A DNA stretch of 64,000 nt from contig JBAQUL010000012.1 in assembly GCA_049297495.1 (NCBI GenBank), positions 43,616-107,615 of the forward strand, given 5' to 3'. A program made the position numbers and the translations under genes. Positions 1 through 64,000 of the stretch are shown here, piece after piece (position 1 is the stretch's first letter; the number at the start of each line of letters is the position of its first letter). Under the pieces are notes generated by a model. That model saw nothing but the letters and a program-made list of their open reading frames with translations. It did not search any database and had not been told where the DNA came from. Source of the DNA: Candidatus Moraniibacteriota bacterium. GTDB lineage: Bacteria > Patescibacteriota > Minisyncoccia > Moranbacterales > UBA2206.

Positions 1-118
1 AAATCCTGCCCAAGCATGAATGGCGGAAGTAGCATTACCCCTCGGTTCTCGAGTACAGAATTCGCGTTTACGCGATGACTGTCAAAGAGAATCGGGGGTT
101 GTTTTATTTTAGACAACC

Positions 119-146
119 AAAAAACAGGCCATAAACCTGTTTTTAT
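119..146. terminator. Intrinsic terminator-like hairpin (aaaaacagg-ccataaa-cctgttttt) at the 3' end of the minus-strand kinase gene
   Basis: Seen in sequence: 5-6 bp GC-containing stem flanked by an A-tract and a T-tract, bidirectional geometry. Confidence 0.45.
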
Positions 147-168
147 ATTGCAAAAAATGTATATTTTT

Positions 169-1176
169 TCAAATGTTTATTGCATACTCTTGTATTAATT
201 TTTTCAACTTTTCCATTTTTTCAGTCTGATCTTTTTTCCACCAGATGTGAAGAGTCATGAGTGAACGGATCATGAGAGCGGCGTTTAGAGATTTAGCATT
301 AATCGGTGTGATTGAATTATAGCCGGCCAAGATTTCACCTTCTTCCTCGAGACCAATTTTTTCACTTTCTGTTTCGATACGAGATTTTATTAGTGTCGAA
401 GCGAGGCACATCATTGGATGGGTGATTTTTGGATTGGGGTCAAAAACGATGATCTCACCATTTTTGTAAAATAAATTATAAGGCCGAAAGTCGTTATGGG
501 TGAAAGAGGGTTTCTTTTCTGCTTTCATTTCATTGTCTAGAAATGTGAGCGCCTTATTCAGGGGCGTGTAAATTGTCTCTTGCAAAATACCTGCTTCAAG
601 CATCTTGGGCAGTTTTTCTTCGAAAAGATTGTCTTTGATTTCTTCTTGAAAAGTGGCAAATTTGCCATGCACATTTTCTCCTACAATTGCATTACCAAAT
701 CCATGGCCGGTTATTTTGTGCATCTTCGCCAAGATCTCTCCACTGGTTTTTGAAATCCCGCTGCTTATGCGCTCTTTAGTGTCCATGCTATCGCTAAGCA
801 GTGGTGCGTCAATATATTCCATTGTAGTGAAAGAGATTGGTGTTTTTTCATCCGCCATATGTTTTCCGAGAATCTTGGGCACTCTTATTCCTGCCTTCCC
901 CCAGATTTCCAGAAAATGAGGTTCTGCTTCAATTGTTTCTTTGGCTGTTCCCATCTTAACGATATAGGGATTTTCTTTCCCAAAGTTAAGGCAGAAAACA
1001 ACTGAACGTGAACCGCGAGAAAACAACTTAAGCTGGTCTAAGTTGATTGTTTGTTCAAGTAGGAGTCCATTTTGAGCAGCTAAAACTAAATTTGCCTGCG
1101 CTTCTTGGCGGAATTTAACTTCTTGCTCTTTCATCCAAGGCTTAGTATTTATAGTTGCCTTAAAAATATTTTCCAT
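169..1176 (-). CDS. Aminoglycoside-phosphotransferase-fold (APH/ChoK-like) kinase, possibly a sugar or small-molecule kinase
   Basis: 335 aa ORF; HND catalytic-loop-like motif (SFTHNDFRPYN) and downstream D (IVFDPNPKI) typical of the APH/choline-kinase fold; last gene of the glycan operon. Confidence 0.55.
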   Translation of the reverse strand: MENIFKATINTKPWMKEQEVKFRQEAQANLVLAAQNGLLLEQTINLDQLKLFSRGSRSVVFCLNFGKENPYIVKMGTAKETIEAEPHFLEIWGKAGIRVPKILGKHMADEKTPISFTTMEYIDAPLLSDSMDTKERISSGISKTSGEILAKMHKITGHGFGNAIVGENVHGKFATFQEEIKDNLFEEKLPKMLEAGILQETIYTPLNKALTFLDNEMKAEKKPSFTHNDFRPYNLFYKNGEIIVFDPNPKITHPMMCLASTLIKSRIETESEKIGLEEEGEILAGYNSITPINAKSLNAALMIRSLMTLHIWWKKDQTEKMEKLKKLIQEYAINI

Positions 1177-1194
1177 AATCTTTGATTGCTGTGA

Positions 1195-2133
1195 CTATTG
1201 TTTTTTTCGCGCATTGAAATCTACACAACCTTCTTTAATTGCCAGGGTGCATTTGCAATAGGGGACTTGGCATTTCTGCACTTTTTCGTGCAGGTTTAGC
1301 TTGCCTTCAAACATGTTTCCGAGAATTTCATTGTCGTGTGGGCAGCGAGTGACTGATCCATCAGGACGGATGCGAATAAGATTTTTTCCGGCCGTGCAAG
1401 GCACATCCATGAAAGATAGGCTTTCAAAGCTAGCCACGCGATCGACTTCGGATGGGATGTGATCATGGAAAATTTTTCGCTCTTCCTCGCCATAGGCTTT
1501 AGGATAATTTTTCCCCTCATAAGTTCCGCGGAAAGCGCGGGCTTCCAGAATGAAGCCTTCTTTTTTGAACTGCTCAAAAATGGCCGGGAAGCGCTTGATG
1601 TCCGGTGGGTACATGACATAGTTGATTTCGACGCGAAAGCCTGCATTGCGCAAGCGCTTTACTTTTTCAAGCAGGTCATCAACAGTGAGTCCTTGGCGCT
1701 CGCGTTCGGCCAGGTGCATCGAAACATAGAATGACCAGATATTCTCCGGGCTAACTTCGGCGAGAAATTTATCAATCGGAAGTCCGAGGTTTGTACCGAT
1801 CGTAACTAGGTGTTTTTGAGAAAGACGTTTGACGATTTCCACAAAGCGTGGATAGACAAATGGTTCTCCGCCGGAAATCACCAGCCACCATCTTTCGCCT
1901 GTGTTGTCAAAAAATTGACCAATCTGATCGGGTGTAATAAAGCGGGTTTTATAGGGATTAATGGCAGGGACTTTGCTTCTGACCCAATCACCAGCTCTTG
2001 TTTTGAGGCTACGTTGCGAGTCATCAAAAAAGCAATAGGGACATTTGAAATTACATTCCAGGTTCAGTAGCCACATGGCAATTTTGTCATAGCTCTTTTG
2101 TTTCGGGGAACTTGTTTTTGGGCTTTGGTTCAT
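1195..2133 (-). CDS. Radical SAM enzyme with a C-terminal SPASM/twitch-like Cys-rich domain
   Basis: CNFKCPYC (CxxxCxxC) near the N-terminus; C-terminal cluster CTAGKN...CPHDN...CQVPYCKC...GC. Confidence 0.7.
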   Translation of the reverse strand: MNQSPKTSSPKQKSYDKIAMWLLNLECNFKCPYCFFDDSQRSLKTRAGDWVRSKVPAINPYKTRFITPDQIGQFFDNTGERWWLVISGGEPFVYPRFVEIVKRLSQKHLVTIGTNLGLPIDKFLAEVSPENIWSFYVSMHLAERERQGLTVDDLLEKVKRLRNAGFRVEINYVMYPPDIKRFPAIFEQFKKEGFILEARAFRGTYEGKNYPKAYGEEERKIFHDHIPSEVDRVASFESLSFMDVPCTAGKNLIRIRPDGSVTRCPHDNEILGNMFEGKLNLHEKVQKCQVPYCKCTLAIKEGCVDFNARKKQ

Positions 2134-2137
2134 AAGT

Positions 2138-3604
2138 TTAATTTAATTGTTTATTATTTTTCCGCCAATATCCTTGACTTGCTCCCAGCCAGCTACCGAG
2201 AAGGAGCCAATTGAGGAGTTGATATGTGAAATCCATCGACGGTGATTCAACCATTGAGATTATAACCATTGAGCTAAAAAGAACAAGGGGAATAACGCCC
2301 AGCGTTTTTAGCTCAACATTGAATTCCTTGCCCCAAAAATGAAGCTTCTCGCTGACCTTGGGATAATGCAAAAAGCTTTTGCCGGCATAATAGATTGCTC
2401 CAATTAGATAGAGGAGATAGAGAAGAATTCCCAAGATTCCGCCTTCCAGGAAAAAGCGAACAAGGTCATTGTGGGGGTAGACATTGCCAGTCTCTTTGCC
2501 CTGGGTATCTTTGATGATTTCACTGAAGGAACCGATACCATAACCGATAAAGGGTTTTTTCCAGGCCTTAAAAAGCGCCATATCCCAAATTTCATAACGT
2601 CCATACATCGAGTCGTACATGTGATGCTCAAAAATCCCCAAAATTCTTTCTCTAGTTTTATCAAAGAGTAAAATAATAGAAGATAGTAAGAATCCACAAT
2701 AGACCATTAGTATTCTGACATGTGGCTTCATGATGAAGATCGCCAGCGCCGAAATGAGAAGCCCTGACCAAGCCGTTCGAGAATAGGTTAGGATAAAAAG
2801 TATGCCTAAAATAAAAGCAAAAAAATAGATTCCAAGTTTAGAGAGGTTTGTCCTTCTATTTCCCAGGCTTACGGCGAAAAAAGTTACTAAAAATAAAGTG
2901 AGGACAATAAAAAGAAAGGAGCCGAAAGTATTGGGATGGGGGAATGTGGCGGCAATCCTTCCTAGGCTCGAATCGTTTTCAAAAAAATAATTACCAGTTA
3001 GAAATTGAAAGATGCCAGTCAGAGCTGGGATTATAGCGGAAAAAATAATAATAAGGATTGTTTTGAGAAAATTTTCCTTTGAGCCGAGAAAGAGATAGCT
3101 TAGGAAATAGGCCGAGAATCCAGCCAGAAGATAGACTTCGAAGATAAAGCCAACAGCAAGATACTTAGATGGCAGGAGAACTATGATACTCAAAGTAGCG
3201 GATATGAGTAGGATGAAAAATAGTGGGATTTTTACCATTTTTTTGCCGACCCTCAGGACTTCGATGCTTGCCAGAAAAATTAGAAAAAGACAAGTTAGTG
3301 AAAAAGGATTGACGTATAAAGCGCTGATATTTATGATGTTTTGAAAAAGAGTTCCAATATTAATCTGATAGCTATTGAGTCCGATAACCACGGGAAGAAA
3401 AAAAATAATTGTCCAAAGCACTTTTTTCATATCAAAAAATGCTAAGGCGGTAAGAAACATAAAAATAAAGGCGCCCATCACTAAACGGATGTTTCCGGCA
3501 AGTTGTCCGAATAAAAGCCCGGTAAGAAAAAAAATAACAGAAAAGAATAGCATGTAAGCATAGAACCGGGAGTTTTTATTTAATTTGGGGATTAGGCTTT
3601 GCAT
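2138..3604 (-). CDS. O-antigen ligase/polymerase (Wzy_C)-like polytopic membrane protein
   Basis: 488 aa, about 10-12 predicted TM helices, YSRTAWSGLLISALAIFIM-type segment as in the O-antigen ligase family; glycan operon context. Confidence 0.5.
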   Translation of the reverse strand: MQSLIPKLNKNSRFYAYMLFFSVIFFLTGLLFGQLAGNIRLVMGAFIFMFLTALAFFDMKKVLWTIIFFLPVVIGLNSYQINIGTLFQNIINISALYVNPFSLTCLFLIFLASIEVLRVGKKMVKIPLFFILLISATLSIIVLLPSKYLAVGFIFEVYLLAGFSAYFLSYLFLGSKENFLKTILIIIFSAIIPALTGIFQFLTGNYFFENDSSLGRIAATFPHPNTFGSFLFIVLTLFLVTFFAVSLGNRRTNLSKLGIYFFAFILGILFILTYSRTAWSGLLISALAIFIMKPHVRILMVYCGFLLSSIILLFDKTRERILGIFEHHMYDSMYGRYEIWDMALFKAWKKPFIGYGIGSFSEIIKDTQGKETGNVYPHNDLVRFFLEGGILGILLYLLYLIGAIYYAGKSFLHYPKVSEKLHFWGKEFNVELKTLGVIPLVLFSSMVIISMVESPSMDFTYQLLNWLLLGSWLGASQGYWRKNNKQLN

Positions 3605-3615
3605 GTTGTTGTGGG

Positions 3616-4842
3616 TTATTTTTGAAAAAATTTATCAAATAAGCTAAAATAGAGCGGCAAAACTTTTTCAGATGAGTACCGCGCGGTTTCTTCTTGGTAG
3701 GCAGCGGTTTTCTCAAAGAGTTTTTCAGGGTTGATTTTTGCGATTGATTCTTCCCACTTCTTGTAATCAACAAGTGCTCCCGTGTTGGTTTTTTCAATCA
3801 TCTCTTTGGTGACGCCGATTTCTTTATTGGCAATAACGGGCAGTCCGGCTCCCCAGAAATCCACAATCTTAATGTAAAGCATCATGGTTTTGAACTTGGC
3901 AGTCGTTGTCAGACAAATGCCTGCGTCGCATGCGCAGAGGTAGCAGTAGCGTTCTTCGGGGGCATAGGATGAAATAGTATAGGCGTCTTTTTCAAGTCCA
4001 TACTTTTGGAAAACTTCTGGCAGAGACTTTAGGATTCCACATGACTCTGTCCGGGCGTAATCCTCTTTCAGAAATAGTTGGAAAAAAATAGCGGGATTTT
4101 TTTTTCTAAGTCGAGACACAAGATCAATCATCTGTTCAAATTCATACCAGGCTTCGACTGTACCAGTGTAAACAATTACTTTTTTTCCCGTAAATCCGAG
4201 TTTTTCACGCACTTCCTCTCGTCTCCAGTTTTTGTCAGGAAGCAGTGTGGCGTCCCAATAATTCGGTATGATTGTGAACTGTTTTTCGTCAAGGCGGTAT
4301 AATTTTTCCAGATGTTTTTTGAATCCTTCGGTTTCTACGATGGTAGAAAAGCTTTTGCGGATAGCAATTTTTTCTAGGAGTCCAATTGCGTTGCCGTATA
4401 ACAGATCTTTAATTTTTCTGTAATGCTTGCGTTCTGCTACATAGGCACCGCGCGGGCTGTAGATGAAAGAAATATGCCAAAAATATTTGGCCCAAAGAAG
4501 AAAGGGAATAAACTTGTAATTTCTAGCATAAATGACGGACGATTCACTGGCCGTATCTTTGAGTTGTTTTTTGAAAAGCTGATATGCTTTCAGTGAAAAA
4601 TATAAAATAGAGGGCAGTAGGGTGAAACGGGGGACATTGATTTCTTGCAAAGCTATCCCCGCCTCAGTCAATTTTTTTTCTGCCTCAGTTCGATATTTTT
4701 CTTGGGCGTCAAACCTTCCGGTGGTTTCCAGGACTTCAGTCACATATCCGAGGCGAGCAGCTTCCAAGAGAATAGGAAAAAGCTGAGCTTGGATAACCCC
4801 ATTGGTAATTGGCATTTCTGATAGAAATAAAATCTTTTTCAT
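3616..4842 (-). CDS. Glycosyltransferase, GT-B fold (GT1/GT4-like)
   Basis: 408 aa; C-terminal GAGLPVIANKEIG...TGALVD region typical of GT-B nucleotide-sugar binding; operon context. Confidence 0.55.
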   Translation of the reverse strand: MKKILFLSEMPITNGVIQAQLFPILLEAARLGYVTEVLETTGRFDAQEKYRTEAEKKLTEAGIALQEINVPRFTLLPSILYFSLKAYQLFKKQLKDTASESSVIYARNYKFIPFLLWAKYFWHISFIYSPRGAYVAERKHYRKIKDLLYGNAIGLLEKIAIRKSFSTIVETEGFKKHLEKLYRLDEKQFTIIPNYWDATLLPDKNWRREEVREKLGFTGKKVIVYTGTVEAWYEFEQMIDLVSRLRKKNPAIFFQLFLKEDYARTESCGILKSLPEVFQKYGLEKDAYTISSYAPEERYCYLCACDAGICLTTTAKFKTMMLYIKIVDFWGAGLPVIANKEIGVTKEMIEKTNTGALVDYKKWEESIAKINPEKLFEKTAAYQEETARYSSEKVLPLYFSLFDKFFQK

Positions 4843-5000
4843 GCTAGCTATTCTATGACTTACGCGTTTACCAAGAACAATCTTTAAAGCGCGTGGCTGC
4901 TTTGAGTTTGTTTTTTACTTATTTTAATCTCTAAAACCATTAAAGTTTTTTCCGGATCATCCTTGGCTATAGAAAAGCTTATTCTTGGCAAACGCGTAAG

Positions 5001-6032
5001 TTACATGTTCTTTGCTTTTAGGTTTTTTTCGATAACCTGGCTTATAAATAGTATATCATTTTTCCAGCGAATAGTATCTTTTTTTAGGAAAGTATCTATT
5101 TTTTCTTCTATCTCAGTTTTCTTTTTTTGGGCTAACTGAATTTTTTCTGCCATATTGCTCGCCTCATGATTAGTAAAGAGTGCCACGTCAGAAAAATAAT
5201 GCTTGATTGTTTCGGAATCTGAGGTGACGAAGGGTTTTCTGAGCGCCATAATTTCCCTGATCGACCAAAGGACGGTGTCACGCCTTTTGGTAAGGGCGAG
5301 GACGACGTCGCAACGATCCATGAGGGCCATGAATTCTACGTGCTTTAGATATCCTGTGATGACAACATTTGCTGGGAAAGTATCTTTAATTTTTTGGTTA
5401 ATTTTTTTGTCATTTCCAGTGAGAAAAAAAAGTGCTTGTGGCATTATTCTTGCCGTTTCAACTACTTCCTGCCAGGCATCATCCGCCTTGGCAAAGCGGT
5501 TGACCATAAAAACTTTTAGACCAGTTTGGCTTTTTAGTTTTGCCTCTAACTCATTGGATAACGTTACGTTTTCCTTTAGAATTTCTAGCTTTGTCGGTGT
5601 GTAAAATTGCAAAACAGAACTTTTCTCAATTCCCCAATTTTTGAGATATTCCAAATTCTTATAATTATGCGTCGTATTCCAAATTGCCCGCTTGGCTAGG
5701 AATTTATGAAGTGGGTGAAAGTAAGTCCATTTTTTGTCGATAAAGCCAGCTGTATGCGTATCGATGATATAACTTGCCGAATTGAATTTGGCATAAAGGT
5801 AGACGATAGCGACAGCAATGATTGGTGGATTTTGCACGAAAATAATTTGTGGTCTAATTCGTCTCAATTTTTTGTATGTGTCAAAGCTCTGGATGATATA
5901 GCGCGCAATTGTTGGAATTGCAAAACTGCCCCAATACTTCTTGCAAGAGATGATAATTTCGGCGTCAATTTCTCGAGCGAGGAATTCACTCAGTTTGACT
6001 TCTTGGACCCAGATGACAAAGGCTTTTTGCAT
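5001..6032 (-). CDS. Glycosyltransferase (GT-B fold) of the glycan cluster
   Basis: 343 aa; C-terminal region resembles GT4 retaining transferases; flanked by GT genes. Confidence 0.45.
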   Translation of the reverse strand: MQKAFVIWVQEVKLSEFLAREIDAEIIISCKKYWGSFAIPTIARYIIQSFDTYKKLRRIRPQIIFVQNPPIIAVAIVYLYAKFNSASYIIDTHTAGFIDKKWTYFHPLHKFLAKRAIWNTTHNYKNLEYLKNWGIEKSSVLQFYTPTKLEILKENVTLSNELEAKLKSQTGLKVFMVNRFAKADDAWQEVVETARIMPQALFFLTGNDKKINQKIKDTFPANVVITGYLKHVEFMALMDRCDVVLALTKRRDTVLWSIREIMALRKPFVTSDSETIKHYFSDVALFTNHEASNMAEKIQLAQKKKTEIEEKIDTFLKKDTIRWKNDILFISQVIEKNLKAKNM

Positions 6033-6086
6033 TTCTCTACGAATTACGAATTAGTACGAATATACGATTTTTTTAGTTTAATTTTT

Positions 6087-6225
6087 TGTCATCCTGAGCG
6101 GAGTCCGTACTCGGACGCAGTTGAAGGATCTGCTTGTGATAATCCTAGCCTTGCGATTTGTGGTAAGACTTGTGGTAACTCGAAGCAGATTCTTCGACTC
6201 CACTACATTTCGCTCAGAATGACAA
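6087..6225. repeat. MITE-like palindromic element, family A copy 1 (termini TGTCATCCTGAGCG ... CGCTCAGAATGACA, nested internal hairpins)
   Basis: About 140 bp intergenic element between two GT genes; near-identical second copy at 56904-57044; termini shared with the element at 33945-34065. Confidence 0.75.
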
Positions 6226-6230
6226 CCTTT

Positions 6231-7439
6231 TTATTCTTTGTTGTTCGCGAACAGTGTATTATACGCGCGTAAAAGTTCTTTTTGCGCTGAGGCTTGGCTA
6301 AAGAGGTAGCTCCCGGCGCGTTTTTGGCTTTCAGCTGACATTTCTTGGCGCAAAGCAAAATCATCAATAAGACTGACTACCGCTCTGGCAAATTCTTTTT
6401 CATTATTATTTTTGACGTAGATTGCTGCATTGCCCGCTGTCGTCTTAGCCTCTTTTAAATCGTAGGCGATAACTGGCAGTCCCGCAGTCATATACTCGAG
6501 AATTTTATTGTGCAGAGAATTATCCGTGTAGTCATTTTTTGGTTCCGGCATCAGGCCAATTTGCGAGGCATAAAAATAGGTCGAGATGATCTTAGCATTA
6601 GCCCAGCCGGTAAAGATGACATTATCTTCAATTTTATACTCCTTTGCCATTTTCACCAAGCGTTCAAAATCATCGCCATCACCCATAAGAACAAACCCGA
6701 TGTCAGTTCTTTTGAGTTCATGCACAATCACTTTTATGCTACGTAGAAGTTTATCAACTCCATCTTGCGGGCCCATTACACCCAAATATGAACAGGTGAA
6801 GCGATATTTTGCTTGAATTTTTTTGGTCAATTCTGTGTTGACTAATTCTGGGCTGATTTGAGTTGGGTCTGGCGCGGAACGGACAATGAAATTTTTTGCT
6901 CTTACTTTGACACGAGAAAGGGTTTTCTCTTGACCAGACTCGCAAGTCGCAAGATGAATGTCGCAAAAGGAATAACTCATGCGTTCAAGCGCCAGTAGAG
7001 CTTTATAGAAAAAATGTTGTTTAGTTTTTCCGAAGCGACAAAGAAGCATTTCCGGTGAGAGGTCATGTTGGTCATAGACAAATTTAACCCCGAATGGTTT
7101 GAAAAAAAGTGCGATAATAAAAAAGAAATCCGGCGGATTGGCAGAATGGATGATGGAAAAGCCACGAGTGAAGAAAACCTTCACTGTTAAATAGGAGGTA
7201 AGAATAAGCGCATAGGTATATTCGCAGAGATAATTAAGATAACCAATAGATTTCGGCGCCATCAAATAACGATATATGTGGATGCTGCCTGCTATTTCAA
7301 ATTTAGCTTGTTCCGGCTTTCTTGGGGAAATGATAGAGACAGTATAGCCGGATTTTTCCAGCGCTCGCGCTTCCATCATAATCCGGCGGTCTTGGGGGAC
7401 AGGCAGATTTTGGACTAAAAATAGAACGGATTTTTTCAT
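6231..7439 (-). CDS. Glycosyltransferase family 4
   Basis: 402 aa; typical GT4 N-terminal (VLFLVQNLPVP) and C-terminal GT-B domain; operon context. Confidence 0.65.
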   Translation of the reverse strand: MKKSVLFLVQNLPVPQDRRIMMEARALEKSGYTVSIISPRKPEQAKFEIAGSIHIYRYLMAPKSIGYLNYLCEYTYALILTSYLTVKVFFTRGFSIIHSANPPDFFFIIALFFKPFGVKFVYDQHDLSPEMLLCRFGKTKQHFFYKALLALERMSYSFCDIHLATCESGQEKTLSRVKVRAKNFIVRSAPDPTQISPELVNTELTKKIQAKYRFTCSYLGVMGPQDGVDKLLRSIKVIVHELKRTDIGFVLMGDGDDFERLVKMAKEYKIEDNVIFTGWANAKIISTYFYASQIGLMPEPKNDYTDNSLHNKILEYMTAGLPVIAYDLKEAKTTAGNAAIYVKNNNEKEFARAVVSLIDDFALRQEMSAESQKRAGSYLFSQASAQKELLRAYNTLFANNKE

Positions 7440-7444
7440 TTGAT

Positions 7445-8104
7445 TTAGGATTTTATAATTTTTCTGAGTATAAATAGTGCCGTTTCAATTATGATAGCAA
7501 AATCCAGAAAGATTGAATAATTCTCAATGTAATGAAGGTCGTGATCAATGTTTTCATGAATCGGTTTTTTGCGGTCAGCATGAATTTGCCAGAGCCCGGT
7601 GATTCCCGGCTTAACAAGAAGTCTTGTTCTTTCAAAAAGGCTATAATCTTTTGCAATGAATTCCATCTCTGGTCTTGGACCGACAATACTCATCTCACCT
7701 TTGAGCACATTTACAAATTGTGGCAACTCATCCAGCCCCGTGTCTCTTAAGAATTTTCCTACTGTAGTTATTCTTGCATCATTGCTTTTAGTTGGCGTGA
7801 CTGCATAGGGATTTGAATTGATATATAATGAGCGAAATTTATAGAGGCGAAAAAGTTCGCCATTTCTGCCGACTCTTTTTTGGGAAAAAATGATTGGCCC
7901 CTTTGATGTCATTTTTATGGCAATGGCAATTATCATTAGTATCGGAGAAGAAGTTACTAAAATTGCAAAAGACAGCATGATATCAATAGTGCGTTTGAGA
8001 AAGCCGGAGATTGTGCTGATGCCAAAATAATTCAGCTTAGCGGAGTTGTTCGCGATGCTGATTGAGGCATATTGGAGGTAATTTTCCGTGTTTAATCTGT
8101 TCAT
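7445..8104 (-). CDS. Polyprenyl-phosphate sugar phosphotransferase (bacterial sugar transferase, WbaP/WcaJ C-terminal-domain type), priming enzyme of the cluster
   Basis: 219 aa; N-terminal TM, conserved SIVGPRPE and KPGITGLWQ motifs of the Bac_transf family; first gene of the minus-strand operon. Confidence 0.8.
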   Translation of the reverse strand: MNRLNTENYLQYASISIANNSAKLNYFGISTISGFLKRTIDIMLSFAILVTSSPILMIIAIAIKMTSKGPIIFSQKRVGRNGELFRLYKFRSLYINSNPYAVTPTKSNDARITTVGKFLRDTGLDELPQFVNVLKGEMSIVGPRPEMEFIAKDYSLFERTRLLVKPGITGLWQIHADRKKPIHENIDHDLHYIENYSIFLDFAIIIETALFILRKIIKS

Positions 8105-8188
8105 GAGTGGTCAAAATTAGTCAATTAATTAACCGTCAATCATAGCGCATTTCGAGATCTTTGTCAAGCGCTGAAGATCTCCGGCTAT

Positions 8189-8217
8189 TGACAAATTTGG
8201 GATATGTGCTATATTGG
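8189..8217 (+). promoter_or_regulatory. Sigma70-like promoter TTGACA-16-TATATT with upstream TG (extended -10), serving the 8306 gene; RBS aaaggag 8 nt before the ATG
   Basis: Seen in sequence: ttgacaaatttgggatatgtgctatatt, followed by aaaaaggagtaaggattATG. Confidence 0.5.
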
Positions 8218-8305
8218 ATTGTTACAGGTTTTGACAGTAGTTTGACAAAAAAAACCGGCTCAAATCAGAGCCAAAACTAACCTCAATGAAAAAGGAGTAA
8301 GGATT

Positions 8306-8905
8306 ATGAAAAAAAGCATTTTCACTTTGGCAATGGTTGTATCTTTGACAATGGCGATGTTCTCGACCGCATTTGGGCGGTATGAGGACATCAGAGTTGT
8401 TCCTCGCGACTCAGAAACATATGCGTATGGAGTCGTAGGGATTAAGCTGTACCTGAACAGCAACAATGTTTGGGAGAAGCAACTTAATCCTTTCGGAGGA
8501 ACGCCCACGCCCGGATTTGATAATCCGGTATGGGCTGCGGCCGAAGCAATGACCCAGGCCAATACAACGCTGGGATCAGATGGCAAAACCCGTTATCCGG
8601 CGCCATGGATTTATCCGGCAGATGTTACAACAGCGCCGGCAATTTCCTATTATGTTTTTGGAGATGTCGGAGTTTTGGATGAGATTAGAAATGTCCTGTC
8701 AGGGACTGGCATCTCTGTATATTATAGCGATTCCGGTTATCCCGTTATGACGGAAACAGCTCTGGGAACCTCAAACACCGCGCTTGTTTATTCAATGGTG
8801 TCTGGTTTGGTGGCCTACATACCCGTTGAGAATCAGTCTGGCCAACTGATACTTGACGACAAATGGTTTAAGGCTCTGATTGCCGTCGATTCGTTCAAGT
8901 TCTGA
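8306..8905 (+). CDS. Secreted/surface protein of unknown function with an N-terminal signal peptide
   Basis: 199 aa; MKKSIFTLAMVVSLTMAMFSTAFG signal peptide; visibly higher GC than neighbours; strong promoter and SD. Confidence 0.6.
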   Translation: MKKSIFTLAMVVSLTMAMFSTAFGRYEDIRVVPRDSETYAYGVVGIKLYLNSNNVWEKQLNPFGGTPTPGFDNPVWAAAEAMTQANTTLGSDGKTRYPAPWIYPADVTTAPAISYYVFGDVGVLDEIRNVLSGTGISVYYSDSGYPVMTETALGTSNTALVYSMVSGLVAYIPVENQSGQLILDDKWFKALIAVDSFKF

Positions 8906-9041
8906 TGTATAGGGCCAATATATTGGAACAACACAGGTCGCTTTGTCTTTCTTAGCTAAGAAAGATGGAGCGGCCTGTTTTTACATTAAAGAATGCTTGA
9001 CAAAAAGCTAGGTTTAGTGTAGGCTGGACAGTTAATATAAT

Positions 9042-10439
9042 TTGGCAATAATAAGCTGTAAATCGTTAATTTTTATGCAAAAAAGTAATCGTAATTTTAT
9101 TCTATTTTGGATTTTCTCCATCCTATTTCTCATAGGCTGGTATTTTTATTGGCAAGTGAAGAATGATAAAGAATTTGGGACGATGAGTGCTGTTATCGAT
9201 TTTTTGCCAATGAATGAACTCAAAAAGGCCAAGTTTAAAACAATGGCCGGTTTTGCTGAGTATCTTTTTGCGAAAGACGGAGAGGAAAAAACGTTTATGT
9301 TGCTTTTCCAAAATAATATGGAACTCCGTCCCGGCGGGGGATACATTGGTTCGTTTGGAATTTTGAAAATGCAAGACGGAAAAGTTATGGATCTTTCCAC
9401 GCATGACCTTTCAAATTTTGATGGACGTGTTCCTGATGGTATCGTTCCTCCGTATCCGATCAAAGAAACTCTGCGCGTTTCGGACTGGAAGTTGCGCGAC
9501 TCGAATTTTTCTCCAGATTTCTTGGAGAATGCTAAAAAGGCCGATGAGTTTTATCGCTTGGGCCAAGGACAAGAAGATTTTGCAGGGATTGTGGCAATCA
9601 ATAGTAATGTTCTCAACTCTTTTCTCAAAGTGACGGGACCGGTGGAAATTCCCGGTTATCCAGGAACTTATGACGGTGAGAGTGCAGTTCTTGATTTGGA
9701 ATATCAAGTCGAACAGGGATCTTACAAGCAAGGCATCGAAAGGGGAGAAAGAAAGAGTATAATGAATCTTTTGGCAAAAGAAATCCAGAAAAAAGTTTTC
9801 ACACTTAGTATGAGTGAGAAAATAAAGCTTGCGGAAGTCATTTTGGATGACTTGAATCGTAAAGACATTCAATTATACTTCAAGGATGATAAATTGGAAA
9901 AACAGGCGCAGCTTGCGCAGTGGGATGGTGGTGTGGACAAAAATTGGTCAGAGGACTATCTGATGCTGGTTGATGCAAACATGGGATCTTTGAAAAGTGA
10001 TTACTATATGCGTCGCTCTTTTAACTATACGGTAGATTTGTCAGGAGATGTGCCGCGGGCTAACTTAAAAGTAACCTATAATCATACTGGGAAGGAGAAG
10101 AATTGGATGACAAAGGACTATCTGACTTATTTGCGCGTCTATGCTCCAAAAGGTAGTTGGCTTACGGATTCGAAGAATCTGGGCGAGAAGCGATTTGGCG
10201 ATGATCTCGGCAAGAAATATTTTGGAACGTTAGTGGGTGTTCCCTTGGGTCAAACGAAAACAATTGAATTTTTCTATGATTTGCCAAGAGCAGCAGTGGA
10301 AAATTATGACCTTTTGATCCAAAGACAATCTGGTTCTGGCGAAGTGAAGGGGGAAGTGACGATTATATATAAGAGTAAAAAGAAGATGGTCTATCAGATT
10401 GATCTCTCGAGCGATTGGAAATTGAGTGATAATCAATAA
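9042..10439 (+). CDS. DUF4012-like membrane-anchored protein (cell-envelope associated), paralog of 42093-43553
   Basis: 465 aa; N-terminal TM; conserved block FMLLFQNNMELRPGGGYIGSFG and LMLVDANMGSLKSDYYM shared with the 42093 ORF; alternative start possible at 9076. Confidence 0.5.
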   Translation: MAIISCKSLIFMQKSNRNFILFWIFSILFLIGWYFYWQVKNDKEFGTMSAVIDFLPMNELKKAKFKTMAGFAEYLFAKDGEEKTFMLLFQNNMELRPGGGYIGSFGILKMQDGKVMDLSTHDLSNFDGRVPDGIVPPYPIKETLRVSDWKLRDSNFSPDFLENAKKADEFYRLGQGQEDFAGIVAINSNVLNSFLKVTGPVEIPGYPGTYDGESAVLDLEYQVEQGSYKQGIERGERKSIMNLLAKEIQKKVFTLSMSEKIKLAEVILDDLNRKDIQLYFKDDKLEKQAQLAQWDGGVDKNWSEDYLMLVDANMGSLKSDYYMRRSFNYTVDLSGDVPRANLKVTYNHTGKEKNWMTKDYLTYLRVYAPKGSWLTDSKNLGEKRFGDDLGKKYFGTLVGVPLGQTKTIEFFYDLPRAAVENYDLLIQRQSGSGEVKGEVTIIYKSKKKMVYQIDLSSDWKLSDNQ

Positions 10440-10448
10440 TTAATTTTA

Positions 10449-10605
10449 GCCTCCTCGCCCTCCGGGAGAGGATGTCACGAGCACGTGACAGGTGAGGGCA
10501 AGGGCTATGAATTAAGAATAATCTAAGCTAATTTAGTTTTTGCTTGACATAGCACCCTTTCCCTCATCCGGCCTTCGGACACCTTCTCTCTGATGGAGAA
10601 GGAGC
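10449..10605. repeat. REP-like imperfect palindromic element, family C copy 1 (blocks cctcctc / gggagaggatgt / gacaggtgaggg / ccctcatccggcc / ccttctc)
   Basis: Shares ordered sequence blocks with 31564-31752; arms caggtgagggcaaggg and ccctttccctcatccgg form an imperfect inverted repeat about 55 nt apart. Confidence 0.55.
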
Positions 10606-10610
10606 TATAT

Positions 10611-10647
10611 AAAAAAATCCCCCGCTTTGGCAGGGGATTTTTTTATG
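10611..10647. terminator. Bidirectional intrinsic terminator (aaaaaaatcccc-cgctttggca-ggggattttttt) between convergent genes
   Basis: Seen in sequence: GC stem flanked by A7 and T7 tracts. Confidence 0.7.
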
Positions 10648-12145
10648 CTCCTCCAATTCCTAGGATTGGAACTGGTTCAGGGAAGACAAAGGAATTAAGG
10701 ATTGTGGCACCATCTTTTTCATCAGTAAAGAAGAGCTTTTCTAGGCCATTATTGTGGATGACAAAAGGTGTCTCTAGGCTGCCACTAATCAGATCCAGGC
10801 AGTTGCGATGATCGCGCGCGTCGAGTTCGATTATCTTTGTGTATTTTCCAACACTAAAAATGATGTGCTCATAGTCTTTGTACCATTGGATATTTCTTAG
10901 GTTTTCGGAGTAGCGTGTTATATTGTTCAGATCATTTTCATAACGAATTGGTTGTACGGTCCAATTACGAGTGTAGTATACAGAGATTTCGTTATTACTA
11001 TAAAAAAGCAATTTTTTCCCATCATTAGAAAAGTGCATTTCTGCTACTTGACTTCCGAGTGCTCGGAAATATTTTTCATTTTCTCCATAGTTATAGATAA
11101 AAAGATTTTGATTTTGATCAAGAAAGGCGATACGAAATTCGTCGTAAACGGTGATTCTTTTTATGGTTGGGTTTGTTGTATCAGGAAAGCTATTGGTAAT
11201 TTGAATTTTTTCCGATTTTCCATCAAGACTGGTCTTGAAAATAAGATTATTAGGCGATTGGACAAAATAAACACCGTTATAGGCCAAGTCGTATGCGCTG
11301 ATGTCGCTCGCGATTTTGGTTATGTCCGTTGCGTCTTTGAAATTTGCCCGAAAAAGCGATGTGCCCTCCAAAAAGAAGAGATAACCTTTTTCTTTTGGAT
11401 CCCACCTTACATAGCGAATATCATTTTTTCCAAAAAAAGTGTTTAGGTTTGTTGTGCTATTGTCACTAAGATCAATGACGAAATAGGCGGTCTGGAATTG
11501 ATTTTCCAGTGAACTTGTTTTTAATTCTACCGCATTATTTTTTTCCACAGGGACGGAAAGATAATTTTCATCCGGCGACCACTCGATATTTTCCTTCTTA
11601 TCCTCCGCAAGAAGTTTCCATCCAGTCAGTGTGTAATTGTTGATAACGAGTTTACTGTCCAGGTCTAATTCTTTTACCAAGAGTGCATTTTCTGTGTTGG
11701 TTGTGAAAGCAATGAAGCGATTCCTGGGTGACGTGAAAAATTTATCAATTCCACGTGTTGATTCATAGAGGGTTTTTTCGTAATTCTTTCTCGTCAGAAC
11801 GACATTCCAAAATTCACTAGAGACGCCACTGTGGACGTCAATTTTTTTATTCCAAGAATAAAAATCTTTTGCGGAGATTTCAATTTCGTAATCCGCAGGA
11901 AGGAGGCCCGAGAGGTTGAATGAGTTGTTGATTCTGTTTGGGGTAGCTGTTTCATTGGCATTGCCATTGAGCGTCGTAGTGATGTTTTGCGGATTAGCCT
12001 TAAAAGAAATCGTTCCGCTATAGACGAAAACACCTCGATGCCAATCGAAGCGGTAACCGCGAGCTTCCAAGACGATAATCGGGGTAATTATGAAGAAAAT
12101 TAAGACGAGTGACCAAAAAAATAGAGTACGTTTGAATCTTTCCAT
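10643..12145 (-). CDS. Membrane-anchored protein with a predicted beta-propeller (TolB/PD40-like) ectodomain, hypothetical
   Basis: 500 aa; N-terminal TM (FFWSLVLIFFIITPIIVL); repetitive beta-strand-rich sequence; similar architecture to 38840-40186. Confidence 0.4.
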   Translation of the reverse strand: MERFKRTLFFWSLVLIFFIITPIIVLEARGYRFDWHRGVFVYSGTISFKANPQNITTTLNGNANETATPNRINNSFNLSGLLPADYEIEISAKDFYSWNKKIDVHSGVSSEFWNVVLTRKNYEKTLYESTRGIDKFFTSPRNRFIAFTTNTENALLVKELDLDSKLVINNYTLTGWKLLAEDKKENIEWSPDENYLSVPVEKNNAVELKTSSLENQFQTAYFVIDLSDNSTTNLNTFFGKNDIRYVRWDPKEKGYLFFLEGTSLFRANFKDATDITKIASDISAYDLAYNGVYFVQSPNNLIFKTSLDGKSEKIQITNSFPDTTNPTIKRITVYDEFRIAFLDQNQNLFIYNYGENEKYFRALGSQVAEMHFSNDGKKLLFYSNNEISVYYTRNWTVQPIRYENDLNNITRYSENLRNIQWYKDYEHIIFSVGKYTKIIELDARDHRNCLDLISGSLETPFVIHNNGLEKLFFTDEKDGATILNSFVFPEPVPILGIGGA

Positions 12146-12269
12146 GGATAAATACTAGCTGGATTTGCGGTTTTTGTCTAGCCTGGTATTTAGGGTGCGC
12201 CCTAACTTGAAAAAGGGGCTTTATCGGGTTAATTTCAGCTAGAGGAAGGAGTGGGAGACGCTCTGACGA

Positions 12270-12296
12270 TTGACTAAGTAATAATTGTGCTATAAT
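12270..12296 (+). promoter_or_regulatory. Possible sigma70-like promoter TTGACT-15-TATAAT upstream of 12334
   Basis: Seen in sequence; the spacer is short (15 nt), so this is weak. Confidence 0.3.
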
Positions 12297-12333
12297 AAAT
12301 CATAAGGATAGGCGAATTAACTGAAGTTTTTAT

Positions 12334-13074
12334 ATGAGTCGGAATAGCAGTATATTATTAGTAGGAGCGTTTTGTTTAGTTGCCCTGATTTTTGGCAATG
12401 TTTTTTGGCAGATGTTTGCCCATGGCAATAATGAGGCTTTTGAAAAAATCAAAAAAGAAACAGATGCTAATTTGGCAAAAAAACAAATCGCTGCTGCTAC
12501 TTCGCCAGCTTCAGGTGCGCCGTCTGCTTTGGGCGCTTCAACGAATACTGTGCCAGAAAATAATTCAAGCGAATCAGGAGCTGCTCAGAGTTTGCCGCAA
12601 AAAGACGCCGATCCTCAAGCGGCGGAGTCGGAAGAAACTCCAGACAGTACAACGGAAAAGCCGAAAGATGATACGGAGGACTGGAAAACCTATACAGATG
12701 AAAAAAATAAATTTGAATTTAAATATCCAAGCGATGCTCAAATAGTTCATGGTGGAGATTTGGTCCGTGTTTCTCAAAATGATAAAACCTGGAAGCTTAG
12801 GGCATATTCTGATAAGGATAAGCTGGACCTGCAATCTTGGTATAATAAGGAGTTTTCAGAAAAGGAACGAAAAAATTGCACACTCACAGAGTCGACCTTA
12901 AAGGTGGGAAGTTATGAGACAAAATATGTTAATCCTAACTCCGGACAAACGGAATGTGAGAAACCGGGTTATTATTCAATCAGTAGCACTAAAGAGCGGG
13001 TAGTTAGAGTGGAGCTTGGCGATGAGACGATGGATAATGTGAATAAAATTTTGAAAACTTTCATATTTCAGTAG
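12334..13074 (+). CDS. Membrane-anchored hypothetical protein with a low-complexity Ala/Ser/Glu-rich linker and a C-terminal globular domain
   Basis: 246 aa; N-terminal TM ILLVGAFCLVALIFGNVFW; no recognisable catalytic motif. Confidence 0.4.
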   Translation: MSRNSSILLVGAFCLVALIFGNVFWQMFAHGNNEAFEKIKKETDANLAKKQIAAATSPASGAPSALGASTNTVPENNSSESGAAQSLPQKDADPQAAESEETPDSTTEKPKDDTEDWKTYTDEKNKFEFKYPSDAQIVHGGDLVRVSQNDKTWKLRAYSDKDKLDLQSWYNKEFSEKERKNCTLTESTLKVGSYETKYVNPNSGQTECEKPGYYSISSTKERVVRVELGDETMDNVNKILKTFIFQ

Positions 13075-13110
13075 GGCATAAATTGTGACGCATCCAGGAC
13101 ACATATTTTT

Positions 13111-13139
13111 TTGACAGAATAATTGATAAATAGTATAGT
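13111..13139 (+). promoter_or_regulatory. Sigma70-like promoter TTGACA-17-TATAGT, followed by an approximately 120 nt structured leader before khpA
   Basis: Seen in sequence: ttgacagaataattgataaatagtatagt; leader has complementary segments gtaagag / ctcttac and ggaag / cttcc. Confidence 0.5.
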
Positions 13140-13265
13140 ATAGGAAGTAAGAGAATTTCGTTAAGGCTAGCTTAATAGCTTAGCGAATGACAGCGATGGT
13201 GGGCCGGTCGATCTTCCGAAGCCCTCTTACTCGAAGTTAATAATCTTTAATCTAGAATTGCGTTT

Positions 13266-13607
13266 ATGACTACAATCCAAGTTACTGACAAAGAGTTTGT
13301 TGAATATGTTGTGAAACAAATTGTTAACAAACCAGATGATGTTAAGGTGGAAAGAAAGATTGATGAAATGGGTGTGCTAATTACGCTTGATGTCAATCCT
13401 GAAGATATGGGAATGATCATTGGTCGTGAGGGTGCTACAGCGAAAGCTTTGCGAACACTTTTGCGTGTAATTGGTGCAAGGAATAATGCCCGAGTTAATC
13501 TCAAGATTAACGAACCAGAGGGATCTGAGCGAAAACCAAGAGAAGATCGAGAACCCAGAGAAGAAGTACGAAAAAGTATTGACGATGTCGTAGGTGATAT
13601 TGTCTAA
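13266..13607 (+). CDS. khpA: KH-domain RNA-binding protein (YlqC/KhpA family)
   Basis: 113 aa; VLITLDVNPEDMGMIIGREGATAKALRTLL KH/GxxG motif; sits immediately upstream of trmD as in the canonical rpsP-khpA-rimM-trmD neighbourhood. Confidence 0.65.
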   Translation: MTTIQVTDKEFVEYVVKQIVNKPDDVKVERKIDEMGVLITLDVNPEDMGMIIGREGATAKALRTLLRVIGARNNARVNLKINEPEGSERKPREDREPREEVRKSIDDVVGDIV

Positions 13608-13687
13608 TACTACCCAAATTTAGAAATATGCAAAAAGGCTGGCAGATGCTAGCCTTTTTTGATTTGTTTTGCTATTATGAGTGTAAT

Positions 13688-14389
13688 ATGCAATTCCACA
13701 TTGTTACAATTTTTCCGCGTATTTTAGACTCTTATCTCAAAGAGTCGATTATTGGGCGCGCCCGAAAAAACGGAGCAATTGAAGTTTTTGCTCATAATCT
13801 ACGGGATTATACGACAGACAAGCACGGGAAAGTCGATGATACGCCCTATGGCGGTGGAGCGGGGATGGTGCTTCAGGTTCAGCCGATATATGCTTGTGTG
13901 GAAGCGATAAAATCCAAATTTCCAATTTCTAACCTTGCCTACCGGCAGGCAGGTTTCCAATCAAATCCAAAATCCAAAATCCAAAATCCAAAAGTTAGAA
14001 CGATTTTATTTTCCGCCAAAGGCAAAAAATATACGGAGCGGTCGGCGGAAAGACTGGCGAAATATGACAAGCTGATTTTAATCTGTGGACGGTATGAGGG
14101 TGTGGACGAGCGTGTAGCACGGAACATTGCTGATGAAGAAATCTCTATTGGAGATTATGTTCTTACGGGAGGTGAACTTCCGGCGATGGTGCTCATTGAT
14201 TCAGTGACGCGGCTCTTGCCTGGAGTTTTAGGCAATGATGCCAGTTCCAAATACGAGTCGCACAGTCGAAAAAATTATAAAGAGCATCCTCAATATAGCA
14301 AACCAGCCAGTTTCAATGATTGGGAAGTCCCGGCAGTCCTTCTGGGCGGAAATCATGGTGAGATAGAAAAATGGCGAGAAAAAAATTAA
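13688..14389 (+). CDS. trmD: tRNA (guanine37-N1)-methyltransferase TrmD (ORF opens at 13628; conserved N-terminus starts at 13688)
   Basis: MQFHIVTIFP..., GGGAGMV, RYEGVDERV, LTGGELPA motifs of SPOUT TrmD; contains an extra loop encoded by a 4x heptanucleotide repeat. Confidence 0.85.
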   Translation: MQFHIVTIFPRILDSYLKESIIGRARKNGAIEVFAHNLRDYTTDKHGKVDDTPYGGGAGMVLQVQPIYACVEAIKSKFPISNLAYRQAGFQSNPKSKIQNPKVRTILFSAKGKKYTERSAERLAKYDKLILICGRYEGVDERVARNIADEEISIGDYVLTGGELPAMVLIDSVTRLLPGVLGNDASSKYESHSRKNYKEHPQYSKPASFNDWEVPAVLLGGNHGEIEKWREKN

Positions 14390-14410
14390 GCTTATTTAAT
14401 TTCGAAAAAA

Positions 14411-15523
14411 ATGGCCAAACGCGAACGACATGGAGTGAATAAAAATTTACTTTTCGTAGTGCTTCTTCTCATTACTTTTGGCCTGGCGATGATCGCTTCA
14501 GCCGGAATCGCTTATTCTCGTAGTCGTTTTGGCGATTCCTATTATTTTTTTAAGCATCAACTCCTCTACGGTGTTTTACCGGGATTTTTTGTTTTATATG
14601 TTGCGCAAAAAATTGATTATAACTTTTGGAAAAAAATCGCTTTCCCTCTTTTTATCTTAAGTATTTTCTTTCTTGTTTTAGTCTTTGTGCCAGGAGTTGG
14701 CTCGAAGATATATGGCGCCAGTCGCTGGCTCCAATTGGGTCCATTTTCTTTCCAACCTTCGGAAATGTTAAAATTATCGATTATTATCTACCTCTCGGCT
14801 TGGCTCGAGAGTCGCGCTGAAAAAGTGAAAGATTTCTATGAAGGCTTGATTCCCTTTCTTGCCGTGGTGGGAGTTGTCAGTTTTCTTTTGGAAAAACAGC
14901 CGGACATGGGAACGCTAGGCGTGATCATTTTTATTGCCATGTCAATATTTTTCATTTCAGGCGCCCGACTTTCACATATGTTTATGATTGCTGCTTCTGG
15001 ATTTGCCGCGCTGGCCATTCTCATTAAATTTGAATCCTATCGTATGGATCGTTTTTTGGTTTTTCTTCACCCCGAGCTTGATCCGCGTGGGATTGGCTAT
15101 CAAATCAATCAAGCGCTTCTTGCAATCGGTTCCGGGGGAATTTTTGGAGTAGGCTTGGGCCATAGTTTGCAAAAATTCAACTACTTACCGGAACCGGTGG
15201 GCGATTCAATTTTTGCTATTATCGGAGAGGAGCTGGGCATGATTGGTGTTGTTACTTTGATTTTGTTGTTTTTGTCTCTTGCGATGATTGGTTTTCGGAT
15301 TGCCAAGAATGCCCCTGATCGCTTTTCCCAACTCACGGCGATTGGCATTACATGCTGGATCACTTTTCAAGCGTTCATTAATATTTCAGCCATCTCCGGA
15401 CTCATTCCACTCACCGGAATTCCTTTGCCATTCATTAGTTATGGTGGAACATCATTGGTTTTTTTGATGGCAGGAATCGGGGTGCTTTTGAATATTTCCA
15501 AGCAGACAAGTTTGAATAATTGA
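14411..15523 (+). CDS. ftsW: SEDS-family peptidoglycan glycosyltransferase (FtsW/RodA)
   Basis: 370 aa, 10 TM; GGIFGVGLGHSLQKFNYLPEPVGDSIFAIIGEELG SEDS signature; position upstream of murG in the dcw-type order favours FtsW. Confidence 0.8.
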   Translation: MAKRERHGVNKNLLFVVLLLITFGLAMIASAGIAYSRSRFGDSYYFFKHQLLYGVLPGFFVLYVAQKIDYNFWKKIAFPLFILSIFFLVLVFVPGVGSKIYGASRWLQLGPFSFQPSEMLKLSIIIYLSAWLESRAEKVKDFYEGLIPFLAVVGVVSFLLEKQPDMGTLGVIIFIAMSIFFISGARLSHMFMIAASGFAALAILIKFESYRMDRFLVFLHPELDPRGIGYQINQALLAIGSGGIFGVGLGHSLQKFNYLPEPVGDSIFAIIGEELGMIGVVTLILLFLSLAMIGFRIAKNAPDRFSQLTAIGITCWITFQAFINISAISGLIPLTGIPLPFISYGGTSLVFLMAGIGVLLNISKQTSLNN

Positions 15524-15532
15524 TTTTTTAAT

Positions 15533-17569
15533 ATGAAAAGGTTGATTAAAAACTTTAAAGAAGTCTCCAAATCCGACGCCCAAATCGCTGGCGGTAAAGG
15601 CGCATCGCTTGGTGAGATGACGCAAGCAGGAGTTCCAGTTCCTCCAGGTTTTGTTGTGCTCTCCGAAGCGTTTGAGCAGTTTCTCTCCGAAACGGATTTG
15701 AATGTGGAAATTGAGGCAATTCTCAAAACTGTGGATAATCAGAAAATGCATACGGTGGAAAATGCATCAGAAGAAATTCAAGCGCTAATTCTCCAAGCTA
15801 AGATGCCGGAGGATATTGCAAAAGAGATTCAGGAAAACTTCAAAAAACTTGATGCCAAGTTTGTGGCCGTGAGATCAAGTGCCACCGCCGAAGATGGCGC
15901 CGAAGCGGCTTGGGCGGGGCAGCTAGACAGTTATCTCAATACGAACCAAGAAGCACTTCTTAGAAACGTCCAAAAATGCTGGGCATCACTTTTTACGCCA
16001 AGAGCTATTTTTTATCGTTTTGAAAAAAAACTGCACAAGCAAAAAATTTCCGTGGCAGTCGTCATTCAAAAAATGATTCAAAGTGAAATTTCTGGCATTG
16101 CCTTTTCGGTGCATCCGGTGACAGAAGACTATAATCAAATGATTATCGAAGCCGGCTTTGGTTTGGGCGAAGCGATTGTGTCTGGGTCGATTACTCCCGA
16201 TGCCTATGTGGTGAGTAAAAGTTCGAGAAAAATAGAGGACATCAATATTTCCCAGCAGTCCAAGGGGCTTTTCAGAAAAGAATCTGGTGGTAATGTTTGG
16301 CAAGATATTCCTGAAAAAGAAGGCAAAAAACAAAAGCTGACAAAAAAGCAAATCCTGGAATTATCAGATTTGATCATGAAAATCGAAGACCACTATCAAT
16401 TTCCGGTGGACATCGAGTGGGCATATGAAAACAAGAAATTCTATATTGTGCAATCGAGGCCGATTACAACACTTTTTAAAAAGGAAGACGTGATTGATGG
16501 AAAGCTGATCAAATATATGCAGCGGGACTATAAGCTTCGGGATTTATCTATAACTTTCTGGTCGCTGCTTAATCCTAATTTTTTGAAAGAGATATATTAC
16601 AAAGAAGCGCTGTATGTAATGAATAGAGGATTAGTTACTTCATACATACGCTCAGAAGATGCCGAAAGAATTAATAATGACTTATCTGAGGCCATAAAAA
16701 GGGATTCTGGATATATATCCAATGCACTAAAGGAGGGTGTGCGTACGCTAGCTTTAGTGAAAAGAACTGCTGGGAAAAATATTTGCGAGGGCATTATAAA
16801 AAAGGATGCTTTGAAACTATTCGAAGAGGCGGAAAATAGTTGGAATCAATTTGGGATTTTTTTTGAATTTACTCATGCGCTGGGAAGGATTGACGCGAAG
16901 CTATCAAAAGCTCAAATAGACAGATTGAGTAAGTTTCATAATGATAGAAAAAGCGTGTTTTTAGATTTTTTTAAATTTCTAGAAAATCTTTGCTTGAGTG
17001 TTTCAAGTAACGATCCGAAGATTAAACAAAAAAACCTCGCCTATCTGACTATTCCCGAGATAAAAAAGTATTTAACGGGTAAATTAGATTGCCAAGAAAT
17101 AAATAGATTGCAATCTAGCCGACAAAAGGGTTATCTATATCATGCATATTCAGCAAAAAAAGAAGGTGAAATAATTTCGGATTTAAAGGGAATACGGGCG
17201 AAAGAACTGCTCTCGAGAATAGATTCTGAGGAAAATAGTGAGTTAGCTGGCGTGAGTGTGTCTAGCGGTAAGGTGACTGGAGAGGTTAAAATTATATCGC
17301 TAAACACGAAGCTAAAAAATGAAGATGTTTCCAGGAAAATAATCGTCACGACAATGACTACACCAAGCATGGATATTTTTTTGAAAAAAGTTAGAGGGAT
17401 AGTGACGGAAGAGGGTGGCGCATTATGTCACGCAGCGATTTTTGCGAGAGAGGCAAAAATCCCAACGATTACTCTGGTTAAAAATATTACCAATATCTTA
17501 AAAGACGGCGATTTAGTGGAAGTTGACGCCAATGAGGGGGTGGTCAGGGTTTTGAAAAGAAAAAGTTGA
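15533..17569 (+). CDS. PEP-synthase/rifampin-phosphotransferase-like enzyme: N-terminal PPDK_N ATP-grasp domain, about 250 aa middle domain of unknown function, C-terminal PEP-utilising phosphohistidine swivel domain; no PEP/pyruvate TIM-barrel domain
   Basis: N-terminus aligns by eye with PpsA N-terminal domain (GGKGASLGEM, VAVRSSATAEDG, FPVDIEWAYENKKFYIVQSRP); C-terminus has GxVxGxVKII...TTMTTP...TEEGGALCHAAIFAREAKIP mobile-domain signature with catalytic His. Confidence 0.75.
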   Translation: MKRLIKNFKEVSKSDAQIAGGKGASLGEMTQAGVPVPPGFVVLSEAFEQFLSETDLNVEIEAILKTVDNQKMHTVENASEEIQALILQAKMPEDIAKEIQENFKKLDAKFVAVRSSATAEDGAEAAWAGQLDSYLNTNQEALLRNVQKCWASLFTPRAIFYRFEKKLHKQKISVAVVIQKMIQSEISGIAFSVHPVTEDYNQMIIEAGFGLGEAIVSGSITPDAYVVSKSSRKIEDINISQQSKGLFRKESGGNVWQDIPEKEGKKQKLTKKQILELSDLIMKIEDHYQFPVDIEWAYENKKFYIVQSRPITTLFKKEDVIDGKLIKYMQRDYKLRDLSITFWSLLNPNFLKEIYYKEALYVMNRGLVTSYIRSEDAERINNDLSEAIKRDSGYISNALKEGVRTLALVKRTAGKNICEGIIKKDALKLFEEAENSWNQFGIFFEFTHALGRIDAKLSKAQIDRLSKFHNDRKSVFLDFFKFLENLCLSVSSNDPKIKQKNLAYLTIPEIKKYLTGKLDCQEINRLQSSRQKGYLYHAYSAKKEGEIISDLKGIRAKELLSRIDSEENSELAGVSVSSGKVTGEVKIISLNTKLKNEDVSRKIIVTTMTTPSMDIFLKKVRGIVTEEGGALCHAAIFAREAKIPTITLVKNITNILKDGDLVEVDANEGVVRVLKRKS

Positions 17570-17672
17570 AAAATAGTCGGGCTTGATGATAAAAATTAAC
17601 CCTGCTAAAATTTTTATGAAAAATTTTGAAATAAACATTAGTCCAGAAAAAGAGAGGAAAAAATTCAGTCAT

Positions 17673-18452
17673 ATGAAAGTTTTTCGAGTGAGGCATGGGG
17701 ATACGCAATATCATGAGCATACGCAAGGTAAAAAAATGGAACGGGAAGATCTTGATGTAACTCCTAAGGGAGAAATGCAAATGGACTCAGTCGCTAGAAT
17801 TATTGGACGAAGACTTAATAAAGAAAATGATGTCATATGCGTGATTGCTAGTCCAAGAGTGAGGACTCAGAATGGAAAGAAAATTTTTGAGGAATATTTC
17901 AAGAAAAAAGGTTTTAGCGTATTAAATAATAAGAGAATCGATCTACCTCAAGAAAGAATAAAAAGTGTTGATATTTACGATGATGCAGGAAATGTTGTCC
18001 CAGTGGGTGATGAAAAACATCCAGCGCTTTTCGAAAGAATTGTTTCAGATCTGGAAAAACGCACTCCGGAAGGAATGAGTAGAGATGCATATATGTTCGA
18101 AAGTGGTCATGAAAATTTGGAATCTTTCGAGGAAAGTAAAAAACGATCCAGGAGGCAACTGGCTGGATTCATGCGGATAGCCAAAAATATCCAACTTAAA
18201 TTTGATAAGCACATCGTCATTATTCAGATCGAGCATTGCGAAACACTGGATGATTTCTATGAGCAAGCAAGCGGTGGCGAATATTCTATGATTAGTGATT
18301 CAGGGCCAAAAAAGGGAGAAGTGGTGGAACTTGATATTCCGGTCGAGGGCAATGAAATAGAAGTGGAATTTATTGGAAGAGAAAGGGGCAAGAAAAGAAA
18401 AGTAAGATTTGATTATTTATCGAAAAACTTTCTGCAAGAAGAAAAAAAATAG
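17673..18452 (+). CDS. Histidine-phosphatase superfamily (PGAM-like branch) protein (ORF opens at 17583; conserved RHG start at 17673)
   Basis: MKVFRVRHGDTQY (RHG motif), VIASPRVRTQNG (SPxxRAxQTA-like), later H in IIQIEHCETL. Confidence 0.5.
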   Translation: MKVFRVRHGDTQYHEHTQGKKMEREDLDVTPKGEMQMDSVARIIGRRLNKENDVICVIASPRVRTQNGKKIFEEYFKKKGFSVLNNKRIDLPQERIKSVDIYDDAGNVVPVGDEKHPALFERIVSDLEKRTPEGMSRDAYMFESGHENLESFEESKKRSRRQLAGFMRIAKNIQLKFDKHIVIIQIEHCETLDDFYEQASGGEYSMISDSGPKKGEVVELDIPVEGNEIEVEFIGRERGKKRKVRFDYLSKNFLQEEKK

Positions 18453-18494
18453 AAAAAGACTATTTCAAGAGATAAATTTTAAAGTTAGATATCT

Positions 18495-19478
18495 ATGGTA
18501 TCATCCGAAGACAGAGAAATCATTTTTGGCATTTGTCATAAACTGAAAAAAGAGGCAGGGTTAGATATTAATGAAAGTACTGTCGATAAACTCTCAATGC
18601 AAGGTTTTAATAGCGAGGTTTATATGGCCAGGGCTGATAAAGGAATTATCATCCACATATTGAAGCCTGCTGAAGAACAAATAAGGCAAAACATCAATAG
18701 AAAGTTGATGGGCGTTTCAAAGCTGATCAAGTCTTTTATTGAAATTCCCAGTGCCGAATTTTTTTATGAAGAAACGCTTGAAGACGGTCGATTTATTTTC
18801 GTACAGGAAATGCTTCCGGGCAAAAATTGGGGCAGGAGAAAGCTGGAAGACGATAAGATTGTGGATGAGTTTTATCCTCCGGAAAATAAGAGATATTTTG
18901 AGCAATTGAACACAATTCTTGTTAATCTGCATAAAATTAAATTTACTAAGTATGGTTGGTTGAAATCAGAAAAAAAAGATGTCAACGGCACTTATGAAAG
19001 CTGGAGAGATTTTCTTTTAATTGAATCAGAACTGTGGCTTAAAAACATTTGGGAAAATAGCGAAAAAGGATACGGGATATCTAGAGAAGTTCTTTCGAAT
19101 GTGAAAAATAAACTTGCTGATTTGTATAATAAGAACGATCATTTATTTGAATCTGGTTTGGCATCTCTGGTTCACGGCGATATGATCAATCCCGGAAACG
19201 TGCTAATAGAAGATGCTAGAATTTCTGGAATTATTGATTTTGAATGGTCTCTAGCAGGTGATGCGGCCTGGGAATTCGCCTATACCGGCAATCCAATGAT
19301 TCAGCATTATTTTGATTTTTGTGATGAGGTGGGAGTAAATTGCGATAGGAATTTATTTTTGAAAAAAATGAAATTTTATAAGATTTTATGGTTACTTTGG
19401 GCAGTTAATGTTCATGCGCAAGGTAAGGAGTTAAAGAAAGCTTTGTTTAAAGAATTTATTGAAAGTTTGAATGCTTAG
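18495..19478 (+). CDS. APH/ChoK-fold kinase (phosphotransferase enzyme family)
   Basis: 327 aa; LVHGDMINPGNVLIED catalytic loop and IIDFEWS (DFE/DFG-like) motif. Confidence 0.55.
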   Translation: MVSSEDREIIFGICHKLKKEAGLDINESTVDKLSMQGFNSEVYMARADKGIIIHILKPAEEQIRQNINRKLMGVSKLIKSFIEIPSAEFFYEETLEDGRFIFVQEMLPGKNWGRRKLEDDKIVDEFYPPENKRYFEQLNTILVNLHKIKFTKYGWLKSEKKDVNGTYESWRDFLLIESELWLKNIWENSEKGYGISREVLSNVKNKLADLYNKNDHLFESGLASLVHGDMINPGNVLIEDARISGIIDFEWSLAGDAAWEFAYTGNPMIQHYFDFCDEVGVNCDRNLFLKKMKFYKILWLLWAVNVHAQGKELKKALFKEFIESLNA

Positions 19479-19480
19479 CT

Positions 19481-19591
19481 GGGATTGCCACCCAAGTTCT
19501 CAAAGATGGTGATTTGGTGGAGGTTGACGCTAATGATGGAATCGTTAGAATCATAAGGAAGGCAAAAGGAAATTTGGTAAAAAATCAATAA
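19481..19591 (+). pseudogene. Relic 3' fragment of a PEP-utilising phosphohistidine swivel domain gene (no start codon, about 37 codons)
   Basis: Frame-2 translation GIATQVLKDGDLVEVDANDGIVRIIRKAKG* matches the C-terminus NILKDGDLVEVDANEGVVRVLKRKS of 15533-17569 and NILKNGDEIEMDMKTGEIRVV of 21370-22914; DNA diverged at synonymous sites. Confidence 0.6.
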
Positions 19592-19604
19592 TCATAAAAT
19601 TTTT

Positions 19605-20453
19605 ATGAAAAAACAAGCAAAAAAATTGGCGATTTTTGAAGGCCAGAAAATTCGGCGGATTTGGGATACGGAAAAAGAACTGTGGTATTTTTCGGTTATT
19701 GATATAATTCAAGCGCTGACCCAGCAAGCCGACTATCAGACCGCCAGGAAATACTGGAATAAGCTCAAAGAAAGGCTTAGAAAGGAAGGAAACCAGTCGG
19801 TGACAAATTGTCACCAACTGAAATTTGAAGCGACGGATGGGAAATTTTATCTTTCTGATGCTGCTAGCGTGGAGACAATTTTGCGCTTAGTTCAATCAGT
19901 GCCTAGCCCAAAAGCAGAACCAATTAAGCTTTGGCTGGCGAAGGTTGGCTATGAGCGAGTACAAGAAATCTCTGATCCAGAAAAAGCTCTGAACCGCAGT
20001 CGCGATTATTGGCAAAGGATGGGGCGCAGTGAAAAGTGGATTCAGCAAAGAATGATGGGGCAAGAAATCAGGAATAAATTGACGGATTATTGGAAAGATA
20101 ATGAGGTGAAAGAGCAAAATGAATATGCGATTTTGACAAACATAATTCACCAGGAGTGGACGGATCTTTCAGTCAAAGAACATAAAAATCTTAAGAAGCT
20201 CAAGACAGAAAATTTGCGTGATCACATGACTGACGCAGAATTGGTTTTTACCGCTCTCGCAGAGCTGTCTACACGGCAAATTGCCGAAACGATGGAAGCG
20301 AAAGGTCTTCGTGAAAATAAAATACCGGCGAAACGTGGCGGACGAGTGGCCAAAAACGCTCGATTGGAATTGGAGCAAAAAACTGGCAAAAGAGTGGTTA
20401 GTGGAAATAATTTCAAGTTTTTGTCGGGGCAGAGAAAGTTAAAAGCAAAATAA
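19605..20453 (+). CDS. Bro-N/DinD-like (DNA-damage-inducible protein D family) protein, often phage/mobile-element associated
   Basis: 282 aa; N-terminal IFEGQKIRRIWDTEKELWYFSVIDIIQAL Bro-N-like segment and C-terminal RDHMTDAELVFTALAELSTRQIAE...KRGGRVAKNARLELEQKTGKRVVS resembling DinD. Confidence 0.5.
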   Translation: MKKQAKKLAIFEGQKIRRIWDTEKELWYFSVIDIIQALTQQADYQTARKYWNKLKERLRKEGNQSVTNCHQLKFEATDGKFYLSDAASVETILRLVQSVPSPKAEPIKLWLAKVGYERVQEISDPEKALNRSRDYWQRMGRSEKWIQQRMMGQEIRNKLTDYWKDNEVKEQNEYAILTNIIHQEWTDLSVKEHKNLKKLKTENLRDHMTDAELVFTALAELSTRQIAETMEAKGLRENKIPAKRGGRVAKNARLELEQKTGKRVVSGNNFKFLSGQRKLKAK

Positions 20454-20495
20454 AAAGTTTTTTTAATCGGTTAAGTATTAATAATATAAAAAAAT

Positions 20496-21344
20496 ATGGA
20501 ACAAAACGAATCAAGTATGTTTATGCTTCGGCACACCATAAAGCCAAAGGGAGAGGACCTTAAATCGGAAAGATATCCTGGCGCTTCTGAACGTGGTGTG
20601 GATTTGGCGAAAGAGAGAACAAAGGAAGAAATTTTGAGCATGATTGAAAAAGCAAAGCCGGGAACAGTGGTGATTATTACTGGCGCGTCTGAAGTGGATA
20701 GGACGAAGTCAGCGGGAGAAATATATGGAGATGAGCTTCAGGAATTACTCAAGGATAACCCGGGCTATTTGGTTATCACAAGGAGCGAAATTCAAGATAT
20801 GCGAAGTCAGAAGGAGGGTGGTAACGCACTCAATAAATTGACGGAAATTGTTAAGAGTAATCCTGATAAAAAGATTATTATTGATTTTCCACTATTCTTG
20901 AGGGAGTTTGCTTTTGGTGCTGGGCGATGGACGGAAAAAAGTGGAGATCCTACTGAATATTTTCAAGCATTGCTCAAAAAGCACAATAATGATGAAATGG
21001 CATGTGTCAAGGATTGGATTGAAAACGAAGGGCGCATTGATAAGTTGTCTTTGCAAGGACCGAATCCAGCCGAGACAGCCAAGGAGCATGTCGCAGGACT
21101 AAAAAGGATTAATGATTTTGCTCGAAAGCTGATCGGAGAGAGTCGGCCAATCATGGTGGGCGGTGTGGGACATAGTGTGAATTTGGATGCCACCGCAATA
21201 TATCTTTCCAATAATGGTCAAGTGACGATGGAGGGATTTGAAAAGCTGGGTGGAGAATTGATAAAGGAAACCGAGCTGATGCAGCTTGAGACAAAAGATG
21301 GTAAAACCATTTTCAATTACAGAGGTAAGGAGTTCATTGTTTAA
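20496..21344 (+). CDS. Histidine-phosphatase-like protein (variant RHT motif), function unknown
   Basis: FMLRHTIKPKGE, ASEVDRTKSAGEIYG (SPxxRTxxTA-like) and VGGVGHSVNLDATAI (second His motif-like). Confidence 0.35.
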   Translation: MEQNESSMFMLRHTIKPKGEDLKSERYPGASERGVDLAKERTKEEILSMIEKAKPGTVVIITGASEVDRTKSAGEIYGDELQELLKDNPGYLVITRSEIQDMRSQKEGGNALNKLTEIVKSNPDKKIIIDFPLFLREFAFGAGRWTEKSGDPTEYFQALLKKHNNDEMACVKDWIENEGRIDKLSLQGPNPAETAKEHVAGLKRINDFARKLIGESRPIMVGGVGHSVNLDATAIYLSNNGQVTMEGFEKLGGELIKETELMQLETKDGKTIFNYRGKEFIV

Positions 21345-21369
21345 CTAATTAGCTTAATGGTAAAAACCC

Positions 21370-22914
21370 ATGGATGCGAAAGAGTTGAAAAGCTATCTGA
21401 AAGAAAGTGAGCTTGATATCCAAAATGCAAATGCGGCTTTGTTTTTGGCTGATTATATTTTTGGTTTTTATGCAAATTCTCACAAATTGCATGGTGTCAA
21501 TTTTAGTCCTGTCTGCTCATATTTTTCCTATTCAAAGCTGAGTGCTTTTTATCAGATAATAAATAAGAAATTCATTGTTGATTTGAGTGAAAAAATTTAC
21601 AAGAATTTCAAAAAAAACAGAAAAAGCTTTGAGGAGATGGTAGGAGTTCATCAAAACTTGACGAGAAAATTTGATCTGACTTGGCGGGAATATCAGAAAG
21701 CGAAAAAGCAGGGTTTGAGTGAGAAAATTTTAGGTGAATTCTATCGAAAATTTGAAAATATTTCTCGCTCGTACTGGTATAACGCAGTGGCCTGCGAGGA
21801 TAAAGGGGCAATTATTGAGAGAGAAATTATTCCCTCATTTGCTAGACGGAATAATCTTTCCGTAGAGAAAGCTCAAAATATAGTTACAATATTGTCGCAT
21901 CCGGATGAACAATCCGTTTTCAATTTTGAGCGGAAAGAATTTTTGCAAATTTGCCTTTTGATTTTTCAAAAGAAACTAATTGTAAAGACAGAGGAGGATA
22001 TTATCGCGCAAGTTCTTGGTGATAAGGAATTGAAAAATAAAATAAATTCTTATGTAAGGCATTATTTTTGGGTAAAGACGGATTTTTACAGGGCCACAGA
22101 GATAACGAAAGACTCTTTAATCAAAGACATCATTCAAGAATTAAAGAAAAAATCAAAAAAGGAAATCGAAAAAGAACTTCTTGACATCGACAAAAATTTT
22201 GAGCGGATTGGGATTAGGAAGAAAAAGATATTGCGAGATAGTCGACTGAAGAGAGAAGATATGGATGAGCTATATTTTTCAAGAAAAACGATATATTGGA
22301 TGGATCAGAGAAAAATGGGAATGATGAAAAATATTTATTATGTGTTTAGTTTATTGGGCGATATCGCCGCTTGCTATGATATCGATTATGCAAATATTAT
22401 TTTGTATAGCACTGAGGATTTGGATAGGCTATTGCTGTCTGGCAGGAAATTGGACAAAAAAATATTAGCAAAAAGGCATGCAGGCACTTTTATGTCATGT
22501 GAACGTGGAGAAATAACGAAATTCTTTTATGGTAACGTAGGAGAAGAGATGTTCAAGATTGCGACGAATGTTGAAAAAAAAGAATTGAAGGGAATTGTGG
22601 CGAGCAAAGGAAGTGGTGGAATAGTCAGAGGAAAAGTGAAAATAGTTTTGAACCCGAAAGAAATAAGTTTCCACACTGGTGAAATTCTTGTAACCAGTAT
22701 GACAAGGGTTGAATTCGTGCCTTTGATGAGAAAGGCCCGGGCTATAATCACCAATGAAGGCGGGTTAGCATGTCATGCGGCGATAATTTCTCGGGAACTG
22801 GGCATTCCCGCAATTATCGGAACAAAAAACGCTACCAATATTTTGAAAAATGGAGACGAGATTGAGATGGATATGAAAACCGGAGAGATAAGGGTGGTAA
22901 TCTTAGTGGTTTAA
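21370..22914 (+). CDS. Protein with about 400 aa N-terminal domain of unknown function and a C-terminal PEP-utilising phosphohistidine swivel domain (no ATP-grasp)
   Basis: C-terminus GIVASKGSGGIVRGKVKIV...LVTSMTRVEFVPLMRKARAIITNEGGLACHAAIISRELGIPAIIG with catalytic His; N-terminus has no recognisable motifs. Confidence 0.65.
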   Translation: MDAKELKSYLKESELDIQNANAALFLADYIFGFYANSHKLHGVNFSPVCSYFSYSKLSAFYQIINKKFIVDLSEKIYKNFKKNRKSFEEMVGVHQNLTRKFDLTWREYQKAKKQGLSEKILGEFYRKFENISRSYWYNAVACEDKGAIIEREIIPSFARRNNLSVEKAQNIVTILSHPDEQSVFNFERKEFLQICLLIFQKKLIVKTEEDIIAQVLGDKELKNKINSYVRHYFWVKTDFYRATEITKDSLIKDIIQELKKKSKKEIEKELLDIDKNFERIGIRKKKILRDSRLKREDMDELYFSRKTIYWMDQRKMGMMKNIYYVFSLLGDIAACYDIDYANIILYSTEDLDRLLLSGRKLDKKILAKRHAGTFMSCERGEITKFFYGNVGEEMFKIATNVEKKELKGIVASKGSGGIVRGKVKIVLNPKEISFHTGEILVTSMTRVEFVPLMRKARAIITNEGGLACHAAIISRELGIPAIIGTKNATNILKNGDEIEMDMKTGEIRVVILVV

Positions 22915-22967
22915 TTGTAGAATTGGGTAAGGATAGAAATTCAAATAATTAATCAAAATTAAATTTT

Positions 22968-24071
22968 ATGCGTATTATTCTTGCTGGAGGAGGAACTGGT
23001 GGACATCTCACGCCGCTTGTGGCGGTGGCGAGGAAGATTAGGGAAAAAGTTCCTGAAGTCGAGTTTTATTTCATCGGACCAAAAGGAAAGCTGGAAGATG
23101 ACATTATGGGGCAAGAAAATATTCCCATCAGAAATATTCAGACGGGAAAGCTGCGACGCTATTTTTCTTTCCGAAACATTTTGGATTTCTTTAAGATTCC
23201 GTTGGGAATCGTAAAGTCTATGTGGCTTTTATTGGTTTTGATGCCTGACGCTATTTTTTCCAAGGGTGGGTACGCTTCGTTTCCTGTTGTTGTCGCTGGC
23301 TGGCTTTATCGCATTCCAATTCTCATCCATGAGTCTGATTCAAATCCAGGCTTGGCCAATTCGATGCTGGGAAAATTTTCTCAGCGTGTCGCTGTGGCCT
23401 ATCCAGAAGCGGAAAAATATTTTCCGGCGGCGCAGGTGGTACTGACTGGCAATCCTTTGAGCGCCACAATCGATAAAGGTGATGTTAATAGGGCACGGCA
23501 GGTATTTGGCCTTACAGAATCAAAAAAAGTTATCTATGTGACTGGTGGATCGCAAGGAGCTAGGAGTATTAACGAAAAGATTTTACGCATATTGCCCCAG
23601 CTCTTGTATAAATATCAGATTATTCATCAGACGGGAGAAAGTAATTTTAAAGAAGTTGTGCGAATGGCAGGGGAACTTGGCTTTAAGGCCGGTAGGGAGG
23701 GATACTACCCAGTCGCTTTTATAAAAGAAAATATCGAAGATATTTTTGCGGTGGCTGATTTGGTAATTTCTCGTGGTAGTGCCACGACTATTTCTGAAAT
23801 TGCCGCCAATAAGAAGCCGGCCATTCTTATTCCTCTGGAGACTTCTGCCAGCGATCATCAAAGAATGAATGCCTATTCTCTGGCACGAATCGGTGGTTGC
23901 GTGGTGATGGAGGAAAATAATATGGGAGAGCATATGCTTTTAGAAAAAATTGATGAAATTATGGATAACGAAACATTGCGCAATAGCCTCTCCGCAAATA
24001 TTGGGACATTTTATCATCCAGATGCAGCAGAAAAAATCGCCGATGGAATTTTGGGCATGATTAAAGAATAA
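22968..24071 (+). CDS. murG: Undecaprenyldiphospho-muramoylpentapeptide beta-N-acetylglucosaminyltransferase MurG
   Basis: MRIILAGGGTGGHLTPLVAVARK N-terminal G-loop, GT28 architecture, C-terminal GGSQGAR...E motif; dcw context. Confidence 0.85.
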   Translation: MRIILAGGGTGGHLTPLVAVARKIREKVPEVEFYFIGPKGKLEDDIMGQENIPIRNIQTGKLRRYFSFRNILDFFKIPLGIVKSMWLLLVLMPDAIFSKGGYASFPVVVAGWLYRIPILIHESDSNPGLANSMLGKFSQRVAVAYPEAEKYFPAAQVVLTGNPLSATIDKGDVNRARQVFGLTESKKVIYVTGGSQGARSINEKILRILPQLLYKYQIIHQTGESNFKEVVRMAGELGFKAGREGYYPVAFIKENIEDIFAVADLVISRGSATTISEIAANKKPAILIPLETSASDHQRMNAYSLARIGGCVVMEENNMGEHMLLEKIDEIMDNETLRNSLSANIGTFYHPDAAEKIADGILGMIKE

Positions 24072-24080
24072 AATAACTAT

Positions 24081-25472
24081 ATGGAATTAGATTTGAAAAA
24101 ATTGAAAAAAGTTTATGTAATTGGCATCAAGGGTTCTGGTGTTGTCGGTGTAGTGGAAATTCTCAGCTCTAAAGGAATCGAAGTGACAGGTTCGGATACG
24201 GCGGAAAAATTTTTTACGGATGAAGTTTTGCAAAAAAACAAAATTAAGTATTTCGAAAATTTTTCAATTGAAAATATTCCCAATGACGTTGATTTGGTGA
24301 TTTATTCCACCGTCTATAATGTGAAAAACAATGTTGAATTTCAAGAGGCTCTGAAAAGAAAATTGCCTATGCTTAGTTATCCTGAAATACTTGCTCAACT
24401 ATTCAATGTTAAATATGGTATTGCCATTTGCGGGACACATGGAAAAACGACTACCTCAGCTTGGCTGGCCAACACCTTGAAAGAACTTGGAGTGGATCCG
24501 ACGGCAGCAATTGGCAGTCGAGTGACAAATTGGGGTGGCAACGCACTGATTGGAGCGGGTGAATTTTTTGTGATGGAGGCGGATGAGTATCAAAATAAAT
24601 TAGCGCGCTATAATCCCAACGGTGTCATCCTCACGAGTTGTGACTATGACCATCCGGATTTTTTTCTTGATTTTGATTCGTATAAGCAGGTGTTTAAGGA
24701 TTTTGTGGCGCGTATTCCCAAAACTGGTTTTTTGGTTGTCTGTGGGGACGCAACGAACACATTGGAAGTCGCAAAATCAGCTACTTGTGCGGTTTTGACC
24801 TATGGCTTTTCTGCTGATTGTGATTATCAGATTTCTAATTTAGAATTGAAAAAGGAAAATGAATTGCATGTTCAATCGTTTGATGTCTTGCGGGGAGAAG
24901 ATGTTCTGGGTAGGTTTGAGATTGGGCTAGTAGGGAGGCATAACACATTAAATGCTCTTGCTGTGATTGCAGTTTGTCATCGGCTTAATTTTAGCGCGGA
25001 AAGAATCCAGGAGACGCTTAAATTATTTCGTGGAACATCGCGAAGGTTTGAATTTATCGGCTTGAGACATGGCGCAATTCTAATTGATGATTATGGTCAC
25101 CATCCAGATGAAATTCGTGCAACCTTGAAAGCCGCGCGCGAACTGTATGCGGAAAAAAATATTTGGGCGGTTTTTCATCCCCATACCTTTACGCGTACCA
25201 AAGCTTTGCTTTCTGAATTTTCACAAAGCTTTGCTGATGCGGACAAGGTGATTATTCTCGATATCTACGGCAGTGCGCGTGAGGCGCAAGGTGGAGTACA
25301 TTCGAAAGATCTCGTAGAGCTGGTTAATAAATACGACCGAGGAAAAGCGGAGCATATTGCCACGATTGATGAAGCGGTGGAATTTCTCAAGAATAAGATT
25401 GGCCCAGATGATGTGGTCATTGCCATTGGCGCAGGGAATGGTTGGGAGGTAGTTGAGAAATTAAAATTGTAG
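24081..25472 (+). CDS. murC: UDP-N-acetylmuramate--L-alanine ligase MurC
   Basis: VIGIKGSGVVGVVEIL...VTGSD N-terminus, ICGTHGKTTTSAWL P-loop, Mur ligase C-terminal domain; follows murG. Confidence 0.8.
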   Translation: MELDLKKLKKVYVIGIKGSGVVGVVEILSSKGIEVTGSDTAEKFFTDEVLQKNKIKYFENFSIENIPNDVDLVIYSTVYNVKNNVEFQEALKRKLPMLSYPEILAQLFNVKYGIAICGTHGKTTTSAWLANTLKELGVDPTAAIGSRVTNWGGNALIGAGEFFVMEADEYQNKLARYNPNGVILTSCDYDHPDFFLDFDSYKQVFKDFVARIPKTGFLVVCGDATNTLEVAKSATCAVLTYGFSADCDYQISNLELKKENELHVQSFDVLRGEDVLGRFEIGLVGRHNTLNALAVIAVCHRLNFSAERIQETLKLFRGTSRRFEFIGLRHGAILIDDYGHHPDEIRATLKAARELYAEKNIWAVFHPHTFTRTKALLSEFSQSFADADKVIILDIYGSAREAQGGVHSKDLVELVNKYDRGKAEHIATIDEAVEFLKNKIGPDDVVIAIGAGNGWEVVEKLKL

Positions 25473-25474
25473 AC

Positions 25475-25497
25475 ATTGAATGTCTACAATTTAGTGT
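25475..25497. repeat. Perfect 23-bp palindrome TTGTAGACATT-G-AATGTCTACAA carrying GTAG/CTAC, 10 bp upstream of the RAYT start (REP-like / subterminal hairpin; may also act as the murC terminator)
   Basis: Seen in sequence; 11-bp perfect arms; GTAG tetranucleotide as in REP/IS200 recognition hairpins. Confidence 0.6.
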
Positions 25498-25506
25498 AAT
25501 ATAGGT

Positions 25507-26172
25507 ATGCGTAAAACAGCATTTGCCAATGGTGAATATTATCATATTTATAATCGCGGGGTGGATAAGCGAGAGGTGTTTTTGTGTGATGGAGATTATA
25601 AACGATTTATTGTGGGGATGAATGAATTTAATTGTAGTAAGGCTATTGGTAGTTTGCGAGATAAGCGGGTACGTGAGAATCAGGAGTTGAGCTCCTGGAG
25701 CTCCAGGAGCTCAACTCCTGATTCTGTTCTACAGTCTTTAGTTCAAATTATCGCCTATTGTCTGAATTCAAATCATTATCACTTAATTCTGAGGCAAGTT
25801 AGCGAAAGGGGTATTGAAAAGTTCATGCACAAACTAAGTACTGGCTATACTAATTATTTCAATAAAAAATCTAATCGAACAGGCGCGCTTTTTCAAGGAC
25901 GCTACAAATCCATTCATATTAACTCCAATGAATATCTGTTGCATCTGTCGGTTTACGTAAACGCCAATCACGCGGTTCATAATTACGAAGAAAAAGACTG
26001 GCCATATTCTAGTTATTTAGATTATACTGGGAAGAGAACGGGAAAACTCTGTGAAAAAGTAACAATCTTGGGGCAGTTTGATGACAATCTACTGGAATAC
26101 GAAAAGTTTATGCGAAATAATACGAACTATTTTAGGGAGAAAAAGGAAATGGAGAAATATATTTTGGAATAG
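25507..26172 (+). CDS. HUH Y1 transposase of the COG1943 / REP-associated tyrosine transposase (RAYT, IS200-like TnpA) family
   Basis: GEYYHIYNRGVDKREVF...DYKRF (motif I), NHYHLIL (HUH), YFNKKSNRTGALFQGRYKSI...EYLLHLSVYVNANHAVHNYEEKDWPYSSY (catalytic Tyr region); contains an in-frame 16-codon palindromic insertion. Confidence 0.85.
   Translation: MRKTAFANGEYYHIYNRGVDKREVFLCDGDYKRFIVGMNEFNCSKAIGSLRDKRVRENQELSSWSSRSSTPDSVLQSLVQIIAYCLNSNHYHLILRQVSERGIEKFMHKLSTGYTNYFNKKSNRTGALFQGRYKSIHINSNEYLLHLSVYVNANHAVHNYEEKDWPYSSYLDYTGKRTGKLCEKVTILGQFDDNLLEYEKFMRNNTNYFREKKEMEKYILE
25677..25724. repeat. 48-bp perfect palindrome (gaatcaggagttgagctcctggag | ctccaggagctcaactcctgattc) inside the RAYT coding sequence, in frame (encodes NQELSSWSSRSSTPDS)
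   Basis: Seen in sequence; exact reverse complement of the two 24-nt arms. Confidence 0.9.
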
Positions 26173-26187
26173 TTTTGAAATAAAAAA

Positions 26188-28935
26188 ATGCTAGCAAAAA
26201 ACAAAAAAAATATCTACAATTTAACACCCGAAGAAGTCTTAAAAAAATTCGGTTCCAATCAGGATGGATTGAGTTTGGATGAAGCGAAAAGCAGACTAGC
26301 TGAGTTTGGGGAAAATAAGATTACTAGAAAGCAAAACTGGAAATGGTTGAAATTAATTCTCGCTCAGTTTAATGATGCGCTGGTGTGGATTTTGCTTGTG
26401 GCAGCGGGACTGGCTTTGGCTTTCGGGGAATATCGCGACGCGACAATTATTTCCATTATCGTTCTCTTGAATGCTACGGTTGGTTTTTTTCAGGAGTTCA
26501 AAGCGGACCGAGTTTTGGAAAGCATCAAAAAGCTAACAGCTAGTTATGCGCTCGTGTTTCGTTTGAGTGAGAAAAAACAGCTTGATACAAGGCTGGTCGT
26601 TCCCGGAGATATTGTTTTTATCGCGGCTGGCGATAGTATCGCGGCGGATGGGTACATTTTGGAAAGTTATGACTTAAAAGTCAATAGTTTTATCTTCACC
26701 GGAGAATCGAAACCAAAAAGGAAAGAATCAAAAATAATCCAGGATACTAGCGTGGCTTTTGCTGACATTGATAATATGGTGTTTATGGGGGAAACGGTGG
26801 CAACTGGCGAAGCAAGGTTCGTGGTGACGGGCACTGGAATGAACACGGAACTTGGGCGTATCGCACATCTTACGCAAGAAGTTGAAAATGATCTGACACC
26901 ACTTCAAAAACAAATGCGCACGCTTGGGCGTGATGTGACAATTCTTTCTGTTTTCATTGGCATCATTGTTCTTGTCGCCGGGCAATATTTCAAGATGTCT
27001 CTTTATCAGAATTTTCTATTTGCCTTAGCTCTTTCTGTCTCTGTGGTTCCCGAGGGATTGCCGGCGGCAATTTCTGTGGCACTGTCTTTTGGCATGAAGC
27101 GCCTAATCAAAGAAAATGTGTTGGCCAAGAAATTAAATGCTGTTGAGACTCTTGGTTCTGTTTCAATGATTTGTACGGATAAAACCGGTACAATTACGCG
27201 AAATGAACTGGCGGTAACGAAGATTGTGATTAATGGAGAGACTTTGGATTTGGACGGAGCAGGCTATGTTCCAGTTGGAAATTTTTATTATAAAAATGAA
27301 AAAATTGATCCGAAAGTCGTTTCTAATTTGGAGTTGCTATTTCGTATAGGAACACTTTGCAATGACGCGAGCCTCGTATATGACGAGAAAAGTTATAAAA
27401 TAATTGGCGATCCAACGGAAGGAGCGATTATCGTGGCGGGACAAAAATATAATAAGACAAAAAAGTTTTATGAGCGAGGGGAGAAAAAAATCAATGAAAA
27501 CCCATTTTCGTCAGAGCGGATGCGGATGAGTGTGGTGTACAAAAACTCAAAAACGATTTCCTATGTCAAAGGCTCACCAGATGTAATGATTGAGCTTTGT
27601 AACTTCATTAAGATTGGCGAGAGTATTTTGCCCTTCAACGAGGAGGAAAAAAGCAGAGCCAAGGCAATTTACAATCAGATGTCAGGAGATGCTTTGAGAG
27701 TGTTGGCGTTTGCTTATCGCGACTTGGATGGATTTTCGGAAAATAAATATTTAGCGGAAGCGGAAAAAGGGTTGGTTTGGGTGGGAATGATGGCAATGAT
27801 TGACCCGCCACGTGCCAATGTGGGTAGTGCAATTGCCGAATGTCGTAATCTTGGAATTAGCGTTGTTATGATTACGGGGGATTATGAAATAACAGCCAGA
27901 GCGATTGCGGAAAATGTGGGACTTGTTGGTAAAAAAGAGGCAAAAAGCAGTTTGGTTATAAACGGGAAAGAATTGGACATACTCAAAGATAGGGAGCTAT
28001 ATCAAAAGATTAAAAACGGTGTTTGTGTTTTTGCGCGGATTGCACCGGAACAGAAATTGCGGATTGCGACGGTACTCAAAAGGAACGGTGAGGTGATCGC
28101 TATGACAGGCGATGGTGTAAATGATGCACCAGCCCTCAAAAAAGCTGATATTGGTGTGGCCATGGGAGTTATTGGCACAGACGTCTCGAAGGAAGCAGCA
28201 AGCATGATTCTTTTGGATGACAATTTTGCTTCAATTGTAAAAGGCGTGAGAGTTGGTCGAACAATTTTTCAAAATCTCAAAAAATTTGTGCACTATGTTT
28301 TCACCTCTAACGCTAGTGAATTATTTGTAGTAATTTTGGGCGTGCTTTTGCAAATTCCTTCTCCAATTTCAGCTGTGCAAATTTTGGCAGTTGACTTGGG
28401 GACAGATATCTTTCCCTCTTTTGCGCTTGGGCTTGAGCCAGAAGAACCGGGCGCAGCCAAGACAGAATTGAATTCTAGGCGAAGCATCATGAGCTTTGGT
28501 GGCTTTCGCAGAATTATTTATTTAGGAATTATTATGGCAACAGGTGCGGTCGTCGCATTTCTTTGGTCGATGCTTCGTGGGGGATGGCAATTCGGTGAGA
28601 GTTTTTCGGTGGACAGTATCTTGTATCTCAAATCAACTACAGCGGCTTATGCCGTTCTCTCAATGACACAAATGGCAAATCTTTTGCAAGCACGCAGTGA
28701 AACGCTCTCGCCCTTTCAGCTTGGATTTTTTAGGAATAAATACGCGATTGGAGCAATCGGGGTATCTTTGATAATTTTATTATTATTCATGTATTTGCCT
28801 TTCTGTCAGCAATATCTGCGGATGTTGCCGATTGATGGGTATGATTGGTTGGTAGTTTTGGGCTCATTTTTGGCGGTGTTTTTCTGGGAAGAAATGCGTA
28901 AGGAGGATGTCCGGAAAGGCGAAAAATCAGCTTGA
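26188..28935 (+). CDS. P-type cation-transporting ATPase, type II (Ca2+/Mg2+ SERCA/PMCA-like)
   Basis: 915 aa; TGES, PEGLPA, DKTGTIT, TGDGVNDAPALKKADIGVAMG motifs; 10 TM topology. Confidence 0.85.
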   Translation: MLAKNKKNIYNLTPEEVLKKFGSNQDGLSLDEAKSRLAEFGENKITRKQNWKWLKLILAQFNDALVWILLVAAGLALAFGEYRDATIISIIVLLNATVGFFQEFKADRVLESIKKLTASYALVFRLSEKKQLDTRLVVPGDIVFIAAGDSIAADGYILESYDLKVNSFIFTGESKPKRKESKIIQDTSVAFADIDNMVFMGETVATGEARFVVTGTGMNTELGRIAHLTQEVENDLTPLQKQMRTLGRDVTILSVFIGIIVLVAGQYFKMSLYQNFLFALALSVSVVPEGLPAAISVALSFGMKRLIKENVLAKKLNAVETLGSVSMICTDKTGTITRNELAVTKIVINGETLDLDGAGYVPVGNFYYKNEKIDPKVVSNLELLFRIGTLCNDASLVYDEKSYKIIGDPTEGAIIVAGQKYNKTKKFYERGEKKINENPFSSERMRMSVVYKNSKTISYVKGSPDVMIELCNFIKIGESILPFNEEEKSRAKAIYNQMSGDALRVLAFAYRDLDGFSENKYLAEAEKGLVWVGMMAMIDPPRANVGSAIAECRNLGISVVMITGDYEITARAIAENVGLVGKKEAKSSLVINGKELDILKDRELYQKIKNGVCVFARIAPEQKLRIATVLKRNGEVIAMTGDGVNDAPALKKADIGVAMGVIGTDVSKEAASMILLDDNFASIVKGVRVGRTIFQNLKKFVHYVFTSNASELFVVILGVLLQIPSPISAVQILAVDLGTDIFPSFALGLEPEEPGAAKTELNSRRSIMSFGGFRRIIYLGIIMATGAVVAFLWSMLRGGWQFGESFSVDSILYLKSTTAAYAVLSMTQMANLLQARSETLSPFQLGFFRNKYAIGAIGVSLIILLLFMYLPFCQQYLRMLPIDGYDWLVVLGSFLAVFFWEEMRKEDVRKGEKSA

Positions 28936-28998
28936 GTCTGGGTGGTTTTTGTGGTATTCTGAAAGTGAGGTCGGGTTAATTTGTTAGAATCATAAAAT

Positions 28999-29385
28999 AT
29001 GCAAGGTACAGCAAGCGTCATCCTGAGCATCTTGGTTGTTGTAATAGTAATTTTGCTTTTTAAAGGGGGGAAATCTAATTATAATAAGGCGAATAATTTT
29101 TTAAAGTTATTAAAAGAAAAAGATTTTGAAAAATGGAAAGAACTTGGCGAGCCGAGGATAATGTTAATCATGCCAAATGCAATCATTACAAACAAGGGTC
29201 CTTATATAAGTGATATTCGGGCGTATGTTAAATATGCTAATTTTGGGGATTTCTCTGATCAAGAATTGAAAATTGCCCTTGAGGATGTCCGAAACGTTTT
29301 TTCCATTAAACCTTTTGATCTTATTGCAGTGATTGCTATTTATGCCATATTTATAGGAGCGCTTGTTTACGCGACATTATTTTAA
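28999..29385 (+). CDS. Small two-TM membrane protein, hypothetical (overlaps murB start by 23 nt)
   Basis: 128 aa; hydrophobic N- and C-terminal helices. Confidence 0.35.
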   Translation: MQGTASVILSILVVVIVILLFKGGKSNYNKANNFLKLLKEKDFEKWKELGEPRIMLIMPNAIITNKGPYISDIRAYVKYANFGDFSDQELKIALEDVRNVFSIKPFDLIAVIAIYAIFIGALVYATLF

Positions 29386-30379
29386 TATTATGTTAACTAT
29401 CCAAAAAAATATTCCCTTGGCACCACTGACCACTTTTAAAATTGGCGGACCGGCAAAGTTTTTTTGTGTGGCAAAAGATAAAAGCGAGCTGTTGGAAGCA
29501 CTGGATTTCGCTAAAGAAAATAAATTGGAAATTTTTATGCTTGGCGGGGGCAGTAATGTTTTATTTAGCGACAAAGGTTTTGATGGGTTAGTTATAAAAA
29601 TGCAATCATCAGAAGTCAGTGAACCCTCCTTCGCTAAAGCTACAGCGGGCAAGCAAGATGCTAAAATTGAATGTTGGGCGGGAGAAAGTTTGGCGAGCGT
29701 CGTTAATTTTACTAAGGAAAATAGTCTTATGGGAATGGAATGGGCGGTGGGGATTCCGGGAACAGTTGGTGGGGCGGTGCGGGGTAATGCTGGAGCTCCC
29801 TGGGGGTGTATGGCAGATAGTATTGAAAGCGTACGTGGGATAAATTTAGAAAATCAAGAAAGTATTGATTATTCTCGCGAAGATTGCAAATTTAGTTATC
29901 GTGATTCTGTTTTCAAGAAAGATAAGAATTTATTAATTTTATCTTGTATATTAAAAATGCAAAAAGGTGAGCGAGATATGATTGAAAAAAGAATGCAAGA
30001 AATTTCCAAAACCCGTTCAGATAATCAGCCAAAAGGTCTTAGCTCTGGTAGTTTTTTTCAAAATCCGGTTGTGAGTGATAAGAATCTTATTGCTGAATTT
30101 GAAAAAGATACAGGAAAAAAGATAGAAGAGAACAAGAGTCTCTATAAGCAAGAAAGAGGTGAAATTAAGCTTCCTGCTGGCTGGCTGATTGAAGAAGCTG
30201 GGTTTAAAGGAAAAAAAATTGGCGGAGTGATGGTGAGCGAGAAACATGCTAACTTTTTCATCAATGATGGAACGGGCACTGCAGAGGATGTTGTAATTCT
30301 TGCCGGAATAATCAAGCAGAAGATACGAGAAGAATTTGATACTCAAATTAAGGAGGAAATTATTTATGTCGGATTTTAG
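29363..30379 (+). CDS. murB: UDP-N-acetylenolpyruvoylglucosamine reductase MurB
   Basis: LAPLTTFKIGGPAKFF...MLGGGSNVLF FAD-binding domain motifs; long C-terminal domain. Confidence 0.8.
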   Translation: MFTRHYFNIMLTIQKNIPLAPLTTFKIGGPAKFFCVAKDKSELLEALDFAKENKLEIFMLGGGSNVLFSDKGFDGLVIKMQSSEVSEPSFAKATAGKQDAKIECWAGESLASVVNFTKENSLMGMEWAVGIPGTVGGAVRGNAGAPWGCMADSIESVRGINLENQESIDYSREDCKFSYRDSVFKKDKNLLILSCILKMQKGERDMIEKRMQEISKTRSDNQPKGLSSGSFFQNPVVSDKNLIAEFEKDTGKKIEENKSLYKQERGEIKLPAGWLIEEAGFKGKKIGGVMVSEKHANFFINDGTGTAEDVVILAGIIKQKIREEFDTQIKEEIIYVGF

Positions 30380-30454
30380 CTATAGATTGAACTAATTAAC
30401 ATATCGGGATTTTAAGGAAAAAGTCATTTTCCTCATAATCTCGATCAAAAACAT

Positions 30455-30829
30455 ATGGTAGTTAAAAAACCACAAAGCATGAGGATGATGTTTAAGGGCA
30501 TAGACTCGGATAAGAAGGCCGAGGCCTATATTGAAAAAAGATTACAAAAAGTCAATCGAATAATCAAGAATGTTTTGGAGTTTGAGGTGGAAATTTGCCT
30601 AGATAAAAAGGGTAAGTATCGCGTAGAATTAATGGTAAAAACTCCCTACGCGCTTTACCGAGCAGAAGAAATATCTGAGAGTATTGAGGGCTCAGCTGAC
30701 ATCGCTTGCGAAGAGTTGACCACGCAAATTGTCAAAGACAAAAGCAAAATGGTTGATCTCAAAAGACGCGGCGCAAGATCTCTGAAGAAAAAAATCGTAC
30801 TGGATGAGGACTCGAGGTTTAAGAAATAG
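30455..30829 (+). CDS. hpf: Ribosome hibernation promoting factor (HPF/RaiA, sigma-54 modulation protein family); likely start at an internal Met (30479)
   Basis: KGIDSDKKAEAYIEKRLQKVNRII...FEVEI...YRVELMV...LYRAEEISESIEGSADIACEEL beta-alpha-beta-beta-beta-alpha pattern of the RaiA family. Confidence 0.7.
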   Translation: MVVKKPQSMRMMFKGIDSDKKAEAYIEKRLQKVNRIIKNVLEFEVEICLDKKGKYRVELMVKTPYALYRAEEISESIEGSADIACEELTTQIVKDKSKMVDLKRRGARSLKKKIVLDEDSRFKK

Positions 30830-30831
30830 AT

Positions 30832-30861
30832 TTGACAAAAATAGTCATTTCTTGTTAGAGT
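30832..30861 (+). promoter_or_regulatory. Sigma70-like promoter TTGACA-18-TGnTAGAGT (extended -10) downstream of hpf
   Basis: Seen in sequence: ttgacaaaaatagtcatttcttgttagagt. Confidence 0.45.
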
Positions 30862-30867
30862 GAAAGC

Positions 30868-31027
30868 GTAAATATTTTAAACACATGAACAGCGCCAAAA
30901 GAACAATTTCTCAAGGTTTTCCGGTTCCGGCAAAGGCAGGCTGCTTTTGTGTGTTTGGAATCGGAGATTAAACTTCATCATTACAAACAGACATGAAACA
31001 GCTTGCCTTTTGCGAGCTGTTTTTTTG
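30868..31027 (+). ncRNA. Candidate small RNA or attenuator leader, about 160 nt, bounded by the promoter at 30832 and an intrinsic terminator at 30998-31027
   Basis: Promoter followed by a non-coding stretch ending in hairpin acagcttgc-ctttt-gcgagctgt + T7; the internal plus-strand ORF (30947-31252) looks spurious; no family assignment possible by eye. Confidence 0.3.
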
Positions 31028-31092
31028 TTCTTTGGTAGAAGTGTTTCCGTTTTTTACTTTATTATTTCAACCCAAATCGAAAGGAAAAAGCT

Positions 31093-31428
31093 ATGGACTA
31101 CGAAATTGAGAAACTCAACAAAGTGCAAGCGGGTGAAGCAGCTAGTCTTTTGGCAAAAAATGGCATCGAAAAGACTGTTGATGAAATTTTGGCATCAAAG
31201 TGTCTCGTGGCAACCAATGAAAACGAAGAAATCATTGCTTTTGCCGAGGTAACCGGCCAGGACAAAGCCAGTGTGTTCTGTTTCATAGATATAGGCAAAA
31301 GGAAAAAAATAGAAATTAAAGGGAAATTTTTCTCAGTGATTTTTAGTAAAAAGACATGGGAAAGCGAAAAATATGTCAGAACTGGAATTACTCAGCAGCA
31401 AAGAAGTTGGATGTTTCCTGGAGGATGA
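31093..31428 (+). CDS. Hypothetical protein
   Basis: 111 aa ORF with RBS-like aaaggaaaaagctATG; no recognisable motifs. Confidence 0.35.
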   Translation: MDYEIEKLNKVQAGEAASLLAKNGIEKTVDEILASKCLVATNENEEIIAFAEVTGQDKASVFCFIDIGKRKKIEIKGKFFSVIFSKKTWESEKYVRTGITQQQRSWMFPGG

Positions 31429-31453
31429 GATTTTTCGAGTAAAAACAGAAAAA

Positions 31454-31496
31454 TTATGAGAGCGGTCAACGCGCCGCTCTCATAATCAAATTTTTG
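31454..31496 (+). terminator. Intrinsic terminator (12-bp perfect stem ttatgagagcgg / ccgctctcataa, 8-nt loop, followed by tcaaattttt)
   Basis: Seen in sequence immediately after the 31093 ORF stop. Confidence 0.65.
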
Positions 31497-31563
31497 ATGA
31501 ATGGATGATAAATTGACCCTTAGAGCGGTCTATAATATACTTAGAAATAGATAACTTTCGATA

Positions 31564-31752
31564 TCCTCCTCTTCATTAGGGAGAGGATGTTCGAAGGACA
31601 GGTGAGGGAAAAGGGTGTTATTAAAAAAGAGAATCTATATAAATAATGATGGTTGGCTACTCAAAGATTTCTCCCTCATCCGGCCTACAGCCACCCGCCT
31701 GCAACGCTTCGCGTAGCGATACGGGCAGGCCTTCTCCCTAAGGGCGTAAGAC
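31564..31752. repeat. REP-like imperfect palindromic element, family C copy 2 (arm ccctcatccggcctac resembles the classical REP arm; about 45-nt insertion relative to copy 1) in the proS leader
   Basis: Ordered shared blocks with 10449-10605 (cctcctc, gggagaggatgt, gacaggtgaggg, aagggtg, agagaatcta, ccctcatccggcc, ccttctcc). Confidence 0.55.
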
Positions 31753-31782
31753 TTAAAAATTAATTAAATTATAAAAAATACT

Positions 31783-33015
31783 ATGAAACAATCACAACTA
31801 TTTTCCAAAACCAACAAAGTCGCACCTAAAGACGAGGAAAGTGTCAATGCCCAACTGCTTATCCGTGGAGGCTATGTCGACAAGTTAATGGCGGGGACCT
31901 ATAGCTATTTGCCCCTCGGTTGGCGAACATACAAAAAGCTGGAAGAAATTATTCGTGAAGAAATTAATGCCGTTTCCGGTCAGGAGATTTTCATGCCTTC
32001 GATGCATCCAAAAGAGAATTGGGAGAAAACCGGACGTTGGGATGGACTCGATGTTCTTGTTAAAGTTGGCCTGGGTGAAGAAAAGAATATGGCGTTGGCT
32101 CCGACACATGAAGAAGTGGTGGCGCCTTTGGCGAAAAAAATCGTTGAGTCCTATAAAGATTTACCAAAAGCTGTCTATCATTTCCAAAATAAATTTCGCG
32201 GAGAAAAAAGAGCGAAATCGGGAATCCTACGTTTGCGCGAATTTATCATGAAAGACCTTTATTCTTTCCACGCGGACCAAGCTGACATGGATGAATATTA
32301 TGATCGAGTAGCACAAGCCTACAAAAATATTTTCGAACGAGCGGGGATTGGCGCGCAGACCTATTTCACCTATGCTTCAGGCGGAACGTTTGCTAAATAT
32401 TCCCACGAATTTCAAGCAGAAACAGAAGCGGGCGAAGATACGATTTATGTTTGTGAGGCATGCCATATTGCCATTAACAAAGAAATTATTGAAGATTTGG
32501 AGCATAAATGTCCACTTTGTGGCAATGCCAGTCTTCGTGAAACAAAGGCAGTTGAGGTGGGTAATATCTTTAAGCTTGGCACAAAGTATTCCACACCCTT
32601 TAATTTGACCTACAAGGACCAAAACGGAGAGGAAAAGCCAATTATCATGGGTTGCTATGGAATCGGCCCACAACGCCTCATGGGCACGATTGTAGAGATT
32701 TTCCACGATGAAAAAGGCATCATTTGGCCCCAAGCGGTGGCACCCTTCAAAGTGCATCTAATTGGTTTAGGCAAGGATATATCGGCAGCCGAAGAGTTGT
32801 ATCAAAAACTAAACGCTGAAAAAATTGAAGTTCTATTTGACGACCGTGAAGTTTCCGCCGGGGAAAAATTCGCCGACGCCGATCTTTTGGGCTTGCCATA
32901 TCGTGTCATCATCAGCGAAAAATCCCTCGCTGCCGGCGGAGTGGAATTGAAAAAAAGAAATGAAAAAGACAGCCAGATTGTGAAAATCGAGGAGCTTTTA
33001 GGGAGGCTAAAATAA
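31783..33015 (+). CDS. proS: Prolyl-tRNA synthetase, short bacterial-type form lacking the INS editing domain
   Basis: N-terminus QLLIRGGYVDKLMAGTYSYLPLGWRTYKKLEEIIREEI (class II motif 1 region), anticodon-binding C-terminus, CxxC...CxxC zinc knuckle. Confidence 0.8.
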   Translation: MKQSQLFSKTNKVAPKDEESVNAQLLIRGGYVDKLMAGTYSYLPLGWRTYKKLEEIIREEINAVSGQEIFMPSMHPKENWEKTGRWDGLDVLVKVGLGEEKNMALAPTHEEVVAPLAKKIVESYKDLPKAVYHFQNKFRGEKRAKSGILRLREFIMKDLYSFHADQADMDEYYDRVAQAYKNIFERAGIGAQTYFTYASGGTFAKYSHEFQAETEAGEDTIYVCEACHIAINKEIIEDLEHKCPLCGNASLRETKAVEVGNIFKLGTKYSTPFNLTYKDQNGEEKPIIMGCYGIGPQRLMGTIVEIFHDEKGIIWPQAVAPFKVHLIGLGKDISAAEELYQKLNAEKIEVLFDDREVSAGEKFADADLLGLPYRVIISEKSLAAGGVELKKRNEKDSQIVKIEELLGRLK

Positions 33016-33050
33016 AAAACTCGATTCAGGAGAATTGAACCGACGAGATA

Positions 33051-33932
33051 TTGGCATCTATGGAAACAAAAACGCTACTTCGAAAAATCAAAAAAGAATT
33101 TCCAGAAATTAATTGGGAATCAGCCAGGAAAACTAAGCAAAATTGGGATTTTGACGTTGTTATTTTAGATAATATGTATGTGTTTCGCTTTGCTAAAGAT
33201 AAGGGAGGAGAAAAAAGGCTTGCTAATGAAATTAAGCTTTTAGATTATTTGGCAAATAAAACATTAATGCCTGTACCTAATTATATTTTCAGATCGAAAA
33301 GTGGAAAATTTGCCGGGTACAAAATTCTAAAAGGTGAAAAATTAGCGTTAATGGAATTTCGTAAATTACCTTATTCAGTTAAGAAAAAGATGGCGGTTGA
33401 GTTTGCTGATTTTCTAAATGTATTGCATGGTGTTTCGAAGAGGCACTTCGGAAATTTTGGCATAGAGACAAAATCGAAGGGCGACGAAATAGAGAAGTTA
33501 TTCGGAAGGTTAAAAAGAACTGCTTTTCCGAAACTAAAAAAACAGGAAACGAAAGATATAGCGAATTTTTTTGATCAATATGACGCATTGATTAAAAAAC
33601 CATATAAAAGAGTTTTAGTTCACGGTGATCTTACTAGGGAAAATATAATTTTTGAAAATAATAAAATCACTGGCGTAATTGATTTTTCCAATTTTGGCGT
33701 TAATGAGCCTGCCTTAGACTTTAAAGGGTTTTGGGGCTTTGGCTTAGGATTTGTTAAGATGGTTTATGAAAATTATAAAGATAATGGTGATAATTTTTTC
33801 ATAGAACGCTCTAGATTATATCATAGGATGATTGGGCTATATGTTTTAGATGGGACAGTATCATGCAAACACAGCCCTTTAAGTTTTGAAAAAGGATATA
33901 AGCTATTTAGAAAATATTTTTATATTAAATGA
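33051..33932 (+). CDS. APH/ChoK-fold kinase (candidate anomeric sugar kinase)
   Basis: 293 aa; LVHGDLTRENIIFENN catalytic loop and VIDFSNFG motif. Confidence 0.55.
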   Translation: MASMETKTLLRKIKKEFPEINWESARKTKQNWDFDVVILDNMYVFRFAKDKGGEKRLANEIKLLDYLANKTLMPVPNYIFRSKSGKFAGYKILKGEKLALMEFRKLPYSVKKKMAVEFADFLNVLHGVSKRHFGNFGIETKSKGDEIEKLFGRLKRTAFPKLKKQETKDIANFFDQYDALIKKPYKRVLVHGDLTRENIIFENNKITGVIDFSNFGVNEPALDFKGFWGFGLGFVKMVYENYKDNGDNFFIERSRLYHRMIGLYVLDGTVSCKHSPLSFEKGYKLFRKYFYIK

Positions 33933-33944
33933 AGCTAAGAATTC

Positions 33945-34065
33945 TGTCATCCCCGCGGAGGCGGGGATCCAGCGGACATGTTCTGTTTGAATAGTTAATC
34001 TAAACATTAGGCAAATATAGTTAATTTTGTCTTCCTACTAGATTCCCGCCTTCGCGGGAATGACA
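33945..34065. repeat. MITE-like palindromic element, family B: termini tgtcatccccgcggaggcggggatcc ... gattcccgccttcgcgggaatgaca (each terminus itself a GC hairpin), between convergent genes
   Basis: Seen in sequence; same TGTCATCC / GAATGACA termini as family A elements at 6087 and 56904. Confidence 0.7.
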
Positions 34066-34140
34066 CAGCGAGGTCGGTTTGAAATAGAAAAACAAAAAAG
34101 CACTCCAATCAGAGTGCTTTTTTTGATTTCATGAATTTTC

Positions 34141-35466
34141 CTATTTCCTCCCAATCCCGCGATACTTGATTCCCAGTTTTTTGATCTTGTTTTTGTCGAG
34201 GCAATTCATTCCGTCGACAATGGCTTTTACGCCATTTTTCTTGAATTCTTTTGGATCAAGCGCAGCGAATTCGCTGTGGTTGGTGACGAGGATAATCGCT
34301 GTGCATTTTTTGAGAAATGTCGTGAGGTTAGGCGCATCGGACATCGAACTAATAAATGGGTCATAACGGATAATTTTAGCTTTCTTTTTCTTGAGTTCCA
34401 AGATTATTTTGATGGCGGGGGATTCGCGGAGATCATCTACATCGGCCTTATAGGAAAGTCCCATCACACCAATGGCTGTATCTTTCATTGGCAATTTGAT
34501 TTCATTTAGAAGATCTTGCATAGATTCGACAGTATAGGCTGGCATTGAGTTATTGATTTCTCGAGCTACGCGCAGAAATTTGTGATCAAAACCTGAAGCT
34601 TTGGCCTTTTCAATGAGGTAGTAGGGATCAACAGGGATACAATGTCCGCCAACGCCACGGCCCGGGTAGTGTGCCATAAAGGCAAAGGGTTTGGTGGCTG
34701 CGCCATCAATGACGTTTTTAACGTCGATTTCTAGTTTATCGAAACTCTTGGCTAGTTCGTTTACAAAAGCGATGTTGATATCGCGGAAAGAATTTTCCAC
34801 CACCTTACAGGCTTCTGCTTCTTTAACTGAGCCCATCAGCTTGATCGGAGCGTCAATGATTGATTCATAGAAATTTTTGGCGATAGCAAGACCAGCGGGA
34901 GAGGACGCGCCCAAGACGCGTGGGATGTTAGTGACATTCCATTTTTTGTCTCCCGGATTGATCCGTTCTGGGCAGTGGCCAAGAAAAAAATCCTTACCTT
35001 CCTTGAGTCCAGCGTTTGTGAGAATTGGCGCAATGACATCATCACAGATTCCGGGGTTGATAGTTGACTCGATCATAATGAGTTGTCCGACTTTGTGATT
35101 CTTGACAATCATTTCTGTGGCGGAGGTAAGGGGAGTGAGGATTGGAAAAAATTTTTCATCAACTGGTGTTGGTACGCAAACAACAATAATGTCAGCTTTT
35201 TTCAGAATAGCTGGGTCGGTCGTGGCAGTTATTTTTTTGAGTAGATTTTTTCTTTCTTCAATAAATTCCTCCTTGAATGGGCTTTGACCCTTCTTGATCA
35301 AATCAACCTTACTTTTGTCGAGGTCGAGTCCAAATGTCTCGTAGCCTTTTTCTGCCGCGCGCATCGCAAGCGGTAATCCGACATAGCCTAGACCAATAAT
35401 TGCTACAGATTCGAGCTTTTTTTTATCCGCCGGAGCCTGGGCGGAGGTGGACTTTTCATTTGTCAT
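34141..35466 (-). CDS. Nucleotide-sugar dehydrogenase (UDP-glucose/UDP-ManNAc 6-dehydrogenase family)
   Basis: 441 aa; VAIIGLGYVGLPLA Rossmann N-terminus, catalytic-Cys region GGHCIPVDPYYL, UDPG_MGDP_dh C-terminal domain. Confidence 0.8.
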   Translation of the reverse strand: MTNEKSTSAQAPADKKKLESVAIIGLGYVGLPLAMRAAEKGYETFGLDLDKSKVDLIKKGQSPFKEEFIEERKNLLKKITATTDPAILKKADIIVVCVPTPVDEKFFPILTPLTSATEMIVKNHKVGQLIMIESTINPGICDDVIAPILTNAGLKEGKDFFLGHCPERINPGDKKWNVTNIPRVLGASSPAGLAIAKNFYESIIDAPIKLMGSVKEAEACKVVENSFRDINIAFVNELAKSFDKLEIDVKNVIDGAATKPFAFMAHYPGRGVGGHCIPVDPYYLIEKAKASGFDHKFLRVAREINNSMPAYTVESMQDLLNEIKLPMKDTAIGVMGLSYKADVDDLRESPAIKIILELKKKKAKIIRYDPFISSMSDAPNLTTFLKKCTAIILVTNHSEFAALDPKEFKKNGVKAIVDGMNCLDKNKIKKLGIKYRGIGRK

Positions 35467-35675
35467 AGTTTTTTGTTGTTATTAGTTAATCCTAGACCTT
35501 CTAAATAATAGCGAAAAAGTAGATTTTTTGCAAAGGCTTTGCTGGGGAGGTCTTTTTATGCTAAATTGAAATCGTTGGAGATTGATTGAGGTGTGGGGTG
35601 GTAGGCGCTTAATGTGGAGATATGTTTGCCTCAGAGAGGATTTTCTGTATACGTTCTTGGCGATATGGGGCTGTA

Positions 35676-35705
35676 TTGCACTTAGGCTAAAAACTATTGT
35701 ATAAT
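35676..35705 (+). promoter_or_regulatory. Sigma70-like promoter TTGCAC-18-TGTATAAT (extended -10), followed by hairpin cgcagg-ctcaaac-cctgcg in the leader of 35753
   Basis: Seen in sequence. Confidence 0.5.
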
Positions 35706-35752
35706 TTATGCGCAGGCTCAAACCCTGCGTTTAACCTTTAAAGCATAAAATA

Positions 35753-37234
35753 ATGAATGTAAGGCCAAAAATTCATCTGGATTCTTTTGAAGAATACCGC
35801 ATTTCAGTTCTTCGTCATATCGAATGGATGTTGCAAAATTACTATAAAGATTTGAAAAAAATTACGATAAAGGATATCAAGAGGGATGAAAGCGAAATTA
35901 ATTGTTATGAAAATTTTAATCAACTAGAATCTATTGATCCCAATAAGATTGTGATTTTAGATGACGAAAAAATTAGTACAACCCCAGCAGAGAAAGCTAT
36001 CTTGGCCGGAAAATTTTTATGGGAACATACCGCAGCTGGGGAGGCAACGCGCTTGGGGTTGGGGACGAAATATATATTGAACTTAAGTCAATTTACTCTT
36101 GAAGATGTTGTTTTTCATATAAAGCGTGAGGCTTTGTCGGAATTGGAAAAAAAAGGCATTAAGGGTGCAGAGTTGTCCAAGGAGAAGAGGAGAATAAGCA
36201 AAGAAGTGACTAATGAGAAAGTGCTAGCAGTTTGCGAGGGTGATCCAAAAAAGCTGATGAATATATCTTTGGGCAATCGCCATATGCTTCAGATGGCTTT
36301 TGATGTTTTTAAGATCGCCAAGAAAAATCGCAAGGATCCTAAGGCTGTTTTGGCGAAGCAAACATCACTCATTGTTCTTAATGAGCAAACAGCGGAGGAG
36401 ATATTGGAAGAATTCAAGCAATTTAATTTCTTTTGCTTGAATCCTAAAAAAACTTTTTTCATGATTCAGCGCAGTTTTCACGGAATTTACATCAAAGAAG
36501 GGGACTTGTTTTATGACCCAACGACCGAGAAGAATAAAAGACTTCACAATCATGGACAGATGATGATGCAAAAGGCGCATGACAATGTGATTTTTCGCGT
36601 TGATCCAAAAAATACTAGCAAAAGGGAATATATCACTAATAAAGAATTTGAAAAAATTCTTACTGCTCATGATGATTTATTATCTTATAACGTGGAGGAT
36701 TTAGGATTTCTGACGGGTTCTGTTGATTTTCCAAGTCTTACTCTTGCTCTTGAGCTTGGAAGAAAGGGTTATAATATGATTATGGAAATCGTGGCGCAAA
36801 ACCCAGTGAAGCCACAAAAAGGCGGAGCATGTTGCTTCGACAAGAAGTTGAAGCGAGTAGTTATGATTGAAAGTAATCAACTCAAGGACATAAAGAACGA
36901 AGAGATTAAGCACCTCAATAAGAACTTTAATCATTATCCCAATCCGGTCCAGTCCTATCGGGTGATGAAGGAAAAGGGATTGCCCGTTTCATTTGAGGTT
37001 AAAAATACTTACAATCAAAGTGGTGATCGTGAGGAGTATATCTATGCTAATCCGGTTCAGGGCAATTTAAATTTTTTGGTTAAAACCGCCTATGTGATGC
37101 GCAAAAATCTGAAATCGATTTATAATTGGAAATCACCAGCTACGACGCCGATTGCTGTGAAAGCCATGTTTGAGCAAGACAAGCAAGAAGGTTTTGGAGA
37201 ATTTGTGAAAAAAATCAAAAAAGGGAGATGTTGA
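35753..37234 (+). CDS. UDPGP-family (UTP--sugar-1-phosphate uridylyltransferase / UAP1-like) nucleotide-sugar pyrophosphorylase candidate
   Basis: 493 aa; G-rich loop HTAAGEATRLGLGTKY resembling the AGGQGTRLG pyrophosphorylase signature; glycan-locus context; assignment tentative. Confidence 0.35.
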   Translation: MNVRPKIHLDSFEEYRISVLRHIEWMLQNYYKDLKKITIKDIKRDESEINCYENFNQLESIDPNKIVILDDEKISTTPAEKAILAGKFLWEHTAAGEATRLGLGTKYILNLSQFTLEDVVFHIKREALSELEKKGIKGAELSKEKRRISKEVTNEKVLAVCEGDPKKLMNISLGNRHMLQMAFDVFKIAKKNRKDPKAVLAKQTSLIVLNEQTAEEILEEFKQFNFFCLNPKKTFFMIQRSFHGIYIKEGDLFYDPTTEKNKRLHNHGQMMMQKAHDNVIFRVDPKNTSKREYITNKEFEKILTAHDDLLSYNVEDLGFLTGSVDFPSLTLALELGRKGYNMIMEIVAQNPVKPQKGGACCFDKKLKRVVMIESNQLKDIKNEEIKHLNKNFNHYPNPVQSYRVMKEKGLPVSFEVKNTYNQSGDREEYIYANPVQGNLNFLVKTAYVMRKNLKSIYNWKSPATTPIAVKAMFEQDKQEGFGEFVKKIKKGRC

Positions 37235-37259
37235 TAAATATTTGAAAAAATGAAAAATT

Positions 37260-38375
37260 ATGCGCATCGCTATACAAGCAGCAGATTTAGACGCGAGTCG
37301 GATTGATGGTACTCGCGTTTATATTCACAACATGCTTAAGTTTTTTGGTAAACTGGATTCATCAAGTGAGTTTATTTTATACCATAAAAACAAGTTCAAT
37401 CCCGAGCTTACTCCACCTAAATTTAACAACTATCAGGTTAAACAAAAAAGTTTTCCATTTTTTTGGACTCAAGCCTGGCTTGCAAATGAATTACGAAAAG
37501 ATGTGCCGGATGTGCTTTGGATGCCGATGCATAATATTCCAGTTCTGCATTCGCCAAATTTGAAAACTGTGGTAACTGCGCACGACCTGGCTTACAAATA
37601 TTTTCCAGAATATTTTCCTAAAAAAGACCTGTTTAAACTTAATCTTTTGGGGAAGTGGGCATTTACTCGGGCAGATAAGATTATTGCGATTTCGCAGTCG
37701 ACCAAAAGAGATATCCTAAAGTTTTATCCGAGTGTTTCAGCGGATAAAATCCGGGTTATTTATCATGGTTTTGATGCCGAGGTTTTTTCTATTGCGCGTG
37801 ATTTTGAGATTGAACATGAGGTGAAAAAAAGGATGGGTATTGTTGGTGAATATATCCTTTATGCTGGGGCTATTCAGCCAAGAAAGAATTTGGGTGTTTT
37901 GGTTTCGGCTTTTAATGTGTTTAAGAAAAAAACTAAGTCAGAAATAAAATTGGTTATTGCAGGGGAAAGAGCTTGGCTAGCTGATAATGTTTTTGAACGG
38001 ATTGAAAAAAGTCAGTTCAAAAAAGATATTCTCACTCCAGGTAGGCTAACTTTTTCGGATATGGGAACATTAGTGCGGGGTGCCAATGTCTATGTCTATC
38101 CATCGCTCTATGAGGGTTTTGGCATCCCTGTTTTGGAAATTTTAGCTTCTCGTGTACCTTTGATCTGCGCCTTGAATTCCAGCTTGGGTGAAGTGGGCGG
38201 GGATGCTCCACTATATTTTCAAGAAAAAAATCCGCATGATTTGGCGGAAAAAATTGAACTAGTTTTGAGTGATAAAAAGCTAAGAGATGAGATGATTGAG
38301 AGGGGCTCTGTGCAAGTGAAGAAGTTTTCTTGGGAAAAATGCGCACGGGAGACTTTGGAATATTTGAAAAACTAA
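37260..38375 (+). CDS. Glycosyltransferase family 4
   Basis: 371 aa; YILYAGAIQPRKN and YPSLYEGFGIPVLE (E-x7-E region) GT4 signatures. Confidence 0.75.
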   Translation: MRIAIQAADLDASRIDGTRVYIHNMLKFFGKLDSSSEFILYHKNKFNPELTPPKFNNYQVKQKSFPFFWTQAWLANELRKDVPDVLWMPMHNIPVLHSPNLKTVVTAHDLAYKYFPEYFPKKDLFKLNLLGKWAFTRADKIIAISQSTKRDILKFYPSVSADKIRVIYHGFDAEVFSIARDFEIEHEVKKRMGIVGEYILYAGAIQPRKNLGVLVSAFNVFKKKTKSEIKLVIAGERAWLADNVFERIEKSQFKKDILTPGRLTFSDMGTLVRGANVYVYPSLYEGFGIPVLEILASRVPLICALNSSLGEVGGDAPLYFQEKNPHDLAEKIELVLSDKKLRDEMIERGSVQVKKFSWEKCARETLEYLKN

Positions 38376-38378
38376 AAT

Positions 38379-38825
38379 TTATTCTTCGTGAAATAGAATT
38401 TGATAGCTGAGATATCCGATTCCCAGGCAAGCTAAAAGAAAAAATAAGTTTAAAAAAACATTCATTTCTAGCTGGCTATTGAAAATGAGTAGGGCGCCAA
38501 GTAATATGAATGAAATGATGATTTTTTTCGACTCTTTTCCTTGAGCGGAAGTGTTGGCACTGACTTTTTCAGGCGTTGTTTTTTTGGCGAAAATTCTTAA
38601 TAAAAAAACATTAAGCAGAATTGCGATAATGATTTTAGAAAAGCCAATATGGGAAATGATAATTCCTGGAAGGACGGCTTCGGCGATGAGCGTCAGGATG
38701 AAAAAGACAAGCGCCATAAAAAGGCTGTCATGCAAAAGCTTGTAGATGATGATAATTGTTTCTCTTTCGAGTGGCTTTGGATAGATTCTATTATTCAGTT
38801 TGGCGAATAGGTTTGGAATTTGCAT
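38379..38825 (-). CDS. Small polytopic membrane protein, hypothetical
   Basis: 148 aa, 4 predicted TM helices. Confidence 0.35.
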   Translation of the reverse strand: MQIPNLFAKLNNRIYPKPLERETIIIIYKLLHDSLFMALVFFILTLIAEAVLPGIIISHIGFSKIIIAILLNVFLLRIFAKKTTPEKVSANTSAQGKESKKIIISFILLGALLIFNSQLEMNVFLNLFFLLACLGIGYLSYQILFHEE

Positions 38826-38839
38826 AGTTTTTAAAAAAA

Positions 38840-40186
38840 TTATTGCGCTGTTGTTTGAATGCCATAGCGTGCTTTTATTTTTAGGATCATATTGCGTAGG
38901 GCTAGTTTGAGGTTTTGAATCGTCATATTCTTTTCATAGAGTAAGTTGAGGTTGTCGATTTTCAGATCATCTTTTGTTGTGAATGTGAATTCATAGTATT
39001 TTCCTGCCGAGTCTTGGGTGTCGTTAAGGGGAAGAAAGCAAGAATAATTTCCAAAAAAATCTTTTTTCAAGTCGCATCCACCCAAGATTTCGAGACTTTT
39101 AGCTGAAACAGTGATTGGCTTTTTTTTCAACCACGAACTTGCGATTTTTTCTGACGGTAATTCGTGTTTTTGGAGGTTTTCAATTCTATACCACTTGCCT
39201 GAATCGGGCGTGAAGAAAACTGTTCCGTCGGGGTGGACGCTGGTAAGTGTGAATAGTTTTTCTTTTGCGTAGAGGGAGAATTCATCGCCGCCAACCGTGA
39301 TGATGTCACTCCAATTGTAGCCCTGGTTAATGAAAATTTCTGGGTCGCCGATTGGATAGATTTTATTACCACTAACAATATAGGCAGATGTTCCATAGGT
39401 TACTATTGACCCATCGGCAAATCCAACTGGGTTTTCCGTCAGGGAGTAATTGCTGAGAAAATCCACATTTTTGGGGATAGCTATATTTTCAGCATATAGG
39501 CTAAGAAATGCGCCACTGCTGATGAATTTTTCCAGTGCTCCCTGCGAGTTCAGTATGTAGTATTCTTCGTTAATTTTAAAAATAGAATCGGCGGGGTAAT
39601 TTTTTGTGTCAGAGATTTCTTCGCCGGGAGGATTATATTTCAATTCGTTATCATTTTCAACTGAGAGGAAAGCTATTTGGGGAAAATTTAGCGTAGTAAT
39701 AGTAGAGAGATTATTGAATTTTCTCAGCTTTCCATCGGAAATGAGATAGAAATCATCCTTATTCTTTATGAGCGTTCCATCTCTAAAACCAAGCGGATTA
39801 CCTTTCGGATAGAGAAATGCGCGGTAAGATTTGCGGAGATCAATATGGGCGTTGTCTGGTTTTTTCGATTGTCTATTTAGTGTGAAGCTGAGTTTTATCT
39901 TGGAGAAGCTACCAACGAGAGAAGCGTCAAAATAGCTTGCCTGTTTGGCAGGAAATTTCCCATCAGTAATCAGTGTTCCGTCATTGGTTCTAGGATTTAA
40001 CGCATTTCCCTTATTTGAGGTAAGCATCAAAAAGGAAAAATTAAATTCTTGTGTGGGAAAGAATATGAAATAGGCAACATAGAGTGATGCGCAAAAACAA
40101 AAAGAATAGAAAATTGCTTGCAAGCGTCTATAACGCGAGTAACTATTTTTGTCTAGTTTGATTTCTTTTGTTAGGTCAAAAAACAT
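38840..40186 (-). CDS. Membrane-anchored hypothetical protein with a beta-rich ectodomain (architecture similar to 10643-12145)
   Basis: 448 aa; N-terminal TM after a short cytoplasmic segment; no motifs recognised. Confidence 0.35.
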   Translation of the reverse strand: MFFDLTKEIKLDKNSYSRYRRLQAIFYSFCFCASLYVAYFIFFPTQEFNFSFLMLTSNKGNALNPRTNDGTLITDGKFPAKQASYFDASLVGSFSKIKLSFTLNRQSKKPDNAHIDLRKSYRAFLYPKGNPLGFRDGTLIKNKDDFYLISDGKLRKFNNLSTITTLNFPQIAFLSVENDNELKYNPPGEEISDTKNYPADSIFKINEEYYILNSQGALEKFISSGAFLSLYAENIAIPKNVDFLSNYSLTENPVGFADGSIVTYGTSAYIVSGNKIYPIGDPEIFINQGYNWSDIITVGGDEFSLYAKEKLFTLTSVHPDGTVFFTPDSGKWYRIENLQKHELPSEKIASSWLKKKPITVSAKSLEILGGCDLKKDFFGNYSCFLPLNDTQDSAGKYYEFTFTTKDDLKIDNLNLLYEKNMTIQNLKLALRNMILKIKARYGIQTTAQ

Positions 40187-40196
40187 AGCTTCAGGA

Positions 40197-41990
40197 TTAG
40201 CGTTTTAATAAATAAACCTTGCCTTTAGTTAGTGTTTGAGATTCAAATGGGAGGCTTCGAGAGAGGATGCTGTCTTGGGATAAATCGGGGACAACGAGAT
40301 GTTTTCTTTCGATTTGGTACTCTTTTTGTGGAATTAATTTTTCTAGTAGGTCAAATTTTTCATATAGCGCCAAGCTTTCATTGGGAATAATCAAATAAAC
40401 GTTGGTAAATTTCTTGGTATCAATTTTATCTAAATCAGCCGGGTTGAAGAAATAGACTGCCTGCTTTCCATAAAGAAAGTTCATTGGAGCGCCAATCATT
40501 GACCAACCGTCGCCTGAAGCCAGCCGATCAATAAGGACTAGGTCTGTATTGGAGAAGCTTTCACTGAGCGATTTGGTTTGCGCCAATAGTTGTTCGTTTT
40601 CGGAGAAGTTCATGAGCGGTAATGAAAAAATCAGGTTGGTAATGATAAATACCGTAGAAAGGGTAAAAAAATAAATTTTTTTTACGAAAAGTTGATTGAT
40701 CAGTAGTGCTGTGTAAAAAATTCCCATCGGAATGATGGCAAAAGAAAAGCGACGAAGCATCCAGGGATGATCCGGGGAAATCCCCGAGTGGACAATATAA
40801 ATAAGAAGAGGGGTGGTTATGAAAAAGGGAATCAGGATGGAATAATTTTTTTTACGAAGAAAATAGAGTAGTCCTAGGGCTTCAATAATAAGAAGTATTA
40901 AAATGCCGTAATAATTGAAAATTTTACCCAAATAAACTAGTGCGGAGATGGCGCTAAGGCCATTACTTTCGAAAGAAAAAGAATGCACCAGTCCCTTGAG
41001 GGAGGAAATGTAGAATTGACTGTTGATTTTGATTGTAGCTAGATAGCTAAGTAGAAAAATTCCCAGGAGCCAGAATATTTTTTGTTTTTCCACTTTTAAG
41101 AAAAGGGCTTTTTCCTTTTTTTTCAAGACGAAGAGTATGCCGCCTAACATGAAAAGAAGTGCCCAAGCCTCAAGTCTGGTAAACGTGAGAAGAAGGAGGG
41201 TTGAGAGGGCAGCGAAAAAGAAGACTTGATCGCGATATTTCAAAAAGAGAGAGATTTCCAGTAGAGCGAACCAGACAAAACCTAGTGCTAAATTTTCGCC
41301 CAAGGTGAGTTTTAAAAACCAAGAAAAAGTGAATGTACTAAGAGTGAGAAATAATCCGAACCAGGCAGTTCTTTGGTTTCCATGGATTTTGACCAAAGCG
41401 AAGAAAGAAAGCAGAAAAATAAAAAATAAGATGCCATTTGCAATTGGATATCCCGCTAATCCAAAAAGACTATAAAAAACAGCTAGCCAGGCAATATAGC
41501 CTATCGAAAAGTGAGTGATTAATTCTCCTTCCTGGTTATAGTTAAAGCCCGGGTAATTGAGTGCGGTGCCGGGGCCATAAATTCCAAAAAACTCCCGAGA
41601 AGAGGTTGTTTCGAATGGTAGTTTATGATTTTGGGATAATCTCGCGGCAGCTTCACTGAAAGATCCCTGATCGCGTCCGGAAAAAACAGATGGTTCGGCG
41701 TGGAATGAGAAGTATGCGATTGCCAAAATAGAAAAGAGAGAAAGAATGACGAGCTGAAGGTTATTCAGCGCTTTTCGGTTATGAAAAAAGAGCACAGTTA
41801 ACGCGAGCAATCCAATCAGGATGAAAATGGCTAGAATCGGCCAATAGAAAATTCCAAGCAGTGTTAAAATAATTGCCAAAAATTCCAACCCTAAAAAAAA
41901 GATTCCCAGGGCGGAAAATAGCTTATATCCATTGAGATTATGCGGTATTTTCATTAATCTAATTATATATTCAAAAAGCCTTTTTGCCAA
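40197..41990 (-). CDS. Polytopic membrane glycosyltransferase, GT39/PMT- or ArnT(GT83)-like (lipid-linked sugar dependent)
   Basis: 597 aa, more than 12 TM helices with N-terminal loop architecture typical of PMT_2/ArnT-like enzymes; a GT2 polyprenol-P sugar synthase is encoded nearby. Confidence 0.4.
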   Translation of the reverse strand: MAKRLFEYIIRLMKIPHNLNGYKLFSALGIFFLGLEFLAIILTLLGIFYWPILAIFILIGLLALTVLFFHNRKALNNLQLVILSLFSILAIAYFSFHAEPSVFSGRDQGSFSEAAARLSQNHKLPFETTSSREFFGIYGPGTALNYPGFNYNQEGELITHFSIGYIAWLAVFYSLFGLAGYPIANGILFFIFLLSFFALVKIHGNQRTAWFGLFLTLSTFTFSWFLKLTLGENLALGFVWFALLEISLFLKYRDQVFFFAALSTLLLLTFTRLEAWALLFMLGGILFVLKKKEKALFLKVEKQKIFWLLGIFLLSYLATIKINSQFYISSLKGLVHSFSFESNGLSAISALVYLGKIFNYYGILILLIIEALGLLYFLRKKNYSILIPFFITTPLLIYIVHSGISPDHPWMLRRFSFAIIPMGIFYTALLINQLFVKKIYFFTLSTVFIITNLIFSLPLMNFSENEQLLAQTKSLSESFSNTDLVLIDRLASGDGWSMIGAPMNFLYGKQAVYFFNPADLDKIDTKKFTNVYLIIPNESLALYEKFDLLEKLIPQKEYQIERKHLVVPDLSQDSILSRSLPFESQTLTKGKVYLLKR

Positions 41991-42092
41991 ACCTGTTCTT
42001 TTCGGATAGAATTATAATGTTTTTTAAATCGTTAATTAAGCAAACATTCTCAAGTAGGAGTTTTTGCAGAAAATGAAACAAAAAATCATCTT

Positions 42093-43553
42093 ATGACAAA
42101 AATAAATTTCGAAAGAAGGAATTCAACCGGATCCAAGGTTAGGTTTTATTTGGCATTAAAAAAGTTCTTTAAGCAAAAAAATGTTATTCGACTGGTTTTT
42201 CTCACTGTCTTTGTTTTGGTTTGTGTCTTTTTGTTTTCCTTTGCGAAAAGCAATAAGCAGATAATTGGAGTGAAAACCTTATCAGCATTGAACAAGTTTT
42301 CCAATCTATTGCCAATTACCAGGGATGAACAAAAAGAACTTTCTGTGCTCAACGCGCTTGTGGAGAATTTCACTCAAAAAGATGGAAAAACCAAAACATT
42401 CATGTTGCTTTTGCAAAATAATATGGAACTGCGTCCGGGAGGCGGATTTTTGGGTCAATACGCAATCATTAAGATAAAAGACGGAGAGGTGCTTTCGTCA
42501 TATTTTGAAGATGCTAATCTTTTGGATCAAAGAATTAAGGCAAAAATTCCGACGCCCTATCCTTTTGAGCGGATGATGCAGCTCAAAAATTGGAAATTTC
42601 GTGATTCAAACTTTTCGCCTGATTTCCCCATTAATGTTGAAAAAGCGAAATATTTTTACCGCTTGAGTGGCAAGGGTAGTCCTGAATTTGATGGTGTGAT
42701 TGCAATTAATGCCCAGGTCTTAAATGACATCTTAAAATTAACCGGTCCCATTACTGTTCCCGGCTATGCGGCTGAGTTTAATTCAGATAATGCTTTTCTT
42801 AAGCTGGAAGAGGTGGTGGAAAAACAATACATTATGAATCCGGACATTGATACGCAAAACAGAAAAGCGATTATGAAAAAAATGTTGCCGATTATTATTG
42901 ATAAGCTTTTCACTTTTGGCAATATTTCCAAACTGACGGAATTGGCTCATCAAGAGTTTCGTTCCAAAAATGTGATGGTTAATTTTAGGGACGAAAAACT
43001 GCAAAAGCTTTCCGCTGATGTGGCTTGGACTGGTGAAATGAATCAGAGCTGGGATGGTGATTATCTGATGATGGTTGATGCGAACATGGGGGCTTTGAAA
43101 ACAGATTATTACATGAAACGGGAAATTAATTATGATATTGATTTAACTTCTGAAAAACCAATTGTGAACCTGGGGATTCTCTACAAAAATACCGCACCAT
43201 ATGGCGACTGGCGCACGAGTGACTATCACACCTATATGCGACTCTATCTGCCCAAAGGCGCGACGCTTTTGGAGCGAACAATGATGAATAATATCAGTGC
43301 CGGAGAGGATTTCGGCAAAAGCTGGATCGGTTTTATGGGCCACGTGCTGATTGGCGGGGAGACGGATGTGAAAATTAAATATGAGTTGCCGGCTGAATTT
43401 CCCCGTGATAATTATAAACTACTCATCCAAAAACAATCCGGTGTGTCGGATATTCCGGTTAAGGTCCACGTGAAAACAAAAGACGGTGAATTTAATCAAG
43501 AGCAAATGATGAATAGTGATTTGCATTTTGAAGTAAAGGAAAATACTAACTAG
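42093..43553 (+). CDS. DUF4012-like membrane-anchored protein, paralog of 9042-10439
   Basis: 486 aa; FMLLLQNNMELRPGGGFLGQYA and LMMVDANMGALKTDYYM blocks shared with the 9042 ORF. Confidence 0.5.
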   Translation: MTKINFERRNSTGSKVRFYLALKKFFKQKNVIRLVFLTVFVLVCVFLFSFAKSNKQIIGVKTLSALNKFSNLLPITRDEQKELSVLNALVENFTQKDGKTKTFMLLLQNNMELRPGGGFLGQYAIIKIKDGEVLSSYFEDANLLDQRIKAKIPTPYPFERMMQLKNWKFRDSNFSPDFPINVEKAKYFYRLSGKGSPEFDGVIAINAQVLNDILKLTGPITVPGYAAEFNSDNAFLKLEEVVEKQYIMNPDIDTQNRKAIMKKMLPIIIDKLFTFGNISKLTELAHQEFRSKNVMVNFRDEKLQKLSADVAWTGEMNQSWDGDYLMMVDANMGALKTDYYMKREINYDIDLTSEKPIVNLGILYKNTAPYGDWRTSDYHTYMRLYLPKGATLLERTMMNNISAGEDFGKSWIGFMGHVLIGGETDVKIKYELPAEFPRDNYKLLIQKQSGVSDIPVKVHVKTKDGEFNQEQMMNSDLHFEVKENTN

Positions 43554-43610
43554 TGCCATATCGTGGAGGCGGAGCCTCTATAATGGAGGTTGAGCTTCCA
43601 GCAATAACAA

Positions 43611-44783
43611 ATGAGTATTTTGCTCAAATTTGACAAGGTTCGTACTCTAGTTCGCAGCAATGGTCTTTTTGGAAGTGCGAAAAAAGTTTTTGGCTATGCT
43701 CGAAAGTATCGCGCTGCTTTCGTCGTGGCTCCCGGGGACATTCTTTTTATTGCTTCCGGTGTAGGGGATAGTGCGCATTTTCGAACGTGGAATGTGGTCG
43801 AGGAATTGTGCTTGCATAATTTACGTGCATCAGTCACGATTTCCGATAATCCTCAATTGCTTGAATTAGTGGATCAATTTAAGATCTTTATTTTTCACAA
43901 AACGGTTTATTCTGAAAAAATTGCCAAAGTAGTTGAGAAAATAAAAACGCAAAAAAAGGAGATCATTTTTGATACGGATGATTTGAATTTTGACCCAAAA
44001 TATTCCGGACAAATGGATTACTTGAAAAATGCTGGCGAGGCGGAAAAAGTTCAATATGCGAAAGGTTTGGGACGAGAGATTTTGGAAGACGAATATGTAA
44101 AAGTGGTGACGACCACAACAACCTATTTAGCCAAAATTCTGGAGCAAAAAGGTAAAAAAGTTTTTGTGGTAAAAAATAAAATTTGCAATGCTGAGCTGGG
44201 TTTGGCGAATAAGCTTTGGGAGACTGGCAGAAAAGCAAATAATGATTTTGTGTATCTAGGATATTTTAGCGGAACACCAAGTCATAATAAGGATTTTGCG
44301 ACAATCACAGATGCGCTTGTTGGAGTGATGCGAAAATATACAAATGTGAAATTGATTTTGGCTGGACCAGTGGAAAAAGAAAACGGCCTCAATGAGTTTG
44401 TGGACAGAATTATCGTGTTGCCATTAGTGCCAAGAGGAGAACATTATCGAAACATTCAAAAAGCAGATATTAATTTAGTTCCCCTGGAAAGCAATTCTTT
44501 TTGCGAGGCTAAATCTGAACTGAAATTTTTTGAAGCAGGCGTTTTAGGTATTTCGACAGTGGCTCAGAATAACGAAACCTTCGTGGGTACAATTGAGGAC
44601 GGAGTGACTGGATTTTTGGCGGGAAATGAGCTAGAATGGACGGAGAAATTAGGGCGCTTGATTGAGAATGAAAAACTGAGAAAAGAGATGGGCGAGCGGG
44701 CGAGAGAAAAAACGCTCAAGGATTATACGAATAAAAATAGCCATAGTGAGGAGTATTATAATTACTTAAGCAAAAAACTATGA
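43611..44783 (+). CDS. Glycosyltransferase family 4 (GT-B)
   Basis: 390 aa; C-terminal EAGVLGISTV...GVTGFL nucleotide-sugar binding region. Confidence 0.6.
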   Translation: MSILLKFDKVRTLVRSNGLFGSAKKVFGYARKYRAAFVVAPGDILFIASGVGDSAHFRTWNVVEELCLHNLRASVTISDNPQLLELVDQFKIFIFHKTVYSEKIAKVVEKIKTQKKEIIFDTDDLNFDPKYSGQMDYLKNAGEAEKVQYAKGLGREILEDEYVKVVTTTTTYLAKILEQKGKKVFVVKNKICNAELGLANKLWETGRKANNDFVYLGYFSGTPSHNKDFATITDALVGVMRKYTNVKLILAGPVEKENGLNEFVDRIIVLPLVPRGEHYRNIQKADINLVPLESNSFCEAKSELKFFEAGVLGISTVAQNNETFVGTIEDGVTGFLAGNELEWTEKLGRLIENEKLRKEMGERAREKTLKDYTNKNSHSEEYYNYLSKKL

Positions 44784-45853
44784 AAGTACTTGTAACTGGA
44801 GGCGCGGGATTTATTGGTAGCTATATTTCAAGAGCACTTATTCGTCGGGGGGATGATGTGGTTGCTATTGATAATTTTCAAGATTATTATCCTCGCGTCT
44901 GCAAGGAGTTTAATTTGGACTTGGTCAATCTCACTGCCAATCAGCCTATTGAGTTTTCAAAAGCCGAAGAGGTGAATCCTGTGCACGAGAAACTTTCTGC
45001 CTATTATCCCAAGCAAGAGGCCGCGTCGGGAACGTTTGTTTTTGAGGAAGTGGATATTGTTGATTTTGACAAACTTAAGAATTTATTTGAAACTCACAAA
45101 CCAGACGCGATTATTCATCTGGCAGCTATGGCTGGTGTGCCACTTTCGGCCAAGCAACCCCGACTCTACACGCAGGTGAATGTCGATGGCTCGGTCAATT
45201 TATTAGAGTTATCAAAGGAATTTGGAGTTAAGCAATTTGTGTTTGCCTCTACTGCTTCAGCCTATGGCCAAAAAGAGCATAAAGTTAAGGAAGAAGAAGG
45301 TGTGTCCTATCCGTGGTCCGTTTATGGAGCTACAAAGTCAGCAGTTGAAGCATTGAGTCATGCTTTTTTCAAGCTTTTTGGGTTGAATATTGCTATCGCT
45401 CGAATTTTTGGCCCTATCTATGGTCCTTTGCAACGTCCTTTTGGTATGCTTATCCAACGGCTAATCAATTATGTGCACAACGGCAAAACGCTAACGGTGT
45501 ATGGAATTAAGGGCTTGGAGACGGCCAAGGATTTTACTTATATTGATGATGAGGTAAATGGAATGCTGCTGTGCCTGGATAAAAATGTTGGATATAACGC
45601 CTATAACATTGGGACGTCGAATGCGATTCCATTGAAAAGTTGGTTTGATGCAGTTGGGGACGCCCTCGGCGAACCGGTGAAGTATGAGATTGTCGATGCG
45701 GATCCTGGCGACGTGGCAACTAGCGCGGATATTTCCAAAGCAAAGACTCAGCTCGGTTATGAGCCGCAGATGGATTATAAAGAAGGCGTCAGACGTCAAG
45801 CAGAAATATTCAAACTTATGCCGGAGTGGTATCGTAAAATGGAAAAAGTATAA
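44780..45853 (+). CDS. NAD-dependent nucleotide-sugar epimerase/dehydratase (SDR extended family; UDP-glucuronate/UDP-glucose 4-epimerase-like); start overlaps the preceding stop (ATGA)
   Basis: MKVLVTGGAGFIGS Rossmann motif, YGATKSAVE (YxxxK) catalytic dyad. Confidence 0.8.
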   Translation: MKVLVTGGAGFIGSYISRALIRRGDDVVAIDNFQDYYPRVCKEFNLDLVNLTANQPIEFSKAEEVNPVHEKLSAYYPKQEAASGTFVFEEVDIVDFDKLKNLFETHKPDAIIHLAAMAGVPLSAKQPRLYTQVNVDGSVNLLELSKEFGVKQFVFASTASAYGQKEHKVKEEEGVSYPWSVYGATKSAVEALSHAFFKLFGLNIAIARIFGPIYGPLQRPFGMLIQRLINYVHNGKTLTVYGIKGLETAKDFTYIDDEVNGMLLCLDKNVGYNAYNIGTSNAIPLKSWFDAVGDALGEPVKYEIVDADPGDVATSADISKAKTQLGYEPQMDYKEGVRRQAEIFKLMPEWYRKMEKV

Positions 45854-45855
45854 CT

Positions 45856-47121
45856 ATGCTTAAAAAAATCAGAAACAACGCTTTTGCTTGGAATAGTTTT
45901 GTGCTTTTTTCCGGCAGTATGGTGAATAATGTGCTCAACTACATTTTCCATTTAGTCGTAGGAAGAATGGTGAGCGTGACTGTCTATGGGGAGACGGAAT
46001 CTTTGATTTCTCTTATGACGATTATTTCCGTTCCAGCTGCGACGCTGGTGATGGTGATGACAAAGTATGCGGCCGAGTGCAAGGCGCAAGATGATAAAAA
46101 ACGGAGCTATGAACTCTTGCGTTATTTTAACAAAAAAATAATGCAATATGGTACACCGGTTTTTCTGCTGACTATCCTTCTGACTCCCTATATTAGTCGC
46201 TTTTTGAATATTGAGAGCAACATTCCCTTGCTTATTGTTTGGACATCAATGCTGCTTTCGCTTTTCTCTTCTGGTGCTTCTGGGATGCTTAGTGGTTGGC
46301 AGAAATTTAAGCAATCCAGTTGGGCGGCGATTGCCGGAGGTGCTTTAAAGTTAGTTTCGGCATTAATTTTTATTTCTATCGGACTAAAGATTAATGGGCT
46401 GATGCTGAGTTTTTTTCTTTCTGCTGTTGGGACTTATGTCATTGCACTAATTTGCCTCAAATTTATCATTGTGGCGGGGAAAGGGGATGGTAAGGAAATA
46501 AGTAAGCTGAATTTTGGATCAGTCAAAAGCACGGTAGCGACTTTTTTCATGGGAAATCTGGCGATAAATGCTCTGGGAAATCTGGATATGGTTCTGGCAA
46601 AGCATAATTTGAGTGATATTGAAGCGGGGCAATATGGCGCACTTACAATTGTTTCTAAAATAATTTTTTTCGCGACTGGTGTGATTGCTTCAGTCCTTTT
46701 CTCGATGTCGGCGGAGCATAATCATAAAAAAGCGAATACAGGAAAACTTTTTCTCCAGGCTTTTTCTTTGATGGTTATGGTTTCTGCGATTTCTGTAGCA
46801 GTCTATTTCCTTGCACCAAAACTGATTCTTTCTTTACTTTTTGGAGCAAAATATAATGACGTTTCGGGTTATTTGGGCTGGTTTGCCATCATGGTTGTTC
46901 TTTTTTCTCTCGTGAATCTTACTTTGCAATATTTGCTTTCCTTGCATCGTATCAAGGTTGTCTATGGCATGCTCACCGTAGCGATTTCGTCTGCGATTAC
47001 AATTCTTTTTCTTGGTCACACGATTTCTGCTATACTAACCATAGGAATTGTGGCTCAACTCGTAGCACTAATTAGTACCCTGCCTTTTATGTTAAATTCA
47101 TTCAGTAAGCATCCTAAATAA
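45856..47121 (+). CDS. Wzx-like oligosaccharide flippase / polysaccharide biosynthesis protein (MOP superfamily)
   Basis: 421 aa, about 12 TM helices; glycan-locus context. Confidence 0.5.
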   Translation: MLKKIRNNAFAWNSFVLFSGSMVNNVLNYIFHLVVGRMVSVTVYGETESLISLMTIISVPAATLVMVMTKYAAECKAQDDKKRSYELLRYFNKKIMQYGTPVFLLTILLTPYISRFLNIESNIPLLIVWTSMLLSLFSSGASGMLSGWQKFKQSSWAAIAGGALKLVSALIFISIGLKINGLMLSFFLSAVGTYVIALICLKFIIVAGKGDGKEISKLNFGSVKSTVATFFMGNLAINALGNLDMVLAKHNLSDIEAGQYGALTIVSKIIFFATGVIASVLFSMSAEHNHKKANTGKLFLQAFSLMVMVSAISVAVYFLAPKLILSLLFGAKYNDVSGYLGWFAIMVVLFSLVNLTLQYLLSLHRIKVVYGMLTVAISSAITILFLGHTISAILTIGIVAQLVALISTLPFMLNSFSKHPK

Positions 47122-47132
47122 AACTTAATTAT

Positions 47133-48077
47133 ATGGAAGAGTCAAAGAGAAAAATGCTTTCAGTTGTAGTTCCCGTGTATAACGAAGAGAAGAATATTCC
47201 GCTTTTCTATGAAAAAATTCAAGTAGTGCTTAATGCGCTGGATTATGCCTGGGAGATTGTTTTTGTTAATGATGGCAGTCTTGATAAAAGTATTTCGGAG
47301 CTGGAGAAGATTTCCCGAGATGATTCTCGTGTACGAGTGATTGATTTCTCTCGAAATTTTGGCAAGGAGATTGCTGTTACTGCCGGGATTAATAGTTGCA
47401 TTGGAGACGCTTGTATGATTTTGGACGCTGATTTGCAGCATCCCATTGAGCGCATCCCGGAGTTTATCGAAAAATGGGAGAAGGGCGCTGAAGTTGTGGT
47501 TGGTGTGCGAGCAAAGAATAAAGGCGAGGGCTTTGTCAAAAAAGTCGGTTCCTATTTTTTCTACAAAATGATTAATCGAATTTCTGATATGGAAATCGTG
47601 ACTCGTGCAACGGATTTTCGTTTGTTGGATCGCGTGGTGATCGATGAGTTCAACAAATTGACTGAAAAAAATCGAATGACAAGAGCCCTCATTGACTGGT
47701 TAGGTTTTCGACGAGAGTATATCCAATTTGAGGCGAATGAGCGGATTCATGGAGCGCCAGCCTATAGTTTTTGGAAATTAGTGCGTTTGGCTTTCAATAG
47801 TATGATTTCGTTTAGTCTGTTTCCTCTGAAATTCGCCGGTTATATGGGAATTATCATCACATTGCTTTCGGGTCTTTTGGGAGTTTTTATTTTAGTTGAT
47901 CGCTATATAACGCAAGAATTGCATTTCTCCGGCTCAGTTATTCTGGCTGTTGTGATTCTGTTTTTGATTGGTATTGTGCTGATTTGTCTCGGACTAATCG
48001 CACTTTATATCGCCAACATCCATGCGGAAGTGACTAATCGACCGATGTATATCGTAAGGAAAAGCAAAAATGGCTAG
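47133..48077 (+). CDS. GT2 polyprenol-phosphate sugar synthase (DPM1/ArnC/GtrB-like)
   Basis: LSVVVPVYNEEKNI, FVNDGSLDKS, DADLQH motifs plus two C-terminal TM helices. Confidence 0.8.
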   Translation: MEESKRKMLSVVVPVYNEEKNIPLFYEKIQVVLNALDYAWEIVFVNDGSLDKSISELEKISRDDSRVRVIDFSRNFGKEIAVTAGINSCIGDACMILDADLQHPIERIPEFIEKWEKGAEVVVGVRAKNKGEGFVKKVGSYFFYKMINRISDMEIVTRATDFRLLDRVVIDEFNKLTEKNRMTRALIDWLGFRREYIQFEANERIHGAPAYSFWKLVRLAFNSMISFSLFPLKFAGYMGIIITLLSGLLGVFILVDRYITQELHFSGSVILAVVILFLIGIVLICLGLIALYIANIHAEVTNRPMYIVRKSKNG

Positions 48078-48090
48078 TTTGCGGGAATGC

Positions 48091-48119
48091 TTGACAAAAA
48101 TCTTCAAAAGCCTTAAACT
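48091..48119 (+). promoter_or_regulatory. Possible sigma70-like promoter TTGACA-17-TAAACT upstream of rpsP; the 16-mer gaatgcttgacaaaaa also occurs at 8993-9008
   Basis: Seen in sequence. Confidence 0.3.
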
Positions 48120-48190
48120 ATCTCAGTAACCTAAATTATACAAAAAAGAGCGATATTTTCGTCTCTGGTTTTTTATTAAAGACAAACTTT

Positions 48191-48640
48191 ATGCTGACTA
48201 TAAGACTCGCAAGAACAGGCAAAAGAAATACGGCACAATTCAAGATAATGCTTCAAGAGCGCACAATTGCTCCAGGAGGGCGTCATGTTGAGATTTTAGG
48301 GAGCTATAATCCTCATTCTAAGGCAGTTGTTCTTGAGGCTGACCGGATCAAATATTGGATTGAGAAAGGGGCATTTCTTTCAGATACGATGCATAATCTA
48401 TTGGTAAAAAATGGTGTTATTTCCGAAAAGAAGCGCATTGTAAAATTGCCGAAAAAAGCAGTTGTAGCTGAGGCGGAGGCGCCAAAAGAAGATGCTGCTG
48501 CTCCAAAAGCAGAGGAAGTTCCTGCTGAGGTGGTTGCTCCGAAAGCTGATGAGGTAGTTGCTGAGAAGAAGGAGGAGATTGCTGTTTCAAAAACCGAAGA
48601 GGTTGTTGCCACAGAAAAGACTCCTGAAGCGAAGTCGTAG
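48191..48640 (+). CDS. rpsP: 30S ribosomal protein S16 with an approximately 65 aa Ala/Glu/Val/Lys-rich C-terminal extension
   Basis: MLTIRLARTGKRNTAQFKIML...YNPHS...IKYWIEKGAFLSDTMHNLL S16 core; low-complexity tail AEAEAPKEDAAAPKAEEVPAEVVAPKADEVVAEKKEE. Confidence 0.85.
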   Translation: MLTIRLARTGKRNTAQFKIMLQERTIAPGGRHVEILGSYNPHSKAVVLEADRIKYWIEKGAFLSDTMHNLLVKNGVISEKKRIVKLPKKAVVAEAEAPKEDAAAPKAEEVPAEVVAPKADEVVAEKKEEIAVSKTEEVVATEKTPEAKS

Positions 48641-48686
48641 TAGTTTTATCATTATAGAATAGTAAATTTTTTTCCGCAGACGATAG

Positions 48687-48770
48687 GCGACCATAAGTCC
48701 TATTGAGGAAGATATAAAAAGATTTTCTTTTTAATTTGATCTGCGGAGTACCCGCAGTTTTTAATTGGAA
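48687..48770 (+). promoter_or_regulatory. L10-leader-like structured 5' region with a terminator-like hairpin (ctgcgg-agtac-ccgcag-ttttt) immediately upstream of rplJ
   Basis: Long-range complementarity ccgcaga (48687-93) / tctgcgg (48744-50) and a local hairpin + T-tract 14 nt before the rplJ ATG. Confidence 0.35.
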
Positions 48771-48783
48771 TAATTTGAACAAT

Positions 48784-49299
48784 ATGCAAACGAAGAATCA
48801 AAAAGAAGTGATTGTGTCTGAACTTAGCGATAAGTTGAAGGGTGCAAAAGCGGTTGTTTTTTCTGATTTCAAGGGACTTACCATGAAAGATATGGTAGCT
48901 TTGCGAAAAGAGCTCAGAGCGGAAGGTATCAGTCTTAAGGTGGTTAAAAAGACACTTATAAATATTGCGCTTAAAAATGCAGGAATTGAAGCTGATGTGC
49001 TCAAGATGGAAGGACAAATTGCAGTAGCGGTTTCTCCTAAAGATGAAGTGGCTGCGGCGAAAATTATGAGCAAGTTTTCTAAACTGAATGATAAGTTGAA
49101 AGTGACCGGTGGTGTATTGGAAGGAAAAGCAATTAATACCGATGAAGTGATTGCGCTTTCCAAGTTGCCATCCAAAGATGAACTCCTGGCCAAATTTGTT
49201 GGAACAATCAATGCGCCAGTGACGAATTTTGTCCGAGTACTGTCTGGAAATTTAAGTGGATTTGTGCGAGTTTTGAAAGCAGTTGCTGAGAAGAAATAA
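48784..49299 (+). CDS. rplJ: 50S ribosomal protein L10 (ORF opens at 48736; conserved start MQTKN at 48784)
   Basis: VVSELSDKLKGAKAVVFSDFKGLTMKDMVALRKELRAEGISLKVVKKTL L10 N-terminal domain; followed by rplL. Confidence 0.8.
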   Translation: MQTKNQKEVIVSELSDKLKGAKAVVFSDFKGLTMKDMVALRKELRAEGISLKVVKKTLINIALKNAGIEADVLKMEGQIAVAVSPKDEVAAAKIMSKFSKLNDKLKVTGGVLEGKAINTDEVIALSKLPSKDELLAKFVGTINAPVTNFVRVLSGNLSGFVRVLKAVAEKK

Positions 49300-49338
49300 T
49301 AATAGAGTTAATTAGTTAATTTTTTTAAGGATAAATAT

Positions 49339-49746
49339 ATGACAGACGAAAAGAAAGATGTAGTTGTTCCAGAAAAATTCCAAAAACTTGTTTCTGAAAT
49401 TGAAACAATGAGTGTTTTGGAACTTTCTGAACTCGTGAAGGTTTTGGAAGAGAAATTTGGTGTTTCTGCTTCTGCTGGTGTGATGATGGCCGCAGCTCCT
49501 GCTGCCGGTGATGCTGCTCCCGCTGCAGAAGAGAAATCAGAATTTGATGTTGAAGTGACTGCTTGTGGCGCTTCAAAGATTAACGTGATCAAGGCTGTTC
49601 GTGAACTGACTGGTCTTGGACTCAAAGATGCTAAGGATTTGGTTGACGCCGCTCCAAAGGTAATCAAGGAAAAGGTTTCTAAGGCTGACGCTGATAACAT
49701 GAAAAAGAAGCTTGAAGAAGCTGGTGCAACTGTGACTTTGAAATAG
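49339..49746 (+). CDS. rplL: 50S ribosomal protein L7/L12
   Basis: [21 protein letters not shown] dimerisation domain, Ala/Pro hinge, [24 protein letters not shown]...[14 protein letters not shown]-terminal domain. Confidence 0.9.
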
Positions 49747-49771
49747 TCTTTTCTCAGCTTTTGAGAATAAT

Positions 49772-49803
49772 AAAAAAGTCCACTCGAGAGAGTGGATTTT
49801 TTT
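49772..49803 (+). terminator. Intrinsic terminator aaaaaagtccactc-gaga-gagtggattttttt after rplL
   Basis: Seen in sequence. Confidence 0.7.
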
Positions 49804-50043
49804 AGTGTTTTTGTCAAACAAAATCGCTTGAAATGATCTTGTCGGTTCAGTGTCTCCTGACCTGAACCATCTAGTTCTTTCTCAGCTTTATAATAATAGA
49901 AAACTTGTTTATTCTGCGTTAGCTGTTTAGAAATGAAAGATTCAAGTCAGAGACTTGAACCGACTATGAAACCTGGATTCCTGCCTTGCTCCACTGCCAA
50001 AGCTATGGCGGCACGCGGTCGCGGGAATAACACGCAGTGCCTA

Positions 50044-50241
50044 TTAAAAACTATAAGCGCTAGACATAACACTCAAAAACCAAGGAATGATGGCAACGAG
50101 GGCAATGAGCGGAAGAACGATGGTGGCGATGGTGATAATCATTGTCCATAGAAAATATTTACGCATCTTTTCAACTGAGGCGTAAATAAGGTCGAGCTTT
50201 TGGTCTTGCTCGGAGAGTTTTTGTTCGAGTTGGGGGTCCAT
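50044..50241 (-). CDS. Small (65 aa) C-terminally TM-anchored protein, hypothetical
   Basis: Hydrophilic coiled N-half, hydrophobic C-terminal helix IITIATIVLPLIALVAIIPWFL; the overlapping plus-strand ORF looks non-genic. Confidence 0.3.
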   Translation of the reverse strand: MDPQLEQKLSEQDQKLDLIYASVEKMRKYFLWTMIITIATIVLPLIALVAIIPWFLSVMSSAYSF

Positions 50242-50403
50242 AGAATTTTAAAATTATACTAATTATTCTAAATTTTGGTCATAGGCAACAAAGGTCATTG
50301 GCAGTAAGTTAAGTTATAGGTTTTAGGTTAAAGGTCTAACTTTTTTCTAATAACTTATAGCTAATGCCCAGACCTACCGCCAGTAACCCATGTTCCTTTT
50401 GAC

Positions 50404-51699
50404 TTATTCTTCCACCTCAATCCCCAAAGGCAATTCTTTGACAATTTCCGGCACCGGCATTTCTTGTGCTTTGTTTAGCTTTCTTTCAATTGTGCGACTT
50501 TTTCTGGATGCGCTTTCAATGGTATTGGATGCTTCTTGCAATTTTTTGTGCGTCTTGTCGAGCAGATCGCCAAAAGTGGAAAATTCGGTTTTGATCGCGC
50601 CTAGCGTCGCCCAAACATCGCTTGATCTTTTTTCAATGGCCAAAGTGCGAAAGCCCATCTGAAGGCTATTGAGAATGGCCGCGATAGTAGTTGGTCCGGT
50701 TACGATTACCTTATAGTCTCTCTGCAGCGTGTCAGCAAGGCCTGGACGGCGCAGAACTTCCGCATAGAGGCCTTCGATGGGCAAAAAGAGAATGCCAAAA
50801 TCAGTCGTGTATGGCGGATCGAGGTATTTTTCTTTGATATCTTTCGCCTCTGATTTGATGCGTACCTCAAGTGCTTTGCCAAGGGAGGCAATCAAGGCAA
50901 TATCACACTTTTCTTCTGCATCAATGAGATTTTGAAAATCTTCCAAGGGGAACTTAGCGTCGATTGGGAGCCAAATATTTTTCAGCTTTTCATCTTTGGC
51001 GGGAATTTTTATCGCAAATTCGACTCGATCATTGGAATCTTTTTTGGTGGCAACATTTTTTTCATATTGTTCAATCGTCATGATTTGGTCAAGCAACGTG
51101 CCAAGTTGCACCTCACCCCAAGTACCGCGGGTTTTGACATTTTGTAAAACTTTTTTGAGATCACCCACTCCACTTGCCAGTGTTTGCATTTCGCCGAGGC
51201 CCTTGTGTACCAGTTCCAGTCGTTCACTGACCAACTTGAAAGATTCACCCAAGCGTTTTTCTAGGGTGGCGTGCAATTTTTCGTCCACGGTCTCGCGCAT
51301 TTTTTCCAATTTTTCACTGTTGTCCTTTTGAATATTATCCAAGCGTTTTTCAATCGTTTCGCGGACATGTTCCATTCGTTTGTCATTTTTTTCAATCACT
51401 TCGCCGAGTTTATCAGAAAAACCAGAGAAGTTTTTGTTTTGCACTTCCGTGAGAGTGAATACCTGGCGATTGAGTGAATCGCCAAAATCCTTGATTGATT
51501 TCCTGATTTCTTCGCGTGTTTCTTTTCCGGAGATTGACGTTTCTGTCCGATTGGCAGACATTTCTTCTCGAAGAGCGCGCCCGATCCGCTCGTTACTTTC
51601 CTTGATGAGAGCGGAATTGTCACTTGATTTTCGCATAAAAATCAAAACCAAAACGGCAAAGTTAAAAACAAGAGAAACAACAACTAGAATTGTGAGCAT
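50404..51699 (-). CDS. rmuC: DNA recombination protein RmuC
   Basis: N-terminal TM, long coiled-coil, conserved KTRGTWGEVQLGTLL and C-terminal RmuC nuclease-like domain. Confidence 0.75.
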   Translation of the reverse strand: MLTILVVVSLVFNFAVLVLIFMRKSSDNSALIKESNERIGRALREEMSANRTETSISGKETREEIRKSIKDFGDSLNRQVFTLTEVQNKNFSGFSDKLGEVIEKNDKRMEHVRETIEKRLDNIQKDNSEKLEKMRETVDEKLHATLEKRLGESFKLVSERLELVHKGLGEMQTLASGVGDLKKVLQNVKTRGTWGEVQLGTLLDQIMTIEQYEKNVATKKDSNDRVEFAIKIPAKDEKLKNIWLPIDAKFPLEDFQNLIDAEEKCDIALIASLGKALEVRIKSEAKDIKEKYLDPPYTTDFGILFLPIEGLYAEVLRRPGLADTLQRDYKVIVTGPTTIAAILNSLQMGFRTLAIEKRSSDVWATLGAIKTEFSTFGDLLDKTHKKLQEASNTIESASRKSRTIERKLNKAQEMPVPEIVKELPLGIEVEE

Positions 51700-51814
51700 A
51701 ATGATTTTTCAAAATGGTTATAGTCCTATGATAGCACTAAACGGAATGGGGGTAAAATTAGGAAATTAATGGATCGTTTTGAAATTATAAGCCACTCATG
51801 CTAGGATAGATTTT

Positions 51815-52375
51815 ATGGAACTGACTGATAGACAATTGATCGAGGATTTTTTAGCGGGAGACGATGCTTCTTTTGAGCTTTTGGTAAAAAAATACTTGAA
51901 ACCGGTGTATAATTTCCTCTACCGTTTAACTGGGGGTGATGTGGCGCTGGTAGATGACTTGACGCAAGAGACATTTTTGAAGGCTTGGAAAAATATTAAA
52001 CGCTATAATTTGGAAAAAAACTTTAAAGTCTGGATATTTACGATTGCAAAGAATAATGCTCGTGATACTTGGAAACGGAAAAAAACCTTGCCTTTTGTGC
52101 TTTTTGAAAATAGTGATGGGTATAATAAGCTCGATGAAGTTGCCGAGGAAAAACCTTTGCCGGATGAAATCTTGGAGCGAATTGAGTCAGAAGGGGAGTT
52201 GGACGCAAAATTAAAAAAACTTCCAAAGAAATATCAGACCATTCTTTTTATGCGCTACAAAGATGATTTGAGCGTGGCGGAAATAGCTGAAATATTGTCA
52301 ATCCCCTATAACACAGCCAAAAGTCAACACCAAAGGGCATTGGGCCTGCTGAGAAATGAACTTTTGCACCCATAA
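51815..52375 (+). CDS. ECF-type RNA polymerase sigma factor (sigma-70 region 2 + region 4)
   Basis: region 2 (YRLTGGDVALVDDLTQETFLKAW) and region 4 HTH (LSVAEIAEILSIPYNTAKSQHQRALGLLR). Confidence 0.85.
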   Translation: MELTDRQLIEDFLAGDDASFELLVKKYLKPVYNFLYRLTGGDVALVDDLTQETFLKAWKNIKRYNLEKNFKVWIFTIAKNNARDTWKRKKTLPFVLFENSDGYNKLDEVAEEKPLPDEILERIESEGELDAKLKKLPKKYQTILFMRYKDDLSVAEIAEILSIPYNTAKSQHQRALGLLRNELLHP

Positions 52376-52480
52376 TTAAATCCCAATCGTAGTACAGTTG
52401 AGACGTGCGCGTTTGTTTGCTTCCTATGTTTTTTTCATTTTCATAGAGCATCAGGCGCGCAAGTCCCTGGAAAACATTTT

Positions 52481-52897
52481 ATGAGTAACAAATTAAATCA
52501 ACTATTTGAGGGCATTAATGAAATAGATCCGCCAATAGCGCTGGCGGGTTTTGTTTTCTCCGAGATTGCGAAAGAAAAAAATAGAATAACGAAAAGACAG
52601 TTATTTTTTTCCTATGTTAGTTTCGCTGGATCATTTACTTTAGCAATTTATGTGGGAACTGTGTTTGGACAAGCATTTTTACAATCGGAGTTTTGGACAA
52701 TGCTTTCTCTCGTGTTTTCAGATATTGCTATTGTTATGAGAAATTGGGATACTTTTTTTCTTTCACTCCTGGAAACTTTCCCTGTGGCGCATGCAATGAT
52801 TCTCTTAGTTCCGATTTTTCTGATGCTAGCTTCTGCGAGCTATTACTTTAATAGTAAGACGAATTATAGGTATAAGTATAATTTAATAACATCTTAA
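52481..52897 (+). CDS. Putative membrane anti-sigma factor cognate to the ECF sigma
   Basis: 138 aa; short cytoplasmic N-terminus then 3-4 TM helices; position directly downstream of the sigma gene; no motif evidence. Confidence 0.35.
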   Translation: MSNKLNQLFEGINEIDPPIALAGFVFSEIAKEKNRITKRQLFFSYVSFAGSFTLAIYVGTVFGQAFLQSEFWTMLSLVFSDIAIVMRNWDTFFLSLLETFPVAHAMILLVPIFLMLASASYYFNSKTNYRYKYNLITS

Positions 52898-52899
52898 AT

Positions 52900-53454
52900 A
52901 TGAGCACACAAGAATTGGTTAAATCAAGAAATTTCAAAATAGCGCTGGGTGTCGTCGGAGCGCTGCTTGTTGTTTTTGCCAGCTTTTCAAGCGGTGTCGC
53001 CGTGGGGTTACACAAAGCAAAATTTTCCTACCAGTGGGGCCAGAATTACGAACGTAATTTTATGGGTCCGGGGAAAAGAGCTGGCGGAATGATGGACGCT
53101 GATGATCGTGGACAGATGATGGGTGTCCGTCGTGATGGGGGAATGATGGATTTTCCAAGGAATATCGAGGGGCGGGATTTCCGTAATGCACATGGCATTG
53201 CCGGAACGATAATTTCCGTCGCGGACAATAATTTGATTATCAAGGATCGTGATAATAAGGAAAATACTGTTGCCGTGACGGATAGAACGATCATTAAAGA
53301 CCATATGCTCGATGTGAAGATCTCAGACCTAAAAGCTAATGATCAAATTGTGGTTATGGGAAGGCCTGATGATCAAGGTATCGTTAATGCTGATTTGATT
53401 CGAGTTTTTTGTTGTGGCGAGTCAAGTGAAATAACCAATAGTAATAATAACTAA
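52900..53454 (+). CDS. Membrane-anchored protein with a Gly/Met-rich linker and a beta-rich C-terminal domain; paralog of 57095-57544
   Basis: N-terminal TM; C-terminal domain alignable to 57095 ORF (GTIISVADNNLIIKDRDNKENTV...ANDQIVVMG vs GQIISKDDTSITIKSRDGGSKIV...VGEDVMVTG). Confidence 0.45.
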   Translation: MSTQELVKSRNFKIALGVVGALLVVFASFSSGVAVGLHKAKFSYQWGQNYERNFMGPGKRAGGMMDADDRGQMMGVRRDGGMMDFPRNIEGRDFRNAHGIAGTIISVADNNLIIKDRDNKENTVAVTDRTIIKDHMLDVKISDLKANDQIVVMGRPDDQGIVNADLIRVFCCGESSEITNSNNN

Positions 53455-53459
53455 TTTGT

Positions 53460-54605
53460 ATGAAAACGAAAAGAATCTATATTGCGGTTATTGCGTTAGT
53501 TCTGATTGGAGGAGGCTACTATTGGTATAAAAAATCAAATACGGCGAGCACTGCTCCGACATATAAAACAGCTGTGGCGGAAAAAGGCATGCTTACGAGT
53601 TCTATTTCTGGATCAGGCAATGTGATTGTTGATCAGTTGGCAACAGTTGATCCAACCATTTCTGGTACAGTGGCAAACTTGGCTGTTAAGATTGGTGATC
53701 CGGTCAAAAAGGGTCAGCTACTTTTTACGATTGTAAACGATCAATTGGGAGTGAGTGCGGCAAAAGCCGGTGCGAGTTATGCGCAATCCAAAAAATCTCT
53801 CGATGATCAAAAATATGCCAAAAAGCAAGCTGAGGCTGATTATAAGGCTAACCCGAAGAAACTCTTAAAAGATAAAGTGGCACTAGCGGATAACGCGATT
53901 GATATTGCCGAGCAGAATTTGGCAGTCTCTGCGGCAGATTATCGCAATCAACTTGCTGATGCGGCGAAAAGAAAGGTGACAGCGCCGATTGATGGAACTG
54001 TTAACGAGGTAAATATAAAAAATGGTGACGATCTTGGAAAAATTTCTTCTGGATCAACAAAACTTTCACCAATAATCATTGGAGATCTCGGAACGCTGAA
54101 AGCTTCAGTTTCGGTTAACGAAGTTGATATTCCCAATGTGGCCGAGGGTCAAAAGGTGATGTTCAAATTTAGTGCGATAGATGACTTAGAGCTTTCCGGC
54201 AAAGTGGAAAAAATTGATTCACTAGGGACGATAACACAAGGAGTTGTGACGTATAACGTAACAATTGGTTTTGATGTGACGGATCCAAGAATAAAGCCTC
54301 AAATGAGTGTTTCGGCCAATATCATCACTGCGGTTAAGCAAAATGTGCTGCTTGTGCCAGACTCTGTTGTCAAAACCCAGAATGGCAAGAGCTATGTTGA
54401 AGTTTTGAATGATGGTAATGCGCTTCCTGTTCAAAGGACTGTGGAAGTGGGATTGTCCAATAATACTGACACGGAAATTGTTAGTGGCATTAATTCTGGC
54501 GATAAGGTGGTTACCCAAACAATAAGTTCGACGACTAAGGCTGCTTCGGCAACAGCTTCAAGTGCTGGCAGTCGAGGTGGAATGGGAGGATTTTTGGGAC
54601 ACTAA
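53460..54605 (+). CDS. Periplasmic adaptor (membrane fusion protein, HlyD/MacA family) of a MacAB-type ABC efflux system
   Basis: N-terminal TM, biotinyl/lipoyl-like hairpin motifs (SGSGNVIVDQLATVDP...KGQLLFTI), beta-barrel and C-terminal Gly-rich tail. Confidence 0.75.
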   Translation: MKTKRIYIAVIALVLIGGGYYWYKKSNTASTAPTYKTAVAEKGMLTSSISGSGNVIVDQLATVDPTISGTVANLAVKIGDPVKKGQLLFTIVNDQLGVSAAKAGASYAQSKKSLDDQKYAKKQAEADYKANPKKLLKDKVALADNAIDIAEQNLAVSAADYRNQLADAAKRKVTAPIDGTVNEVNIKNGDDLGKISSGSTKLSPIIIGDLGTLKASVSVNEVDIPNVAEGQKVMFKFSAIDDLELSGKVEKIDSLGTITQGVVTYNVTIGFDVTDPRIKPQMSVSANIITAVKQNVLLVPDSVVKTQNGKSYVEVLNDGNALPVQRTVEVGLSNNTDTEIVSGINSGDKVVTQTISSTTKAASATASSAGSRGGMGGFLGH

Positions 54606-54707
54606 GTCGTGGTGTTGAAATAATTTTAAACAATCAACGATCAGTTTTCATTGAAGTTACAATCAACCAGGTATCAATTATTTATTTTTTATAAATTTAA
54701 AAATTAT

Positions 54708-54755
54708 TTAATTGAAAATTGATTGAAAATTGAAAATTGCGAATTGAAAATTTTT
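54708..54755. repeat. Tandem TTGAAAA/ATTGAAA heptamer-like repeats (at least 5 copies) spanning the start of the ABC ATPase gene
   Basis: Seen in sequence: aattgaaaattgattgaaaattgaaaattgcgaattgaaaatttttt. Confidence 0.6.
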
Positions 54756-55462
54756 TTGTGATTGAATGCAGAAATTTAGTGAAAACCTATATTAATGGCG
54801 ACGTGAAAACCAATGCTTTGAGCGGAGTGTCTTTTGGAATTAAAAAAGGTGAATTTGTTTCAATCATTGGCCCATCTGGTAGTGGAAAATCAACTCTGAT
54901 GCACATTTTGGGTGCGCTAGATTCGCCAACTTCAGGACAATATTTTTTGGATGGATTCGAGGTGTCAAAGTTGGATGATGACGAATTGTCTGATTTAAGG
55001 CGAAATAAAATCGGATTTGTTTTTCAGTCGTTCAATCTCTTGCCAAGGACCACTGTCTTGCGAAACGTTATGCTGCCACTGCTGTATTCTGGAATGCCAC
55101 ATCCAGAGCGAGAAGAAAAAGCCAAAGCCTGCCTGCGTTATGCTGGGATGGAAGAAAGTAAATTTGGCAATCTTTCCAATCAATTGTCCGGTGGACAGAT
55201 GCAGCGGGTAGCGATTGCTCGTGCGCTTATTAATGATCCGGCGATAATCTTGGCGGATGAGCCGACAGGAAATCTGGATACAAAAACCAGCGCAACTGTG
55301 ATGAAAGCTTTTCAGGAATTAAACCAAAAAGGGCACACCATTATTCTTATTACTCACGAAATGGATGTGGCTGATTGTGCTAATCGAATAATCTATGTTC
55401 GTGATGGTGTGATTGAAAAAGATGTTTTAAATAAACCGAAAGACCATTTTTTGCCACAATAG
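54737..55462 (+). CDS. ABC transporter ATP-binding protein (MacB/LolD-like); start likely TTG 54737 or GTG 54758
   Basis: Walker [10 protein letters not shown], signature [15 protein letters not shown], Walker [13 protein letters not shown]-loop ITHE. Confidence 0.9.
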
Positions 55463-55657
55463 GACTTGCGCATTTACCCGAAAAAAATTCTCAAGAGCGC
55501 GGCGTTCTCATTTCAATGAGTTTTCTGCTGTTTTACTGTAAGTCTTATGTGCTAAGTAAGATAAGTGTGCGAACTTTTTTCGGGCAAACACGCAAGTCAT
55601 GCATAGGTAGTTTCGTTTCTAATTTAAGCGTGAGCTGGCTGACAATATTTTTGTTAC

Positions 55658-56896
55658 ATGCTTCATGCTATATGCTACATGATAGTCGATTTATTAAAAG
55701 AAACAGTCTGGTCACTTGCTGGCAATAAAGTCCGTTCAGGACTAACAATTCTGGGAATTGTAATTGGAATTGCTTCCGTTATCACTATGGTAGCGATTGG
55801 GCAGGGGGCGAAAAATTCAGTTGAGAGCAGCATTGAATCAATCGGATCAAATTTGATCATGATCACGCCAGGAGCACAGAGGGTAGGTGGAATCAATCAG
55901 GGCAGTGGCAGTTCGCAAACACTGACAGTCGAAGACGCAACTGCGATTAAGGATGAAATAATGAACGTGAAAGCAGTCGCTCCATCAGTGACGAAGCGCT
56001 CGCAGCTCACTGCCAAAGGGAATAATACTAATACTCAAATAATCGGGACTAATGCAGACTATTTAGTCGCAAGAAACGTTACAATTGACACCGGATCTTT
56101 TTTTAGCGAACAACAGATGAAAAGTTCGGCGAAAGTTGCAGTCCTTGGTCCAACTACGAGGGATGATTTGTTCGGTGAAAATGTGAATCCGATTGGACAA
56201 ACTATTCGGACGAACAATATGGATTTCCAAGTAATCGGTGTGACAACTTCCAAGGGAGGTTCTGGATTTAGTAATCAAGATGATACTGTGTATGTGCCGC
56301 TAACCAGTGCTCAGCATTATTTGTCCGGAAGTGTCTACGTGAATAATATTAGCGTAGCCGCCGAGGATCAGACTCTGATGGCGTCGGTTCAGGATCAAAT
56401 TTCCGAGCTACTCTTGAAGCGTCATAAGATTAATGATCCAACTCAAGCTGATTTTAGTCTGATGAATCAAAATGATATTATTGCGACGGCAACGAGTATC
56501 ACAGGGACTTTTACTATTTTACTTTCTTCAATTGCCGGAATTTCACTTTTAGTAGGGGGAATTGGCATTATGAATATGATGCTTACGACAGTCACAGAGC
56601 GGACACGAGAAATCGGTCTGCGAAAAGCAGTTGGTGTGAGGAAAATTTACATTAATTTGCAGTTTTTAGCTGAAGCGGTACTGCTAACATTTTTAGGCGG
56701 CGCGATGGGGATACTTCTAGGTTGGGGGGCTTCTGCGCTTATTACTCACTTCGTCAGTAGCTTGACAACTAGTATTTCCATGTCCGCTGTGCTTTTGGCT
56801 TTCGGCGTATCAGCTGGGGTAGGAATTATTTTTGGATTTTACCCTGCCCGCAGAGCGGCAAATTTGAGCCCTATTGAAGCTTTGCGATATGAGTAA
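55658..56896 (+). CDS. ABC transporter permease, MacB/FtsX family (probable start at 55679)
   Basis: N-terminal TM, large periplasmic domain, C-terminal FtsX 3-TM bundle. Confidence 0.8.
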   Translation: MLHAICYMIVDLLKETVWSLAGNKVRSGLTILGIVIGIASVITMVAIGQGAKNSVESSIESIGSNLIMITPGAQRVGGINQGSGSSQTLTVEDATAIKDEIMNVKAVAPSVTKRSQLTAKGNNTNTQIIGTNADYLVARNVTIDTGSFFSEQQMKSSAKVAVLGPTTRDDLFGENVNPIGQTIRTNNMDFQVIGVTTSKGGSGFSNQDDTVYVPLTSAQHYLSGSVYVNNISVAAEDQTLMASVQDQISELLLKRHKINDPTQADFSLMNQNDIIATATSITGTFTILLSSIAGISLLVGGIGIMNMMLTTVTERTREIGLRKAVGVRKIYINLQFLAEAVLLTFLGGAMGILLGWGASALITHFVSSLTTSISMSAVLLAFGVSAGVGIIFGFYPARRAANLSPIEALRYE

Positions 56897-56903
56897 CAAG
56901 CAA

Positions 56904-57044
56904 ATGTCATCCTGAGCGAAGTCCGTACCCGGACGAAGTCGAAGGATCTGCTTGCGGTTATCGCAGGTTATATAAACATAGCCAAAGCTTGCGGTGGTGG
57001 ATAGTAGATTCTTCGACTCCGCTGCGCTACACTCAGAATGACAA
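56904..57044. repeat. MITE-like palindromic element, family A copy 2 (tgtcatcctgagcgaagtccgtacccggacg ... cgctacactcagaatgaca)
   Basis: Near-identical termini and internal hairpin arms to 6087-6225; located immediately after the permease stop. Confidence 0.75.
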
Positions 57045-57094
57045 TATTTTTTTTGTGAGGCATTTATTTTTAACTAATCAATAATTCTAAAATT

Positions 57095-57544
57095 ATGAAC
57101 AAAAAAAAGCACATTATGGCGATGACGGGTGTTATTATCCTTATTGCCGGAGGAATGTTTTATGGCGGAATGTTGTATGGGAAAAAAGTTGCCGTTAAGG
57201 CTGCTTCTCAGTCTGAGCCAGTTTTTGGCAGAGGTATGGGAAATAGAGCTGGAGGCGCGAATGGGGGAGTTATGGGAGGTCAGCGAGGACTAGCCGGCGC
57301 TGGCTTTTCTGCTGGTCAGATTATTTCAAAAGATGATACCAGCATCACTATCAAAAGTCGTGATGGCGGATCGAAGATCGTGTACTATTCCTCTACAACT
57401 TCAATTGGAAAAACAGCTCCTGGAGCTGCCTTAGATCTCCTTGTGGGTGAGGATGTGATGGTAACTGGGACAAGCAGTGCGGATGGCAGCATTGCTGCGG
57501 AAAACATCCAAATTAGGCCAGCTCAGTCGGACCAAAAAAAATAA
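57095..57544 (+). CDS. Membrane-anchored protein with Gly-rich linker and beta-rich C-terminal domain; paralog of 52900-53454
   Basis: N-terminal TM, GMGNRAGGANGGVMGGQRG linker, C-terminal domain alignable to the 52900 ORF. Confidence 0.45.
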   Translation: MNKKKHIMAMTGVIILIAGGMFYGGMLYGKKVAVKAASQSEPVFGRGMGNRAGGANGGVMGGQRGLAGAGFSAGQIISKDDTSITIKSRDGGSKIVYYSSTTSIGKTAPGAALDLLVGEDVMVTGTSSADGSIAAENIQIRPAQSDQKK

Positions 57545-57564
57545 AGTCAACCAAAATTAAATGG

Positions 57565-58620
57565 CTAAAGAATTGGGTGAAGAATTTTGAGAATGGTTGA
57601 TGTGAGATAATCACTGATTTTCATCTTATATCTCTTTGGTTCAAATTTTGTGGAATGCTTTTTCCAGCTAATTATGACTTGCTCCAATTCTTGGAGCAAT
57701 TTTTTTTCGCGGAAAAAAACTCCTACTTCTGCGTTGAGTTCAAAAGAAAGCATGTCCATATTTTGCGATCCAATCAGGCCCTCGGCCTTATCGATAATAA
57801 GTAATTTTGAATGGTTCATGGTTTTTGGTAAGAAAAATTTTATGCCCAATGGATGCAGGATATGCATGTAGCGATAATTCAGGAGATCCATGATGGGCCA
57901 GTCTACTTTCTTGGGAACAAGAATTTCCACTGTGACTCCTCGTCTTATTGCATCATCCAAAAGAGAAATCAACCAACGTGGCGGCGTGAAATAGGGCGTG
58001 GCAATTTGAATGCACTCTTTTGCTCCGGAAATTTTTTCAATATAGTGCTTTTTAAGGGTGTAGATATTTCTTGTCGGCCAATGTTCGAGGAGCCAAAACT
58101 TTAGCTTGCTCGTGAATTTTTTTTGGTGGTAGTGAAGAATCTTTTCATTTTTTCCGCCGGCCATCGTATAGGTATAGGCGAAAGATTGGAGAAGACTCTT
58201 TACAACTCTGCCTCGCAGTTCCAGCTGGAGGTCATTCCAATTTTTAAAGCGCTTGCCAATGTTTACTCCGCCAATAAAAGCGATTTTTTCATCGACAATT
58301 AGGATTTTGCGATGGATATGACGAAGCCAGTGACTGAAAAAGATGAATTCTATACCTGATTTTGTGATTGTTTTTGCTATCTCTTCCTTGAGGAGTTTAC
58401 TGCCGAAGGCGTCGGCAACAATTACGACGCGCACGCCCCTTTTGGCTTTAGCTCTCAGTTTTCCGATGAAATTATGGCTTCTTTTGGTGTCATCAAGAAA
58501 GATATACATTTCGATGTAGATGGATTTTTGGGCGCTATCGATGGCACTAAGCATTGCATCCCAAGCTTTTAGTGATGTTGTATGAAGGCGATATTTCATT
58601 TTGCAAAAAAAGAATTTCAA
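57565..58620 (-). CDS. Phospholipase D-family protein with two HKD motifs (cardiolipin-synthase/PLD-like)
   Basis: HRKILIVDEKIAFIGGVN and HSKLLIIDKAEGLIGSQN HxKxxxxD motifs. Confidence 0.75.
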   Translation of the reverse strand: MKFFFCKMKYRLHTTSLKAWDAMLSAIDSAQKSIYIEMYIFLDDTKRSHNFIGKLRAKAKRGVRVVIVADAFGSKLLKEEIAKTITKSGIEFIFFSHWLRHIHRKILIVDEKIAFIGGVNIGKRFKNWNDLQLELRGRVVKSLLQSFAYTYTMAGGKNEKILHYHQKKFTSKLKFWLLEHWPTRNIYTLKKHYIEKISGAKECIQIATPYFTPPRWLISLLDDAIRRGVTVEILVPKKVDWPIMDLLNYRYMHILHPLGIKFFLPKTMNHSKLLIIDKAEGLIGSQNMDMLSFELNAEVGVFFREKKLLQELEQVIISWKKHSTKFEPKRYKMKISDYLTSTILKILHPIL

Positions 58621-58743
58621 AAGCTGAGTTTACTCTAGCATATTCGGGGAAAAATAAAAAATTATGACTTACGCCTAAGTCTTGAAAATATTAAAGTTGC
58701 TTGCCGAATTGCGGATTTGTGATAGAATATAGACGTTAGATTC

Positions 58744-60642
58744 TTGTGTAAAAAAGATAAGAGTATGAATAATCAGGGCAAAACTAGTTGGCTCTCACTT
58801 TCAGTATTTGGAAAAGATGTATACCTTTTTTTTGTAAAAGATGATTTGAAAAGTGGACCAATTGAAATTCTGAAAAGTTCAAATGGCATAGACTTTAGCC
58901 ATGTGAACCAAAGAATGATTTTCAAAAATAAAATATTCGGCCTAGGAAACAAATTTGATATTGAAAAAGGTTTCAAGATATCGAAAATAAAGGATGGATA
59001 TTTTCTCTCCTACCAGAAGCTGGGAAAAATCTTGGGAGCAATATCCCAAGATGGTCTGTGTTGGAAAAAAATAGGCATAACTGAAAATATTAAGAACTGT
59101 GGCCTAGTGATTGAAACGAGTGTTCCCTCAGAAGAGTATCTTATGTTTTTCGGCGAGCGCCAAGTGCGCGTTGCGACCTCAAGCGATTTAGTTAGGTGGG
59201 ACATCAAGCGTTCCGCTTTTTTGCATACGCGCGATGGTTATTTCGATAGCCAATCGCTTTCGGTGGTGAGTGTTTTTTCTTCACAAGAAGGGATGGTTTT
59301 GCTTTATACAGCGATAGATACGGCCTATAAGTTGAGTTTGGGGGCTGCAATTATCGATAAAACGGATTATCGCAAAATATTGTGGCGTTCGAAGCGACCT
59401 ATCTGGACGCAGCCGAGAGAATGGAAAGGTGGCGAGATAAATTTTGTGGGAAGTTATTATCAGGGGAAAAGACTGCTCGTGTATTGGGATTTTTGTGGAG
59501 AGCTTAAGGCTGTTTCAATCGCCAATACCTGGACAGTTTCGAGTCGCGCAAAAAGTGCGAAGAAAAAAATTCCAAAGCTTCAAAAATTGCCCAAATTGCC
59601 GAAAGCGTTAAAGTTGCAGGAATTTTCCAGTCAGCTTGAACTTGCAAAGCATGAAAACAATCCTATTATCGGACCAATTGAGGAGCATGCTTGGGAATCT
59701 CGCGAAACGTTCAATCCAGCGGCGGTTTATCTTAAGGGAAAGGTTCATTTGCTCTATCGTGCTTTGGGAGAAAAAGGCATATCGGTATTGGGCTATGCGG
59801 CAAGTGAGGATGGGATTAATATTGACGAGAGATTGAAGAAGCCTGTTTATGCTCCAATGCAACCATTTGAGTATGGTGGCACAAAAAAAGCTAACCACTG
59901 CTATCCCTATAGCTCGGGAGGGAGTTGGAGTGGTTGTGAAGACCCGCGCCTTTCCGTTATTGGAAGGCGGATATATATGACCTATGTGGCTTTTAATGGA
60001 TCTTGTCCACCAGGCGTTGCGTTGACATCGATTAGTGTCAAAGATTTCCTGGCTAAAAATTGGAATTGGAAAATTCCCAAGCTCATTTCGAAACCAGGCG
60101 AAATTCAGAAAAATTGGGTAGTTTTCCCGGAAAAAATAAACGGTAAATTTGCTATTTTACATAGTATCTCTCCGAGTGTGTCAATCGATTATTTCGATTC
60201 GCTAGATGATAAAAAAATTACAATTGAAAGTTATCATAACAACAAATCGGATGATACGCGTTGGGATAATATTTTGCGTGGCGTTGGATCGCCACCAATT
60301 AAAACAGACTATGGCTGGCTGGTTTTTTATCACGCCATGGATAGGCGCGACCCTAATCGCTATAAGGTTGGTGCGATGATTTTAGACTATCAAAATCCAG
60401 AGAAGATTCTCCATCGTTCTTCGCAACCAATTTTGGAGCCGGTTGAGAAATATGAAAATGAAGGCTCAAAATCCGGTGTTGTTTATGTTTGCGGATCAAT
60501 CGTGAAAGACGAAAAAATTTATGTTTACTATGGTGGTGCAGATAGATTTACTTGCGTGGCAACGGCATCGGTGCAAGAGTTTCTTTTGGCGCTTATTAAT
60601 TCATCAAAAACCACTCCTTTTATCAGATTGGCTGTGGCATAA
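58744..60642 (+). CDS. Protein with two tandem GH130-like (DUF377, beta-propeller glycoside phosphorylase/hydrolase family) domains; N-terminal copy degenerate
   Basis: C-terminal half has FNPAAV...LLYRA and GCEDPRL motifs of GH130; low-complexity PKLQKLPKLPKALKL linker between halves. Confidence 0.6.
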   Translation: MCKKDKSMNNQGKTSWLSLSVFGKDVYLFFVKDDLKSGPIEILKSSNGIDFSHVNQRMIFKNKIFGLGNKFDIEKGFKISKIKDGYFLSYQKLGKILGAISQDGLCWKKIGITENIKNCGLVIETSVPSEEYLMFFGERQVRVATSSDLVRWDIKRSAFLHTRDGYFDSQSLSVVSVFSSQEGMVLLYTAIDTAYKLSLGAAIIDKTDYRKILWRSKRPIWTQPREWKGGEINFVGSYYQGKRLLVYWDFCGELKAVSIANTWTVSSRAKSAKKKIPKLQKLPKLPKALKLQEFSSQLELAKHENNPIIGPIEEHAWESRETFNPAAVYLKGKVHLLYRALGEKGISVLGYAASEDGINIDERLKKPVYAPMQPFEYGGTKKANHCYPYSSGGSWSGCEDPRLSVIGRRIYMTYVAFNGSCPPGVALTSISVKDFLAKNWNWKIPKLISKPGEIQKNWVVFPEKINGKFAILHSISPSVSIDYFDSLDDKKITIESYHNNKSDDTRWDNILRGVGSPPIKTDYGWLVFYHAMDRRDPNRYKVGAMILDYQNPEKILHRSSQPILEPVEKYENEGSKSGVVYVCGSIVKDEKIYVYYGGADRFTCVATASVQEFLLALINSSKTTPFIRLAVA

Positions 60643-60653
60643 CAATAAAAAAC

Positions 60654-62558
60654 ATGCTTATTATCAATCGTTCTTCTGAAAATCCTATCCTCGTTGGTGA
60701 GAGCCATAGTCCCTGGGAAGCAGAAGGGGCGTTTAACGGTTGTCCAATAAAAAATACCGCTGGGTATCATCTGTTCTACCGAGCACTATCCTCACCGATT
60801 TTGCGACATGGTGTTGTTTTAGAAGTTTCTTCTATTGGACATGCTGTTGGCAAAGATGGTATCCATTTCAAAAAACATCAGCAATTTATTGCACCAGAAT
60901 ACAACTGGGAACAATTTGGCTGTGAAGATCCTCGCGTGGTCAAGCTGAATAATAAATACTATATTTTTTATACAGCCCTTTCTTCCTATCCTTTTGGTCC
61001 AGAGGGGATCAGTGTCGGTCTTGCCATTTCCAAAGATCTCAAAAAAATTGATGCCAAGCATCATGTTACGCCATTTAATGCCAAAGCCATGTCACTCTTT
61101 CCTGCGAAAATCAAGGGGAAAATGGCGGCGCTATTGACGGCGAACACTGATCGCCCACCTGCAAAAATTGCTTTGGCGATTTTTGATAAAGAGGAAGATC
61201 TTTGGTCGGAAGAATTGTGGAGTAAGTGGTATGAAAATCTGGATGAACATGTCGTACCCTTGCAGCGAGATCCGGAGGATCATATTGAGCTCGGTGCTCC
61301 TCCAATCAAAACGAAAGATGGATGGCTTTTGGTTTATTCATATATCAAAGACTACCTAAATGAGAGAAGGACGTTTGGAATTGAAGCGGCGCTATTGGAC
61401 CTGGATGATCCCCGAAAGATATTAGGGCGAACAGAGATGCCTTTTATGGTTCCTGAAGAGGAATATGAAATGTATGGAAAAGTTCCTAATATAATTTTTC
61501 CTTCTGGTGCTTTGGTTGATGGCAAAAAACTGCGGATTTATTATGGCGCGGCGGACACAACTTGTTGTGAAGCTAGTTGTGATCTGGCAGAGTTACTTTC
61601 TGAAATGAAGGAAAAAAAAGATGACCATCTATTGCTCAAGCGTTATTCCGGTAATCCCATTTTGGAACCGATTGCGGGAAATAATTGGGAGAGCAAGGCG
61701 GTTTTCAATCCAGCCGCAATCAGGGAGAAAGGCGTGACGCATATTCTTTATCGCGCAACGTCTTCCGACGACACTTCTTCCATTGGGTATGCTTCCAGCC
61801 TTGATGGTTTGCATATTGATGAACGCTTGTCTTTGCCAATTTATGCTCCAAGAGAGTCATTTGAGCAAAAAATACAGGGGGGAAATTCCGGTTGCGAGGA
61901 CCCGCGTGTCACAAAGATTGGCAGTAAAATCTATATGTGCTACACAGCCGTAGACGCCCTAAATCCTCCGCAGGTCGCACTGACATCGATCAAAGTGAGT
62001 GATTTTGTGGCAAAAAAATGGAATTGGGAAAAATCAAAATTAATTTCTCCTCCTGGCTTTGATGATAAAGATGTGTGCATCCTGCCCGAAAAGGTGCGAG
62101 GCAAATACGTGATTTTTCACCGGATCCAACCATCAATCGATATCAATTTTTTTGATGATTTGAAATTTGAAGGGGGAAAGATGTTGGAGCAAAATCCAAT
62201 TTTATTGCCTCGGAAAGGTATGTGGGATAATAAAAAAATTGGCATAAACACAGTTCCCTTGAAAACTAAAAAAGGTTGGCTCATGCTCTATCATGGAGTG
62301 TCCGAAGAAGACAGCGTATATAAGATTGGCGCAGTGCTTCTTGCCCTCAATGATCCAGGAAAAGTTTTGGCGAGAACAAAATTTCCTATTCTCGAACCGG
62401 AAATGCTTTATGAAAAAGTTGGCGTGGTGCCAAACGTTGTTTTTCCTTGCGGGATGGTGGCCATAAATTCCAAGTTATTTGTTTATTATGGGGGGGCGGA
62501 CAAGGTTGTTGGCGTGGCGACGATGGATCTCAATAAACTTTTAAAAAGTTTGGTTTGA
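60654..62558 (+). CDS. Protein with two tandem GH130-like domains (paralog of the preceding gene)
   Basis: Both halves carry the GH130 signatures (YHLFYRA / GCEDPRV; FNPAAIREKGVTHILYRA / GCEDPRVT). Confidence 0.65.
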   Translation: MLIINRSSENPILVGESHSPWEAEGAFNGCPIKNTAGYHLFYRALSSPILRHGVVLEVSSIGHAVGKDGIHFKKHQQFIAPEYNWEQFGCEDPRVVKLNNKYYIFYTALSSYPFGPEGISVGLAISKDLKKIDAKHHVTPFNAKAMSLFPAKIKGKMAALLTANTDRPPAKIALAIFDKEEDLWSEELWSKWYENLDEHVVPLQRDPEDHIELGAPPIKTKDGWLLVYSYIKDYLNERRTFGIEAALLDLDDPRKILGRTEMPFMVPEEEYEMYGKVPNIIFPSGALVDGKKLRIYYGAADTTCCEASCDLAELLSEMKEKKDDHLLLKRYSGNPILEPIAGNNWESKAVFNPAAIREKGVTHILYRATSSDDTSSIGYASSLDGLHIDERLSLPIYAPRESFEQKIQGGNSGCEDPRVTKIGSKIYMCYTAVDALNPPQVALTSIKVSDFVAKKWNWEKSKLISPPGFDDKDVCILPEKVRGKYVIFHRIQPSIDINFFDDLKFEGGKMLEQNPILLPRKGMWDNKKIGINTVPLKTKKGWLMLYHGVSEEDSVYKIGAVLLALNDPGKVLARTKFPILEPEMLYEKVGVVPNVVFPCGMVAINSKLFVYYGGADKVVGVATMDLNKLLKSLV

Positions 62559-62582
62559 TAATTAATTTTAAACTTATGAATT

Positions 62583-63638
62583 ATGCAATTTAGAAATTAC
62601 AACGTCTATTTCTTTTTTCTCGCTCTGGCAGGGATATCTGTTTTGACCTATTTTATCGTGGAGCCCTTTTTGGTTTCTTTCTTAATCGCGGCAATTCTGG
62701 CGCATCTTTTTAATCCTGTATATAACTATCTGCTAAGGGGAGTTCGGAAGAAGGGCGCCAGTTCTTTTTTAACATGTCTAATTATCGCGCTAATTATTGT
62801 TGTGCCGATTTTAGTGGTACTCTCGCTGGTTGTGGATGAAATTCAGGGTATTTTGAATAATTTTAGTATGAATCCGGACAGTATTAGAAAAGCGGTTAGT
62901 GTTTTGGGAGAAAACTTGAAGACTATCCCAATTCTAGAAAATTTTGATTTGGAAAGTAAGATCAATCAAGAATCCATAACGCTTGGTGTTAAAAGTCTTT
63001 CGCAATATACATTGACTATCCTGCAGGGGACATATAACGGTGTAGCTCACTTTGTGTTTGTGACGTTTATTATGTTTTTTTCTTTGTTTTATCTTTTTAT
63101 CGACGGAGCGAGTTTAGTGAAAAAAATAATGCGACTCAGTCCTTTGCAGGATAAATATGAAAAAGTACTCATTGATAAATTCAATTCCATAACGAGAGCA
63201 ACTATCAAAGGTACAACGATCATTGCTATCATCCAGGGTTTATTAGGTGGCATACTATTCGCCCTGACCGGTGTTCCATCTCCGGTTCTTTTGGGAATCT
63301 TGATGACTGTCTCCTCGGTTATTCCGTCTTTTGGCTCGGGCTTAGTTTGGCTGCCTGTCGGTATTCTTATGTTAGTTTCCGGCTATTTTACTCAGGGCAT
63401 TATCATTTTGCTTGTTGGCGGGTTTGTGATCAGTATGATTGACAATTTTATTCGACCAAAATTAGTTGGAAGAGACACTCAGATGCACCCACTGATGATT
63501 CTTTTTTCCACTATTGGGGGCATTGCTTTTTTTGGAATCTCCGGTTTTATCGTTGGCCCAATCATTATGTCGCTTTTTATGGCTTTCTGGGATATTTACG
63601 CGTTGGAATTTAAGGCGCAGTTGAAGGAATATAACTAA
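62583..63638 (+). CDS. AI-2E family transporter (PerM/UPF0118-like permease)
   Basis: 351 aa, about 8 TM helices with the long TM1-TM2 periplasmic loop typical of the family. Confidence 0.5.
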   Translation: MQFRNYNVYFFFLALAGISVLTYFIVEPFLVSFLIAAILAHLFNPVYNYLLRGVRKKGASSFLTCLIIALIIVVPILVVLSLVVDEIQGILNNFSMNPDSIRKAVSVLGENLKTIPILENFDLESKINQESITLGVKSLSQYTLTILQGTYNGVAHFVFVTFIMFFSLFYLFIDGASLVKKIMRLSPLQDKYEKVLIDKFNSITRATIKGTTIIAIIQGLLGGILFALTGVPSPVLLGILMTVSSVIPSFGSGLVWLPVGILMLVSGYFTQGIIILLVGGFVISMIDNFIRPKLVGRDTQMHPLMILFSTIGGIAFFGISGFIVGPIIMSLFMAFWDIYALEFKAQLKEYN

Positions 63639-63658
63639 ATTACAAAAAATGGAAAATT

Positions 63659-63700
63659 AAAGACCATTCCACCCGCATGCGGATGAAATGGTCTTTTCTA
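63659..63700. terminator. Bidirectional terminator hairpin (aagaccatt ... ccgcatgcgg ... aatggtctttt) between convergent genes
   Basis: Seen in sequence; nested perfect palindrome ccgcatgcgg. Confidence 0.6.
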
Positions 63701-63719
63701 ATCGGTTTCTCAGGCCGAA

Positions 63720-63965
63720 TTAGCCTTCTTTTTCGGTGGCGGGTGTTTCCGCCTCGGGGCCGTCGATTTTGATCTTTTTGCAGGCGCAGCCTCCGCCACA
63801 CGGGGGAGTGACCGCTGTTTTTTCGCCGCTGTTGTCGTAATCCATATTGGCAGTTTCGGCGCCGGAAGGTGATTTAGGAAGAAGAATTTCCGTAAGCTGC
63901 TGAATCATATCCGCCGGCTCTTTTCCGGAGCGGAGAATCTTTCTGGCGTCGTCAATCAGTATCAT
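63720..63965 (-). CDS. Small hypothetical protein with a Cys-rich segment (PPCGGGCACKK)
   Basis: 81 aa ORF on the minus strand; window ends shortly upstream, so its start is uncertain. Confidence 0.25.
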   Translation of the reverse strand: MILIDDARKILRSGKEPADMIQQLTEILLPKSPSGAETANMDYDNSGEKTAVTPPCGGGCACKKIKIDGPEAETPATEKEG

Positions 63966-64000
63966 GCAAATGCCATTTGTGTTCGAAGCTGCTCTTAAGT

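Follow-up and report, generated by a model that had tools for sequence, protein, structure and literature searches.

The window analysed here, a 64-kb stretch of DNA from a Candidatus Moraniibacteriota bacterium, carries three short elements, A1, A2 and B, each of which lies at a gene end, as the preliminary description had proposed. A1 is located 6 nt past the stop codon of a minus-strand open reading frame (ORF 6231-7439) and between two minus-strand genes, A2 is found 8 nt past the stop codon of an ORF for a MacB-type permease (55658-56896), and B follows the stop codon of ORF 33051-33932 at a distance of 12 nt, between convergent genes. All three were recovered with their shared ends at the sites described earlier, with coordinates that differ by at most 1 base, and each consists of two inverted hairpin units whose tags point outward, that is, a head-to-head dimer:

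6087-6224, no strand assigned: element A1, two A-type units arranged head to head and separated by 57 nt; fold z -7.4 and -5.7
6087-6130, plus strand: left unit of A1, with TGTC tag, stem ATCCT.../...AGGAT followed by a C, and in the loop a nested hairpin GTCCGTACTCGGAC
6188-6224, minus strand: right unit of A1, minus-strand reading TGTCATTCTGAGCGAAATGTAGTGGAGTCGAAGAATC
33945-34065, no strand assigned: element B, dimer of NTS/dRS3-like units with an 8-bp GC-rich stem, a 4-nt loop and an AT-rich spacer of 65 nt; fold z -7.4 and -7.8
33945-33972, plus strand: left unit of B, TGTCATCCCCGCGGAGGCGGGGATCCAG, with a CCA tail; one loop position off the published SRM pattern
34038-34065, minus strand: right unit of B, minus-strand reading TGTCATTCCCGCGAAGGCGGGAATCTAG; no other site in the window fits the SRM pattern (regular-expression scan)
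56905-57043, no strand assigned: element A2, head-to-head dimer of A-type units, followed by a T-run
56905-56948, plus strand: left unit of A2, with TGTC tag, stem ATCCT/AGGAT followed by a C, and a nested hairpin GTCCGTACCCGGAC
57007-57043, minus strand: right unit of A2, minus-strand reading TGTCATTCTGAGTGTAGCGCAGCGGAGTCGAAGAATC

The layout is the same in all six units: a TGTC tag, a stem that begins with AT, a loop, the closing stem and then a C. The octamer TGTCATYC occurs 12 times in the window compared to 3.8 occurrences expected by chance, a count that 0 of 100 shuffles reached, and a closing stem follows it at only six of the 12 sites, which are the six ends of A1, A2 and B. Folding of each copy yielded a single long hairpin on both strands, with z values from -5.4 to -7.8 relative to dinucleotide shuffles. 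A1 and A2 are 88% identical over their left 58 nt and 81% identical over their right 52 nt, and divergent in the centre (repeat families D3 and D7). The asymmetric terminal repeats reported previously (left ...ATCC, right GAAT...) are present in the window copies, but the asymmetry is only a C/T polymorphism and is not general: many copies in relatives carry TGTCATCC...GGATGACA or the reverse arrangement.

CGTC REPs have been defined by an unpaired terminal CGTC tag (with variants TGTC and CCTC), a stem of 8-9 bp starting with complementary A/T, a loop of 4-5 nt and a short 3' tail that is mostly CCA; head-to-head dimers predominate, the repeats lie within 20 bp of ORF 3' ends, they never flank tyrosine-transposase genes, and the superfamily includes the Neisseria dRS3/NIMEs and the Rickettsia RPE-4 and RPE-6 repeats (Di Nocera 2013, PMC3733652). 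The elements in the window share with these repeats the TGTC variant of the tag, the head-to-head arrangement with spacers of 20-100 bp that can be folded as one hairpin, the placement no more than 20 bp from ORF 3' ends and the lack of a link to a RAYT gene. The stems of the B units, ATCCCCGC/GCGGGGAT with loop GGAG and ATTCCCGC/GCGGGAAT with loop GAAG, are within the published size ranges, and these units resemble CGTC-1 (8-bp stem, 4-nt loop, CCA tail); the 3' tail reads CCA in the left unit of B, CTA in the right unit of B and CTG in the A units. In contrast, the A-type unit, with the motif TGTCATYCTGAGCG...CGAAGRATC, falls outside the published ranges in both stem and loop: its stem starts with AT and runs through five Watson-Crick pairs into G.A/A.G mismatches, and its loop of 11-24 nt, which often holds a further small hairpin, is far longer than the 4-5 nt loops of the four published CGTC families.

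The dRS3/NTS/SRM (Ssn-related motif) repeats were recently tied to the GIY-YIG single-stranded DNA (ssDNA) nuclease SsnA, and such motifs lie near single-domain GIY-YIG genes of the SsnA clade, cd10448 (Chenal 2025, Nat Commun, PMC11893778). Neisseria SsnA is a 94-aa enzyme that binds the unit only as ssDNA and not as RNA, requires the C after the stem for binding, has its cut site a few bases 5' to the tag, requires GTC for cutting, and its demonstrated role in Neisseria is the cleavage of transforming ssDNA (PMC11893778). In the window, a C immediately 3' and a GTC immediately 5' of the palindrome are present in six of six units, and the right unit of B shares 27 of its 28 bases with the consensus of the Neisseria NTS, CGTCATTCCCGCGMAVGCGGGAATCYRG. 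That unit is also the only one of the six to match the published SRM search pattern, HGTCWYN(0-2)YYVSBRHN(0-5)WNVSBRGN(0-2)RNCYNB (PMC11893778), which all four A units and the left unit of B fail. The elements are like NTS/SRM repeats in being oriented hairpins in which (C/T)GTC forms the 5' tag, the stem begins with AT and a C follows it, and in occurring as intergenic copies, hundreds per genome; they are unlike them in their host, a member of the Patescibacteria (Moranbacteria), and in that the dominant A-type unit, with its mismatched ATYCTGAG...CGAAGRAT stem and long loop, is off the SRM pattern. The units of families A and B probably represent two types within a single known superfamily, the CGTC/TGTC-tagged REPs. 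The system is of a known kind, and what is new is the motif variant and the phylum; the terms 'Patescibacteria' and 'Candidate Phyla' are absent from the main text of PMC11893778.

The preliminary description had noted no cognate transposase with matching ends. In relatives, the ends enclose what appears to be the cognate enzyme, a GIY-YIG ssDNA nuclease. In L133, from a metagenome-assembled genome (MAG) that shares 85-92% identity with the window across 8 kb, family-A ends lie on both sides of an ORF for a 93-aa GIY-YIG protein (Pfam PF01541, E 2e-13), and family-A ends around a GIY-YIG gene are also found in L250, L251 and L165-L167, giving six relatives or related metagenome populations including L133. 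Flanking of the nuclease gene itself by the motif on both sides is a further likeness to NTS/SRM, and a departure from the 2013 picture of the CGTC REPs, for which no dedicated enzyme had been found (PMC3733652). The 93-aa protein shares 43.8% identity with the gonococcal SsnA orthologue (tblastn E 2e-17, pairwise blastp E 1e-26), whose gene sits among NTS repeats, and 56% identity with a GIY-YIG protein from a Planktothrix plasmid whose gene is flanked by A-type dimers; the alignment shows no variation at Y17 and E64, the residues needed for catalysis by SsnA.

Among 80 loci encoding metagenomic Ssn relatives, a unit lies no more than 300 nt from the gene in 51 and units lie on both sides in 35, and the density of units is 3.2 per kb near the gene versus 0.19 per kb farther away, an enrichment of about 17-fold. 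Moreover, the stem variant tracks the protein clade, with an identity of 59.9% within a stem type versus 56.0% between types, a difference that 0 of 1000 permutations reached. This genomic association, which is partly confounded by shared ancestry, supports the prediction that A-type units are recognised by Ssn. No ssn gene was detected in the 64-kb window by tblastn (nothing below E 0.9). However, the Ssn protein P0127 has four NCBI accessions, each of which is about 300-1000 from one of the four accessions of P0001, the permease of the window, implying that both proteins come from the same MAGs, and both are found in sequencing run SRR28062512. From this adjacency and the shared run, the MAG to which the window belongs appears to encode Ssn. 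We consider it likely that A1, A2 and B are head-to-head pairs of CGTC/TGTC-tagged REPs of the dRS3/NTS/SRM kind and that their partner is the SsnA-like GIY-YIG nuclease of the lineage.

Copies in relatives agree with the earlier view of a dispersed family in which the ends are conserved and the interior varies. A 21-mer search for the family A unit revealed a multi-copy family in 42 stretches, nearly all of them Candidatus Moranbacteria MAG DNA, with 9-12 matches of one 21-mer per Moranbacteria MAG, and 90 A-type units are present in 418 kb of Moranbacteria DNA. Comparison with insertion-free relatives revealed a site that is filled in L162 and empty in L122, and this indel includes 18 and 7 extra bases outside the tags, which leaves the limits of the mobile unit imprecise. 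A2 is present in the relative L247 (permease 96% identical), there with two nested palindromes, and absent from L248 and L249 (permease 89% identical). L130 carries a copy in inverted orientation at the site orthologous to A1 (an in-place inversion), synteny with relatives breaks off at the site of B, immediately past a conserved terminator, and a unit identical to the left unit of B was found in L150. Target-site duplications were sought among 34 dimers: 32 have no direct repeat of at least 2 nt at their junctions, and the remaining two have direct repeats of 2-3 nt in AT-rich flanks. Units made of tag plus stem also occur as singletons and in clusters.

Placement at gene ends raises the alternative that these are primarily RNA elements, terminators or stabilisers of mRNA 3' ends selected at gene ends, with the DNA repeat behaviour being incidental. 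All three elements lie 6-12 nt past a stop codon, their hairpins are very stable, a T-run follows A2, and REPs in other bacteria act on mRNA 3' ends, the same placement having been described by Di Nocera 2013 (PMC3733652). However, the elements have no match in Rfam, and a terminator consensus scan made no terminator-like call at A1, A2 or B, the last of which adjoins a separate, canonical terminator (34094-34123), such that the terminator role suggested previously is not indicated. Furthermore, the elements have no constant direction with respect to transcription (A1 is oriented opposite to A2, and the orthologue of A1 is inverted), the same gene ends lack elements in close relatives, and the conserved positions are those needed by an ssDNA nuclease that does not bind RNA. 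We therefore regard a primary RNA function as improbable, albeit the best surviving of the alternatives.

Somewhat less probable still is the reading of the elements as REPINs that are moved by the RAYT-like Y1 transposase of the window (ORF 25507-26172). This ORF resembles Y1_Tnp/REP-associated tyrosine transposases (Pfam PF01797, E 4e-7; NCBIfam NF047646, 28 bits, under its cutoff of 80), and REPINs are typified by REP doublets that fold into a long hairpin. The likeness to REPIN-RAYT systems (Bertels and Rainey; Nunvar; Ton-Hoang) extends to the lack of target duplication, to a single-copy enzyme gene flanked by repeats and to vertical persistence with local turnover. Yet the flanks of the RAYT-like gene carry no TGTC units, only a unique upstream hairpin that has no second copy in the window; the tag of the units is TGTC and not GTAG; CGTC REPs were found never to flank tyrosine-transposase genes (PMC3733652); and the units are strongly enriched around genes for a GIY-YIG nuclease, as opposed to an HUH/Y1 transposase.

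We give yet less credence to classical MITEs, deletion derivatives of insertion sequences moved in trans by a DDE-type transposase through TGTCATCC/GAATGACA terminal inverted repeats. The elements are like MITEs in that they are short (about 120-140 bp), non-coding and multi-copy, with inverted ends that superficially resemble those of DDE elements (TG...CA), with filled and empty sites that differ between strains, and with a longer, gene-bearing relative that has the same ends. Together with the dispersed, multi-copy distribution, these polymorphic sites and this gene-bearing version are what stands of the MITE-like family proposed previously; the 8-nt termini, on the other hand, are not terminal inverted repeats but the tag and stem of a self-folding unit that is also seen alone and in clusters, and target-site duplication is lacking in nearly all dimers. 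Pairs of matching ends at a distance of 250-4000 bp were sought in 162 loci, and, judged by this spacing, no recurrent cargo of transposase size came to light; the only gene found between matching ends encodes the 93-aa GIY-YIG nuclease, an enzyme without known strand-transfer activity. Finally, that the elements are ancestral conserved intergenic hairpins, alike by chance and belonging to no repeat family, is refuted by the copy set despite there being only three copies in 64 kb and an occupied A1 site in a related MAG, as the 42 stretches share a 21-mer in unrelated contexts where we estimate about one by chance, and sites differ between relatives.

The Moranbacteria lineage encodes an SsnA homologue that sits between two A-type units with the same ends of about 45 nt as the window copies. 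Because these ends are the same, the 139-nt A copies look like relatives of the nuclease-bearing element that lack the gene, in the manner of REPINs or MITEs, and B would add another type of unit to this class. Spacers in the majority of short copies are more similar to the untranslated regions of ssn than shuffled controls are, with z > 2 in 15 of 20. The nuclease may recognise the units when the DNA is single-stranded, as in replication, repair or the uptake of DNA. Such recognition could allow the element to spread without target duplication, at AT-rich sites just past stop codons, and could provide scattered ssDNA cleavage sites that modulate recombination with incoming DNA; we infer that Ssn mobilises the repeats, and any effect on mRNA ends would be secondary. 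In a further reading, which we consider somewhat less likely than not, the A-type unit would define a large, so far unnamed class of Ssn specificity that extends over Patescibacteria, cyanobacterial plasmids, viral contigs and many lineages from soil and fresh water. A GIY-YIG ssDNA nuclease and not a transposase would then drive a REPIN/MITE-like family comprising nuclease-bearing and gene-less copies, which would answer the question left open in 2013 of what propagates CGTC-type REPs.

Each element end in the window proved to be a self-contained, oriented hairpin unit in which a TGTC tag precedes a stem that opens with the bases A and T, and in which the loop and closing stem are followed by a C. 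The preliminary description had placed three such elements correctly but had taken 8-nt shared termini for transposon ends, a reading that the oriented units replace. The elements are:

6087-6224, element A1
33945-34065, element B
56905-57043, element A2

A1 and A2 are 88% identical over the left 58 nt and 81% identical over the right 52 nt, with divergent centres, and GTC and the final C are present in all six units of the three elements. The units of B are 28 nt long, with a GC-rich 8-bp stem closed by a 4-nt loop (TGTCATCCCCGCGGAGGCGGGGATCCAG; the opposite strand carries TGTCATTCCCGCGAAGGCGGGAATCTAG), whereas the A-type stem (ATYCT.../...AGRAT) is lengthened by G.A/A.G mismatches and encloses a long loop, which in the left units contains an extra hairpin, GTCCGTACYCGGAC. 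In every element the tags point outward and the paired units face each other, so that a single hairpin can also form over the full length of the element. The string TGTCATYC occurs 12 times in the window (G+C content 39.8%) compared to 3.8 expected by chance, a count reached in none of 100 shuffles, and it is followed by a closing stem in six occurrences only, which are the six ends of A1, A2 and B. A 13-nt match to the start of the A-type unit, CGTCATCCTGAGC at 29016-29028, has no closing stem and lies at the start of ORF 28999-29385; it is either a chance match or a relic unit. A 188-aa ORF (5706-6272, forward strand) crosses A1, the flanking genes lying on the other strand, and is almost certainly spurious, seeded by the repeat; because the units seed such ORFs, annotators should mask them.

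An exact-string literature search found the B-type string only inside a Neisseria construct, which pointed to dRS3, and found the literal A-type strings in no paper. REPs are split into GTAG-tagged and CGTC-tagged superfamilies, and the latter, which includes Neisseria dRS3 and Rickettsia RPE-4/6, often carries the tag TGTC, with 8-9 bp stems beginning with AT, 4-5 nt loops and a CCA-like tail; its members are mostly head-to-head dimers with foldable spacers of 20-100 bp, lie less than 20 bp from ORF 3' ends and showed no link to a transposase or RAYT gene (Di Nocera et al., 2013, PMC3733652). The elements in the window fit this description. Later work extended dRS3 to the 28-nt NTS, CGTCATTCCCGCGMAVGCGGGAATCYRG, and also to the Ssn-related motif (SRM), which is degenerate; these motifs flank ssnA, a 94-aa GIY-YIG gene, across phyla (Chenal et al., 2025, PMC11893778). 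SsnA binds the hairpin as ssDNA only and does not bind RNA, the C after the palindrome being the base that matters most; it cuts on the 5' side of the tag, a few nt away, and for cleavage the three bases preceding the palindrome weigh most; it also reduces transformation by NTS-bearing DNA (Chenal et al., 2025, PMC11893778). The right unit of B matches the Neisseria NTS at 27 of 28 positions and was the single match when we scanned the window with the SRM pattern, which the A-type units do not fit. We conclude that A1, A2 and B form a true repeat family, that its kind (CGTC/TGTC-tagged REP, or Ssn-related motif) is already known, and that what is new here is the phylum, together with a dominant unit type that falls outside the published motif definition. 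Since A-type units escape the published pattern, current SRM counts probably underestimate how far the system has spread.

No GIY-YIG gene was found in the window. When species-representative genomes were scanned with a 21-mer of family A, 42 stretches matched, nearly all of them in Moranbacteria MAGs (12 matches in bin-1411, nine in LacPavin). Window 768-8637 has a syntenic counterpart in bin-1411, locus L130 (85-92% identity), and at L133 in that MAG a 93-aa GIY-YIG ORF (Pfam PF01541, E 2e-13) is enclosed by family-A ends, complete with the GAAGGATCTGC/GCAGATCCTTCGACT junctions and with the GTCCGAGTACGGAC hairpin. A GIY-YIG ORF lies between family-A ends again in L251 (LacPavin), L165-L167 (three metagenome contigs) and L250 (a contig from run SRR28062512), and the ends of gene-bearing and gene-less elements are identical. 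The same run contains a contig identical to the permease region of the window. The window permease, whose true start is 7 codons downstream of the start of the 412-aa ORF, is 100% identical to a protein of the Candidatus Moraniibacteriota MAG GCA_049286865.1. P0127, the nuclease encoded at L250, has four NCBI accessions, each about 300-1000 away from one of the four accessions of the window permease, so the two proteins seem to come from the same four MAG submissions.

The lineage nuclease is 43.8% identical to the gonococcal SsnA orthologue (pairwise E 1e-26), whose gene, as we checked, sits among NTS repeats, and 56% identical to a GIY-YIG protein from a Planktothrix plasmid, whose gene is flanked by A-type dimers. 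Y17 and E64, mutation of which abolishes SsnA catalysis (Chenal et al., 2025, PMC11893778), are invariant in the nuclease alignment. Solved structures gave only weak UPF0213 GIY-YIG matches, and NCBIfam has no specific model for the nuclease. Other GIY-YIG genes in the Moranbacteria loci L125 and L144/L151 are more distant (about 32-36% identical), and inspection of L125 and L151 revealed no units flanking them. In the region 6350-6950 of L125, a LacPavin locus, the 90-aa gene lies between partial tRNA-like repeats without TGTC units and adjoins an apparently intact tRNA gene, which suggests a homing-type insertion in a tRNA locus.

To look beyond this lineage, we scanned metagenomes with the nuclease and kept 80 loci at 46-89% identity. 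At least one unit, almost always A-type, lies within 300 nt of the gene in 51 of them and units lie on both sides in 35, with a density of 3.2 units per kb within 300 nt of the gene compared to 0.19 per kb farther out. Stem variants follow protein clades, ATGCT...AGCAT for example accompanying one protein group, and protein identity is 59.9% within a stem type versus 56.0% between types, a difference reached in 0 of 1000 permutations and to which shared ancestry contributes. Among the matches listed, A-type units are common in viral contigs. On Planktothrix agardhii plasmid p1 (L164; NZ_LR882964.1, 18.2-19.7 kb) the Ssn-family gene is also flanked by tandem truncated TGTCATTCTGAG stubs and has an MmeI-type restriction-modification gene on one side and DISARM drmA on the other, placing it inside a defence island.

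Comparison with orthologous sites in relatives revealed turnover of the elements. An element present in L162 is missing from L122 as a clean 162-nt indel with flanks 85% identical, and one in L150 is replaced by unrelated sequence in L125. A2 occupies the same site in a relative with a 96%-identical permease, where the copy has gained two nested small palindromes, and in relatives with an 89%-identical permease the permease stop abuts the next gene without A2. At the A1 site of L130 the element is inverted, and one side has 44 additional nt. Synteny breaks at B, immediately past a conserved terminator, and for this reason no clean empty site could be scored among its orthologues. Spacers of most short copies resemble the 5'/3' UTRs of ssn-bearing elements above shuffled controls (z >2 in 15 of 20), a modest signal that fits an origin of the short copies by ORF loss. 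The small DUF5666-like gene directly downstream of A2 (57095-57544; a small paralogue lies at 52900-53454, and the Pfam matches are weak) is missing along with A2 from the relatives with the 89%-identical permease, so that the insertion relative to those genomes spans element and gene.

We weighed three other explanations, all of which are disfavoured. The first is a primary RNA role; the preliminary description had suggested that the elements might double as terminators or mRNA stability elements. Each of the three elements folds as one long hairpin on either strand (z -5.4 to -7.8), and a stop codon lies 6-12 nt from the start or end of all three; yet terminator scans were negative at A1, A2 and B, B has a separate terminator beside it, orientation relative to transcription is inconsistent, and the same gene ends occur without elements in close relatives. 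Rfam gave nothing at the gathering threshold across the window, and its only match, on A1, had a chance-level E-value. No tRNA or tmRNA was found in the window. Consensus folding of 17 copies carried no covariation information, since the conserved pairs show virtually no variation and the variable centre does not lend itself to alignment. The elements may still act secondarily on mRNA 3' ends. Against the second explanation, a DDE-type MITE, stand ends that are hairpins, a cargo that is a nuclease, and the absence of target-site duplications in 32 of 34 dimers; the flanks are AT-rich. The preliminary description was partly right to think of mobile elements, but the ends, the enzyme and the class differ from what it proposed. 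Among the first 162 loci, matching ends 250-4000 bp apart enclosed no recurrent transposase-sized cargo. The third, a REPIN driven by the RAYT-like ORF 25507-26172, is opposed by the absence of units flanking that ORF, by the uniqueness of the hairpin upstream of it and by the known lack of association between this class and RAYTs (PMC3733652).

The elements are thus better read as sites recognised by a family of ssDNA nucleases that was characterised recently than as orphan MITEs or RAYT cargo. The Moranbacteria Ssn would recognise A-type units, and perhaps B-type units too, and the outward tags would put the two cleavage sites just beyond the element, one on each strand. Such activity could account for the spread of the elements and likewise for a set of ssDNA cleavage sites throughout the genome, and Ssn may move its own repeats. 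Propagation of its repeats by Ssn was raised only as a hypothesis by Chenal et al. (2025, PMC11893778); the identical ends shared by elements with and without the nuclease gene, taken together with the filled and empty sites, provide a concrete, testable case for it. The Ssn system is now placed in the Candidate Phyla Radiation. Organisms of this radiation, whose genomes are very small, are believed to depend on taking up DNA.

Other repeats lie nearby. A perfect 50-nt palindrome (25+25 nt, 25676-25725) is in frame within the RAYT-like Y1 transposase ORF 25507-26172, where it separates the N-terminal YHIYNRG motif from the HYH (HUH) motif; residues 79-153, to which the Pfam match is confined, lie downstream of it. 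The palindrome may have arisen by palindromic insertion or may be an artefact of assembly. A second, unrelated inverted-repeat family of about 140 bp (4857-5002 and 55463-55598) has arms (T/G)GACTTRCGYRTTTRCC(N)GAAAAAA and folds into a long hairpin (z -7.1 and -4.2). The copy that precedes the permease gene is missing from the corresponding site in L247 (permease 96% identical) and L248 (89%), and a solo arm lies at L130 5405-5435, beside the A1-orthologous element. Finally, CCTGCCTRCCGGYAGGCAGG, a 20-nt near-perfect palindrome, is scattered through Moranbacteria DNA and also occurs nested in A-type units, where it sits at the GAAG|GATC position:

window 13934-13953, inside trmD (ORF 13628-14389)
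L247 3847-3866; also L125, L143, L151 and many other Moranbacteria loci

In trmD it is in frame in the coding sequence, and the segment that holds it (...SNLAYRQAGFQSNPK...), flanked by its own inverted AT-rich arms, looks inserted and resembles the intragenic Rickettsia palindromic elements.

Follow-up and report, generated by a model that had tools for sequence, protein, structure and literature searches.

A dispersed palindromic DNA repeat in a Moraniibacteriota genome related to the BoxC triplex-motif repeats of Escherichia coli

Two copies of a modular repeat in the window

The window under study, a stretch of 64,000 nt from the genome of a Candidatus Moraniibacteriota bacterium, carries two copies of a non-coding repeat, designated family C. 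Copy 1 starts 10 nt past the stop codon of a DUF4012 gene and ends 6 nt upstream of a hairpin with a T-run; its location between convergent genes and ahead of a terminator had been described in a sequence-only reading of this DNA. This terminator-like hairpin was absent from the output of a simple consensus scan. Copy 2 is preceded by a promoter-like site and followed by proS. A pattern search of the window detected the shared blocks exactly twice, on the + strand and in the same order, with starts at 10464 and 31579 for GGGAGAGGATGT, 10487 and 31597 for GACAGGTGAGGG, and 10561 and 31673 for CCCTCATCCGGCC, against a chance expectation of 0.05–0.2 matches per block. An nhmmer profile built from ~100 relatives matched only two places in the window, 10444–10617 (E=6e-37) and 31561–31747 (E=1e-25). 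Identity between the two copies is 62% over the full length and 77% in aligned columns, and the blocks survived alignment with MAFFT. The proposal of a family with two copies in the window was borne out, and most of the blocks listed for it recur in order, apart from 'agaatct' which is shared only approximately.

The element is an inverted dimer of an ~50-nt unit around a central hairpin (Table 1). In the unit, the pyrimidine arm CCTCTCCC and the purine arm GGGAGAGG are separated by a loop, and a small variable hairpin then precedes a second purine arm, GGTGAGGG, the mirror image of GGGAGAGG. Pairing between the mirror arms of the dimer closes the long central hairpin at its base. The arms AGGTGAGGG and CCCTCATCC are indeed the inverted partners that were recognized previously, but their spacing of 62–64 nt is slightly above the 55 nt claimed, and the long hairpin attributed to them is the central one of five. 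Copy 2 carries an extra hairpin module of 35 nt, and an identical module is found at the corresponding place of the unit in the LacPavin copies L028 and L099. Differences between the two copies in H2 are compensated changes. The interior of H3 is AT-rich in both copies, variable, and of another subfamily in copy 2, for which the nearest relatives are copies in loci L055 and L092. H5 of copy 1 is the inverted counterpart of H1, in which a T>G variant of Y1 leaves one mismatch. The sequence-only reading recognized neither the pseudo-two-fold symmetry nor that the arms are mirror repeats of the triplex-motif type.

Table 1. Modules of the two family C copies and adjoining features in the window. 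Element boundaries follow from module coordinates, giving 155 nt for copy 1 and 188 nt for copy 2.
Feature	Position	Strand	Description
Copy 1, whole element	10450..10604	+	Two triad units; five hairpins (fold); nhmmer E=6e-37
Copy 1 H1, left terminal hairpin	10450..10472	+	Y1 CCTCCTCGCCC, loop TCC, R1 GGGAGAGGA
Copy 1 H2, small variable hairpin	10474..10489	+	GTCACG-AGCA-CGTGAC
Copy 1 H3, central hairpin	10490..10569	+	RH1 AGGTGAGGG (10490-10498) pairs with CCCTCATCC (10561-10569)
Copy 1 H4, small hairpin	10570..10580	+	GGCCTTCGGAC
Copy 1 H5, right terminal hairpin	10582..10604	+	Y2 CCTTCTCTC, loop TGAT, R2 GGAGAAGGAG
Bidirectional terminator-like hairpin, outside element	10611..10644	.	A-run and T-run, between convergent genes; sequence, fold
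Promoter-like site 5' of copy 2 (context)	31513..31541	+	TTGACC-17-TATACT
Copy 2, whole element	31563..31750	+	Both terminal hairpins degenerate; nhmmer E=1e-25
Copy 2 H1	31563..31588	+	Y1 mutated relative to consensus of ~100 copies (CTCTTCA vs CTCTCCC), loop TTA, R1 GGGAGAGGAT
Copy 2 H2, short form	31589..31599	+	GTTC-GAA-GGAC
Copy 2 H3	31600..31681	+	RH1 AGGTGAGGG (31600-31608) pairs with CCCTCATCC (31673-31681)
Copy 2 H4	31682..31692	+	GGCCTACAGCC
Copy 2 optional inserted hairpin module	31696..31730	+	CGCCTGCAACGCTTCGCGTAGCGATACGGGCAGGC
Copy 2 H5	31731..31750	+	Y2 CTTCTCCC, loop TAA, degenerate R2 GGGCGTAAG
proS start, downstream of copy 2	31783		

The element was also considered as an intrinsic terminator and rejected: its end reads GGAGAAGG(GG)ATAT and a T-run is absent. 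The terminator-like hairpin at copy 1 is a separate structure beyond the element end.

Single-strand folding and the proS site

With folding programs that admit Watson-Crick and wobble pairs only, copy 1 formed the five hairpins either as RNA or as single-stranded DNA. The RNA fold of copy 1 was very stable (z = -7.4), whereas that of copy 2 did not exceed shuffled sequence in stability (z = -1.3). As single-stranded DNA, the two strands folded comparably well (-36.4 and -35.2 kcal/mol, with z of about -5.8). In the CPR alignment, 91.6% of cells were paired compared to 86.5% after shuffling, with a covariation score of 0.120 versus 0.055, and in the cross-phylum alignment the values were 88.9% versus 78.3% and 0.179 versus 0.057; none of 500 shuffles scored as high in either case. 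The loci were picked by a pattern that fixes two arms and conservation of those two arms therefore is partly built in. H1 was 96% paired across 29 CPR copies. Compensatory changes across phyla were evident in H2 (pair 37:63, UA14/AU11/CG4/GC3; pair 38:62, CG23/GC5/UA4), in the first variable pairs of H3 (76:151, UA15/AU9/GC7/CG2) and in H4 (164:175, CG29/UA12/GC6), and in the CPR alignment at pair 142:151 of H4 (CG17/UA11). The loops of H1 and H5 also covary across copies (21:166, UA12/CG9; 22:165, CG19/AU6). Compensatory changes maintain the hairpins, so that selection acts on the folding of a single strand, be it DNA or RNA.

A structured non-coding RNA with a role in cis or in trans, either a leader or riboswitch-like element of proS or an sRNA derived from a 3′ UTR, with the conserved blocks as RNA motifs, would accommodate the stable fold of copy 1, the compensatory changes in H2, H3 and H4, a conserved G-U pair in H3 that is an A-C mismatch on the opposite strand, the co-orientation of most copies with neighboring genes described below, and the position of copy 2 downstream of a promoter-like site. 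However, the reverse strand folds as well, G-U pairs show no overall excess over A-C (10 versus 18), copy 2 is degenerate, dozens of copies adjoin unrelated genes, and half-units also occur singly and in the opposite arrangement. No Rfam family reached its gathering score in any lineage, the remaining hits being sub-threshold and attributable to chance. Moreover, none of 80 loci encoding ProRS relatives (50–98% identity) carried the element at proS, among them that of a 98%-identical strain in which terminator and promoter (TTGACC-17-TATACT) are the same but the leader, of 75 nt, is different. Thus, the element is not a proS leader, and these orthologous sites that lack it weaken the RNA reading, which we regard as very unlikely in either its cis-regulatory or its sRNA form. 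A leader RNA, riboswitch or T-box specifically was rejected, with neither conservation upstream of proS orthologues nor a match to a curated RNA family. The placement of copy 2 ahead of proS stands, but a proS-specific role does not, and the window copies probably have no gene-specific role.

Distribution and turnover of the family

Searching other genomes with the pattern gave at least 100 matches. In 100 loci among the matches listed plus the window, the profile registered 152 non-redundant hits, of which 118 were full length. Members of this multi-copy family occur in several phyla: the same element is repeated in related Moraniibacteriota (CPR) metagenome-assembled genomes, and near-identical core blocks are present in Phycisphaerae, Planctomycetota, Alphaproteobacteria and Chthonomonas. 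Among the matches listed, the CPR loci have a G+C content of 38–42% and the others 58–65%, and copy density in small CPR genomes is about 1 per 30 kb.

Copies are mostly found just 3′ of co-oriented genes. Between tandem genes, 30 copies were co-oriented and five opposed, 13 more were located between convergent and three between divergent genes, and half lay no more than ~20 nt from the upstream stop codon. The orientation of positive GC skew was favored by 43 copies to seven; transcription and replication are confounded in this bias, which is assignable to neither. Neither regular spacing nor association with a gene class was seen among the copies. Some orthologous sites were filled in several species and others were filled in one species and empty in another, showing that copies are gained and lost at orthologous intergenic positions. 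Identity between copies within a genome did not exceed ~91%. The copies are old, and recent mobility is not supported because comparison of the copies revealed none that were identical or nearly so. Many are degenerate or truncated. A multi-copy, interspersed and imperfectly palindromic element with sites either filled or empty supports the REP/BIME-like nature suggested originally.

Kinship with triplex-motif repeats and possible means of spread

Family C belongs with the dispersed palindromic DNA repeats and is a relative of the BoxC triplex-motif repeats of E. coli; it is no gene-specific regulatory RNA. The E. coli PIT (potential intrastrand triplex) element reportedly was described by Hoyne & Maher 2000. 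The E. coli example of triad repeats that was compared is multi-copy and intergenic with inverted pairs, as is family C. The published TMECO pattern is CCCTCNCCC N3-6 GGGNGAGGG N3 GGGNGAGGG with 9-nt arms and a 3-nt second loop (Holder et al. 2015, PMC4666352), and the triads CCCTCTCCC / GGGAGAGGG / GGGTGAGGG are nearly the same in sequence as CCTCTCCC / GGGAGAGG / GGTGAGGG in family C. Both types of repeat tend to lie near gene ends and form inverted dimers, and a transposase is known for neither. In contrast to TMECO, the arms in family C are 8 nt, a hairpin of 11–45 nt, sometimes with further modules, replaces the 3-nt second loop (TTA or CCG), this hairpin being the 11–16-nt H2 in the window copies, and the dimer encloses a central hairpin of 60–95 nt. 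The four GGG runs of the G-quadruplex proposed for TMECO are lost, whereas the triplex register is kept. The strict TMECO pattern was found in none of 105 loci examined, and a chimeric element in Xanthomonas has a left half of TMECO type and a right half of family C type.

When the third-arm rule (G·G, A·A and T·A, antiparallel) was applied, the left units matched at 8/8 positions in both copies, including RH1 of copy 1 read in reverse against R1 by purine-motif rules, and, on the opposite strand, the right units matched at 8/9 in copy 1 and 9/9 in copy 2. A perfect downstream third arm accompanied 588 of 1331 pyrimidine/purine hairpins (44%), compared to 43 (3%) in the upstream control. Variants of the purine arms track each other, and the mirror relation of the two arms is kept across sequence variants. 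The triplex of E. coli TMECO was seen in vitro only and was undetected in vivo, and the CD and NMR data pertain to the E. coli sequence only (PMC4666352).

Retention of the mirror rule, core arms that are near-identical across phyla differing by 25% G+C, sites kept across species, and a high copy density in very small CPR genomes would suit a DNA element that serves the host, for instance one bound by a nucleoid or replication protein, or else a programmed non-B-DNA structure (triplex or cruciform) marking replication or transcription, maintained by host selection and not by its own spread. However, TMECO has neither promoter nor terminator activity and no triplex footprint in vivo (PMC4666352), close relatives gain and lose sites freely, many copies have decayed, and the copies lack the regular spacing or gene-class association noted above. 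A host-serving element of this kind is highly improbable.

MITEs, including Correia/NEMIS, ERIC, RUP and BOX, are intergenic, co-transcribed elements of 100–200 nt with terminal inverted repeats and long stem-loops. Family C resembles these in size, terminal inverted repeats, location and stem-loops. Unlike in MITEs, no DDE insertion sequence sharing its ends was found, nor was a target-site duplication or clean insertion boundary in six filled/empty comparisons and at the proS site, where the flanks have diverged; the candidate partner instead is a small PD-(D/E)xK endonuclease gene between triads in other phyla. Family C also shares with REP/BIME and REPIN-RAYT systems short GC-rich hairpin units in inverted doublets that fold into a larger hairpin, as well as a location mainly between tandem and convergent genes, 3′ of coding regions (Bertels & Rainey 2011; Di Nocera et al. 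2013, PMC3733652). The unit is longer than the 20–40-bp palindrome of REP sequences, has three arms, and carries no GTAG or CGTC (TGTC/CCTC) tag at unit ends in ~100 copies.

These comparisons bear on the view that the element is a non-autonomous transposon with a dedicated transposase, which would make it a REPIN dependent on a RAYT (Y1/HUH) or a MITE whose terminal inverted repeats are those of a DDE insertion sequence. The terminal inverted repeats of family C are themselves covarying hairpins arranged as a REPIN-like doublet, sites are polymorphic for presence, and the orientation bias with GC skew is expected for insertion of single-stranded DNA. Old, diverged copies at persistent orthologous sites match REPIN populations, which are described as long-lived and diverged, and some RAYT-like (TIRYT) genes lie between terminal inverted repeats with a GGGGWSAS motif (PMC3733652). 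Nevertheless, neither the tag nor a target-site duplication was seen, and six-frame translation of 100 loci among the matches listed and of the window revealed no Y1-transposase motif and hence no RAYT, although this regular-expression search is a weak test. Genes between paired elements are ordinary housekeeping genes, DUF559 excepted, and the core sequence of family C crosses phyla whereas REPIN families are described as lineage-specific and vertically inherited. A dedicated transposase of this kind is unlikely.

DUF559 (Vsr-like PD-(D/E)xK endonuclease) genes are located between or beside triads in Alpha-, Beta- and Gammaproteobacteria, Deinococcota and Armatimonadota, including loci L013 and L076 and the E. 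coli gene ycjD which is flanked by triads. In one alphaproteobacterial subfamily, the triad ends 27–41 nt before the start codon in eight of ten genes, and in the 6-kb alphaproteobacterial loci triads occur only beside the DUF559 gene. All six diverse plasmid or chromid DUF559 loci also possess triads. Since triads flank DUF559 genes in these phyla, the repeats may derive from DUF559 cassettes in the manner of MITEs, or serve these cassettes as recognition sites. DUF559 is unproven as partner in the window genome because hmmsearch found no such gene in the window, nor in the CPR, Phycisphaerae, Planctomycetota and Bradyrhizobium loci examined.

Taken together, family C is likely to be a non-coding, interspersed palindromic repeat of the REP/BIME or MITE kind and the Moraniibacteriota-like CPR branch of a BoxC/PIT/TMECO superfamily. 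With respect to function and mobilization, we infer a non-autonomous element that uses, or formerly used, folded single-stranded DNA to spread, for which a DUF559 endonuclease would be the likeliest mobilizing partner. Co-transcription with the upstream gene would place highly stable stem-loops in the intercistronic region or the 3′ UTR where, purely by analogy with REP sequences, they may act on the transcript as an exonuclease barrier and punctuation mark. Proteobacteria are the only hosts reported for TMECO (PMC4666352), whereas those of family C include CPR, Planctomycetota and Armatimonadota.

Copies of family C and their architecture

The sequence-only reading had described two copies of family C, a conserved non-coding palindromic element, as ordered sequence blocks, and had offered a REP/BIME-like element, a structured sRNA or a cis-regulatory RNA as its nature. 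The ordered blocks occur exactly twice in the window, in identical order and on the plus strand, where 0.05-0.2 matches per block are expected by chance, and they were retained in a formal alignment with MAFFT. Within the 64-kb window, a profile derived from ~100 relatives matched these two places and no others. The start of copy 1 is 10 nt past the stop codon of a DUF4012 gene and its end is 6 nt before a hairpin with a T-run, which agrees with its description as lying between convergent genes ahead of a terminator. Copy 2 is placed between a promoter-like site and the start of proS. The proteins of the window are 62-90% identical to Moraniibacteriota MAG proteins, and neither a tRNA nor a tmRNA is present in it. 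A 113-nt direct repeat also was noted, the first copy of which is within the DUF4012 gene upstream of copy 1 and thus is probably a paralogous coding segment.

Coordinates of family C copies and associated features (L-numbers denote loci from other genomes or contigs)
Feature	Locus	Position	Strand	Remark
Family C copy 1	window	10450-10604	+	boundaries placed here
Family C copy 2	window	31563-31750	+	boundaries placed here
Separate hairpin plus T-run	window	10611-10644		common to two convergent genes
Promoter-like site beside copy 2	window	31513-31541
proS start	window	31783
Empty orthologous site	window	~38375
113-nt direct repeat	window	9273-9385; 42378-42490		73% identity
Second palindromic family	window	6087-6235; 56905-57054		~150-nt inverted dimer
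proS leader of related strain	L110 (Ga0194063_10026972)	1420-1500
Mini-palindrome, other locus	L058	~4950
Mini-palindrome, other locus	L099	5050-5110
tmRNA match	L020	4670-5230		561 nt
Membrane-protein ORF	L037 (LacPavin MAG)	1620-4113		669 residues
Triad plus DUF559 cassette	L322	2924-3360
Triad plus DUF559 cassette	L323	1864-2300

Further copies do exist. When one genome of each species was scanned with the pattern ACAGGTGAGGG N45-75 CCCTCATCCGG, at least 100 matches were obtained; among the matches listed were several Moraniibacteriota MAGs, with up to 30 matches in one MAG, as well as Phycisphaerae, Planctomycetota, Bradyrhizobium, Hyphomicrobiales, other Alphaproteobacteria and Chthonomonas. 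A search with nhmmer of the scan loci listed plus the window retrieved 152 non-redundant copies, 118 of which are full length, and hairpins H1 and H5 and the ATGTC motif also were conserved although the pattern did not demand these parts. Family C reaches a density of about one copy per 30 kb in CPR genomes. Copies inside one genome share no more than ~91% identity (median 72-78%), and copy 1 is 89% identical to a copy in another MAG and 62% identical to copy 2, which indicates an old, diversified population. Plasmid records yielded half-units only (Rhizobium, Shinella, Sinorhizobium, Azospirillum, Xanthomonas, Deinococcus), some in an opposite, tail-to-tail arrangement. Neither a full element nor a left unit was found in the phage genome collection or in IMG/VR contigs, in the latter of which the right-type unit is common.

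The modular plan of the element was derived by reading ~100 copies. Its right half corresponds to a left-like unit in reverse complement, and family C thus is an inverted dimer with pseudo-two-fold symmetry, the central hairpin (H3) of which has RH1 paired with RHc at its base. Optional hairpin modules occupy one fixed unit position in either half. One type is the 20-nt mini-palindrome CCTGCCTACCGGCAGGCAGG, found inside family C copies at seven loci (L018, L020, L024, L032, L055, L078, L102); the other is a 35-nt module that is present in copy 2 and identical in two copies of another genome. Half-units exist alone or are coupled to a full element through a conserved linker. The mini-palindrome also was observed at the centre of a copy of a TGTC family and in a small cluster.

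Order of modules in family C
Order	Module	Sequence	Description
1	Y1	CCTCTCCC	pyrimidine arm
2	loop1		3 nt in CPR, longer elsewhere
3	R1	GGGAGAGG	purine arm, then ATG
4	H2	GTC...GAC	small variable hairpin
5	RH1	A-GGTGAGGG	mirror purine arm
6	H3 interior		variable: AT-rich in CPR, GC-rich elsewhere
7	RHc	CCCTCATCC
8	H4	GG..CC	small hairpin
9	Y2	A-CCTTCTCCC
10	loop2		as loop1
11	R2	GGGAGAAGG

The questions a covariance model would address were approached with the nhmmer profile and with pair counts on MAFFT alignments produced without fitting to any structure. Many double-sided compensatory changes, which had been suggested as a check on the two copies, were apparent in H2, H3 and H4, for example UA14/AU11/CG4/GC3 at H2 pair 37:63 and CG29/UA12/GC6 at H4 pair 164:175. 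The covariation score of 0.12-0.18 compares with 0.055-0.057 in shuffled alignments, none of 500 shuffles scored as high, and the paired fraction fell to ~40-58% in slid controls. The loops of H1 and H5 covary, as would be expected if the ends pair over a long range or if they are maintained as inverted repeats; when long-range pairing was assessed from the association of T>G in Y1 with A>C in R2, the changes were independent (7 and 4 cases, with 1 in common). The fold of copy 1, computed with the terminator included, is very stable (z = -7.4); that of copy 2, in which both terminal hairpins are mutated, does not surpass shuffled sequence (z = -1.3). As ssDNA, the strands of copy 1 adopt the same five hairpins with equal energy. 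Moreover, G-U pairs are not in excess of A-C mismatches and there is no strand preference. The structure of family C is real and its folding is under selection, without any sign that marks it as a plus-strand RNA.

The conserved folding might suggest a functional RNA, but this is a very improbable explanation and the least compatible with the data among the three alternatives considered here. At the gathering threshold, no Rfam family matched in any lineage (window and 17 loci), and in E-value mode the two copies gave only sub-threshold chance matches such as MIR408, or Leu_leader on the terminator. The proposal of a proS leader, T-box or attenuator did not hold, as none of 80 metagenomic loci of ProRS relatives (50-98% identity) possesses the element. 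A small conserved ORF also was rejected: the ATG in GGAGAGGATG opens differing short frames in copies 1 and 2.

Genomic placement and turnover

The gene context of the copies was assessed in CPR loci with a crude ORF caller. Thirty copies lie between tandem genes in the same orientation as these and five in the opposed orientation (p ~2e-5 by our own binomial arithmetic), with 13 between convergent and three between divergent genes. About half of the copies are within 20 nt of the stop codon upstream. Orientation also tracks local GC skew, with 43 copies following and seven opposing it, and the discordant cases are too few to separate transcription from replication as the cause. In the window, the skew is positive in every 2-kb bin without a switch, and thus the whole window is on one replichore; both copies have the commonest orientation relative to skew.

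That family C is a DNA signal serving the host is highly unlikely. Family C is specific neither to proS nor to any other gene, and its sites turn over. Some sites are filled in two or three species among orthologous gene pairs of CPR MAGs, whereas at six orthologous pairs the element is in one species and absent in the other, including one empty site in the window. No target-site duplication was evident at the filled and empty orthologous pairs or at the proS site, where the flanks have diverged. In a strain with a 98% identical ProRS (L110), the upstream terminator and promoter match the window base for base, but the proS leader is different, comprising 75 nt with a small TGTC-type hairpin, TGTCATCCTTCGCAGGAATGACA, where the window has family C. 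Thus, a single intergenic site holds different palindromic repeats in close relatives.

A second palindromic family is present in the window, ordered as TGTCATCCTGAGCG, a hairpin, GAAGGATCTGCTTG ... AGCAGATTCTTCGAC ... CTCAGAATGACA, and is similar to the head-to-head REP dimers with CGTC/TGTC tags described by Di Nocera et al. At one orthologous intergenic site, a copy of this family is in L058 and family C is instead in the LacPavin MAG. Separately, the tmRNA match between two family C copies at L020 is longer than the 374-position model, and a large insertion therefore may be present. The membrane-protein ORF at L037 contains repeated in-frame peptides (MFHVEQF, NVPRGTF, CSTWN) which look like a translated short palindromic repeat of another kind inserted in the coding region.

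Relationship to BoxC/TMECO repeats and the mirror register

The multiplicity, architecture, covariation, mirror rule, location bias and turnover of family C are established by these data. The element is probably a palindromic, interspersed repeat of the REP-like kind, the first of the natures originally offered for it. REP and REPIN elements share its doublet logic and location, but of their defining features, GTAG or CGTC tags were seen in none of the ~100 copies read, and a motif regex for a Y1/RAYT partner gave zero matches in the scan loci listed and the window. The turnover of sites might be that of a MITE driven by a RAYT or DDE transposase, which is unlikely. Searches for literature on MITEs in Patescibacteria found nothing relevant, family C arm sequences are absent from the supplements of one REP paper, and literature searches with the block strings returned only unrelated eukaryotic primers.

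Among described elements, the BoxC repeat of E. coli is closest to family C. It was found again under the name PIT element and, later, TMECO 'intrastrand triplex motif', CCCTCNCCC N3-6 GGGNGAGGG N3 GGGNGAGGG, of which 3610 copies were reported in 262 proteobacterial genomes (PMC4666352). TMECO is intergenic, at times in inverted pairs, lacks promoter and terminator activity and is associated with local genome instability; its ssDNA forms a triplex in vitro that was undetected in vivo (PMC4666352). A preprint interprets the same motif as a G-quadruplex/hairpin switch. A BoxC-like query matched 5419 of 5426 genomes in an E. coli collection, with a median of 27 places per genome. Family C has in common with BoxC/TMECO the triad of pyrimidine (Y), purine (R) and mirror purine (RH) arms, but its arms are 8 nt long and a hairpin stands where TMECO has its 3-nt second loop, and the strict TMECO pattern therefore fails on it. 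The CPR version is without the four GGG runs, so that the G-quadruplex reading is not transferable, whereas the triplex register is retained. A Xanthomonas element with a TMECO-type left half and a family C right half supports a single superfamily. Within the BoxC/PIT/TMECO superfamily, family C is probably a new variant, that of CPR bacteria.

Read in reverse, the second purine arm corresponds to the first under purine-motif rules (G*G, A*A, T*A). Among all perfect 8-nt pyrimidine/purine hairpins in all loci examined, 588 of 1331 (44%) are followed within 60 nt by a perfect third arm, compared to 43 (3%) in the upstream control. Arm variants change together in mirror order: the R/RH pairs are GGGAGAGG with GGTGAGGG, GGAGAAGG with GGATGAGG, GGGGAGGG with GGGTGGGG, GGGGGAGG with GG[AT]GGGGG, and GGGAGGGG with GGGGTGGG, the two commonest being partly fixed by the search patterns and the remainder by-catch. 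In Phycisphaerae, the GGTGGGGG change occurs only in units whose duplex is changed to GGGGGAGG (5/8 versus 0/~24 others), an A>G change that G-T wobble in H3 also tolerates and that may be a single event. A three-strand register would be the simplest reading of the mirror relation, which a plain hairpin does not need, and the co-variation of the three arms argues that the three-arm register itself, beyond the hairpin alone, is conserved.

DUF559 endonuclease genes beside triads

Genes between closely spaced elements are mostly ordinary (SecDF, SHMT, trigger factor, S18), with the exception of two genes for DUF559 (PF04480; E = 4e-34 and 7e-27), a family of small Vsr-like endonucleases. One, in an alphaproteobacterium (L013), is between two inverted full elements and the other, in Chthonomonas (L076), is between units. 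Of ten genes for relatives of the L013 protein, eight are preceded by a same-strand triad ending 27-41 nt ahead of the start codon. An inverted triad is present directly past the stop codon in several, and triads occur in the 6-kb loci nowhere but beside the DUF559 gene. At L322 and L323, a cassette of triad and DUF559 gene within a GTA/phage-tail cluster, with a Gp84-like gene on one side and an NlpC/P60 gene on the other, looks like an intruding selfish gene. The E. coli K-12 member, ycjD (L318), adjoins fabI and has a pyrimidine/purine hairpin across its stop codon and a full BoxC triad 167 nt downstream, with a duplicated fragment of the ycjD 3' end in between. At six plasmid or chromid loci chosen from diverse taxa (Sinorhizobium, Sphingomonas, Azospirillum, Deinococcus, Neisseria, Methylobacterium), a triad-like Y/R/RH motif of lineage-specific sequence is within ~120 nt upstream of every DUF559 gene, and two of the six also have an inverted triad downstream. 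The mirror rule holds at five, the degenerate Neisseria motif having been recognized by eye only.

DUF559 genes with flanking triads thus occur in six groups, Alpha-, Beta- and Gammaproteobacteria, Deinococcota, Armatimonadota and IMG/VR contigs (L307, L313, L314, L316, L319-L323, L324-L329, L013, L076, L318), typically with a triad within ~100 nt upstream and often an inverted triad downstream. This arrangement is the family C plan in which a gene replaces the interior of H3. No DUF559 gene was found in the window or in the CPR loci examined, and no paper linking DUF559/YcjD with BoxC was found in the literature searched. Tentatively, and as a possibility short of a probable one, BoxC/TMECO-type triads including the CPR family are proposed to derive, as non-autonomous forms, from a selfish DUF559 cassette that is widespread, or to be its recognition sites; the enzyme of the cassette would recognize a mirror-repeat ssDNA fold, either a triplex or another three-strand form. 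Family C would spread as a non-autonomous element via folded ssDNA with DUF559 endonucleases as its partner, and in transcripts it may act as a stable 3' stem-loop by analogy with REP elements.

The BoxC/PIT/TMECO class, so far reported only from Proteobacteria, is extended by these data to Planctomycetota, Armatimonadota and the ultra-small CPR genomes, in which the copies occupy scarce intergenic space. In practice, family C may be mistaken for riboswitches or sRNAs, can give rise to spurious ORFs and may cause breaks in MAG assemblies. The consistent placement of DUF559 genes between or beside triads points to a concrete candidate enzyme for the making or use of triad repeats. If the proposal is true, it would provide a function for DUF559 and an origin for repeats that have lacked an explanation since the 1990s, and would be the first comparative evidence of selection on an intrastrand DNA triplex register across bacterial phyla.

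What the first reader, a model, noticed from the sequence alone, without database searches (positions are those of the whole stretch)
15533..22914. 7.4 kb phosphotransfer island inserted between ftsW and murG: an RPH-like ATP-grasp/phosphohistidine enzyme, a second swivel-domain protein, two PGAM-like histidine phosphatases, an APH-fold kinase and a DinD/Bro-N-like protein
The ftsW-murG-murC-murB order is one of the most conserved in bacteria, yet seven unrelated genes sit here between ftsW and murG. The 15533 protein has the domain order of rifampin phosphotransferase (ATP-grasp, then a substrate-binding middle domain, then the His swivel domain) rather than PEP synthase, and lacks the PEP-binding TIM barrel. 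The 21370 protein keeps only a catalytic-His swivel domain fused to a 400-aa domain with no recognisable motifs. A third relic swivel fragment lies between them. The island also contains two enzymes that form phospho-His intermediates (PGAM-like phosphatases), an APH-fold kinase and a phage-associated DinD/Bro-N-like gene. I cannot place this co-occurrence of three phospho-His carrier modules, histidine phosphatases and a small-molecule kinase in any pathway I know. It could be a small-molecule (antibiotic/xenobiotic) phosphorylation-dephosphorylation or phosphorelay module, possibly mobile or defence-related.
Basis: partly seen in the sequence, partly recalled or inferred. Interest (0 to 1): 0.7.

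Follow-up and report, generated by a model that had tools for sequence, protein, structure and literature searches.

The report
Multi-module RPH-like kinase cluster in CPR bacterium
The genes between ftsW and murG are a partly decayed copy of a gene cluster found widely in ultra-small CPR bacteria and DPANN archaea and apparently not yet described, in which one ATP-binding module appears to serve many rifampin-phosphotransferase-like acceptor modules that sit beside phosphatases; what it phosphorylates is unknown.

Summary
Six ORFs and one gene relic lie between ftsW and murG of a Candidatus Moraniibacteriota (CPR) genome, and every domain call was confirmed.

- **A** (15533-17569) is ATP-grasp + short helical domain + His swivel, with no TIM barrel.
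- **B and E** are divergent histidine phosphatases with intact catalytic cores.
- **C** is an APH-fold kinase.
- **19463-19591** is the 3' relic of a third swivel gene.

The set is not a one-off island. Dozens of CPR and DPANN genomes carry one ATP-grasp protein next to tandem arrays of 2-10 very divergent "helical domain + swivel" paralogs. Some are fused into polyproteins (up to ATP-grasp + 8 modules, 3761 aa), and the arrays are interspersed with histidine-phosphatase-like, HAD and HD phosphatases. The order swivel-B-C-swivel and the pair E-F recur in close relatives. Only D (Bro-N, PADLOC candidate PDC-S13) is an interloper.

The most likely mechanism is a multi-acceptor version of the two-component small-molecule dikinases (PpsAB, CreHI, HpeHI): ATP to swivel His to small-molecule acceptor, followed by dephosphorylation. 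The substrates and the physiological role are unknown.

The parts
14411..15523 (+). ftsW (upstream flank, not part of the system)
   Evidence: PF01098 E 5e-107; TIGR02614 395 bits against a 337.5 cut-off.
15533..17569 (+). A: fusion of the ATP-grasp nucleotide-binding module (aa 1-319) with a 'short' acceptor module (helical domain aa 320-567 with N-D-R-K at 471-474, then His-swivel aa 568-678 with catalytic H633).
   Evidence: PPDK_N E 1.5e-101 and PEP-utilizers E 4e-21. All PEPS and RPH NCBIfam equivalogs score below their cut-offs. The first 314 aa are 59% identical to standalone ATP-grasp proteins L001_7042 and L003_9038. The whole of A is 44% identical to the first 707 aa of the 1516-aa polyprotein in L090. 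Motif positions. The same ATP-grasp + short-module fusion occurs in L031, L041, L055 and L060.
17583..18452 (+). B: divergent histidine-phosphatase-superfamily protein (the start is probably the ATG at 17616, giving 278 aa).
   Evidence: His_Phos_1 23.4 bits against a 21.7 cut-off. A family of 6 proteins, all Moranbacteria-type, five with PF00300 on record. R26, H27, R83 and H207 are invariant. Orthologues at 73% (L089) and 65% (L088) occupy the same position between a swivel gene or an APH gene and the APH gene.
18495..19478 (+). C: APH-fold small-molecule kinase.
   Evidence: PF01636 E 7e-12. HGDMINPGN at 227 and IDFE at 247. Orthologues at 64% (L089) and 61% (L088) lie directly after the B orthologue and directly before a short swivel gene.
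19463..19591 (+). Relic: the last ~40 codons and stop codon of a deleted swivel-module gene.
   Evidence: tblastn and blastp matches to swivel C-termini; translation. It lies where L088 and L089 have an intact 357- or 393-aa swivel gene after the APH gene. About 130 nt here (19472-19612) align at about 75% identity to A's 3' end plus its downstream spacer, 17480-17620.
19605..20453 (+). D: Bro-N-domain protein, PADLOC defence candidate PDC-S13. An interloper, not part of the conserved system.
   Evidence: PDC-S13 E 3e-117 and phrog_15286 E 9e-91. No homologue in any of the 90 related loci. Four small uncultured phage contigs carry relatives at 38-51% identity.
20496..21344 (+). E: very divergent histidine-phosphatase-superfamily protein, partner of F.
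   Evidence: No Pfam hit. A family of 35 proteins, embedded in swivel arrays in 3 of 3 neighbourhoods examined (L085, L086, L087). In L087 the order is swivel-E-F-swivel. AF2 pLDDT 92.8, and Foldseek hits are all histidine-phosphatase superfamily. R12, H13, R69, T70, G225 and H226 are invariant.
21370..22914 (+). F: 'long' acceptor module, an RPH RIF-binding-domain-like helical domain (aa 1-400, D312-x-R314-K315) plus His-swivel (aa 401-514, catalytic H469), with no ATP-grasp.
22968..24071 (+). murG (downstream flank, not part of the system)
   Evidence: TIGR01133 280 bits against a 250 cut-off.

Best explanation
The locus is a reduced, partly decayed copy of a CPR/DPANN-wide gene-cluster type. 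I read it as a multi-acceptor version of the two-component RPH-like small-molecule dikinases.

Proposed steps:
1. The ATP-grasp domain of A binds ATP and pyrophosphorylates the swivel histidine, A H633 in cis and F H469 in trans. The gamma-phosphate is hydrolysed, leaving His~P carrying the beta-phosphate.
2. Each swivel domain carries the phosphate to its own RIF-binding-domain-like helical domain. There the conserved [R/K]-D-x-R-K helix positions it for transfer to a bound small-molecule acceptor. Net reaction: ATP + X + H2O -> AMP + X-P + Pi.
3. The histidine phosphatases B and E, and HAD or HD phosphatases in other lineages, later remove a phosphate from the product or a derivative. This is the kinase-then-phosphatase logic of the Cre and Hpe pathways. 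The APH-fold kinase C phosphorylates a related small molecule.

D (Bro-N / PDC-S13) is an unrelated insertion. One further acceptor gene has been deleted, leaving a 40-codon relic.

Shown here:
- domain identities and folds;
- conservation of the catalytic His and the acceptor-site motif;
- recurrence of the gene set, and orthology and synteny with relatives;
- absence of a TIM barrel.

Inferred:
- charging of F in trans;
- the dikinase chemistry;
- the small-molecule nature of the acceptors;
- the role of the phosphatases.

Unknown: the substrates. My preferred physiological reading, held weakly, is capture or processing of hydroxylated small molecules taken up from the host or the environment.
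For: **1. Architecture**
- A is PPDK_N + swivel without a TIM barrel.

**2. Catalytic residues**
- The swivel His sits in the GGxx[CS]HAA motif in 181 of the 181 modules that entered the alignment; 187 of 195 single-module ORFs carry the motif.
- F D312, R314 and K315 are invariant in its family. They align to the RPH E667...K670 helix, whose R666, E667 and K670 form the acceptor site (PMC4844700).
- Across 181 paralog modules R314 is kept in 143, K315 in 126, D/E312 in 121 and R/K311 in 98.
- The spacing from the motif to the His is 160 residues in A, 155 in F and 158 in RPH.

**3. Precedent for a split enzyme**
- HpeHI, CreHI and PpsAB have a separate ATP-grasp subunit and a RIF-BD-like + swivel subunit, and the His is essential (PMC12167813).

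**4. Recurrence**
- At least 45 loci from Patescibacteria and DPANN carry 2-10 swivel paralogs. A standalone ATP-grasp gene of about 312 aa, 59% identical to A's N-terminus, was visible in about twenty of them; many loci are truncated contigs.
- Fusions of one ATP-grasp with 2-8 modules in a single ORF argue that one ATP-grasp serves many modules (L031 3761 aa, L055, L008, L041, L090).
- The family profile finds 7317 cluster representatives at E <= 1e-30.

**5. Phosphatases belong to the set**
- The E family lies inside arrays in 3 of 3 neighbourhoods.
- B-C orthologue pairs are flanked by swivel genes in L088 and L089.
- Among 111 non-core ORFs inside 45 arrays, the commonest Pfam families are His_Phos_1, HAD, Hexapep, APH and HD.
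- The catalytic cores of B and E are intact, and E has the histidine-phosphatase fold.

**6. The paralogs are old and distinct**
- For 173 of 188 N-domains the best match lies in another genome, not in the same array. This fits different acceptor specificities.
Against: - No substrate is known and no biochemistry exists for any member.
- Phosphorylation followed by dephosphorylation, with no modifying enzyme encoded in between, looks futile. The Cre and Hpe pathways encode oxidases or carboxylases between the two steps; these arrays mostly do not.
- Trans-charging of F by a fused ATP-grasp is untested. A's own swivel could monopolise it.
- RPH R666 aligns to a non-basic residue in F itself (M311), although R or K occupies that column in 98 of 181 paralogs.
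- B, C and E are too divergent to place in any characterised subfamily. C's best PDB hits are Mph and Hyg kinases at E 0.3 only.
- The decay here (relic, D insertion) could mean the locus is losing function in this genome.
Confidence: 0.65

Rival explanations
1. Antibiotic or xenobiotic inactivation battery. The RPH-like modules and the APH-fold kinase each inactivate a different toxic small molecule by phosphorylation, forming a resistome for an epibiont exposed to host and community metabolites.
For: RPH and APH are the two classic antibiotic-kinase folds. F's closest solved structure is RPH with rifampin bound. Many divergent paralogs would fit many different ligands. A CPR resistome survey counted rph-like genes as resistance-like genes (PMC8651080).
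Against: All RPH equivalog models score far below their cut-offs (351.6 against 999; 255.9 against 1700). Phosphatases in the same operons would undo the inactivation. The arrays sit next to housekeeping genes and are conserved across both CPR and DPANN, which is unlike accessory resistance genes. Known relatives also act in catabolism and biosynthesis (PpsAB, CreHI, HpeHI, PigC).
Confidence: 0.15
2. Protein phosphorelay or regulatory device. The swivel modules are phospho-His carrier proteins charged by the ATP-grasp, and the histidine phosphatases (SixA-like) reset them. The output would be regulation or energy sensing rather than small-molecule phosphorylation.
For: The swivel domain is the same carrier used by PTS Enzyme I. 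B gives a faint SixA hit (E 0.007). Phosphatases always accompany the carriers.
Against: The helical domain keeps the RPH acceptor-site motif, which is needed only for transfer to a bound acceptor. No receiver, HPr-like or output domains occur in the arrays. E's nearest folds are small-molecule phosphatases: RosC, phosphoserine phosphatase, CobC and TIGAR. HAD and HD phosphatases replace the histidine phosphatases in other lineages.
Confidence: 0.1
3. Mobile or anti-phage defence island inserted into the dcw cluster.
For: D is a PADLOC defence candidate with phage relatives. G+C is slightly lower (0.33-0.40) than the flanks (0.41-0.44). The ftsW-murG junction is empty in another CPR genome, L036. 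Related arrays hold AbiEii, PycTM and AAA_14/DUF4143 genes.
Against: No PADLOC hit for A, B, C, E or F. No integrase, tRNA or flanking repeats. Orthologous arrays occupy a conserved chromosomal position upstream of rplI-pyrG in several lineages. The paralogs are ancient, not recently diversified. The defence-type genes differ from locus to locus, as expected of passengers.
Confidence: 0.05
4. Ordinary split PEP synthase or PPDK whose TIM-barrel subunit is encoded elsewhere.
For: The best NCBIfam hits by E-value are PEP synthase models. NCBI names F 'PEP-utilizing enzyme'.
Against: All PEPS and PPDK models score below their cut-offs, and they match only the ATP-grasp and swivel parts. The swivel is C-terminal as in RPH, not central. 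No TIM-barrel domain occurs in the window or in any of the array loci, whereas all 22 true PEPS in the outgroup loci have one. F's N-domain is the RIF-BD fold.
Confidence: 0.02

Closest known systems
Two-component small-molecule dikinases: phenylphosphate synthase PpsAB (Thauera), CreHI (Corynebacterium), HpeHI (Rhodococcus)
   Same: Both split the enzyme into an ATP-grasp subunit and a subunit made of a RIF-binding-domain-like fold plus a C-terminal His-swivel. Both have the catalytic His in GGxx[CS]HAA and adjacent genes. In the Cre and Hpe pathways a phosphatase later removes the phosphate (PMC12167813). F matches the HpeH/PpsA-type subunit, and the standalone ATP-grasp genes of relatives match HpeI/PpsB.
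   Different: Here one ATP-grasp accompanies many (2-10) deeply divergent acceptor subunits, or is fused to 1-8 of them. In the window it is fused to a short acceptor module. The hosts are CPR and DPANN rather than aromatic degraders. No aromatic-catabolic genes are nearby. The accompanying phosphatases are histidine-phosphatase-superfamily, HAD or HD proteins. The substrates are unknown.
Rifampin phosphotransferase (RPH; PDB 5FBS, 5HV1)
   Different: NF041857 and NF000283 score far below their cut-offs. A's acceptor domain is about 250 aa against about 430 in RPH. F lacks the ATP-grasp. Identity is about 16%. The rifampin-contacting residues were not assessed.
PEP synthase / pyruvate phosphate dikinase
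   Same: Homologous ATP-grasp (PF01326) and swivel (PF00391) domains, and presumably the same ATP -> His~P chemistry.
   Different: No PEP/pyruvate TIM-barrel domain. The swivel is at the C-terminus, not in the centre.
Histidine phosphatase superfamily, branch 1 (dPGM, PhoE, CobC, RosC, SixA)
   Same: B and E keep the RH(G)...R...H catalytic core, and E has the fold.
   Different: Extremely divergent: E has no Pfam or PDB sequence hit, and its TM-scores are 0.4-0.6. Both carry about 80-100 extra residues. They are specifically embedded in swivel arrays.
Glucan water dikinase with phosphoglucan phosphatases (plant starch)
   Same: A dikinase with a swivel His, paired functionally with dedicated phosphatases in a phosphorylate-then-dephosphorylate cycle. 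This is my own knowledge, plus the papers listed.
   Different: The domain order differs and GWD has carbohydrate-binding modules, which are absent here. This is an analogy only.

Membership tests
Two-component RPH-like small-molecule dikinase (PpsAB/CreHI/HpeHI type) | Acceptor subunit made of a RIF-binding-domain-like fold plus a C-terminal His-swivel, without an ATP-grasp | tested here: met
Two-component RPH-like small-molecule dikinase (PpsAB/CreHI/HpeHI type) | Separate ATP-grasp (PPDK_N) subunit encoded nearby | tested here: inconclusive
   Relatives have a standalone protein of about 312 aa next to the F orthologue (L003, L004, L005, L011). In the window the ATP-grasp is fused to another acceptor module (A), so it is present in the locus but not as a separate subunit.
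Two-component RPH-like small-molecule dikinase (PpsAB/CreHI/HpeHI type) | Conserved catalytic His in the GGxx[CS]HAA motif near the C-terminus | tested here: met
   A H633 and F H469; 181 of 181 aligned modules.
Two-component RPH-like small-molecule dikinase (PpsAB/CreHI/HpeHI type) | ATP-dependent phosphorylation of a phenolic or other small-molecule acceptor, giving AMP + Pi | not testable with these tools
   Needs enzyme assays.
Rifampin phosphotransferase (RPH) | Scores above the NCBIfam equivalog cut-off (NF041857 at 999; NF000283 at 1700) | tested here: not met
   A scores 351.6 and 255.9; F scores 64.4 and 51.0.
Rifampin phosphotransferase (RPH) | Single chain with ATP-grasp, RIF-BD of about 430 aa, then swivel | tested here: inconclusive
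   A has the domain order, but its middle domain is only about 250 aa. F has the full-size domain but no ATP-grasp.
Rifampin phosphotransferase (RPH) | Acceptor-site residues R666, E667 and K670 | tested here: inconclusive
   F D312 aligns to E667 and K315 to K670, both invariant. R666 aligns to M311 in F, but that column is R or K in 98 of 181 paralogs, and R314 is invariant nearby.
PEP synthase / PPDK | C-terminal PEP/pyruvate-binding TIM barrel (PEP-utilizers_C) | tested here: not met
   No Pfam hit in A or F. An HMM built from 22 PEPS C-domains finds nothing in the window or in the array loci.
Histidine phosphatase superfamily (branch 1) | RHG motif His plus second Arg and second His, and the alpha/beta fold | tested here: met
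   B: Pfam 23.4 against 21.7; R26, H27, R83 and H207 invariant. E: R12, H13, R69 and H226 invariant; Foldseek top 50 hits all in the superfamily.
APH / eukaryotic-like small-molecule kinase fold | Pfam PF01636 above its cut-off, the catalytic HxD...N loop and the Mg-binding D of 'DFG' | tested here: met
   C: 46 bits against 23.2; HGDMINPGN at 227; IDFE at 247.
DinD (DNA-damage-inducible protein D) | Match to an NCBIfam DinD model | tested here: not met
   No such hit for D in NCBIfam. It has only a borderline Bro-N hit and a full-length PDC-S13 / phrog_15286 match.
Mobile genomic island | Integrase or transposase, tRNA or direct-repeat borders, presence on mobile elements | tested here: not met
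   No tRNA. No flanking repeats at 15.5 or 22.9 kb. No recombinase among the six ORFs. The only transposase-like ORF (25507-26172) lies beyond murC.
Known anti-phage defence system (PADLOC) | HMM hits to system components | tested here: not met
   Only D hits, to the single-gene candidate PDC-S13. A, B, C, E and F have no hits at E <= 0.1.

The most novel reading that the evidence does not exclude
CPR bacteria and DPANN archaea share a modular 'one ATP-grasp, many acceptor modules' phosphorylation platform. It comprises up to 10 ancient, specificity-diverged RPH-like modules per genome, sometimes fused into one megaprotein, together with dedicated histidine-phosphatase, HAD or HD phosphatases. 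The platform would capture or process a panel of host-derived small molecules, or stand in for conventional kinases these reduced genomes lack. That would make it a hallmark metabolic device of the episymbiotic lifestyle. The window shows a decaying copy of it.
Probability: 0.3. Interest if true: 0.85.

Novelty: new variant of a known kind. Interest (0 to 1): 0.62.

Why it matters
CPR and DPANN organisms make up a large share of microbial diversity. Their genomes are about 1 Mb, and how they obtain and process metabolites from hosts is largely unknown. A gene cluster that takes 5-15 kb of such a genome is unlikely to be incidental. It is conserved across both radiations, and the family has thousands of cluster representatives. 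The enzyme type is now experimentally tractable, because HpeHI-style assays exist. One ATP-grasp protein could be tested against a panel of acceptor subunits and metabolite libraries. That would turn a block of 'PEP-utilizing enzyme / hypothetical protein' annotations into testable biochemistry. For annotation, it shows that these genes are neither PEP synthases nor rifampin-resistance genes.

Tried and rejected
- **PADLOC scan of all six proteins.** Only D hits, so a defence-system reading for the whole block was dropped.
- **Search for a TIM-barrel partner.** An HMM of 22 PEPS C-domains plus tblastn found none, so split PEPS/PPDK was rejected.
- **Flanking repeats, tRNA and promoter or terminator signals.** There are no island borders, and the promoter and terminator counts are at chance level.
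- **First phmmer survey.** It suggested that B, C and E had no relatives in 84 loci, so I provisionally treated them as unrelated insertions. Clustering, the family searches and the neighbourhoods overturned that. Only D stays excluded.
- **B-C as an insertion.** I considered this because of the roughly 130-nt similarity between A's 3' end and the relic region. I rejected it because swivel-B-C-swivel is the ancestral order in L088 and L089.
- **Metagenome scan with C.** No relatives were found.
- **Sequence searches against PDB.** The E-family profile and C gave nothing useful. Fold comparison was needed for E.
- **Literature.** Eight full-text searches combined PEP-utilizing, PPDK_N, swivel, phenylphosphate synthase or RPH with Patescibacteria, CPR or DPANN. 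None turned up a description of the arrays. One resistome survey counts rph-like genes. The library is incomplete, so prior description cannot be excluded.
- **Recent tandem duplication or arms-race diversification of paralogs.** Rejected, because 173 of 188 N-domains have their best match in another genome.

Full report
**1. What is in the window**

The window comes from a Candidatus Moraniibacteriota (CPR/Patescibacteria) MAG. The 21370 protein is 100% identical to an NCBI protein of that organism, annotated 'PEP-utilizing enzyme'.

Between ftsW (14411-15523) and murG (22968-24071) lie six tightly packed + strand ORFs and one gene relic.

| Feature | Coordinates | Size | Key hits |
|---|---|---|---|
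| A | 15533-17569 | 678 aa | PPDK_N ATP-grasp aa 17-319 (E 1.5e-101); PEP-utilizers swivel aa 602-669 |
| B | 17583-18452 | 289 aa | His_Phos_1, just above the gathering score |
| C | 18495-19478 | 327 aa | APH-fold kinase |
| relic | 19463-19591 | about 40 codons | C-terminus of a swivel domain |
| D | 19605-20453 | 282 aa | borderline Bro-N; full-length PADLOC PDC-S13 (E 3e-117); phrog_15286 |
| E | 20496-21344 | 282 aa | no Pfam hit |
| F | 21370-22914 | 514 aa | swivel aa 435-505 |

- A matches every PEP synthase, PPDK, RPH and PigC model of NCBIfam only in its ATP-grasp and swivel parts, and always below the cut-off.
- The relic translates to ...LAGIATQVLKDGDLVEVDANDGIVRIIRKAKGNLVKNQ*, the C-terminal end of a swivel domain.
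- No PEP/pyruvate TIM-barrel domain exists anywhere in the 64 kb.

**2. The two 'unknown' domains**

A profile of 36 F-family proteins hits the Listeria rifampin phosphotransferase structures (5FBS, 5HV1) at E 2e-25. F 244-505 aligns to RPH 604-866, the second half of the RIF-binding domain plus the swivel.

F's invariant D312, R314 and K315 fall on the RPH helix that carries R666, E667 and K670. Those residues hold the phosphate at the acceptor site, and the R666A and E667A variants lose rifampin inactivation (PMC4844700).

A carries N-D-R-K at 471-474. The spacing from this motif to the catalytic His is 160 residues in A, 155 in F and 158 in RPH. A's 250-aa middle domain corresponds to the C-terminal half of the long domain.

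**3. The set is not a one-off**

I examined neighbourhoods of F homologues and ran a pattern scan of GTDB representative genomes. I then called ORFs and ran phmmer and jackhmmer surveys on the loci.

The recurrent architecture is:
- one standalone ATP-grasp protein of about 312 aa, 59% identical to A's first 314 residues;
- tandem arrays of 2-10 proteins of about 350 aa ('short') or about 490 aa ('long'), each ending in a swivel domain.

At least 45 loci show it. Their labels are Moran-, Falkow-, Nealson-, Uhr-, Woese-, Komeili- and Doudnabacteria, other Patescibacteria, and Woese-, Micr-, Nano- and Iainarchaeota. The scan also returned about 23 ordinary 760-850-aa PEP synthases, each with a central swivel and a TIM barrel. 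These serve as an outgroup.

Other findings from the survey:
- **Fusions.** One ATP-grasp is fused with several modules in a single ORF: L031 (3761 aa, ATP-grasp + 8 modules), L055 (2019 aa, + 4), L041 (1399 aa, + 3) and L090 (1516 aa, + 3). The first 707 aa of the L090 protein are 44% identical to the whole of A.
- **The first module.** In the fusions that begin with the ATP-grasp, the next module is usually the short type, as in A (L031, L041, L055, L060).
- **Family size.** A profile search of 1.84 billion cluster representatives finds 7317 proteins at E <= 1e-30. Many are 900-2650 aa long with 2-6 matched stretches.
- **Age of the paralogs.** For 173 of 188 N-domains the best match lies in another genome, and the median paralog has no BLAST-detectable partner in its own array.
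- **Conservation across 181 modules.** The catalytic His is invariant. The acceptor motif [R/K]-D-x-R-K is largely kept: R in 143, K in 126, D/E in 121.

**4. Which of the six genes belong to the system**

An early phmmer survey suggested that B, C and E were foreign. That was wrong.

- **Clustering.** Among non-core ORFs inside arrays there are several very divergent families with an N-terminal RH motif, plus HAD, HD and hexapeptide-transferase families.
- **Pfam tally.** For 111 such ORFs from 45 arrays the order is His_Phos_1 (6), HAD (5), Hexapep (4), APH (3), HD (3). Most have no hit at all.
- **E.** Its family has 35 proteins and lies inside a swivel array in all three neighbourhoods inspected. 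In the closest relative, L087 (E 67% and F 75% identical), the order is swivel-E-F-swivel.
- **E's fold.** Its AlphaFold model (pLDDT 92.8) matches only histidine-phosphatase-superfamily structures, and R12, H13, R69 and H226 are invariant.
- **B.** Its family is small and Moranbacteria-specific, with R26, H27, R83 and H207 invariant.
- **B-C orthologue pairs** (65-73% and 61-64% identical):
  - L088: swivel342-HP-APH-swivel357
  - L089: APH-HP-APH-swivel393

The window order A(swivel)-B-C-relic is thus the same module, with the last swivel gene deleted to its final 40 codons.

D has no homologue in any related locus. It is a PADLOC defence candidate with a few phage relatives. Other arrays carry different passengers: AAA_14/DUF4143, MerR, AbiEii and PycTM.

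**5. Position**

In L002, L003 and the Moranbacteria genome L091, the F orthologue is the last gene of the array and lies directly upstream of rplI-pyrG. In this genome it lies upstream of murG instead.

In another CPR genome (L036) the order is mraY-murD-ftsW-murG-murC. The ftsW-murG junction there is empty, and a single short swivel gene follows murC.

So the cluster has moved in this lineage. However, there is no integrase, tRNA or border repeat. The dcw cluster of this genome is also broken elsewhere. G+C is only modestly lower than in the flanks.

**6. Mechanism**

The closest characterised enzymes are the two-component small-molecule dikinases PpsAB, CreHI and HpeHI. In HpeHI, HpeI is the ATP-grasp and HpeH is the RIF-BD-like domain plus swivel. 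The two form only a transient complex, the His is essential, and HpeH alone exchanges phosphate between substrates (PMC12167813).

By homology I propose the following sequence:
1. A's ATP-grasp pyrophosphorylates a swivel His, H633 in cis and F's H469 in trans.
2. The gamma-phosphate is lost as Pi.
3. Each swivel delivers the beta-phosphate to an acceptor bound in its own helical domain.
4. B and E later remove a phosphate, as CreD does in the Cre pathway (my own knowledge).
5. C adds a second, conventional kinase activity.

Shown here are the folds, motifs, recurrence, synteny and fusions. The chemistry, the trans-charging, the small-molecule nature of the acceptors and the role of the phosphatases are inferred.

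The physiological role is open. I weakly prefer capture or processing of hydroxylated small molecules taken from the host or environment. That is the 'scavenging by phosphorylation' idea raised for HpeHI.

The alternatives are a drug or xenobiotic inactivation battery, a phospho-His relay reset by SixA-like phosphatases, and a defence island. The last is poorly supported.

**7. Novelty**

Split RPH-like dikinases are known, so this is not a new kind of enzyme. The new elements, as far as eight full-text searches could show, are:
- the one-charger, many-acceptor organisation;
- its concentration in CPR and DPANN;
- the polyprotein fusions;
- the systematic company of very divergent histidine phosphatases.

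The only related statement I found is a resistome survey that counted rph-like genes in CPR. I rate this a new variant of a known kind, with interest 0.62.

The window itself holds a reduced, partly decayed example: one fused charger and acceptor, one free acceptor, one relic, two phosphatases, one APH kinase and one passenger gene.

Noticed in passing
L031:4286-15571 (Woesearchaeota); also L055:5565-11624, L008:247-6228, L041:4178-8377, L090:2770-7320: Single ORFs of 1399-3761 aa fuse one ATP-grasp with 3-8 'helical domain + swivel' modules. L031 has 3 short and 5 long modules. The representative-library search shows many more proteins of 900-2650 aa with 2-6 modules.
   Followed up: partly
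window 17480-17620 and 19472-19612: About 130 nt of A's 3' end plus the spacer up to the next ATG align at about 75% identity with the relic plus the spacer up to D's ATG. Both end in AAAATTTTTATGAAAAA. So the deleted gene and A shared their 3' end and downstream junction, and B's true start is probably the ATG at 17616.
   Followed up: partly
window 25507-26172 (+): A 221-aa ORF between murC and a P-type ATPase gives weak hits to IS200-like Y1 transposase (E 4e-7) and REP-associated tyrosine transposase (28 bits against an 80 cut-off). It is one of several interruptions of the dcw gene order in this genome (murC ... P-type ATPase 26188-28935 ... murB 29363-30379).
   Followed up: no
L085:12899-13459; L086:3215-4618, 5795-6517, 11761-12504; L088:2287-3411, 7731-9113: Swivel arrays in other genomes hold different passenger genes of defence or mobile type: PycTM next to the ATP-grasp gene, AAA_14/DUF4143 ATPases (twice in L088), MerR and AbiEii. 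The arrays seem to tolerate or attract such insertions, as with D here.
   Followed up: no
L002:10001-14502, L003:10001-14398, L091:10001-14178: The order F-orthologue, rplI, pyrG, rpmA(-) is conserved in three genomes of different CPR lineages. The window's F lies before murG instead, and neither rplI nor pyrG is in the window.
   Followed up: partly
L036:2135-10480: A CPR MAG labelled Saccharibacteria has an intact mraY-murD-ftsW-murG-murC block followed directly by a lone 351-aa short swivel gene. This is a second case of a swivel module next to cell-wall genes.
   Followed up: partly
L013:5251-6348 and five other loci; L025:1917-2891; L042:4446-5276; L003:11521-11793: Hexapeptide-repeat acyltransferases (6 loci), phosphate acetyl/butyryl-transferase-like proteins (2) and acylphosphatases at array edges (3) recur near arrays. 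This may hint at acyl-phosphate chemistry.
   Followed up: no
window 9042-10439 (+) and 10643-12145 (-): A DUF4012 protein and a 500-aa protein with a weak beta-propeller hit lie upstream of the trmD-ftsW block. Both are uncharacterised.
   Followed up: no
Loci L012, L024, L042, L044, L049, L076 and L014, L017, L037, L061: Contigs carrying typical CPR/DPANN-style swivel arrays are labelled 'uncultured Gammaproteobacteria' or 'Methanosarcinales' in their MAG records. The taxon labels of these third-party assemblies may be unreliable.
   Followed up: no
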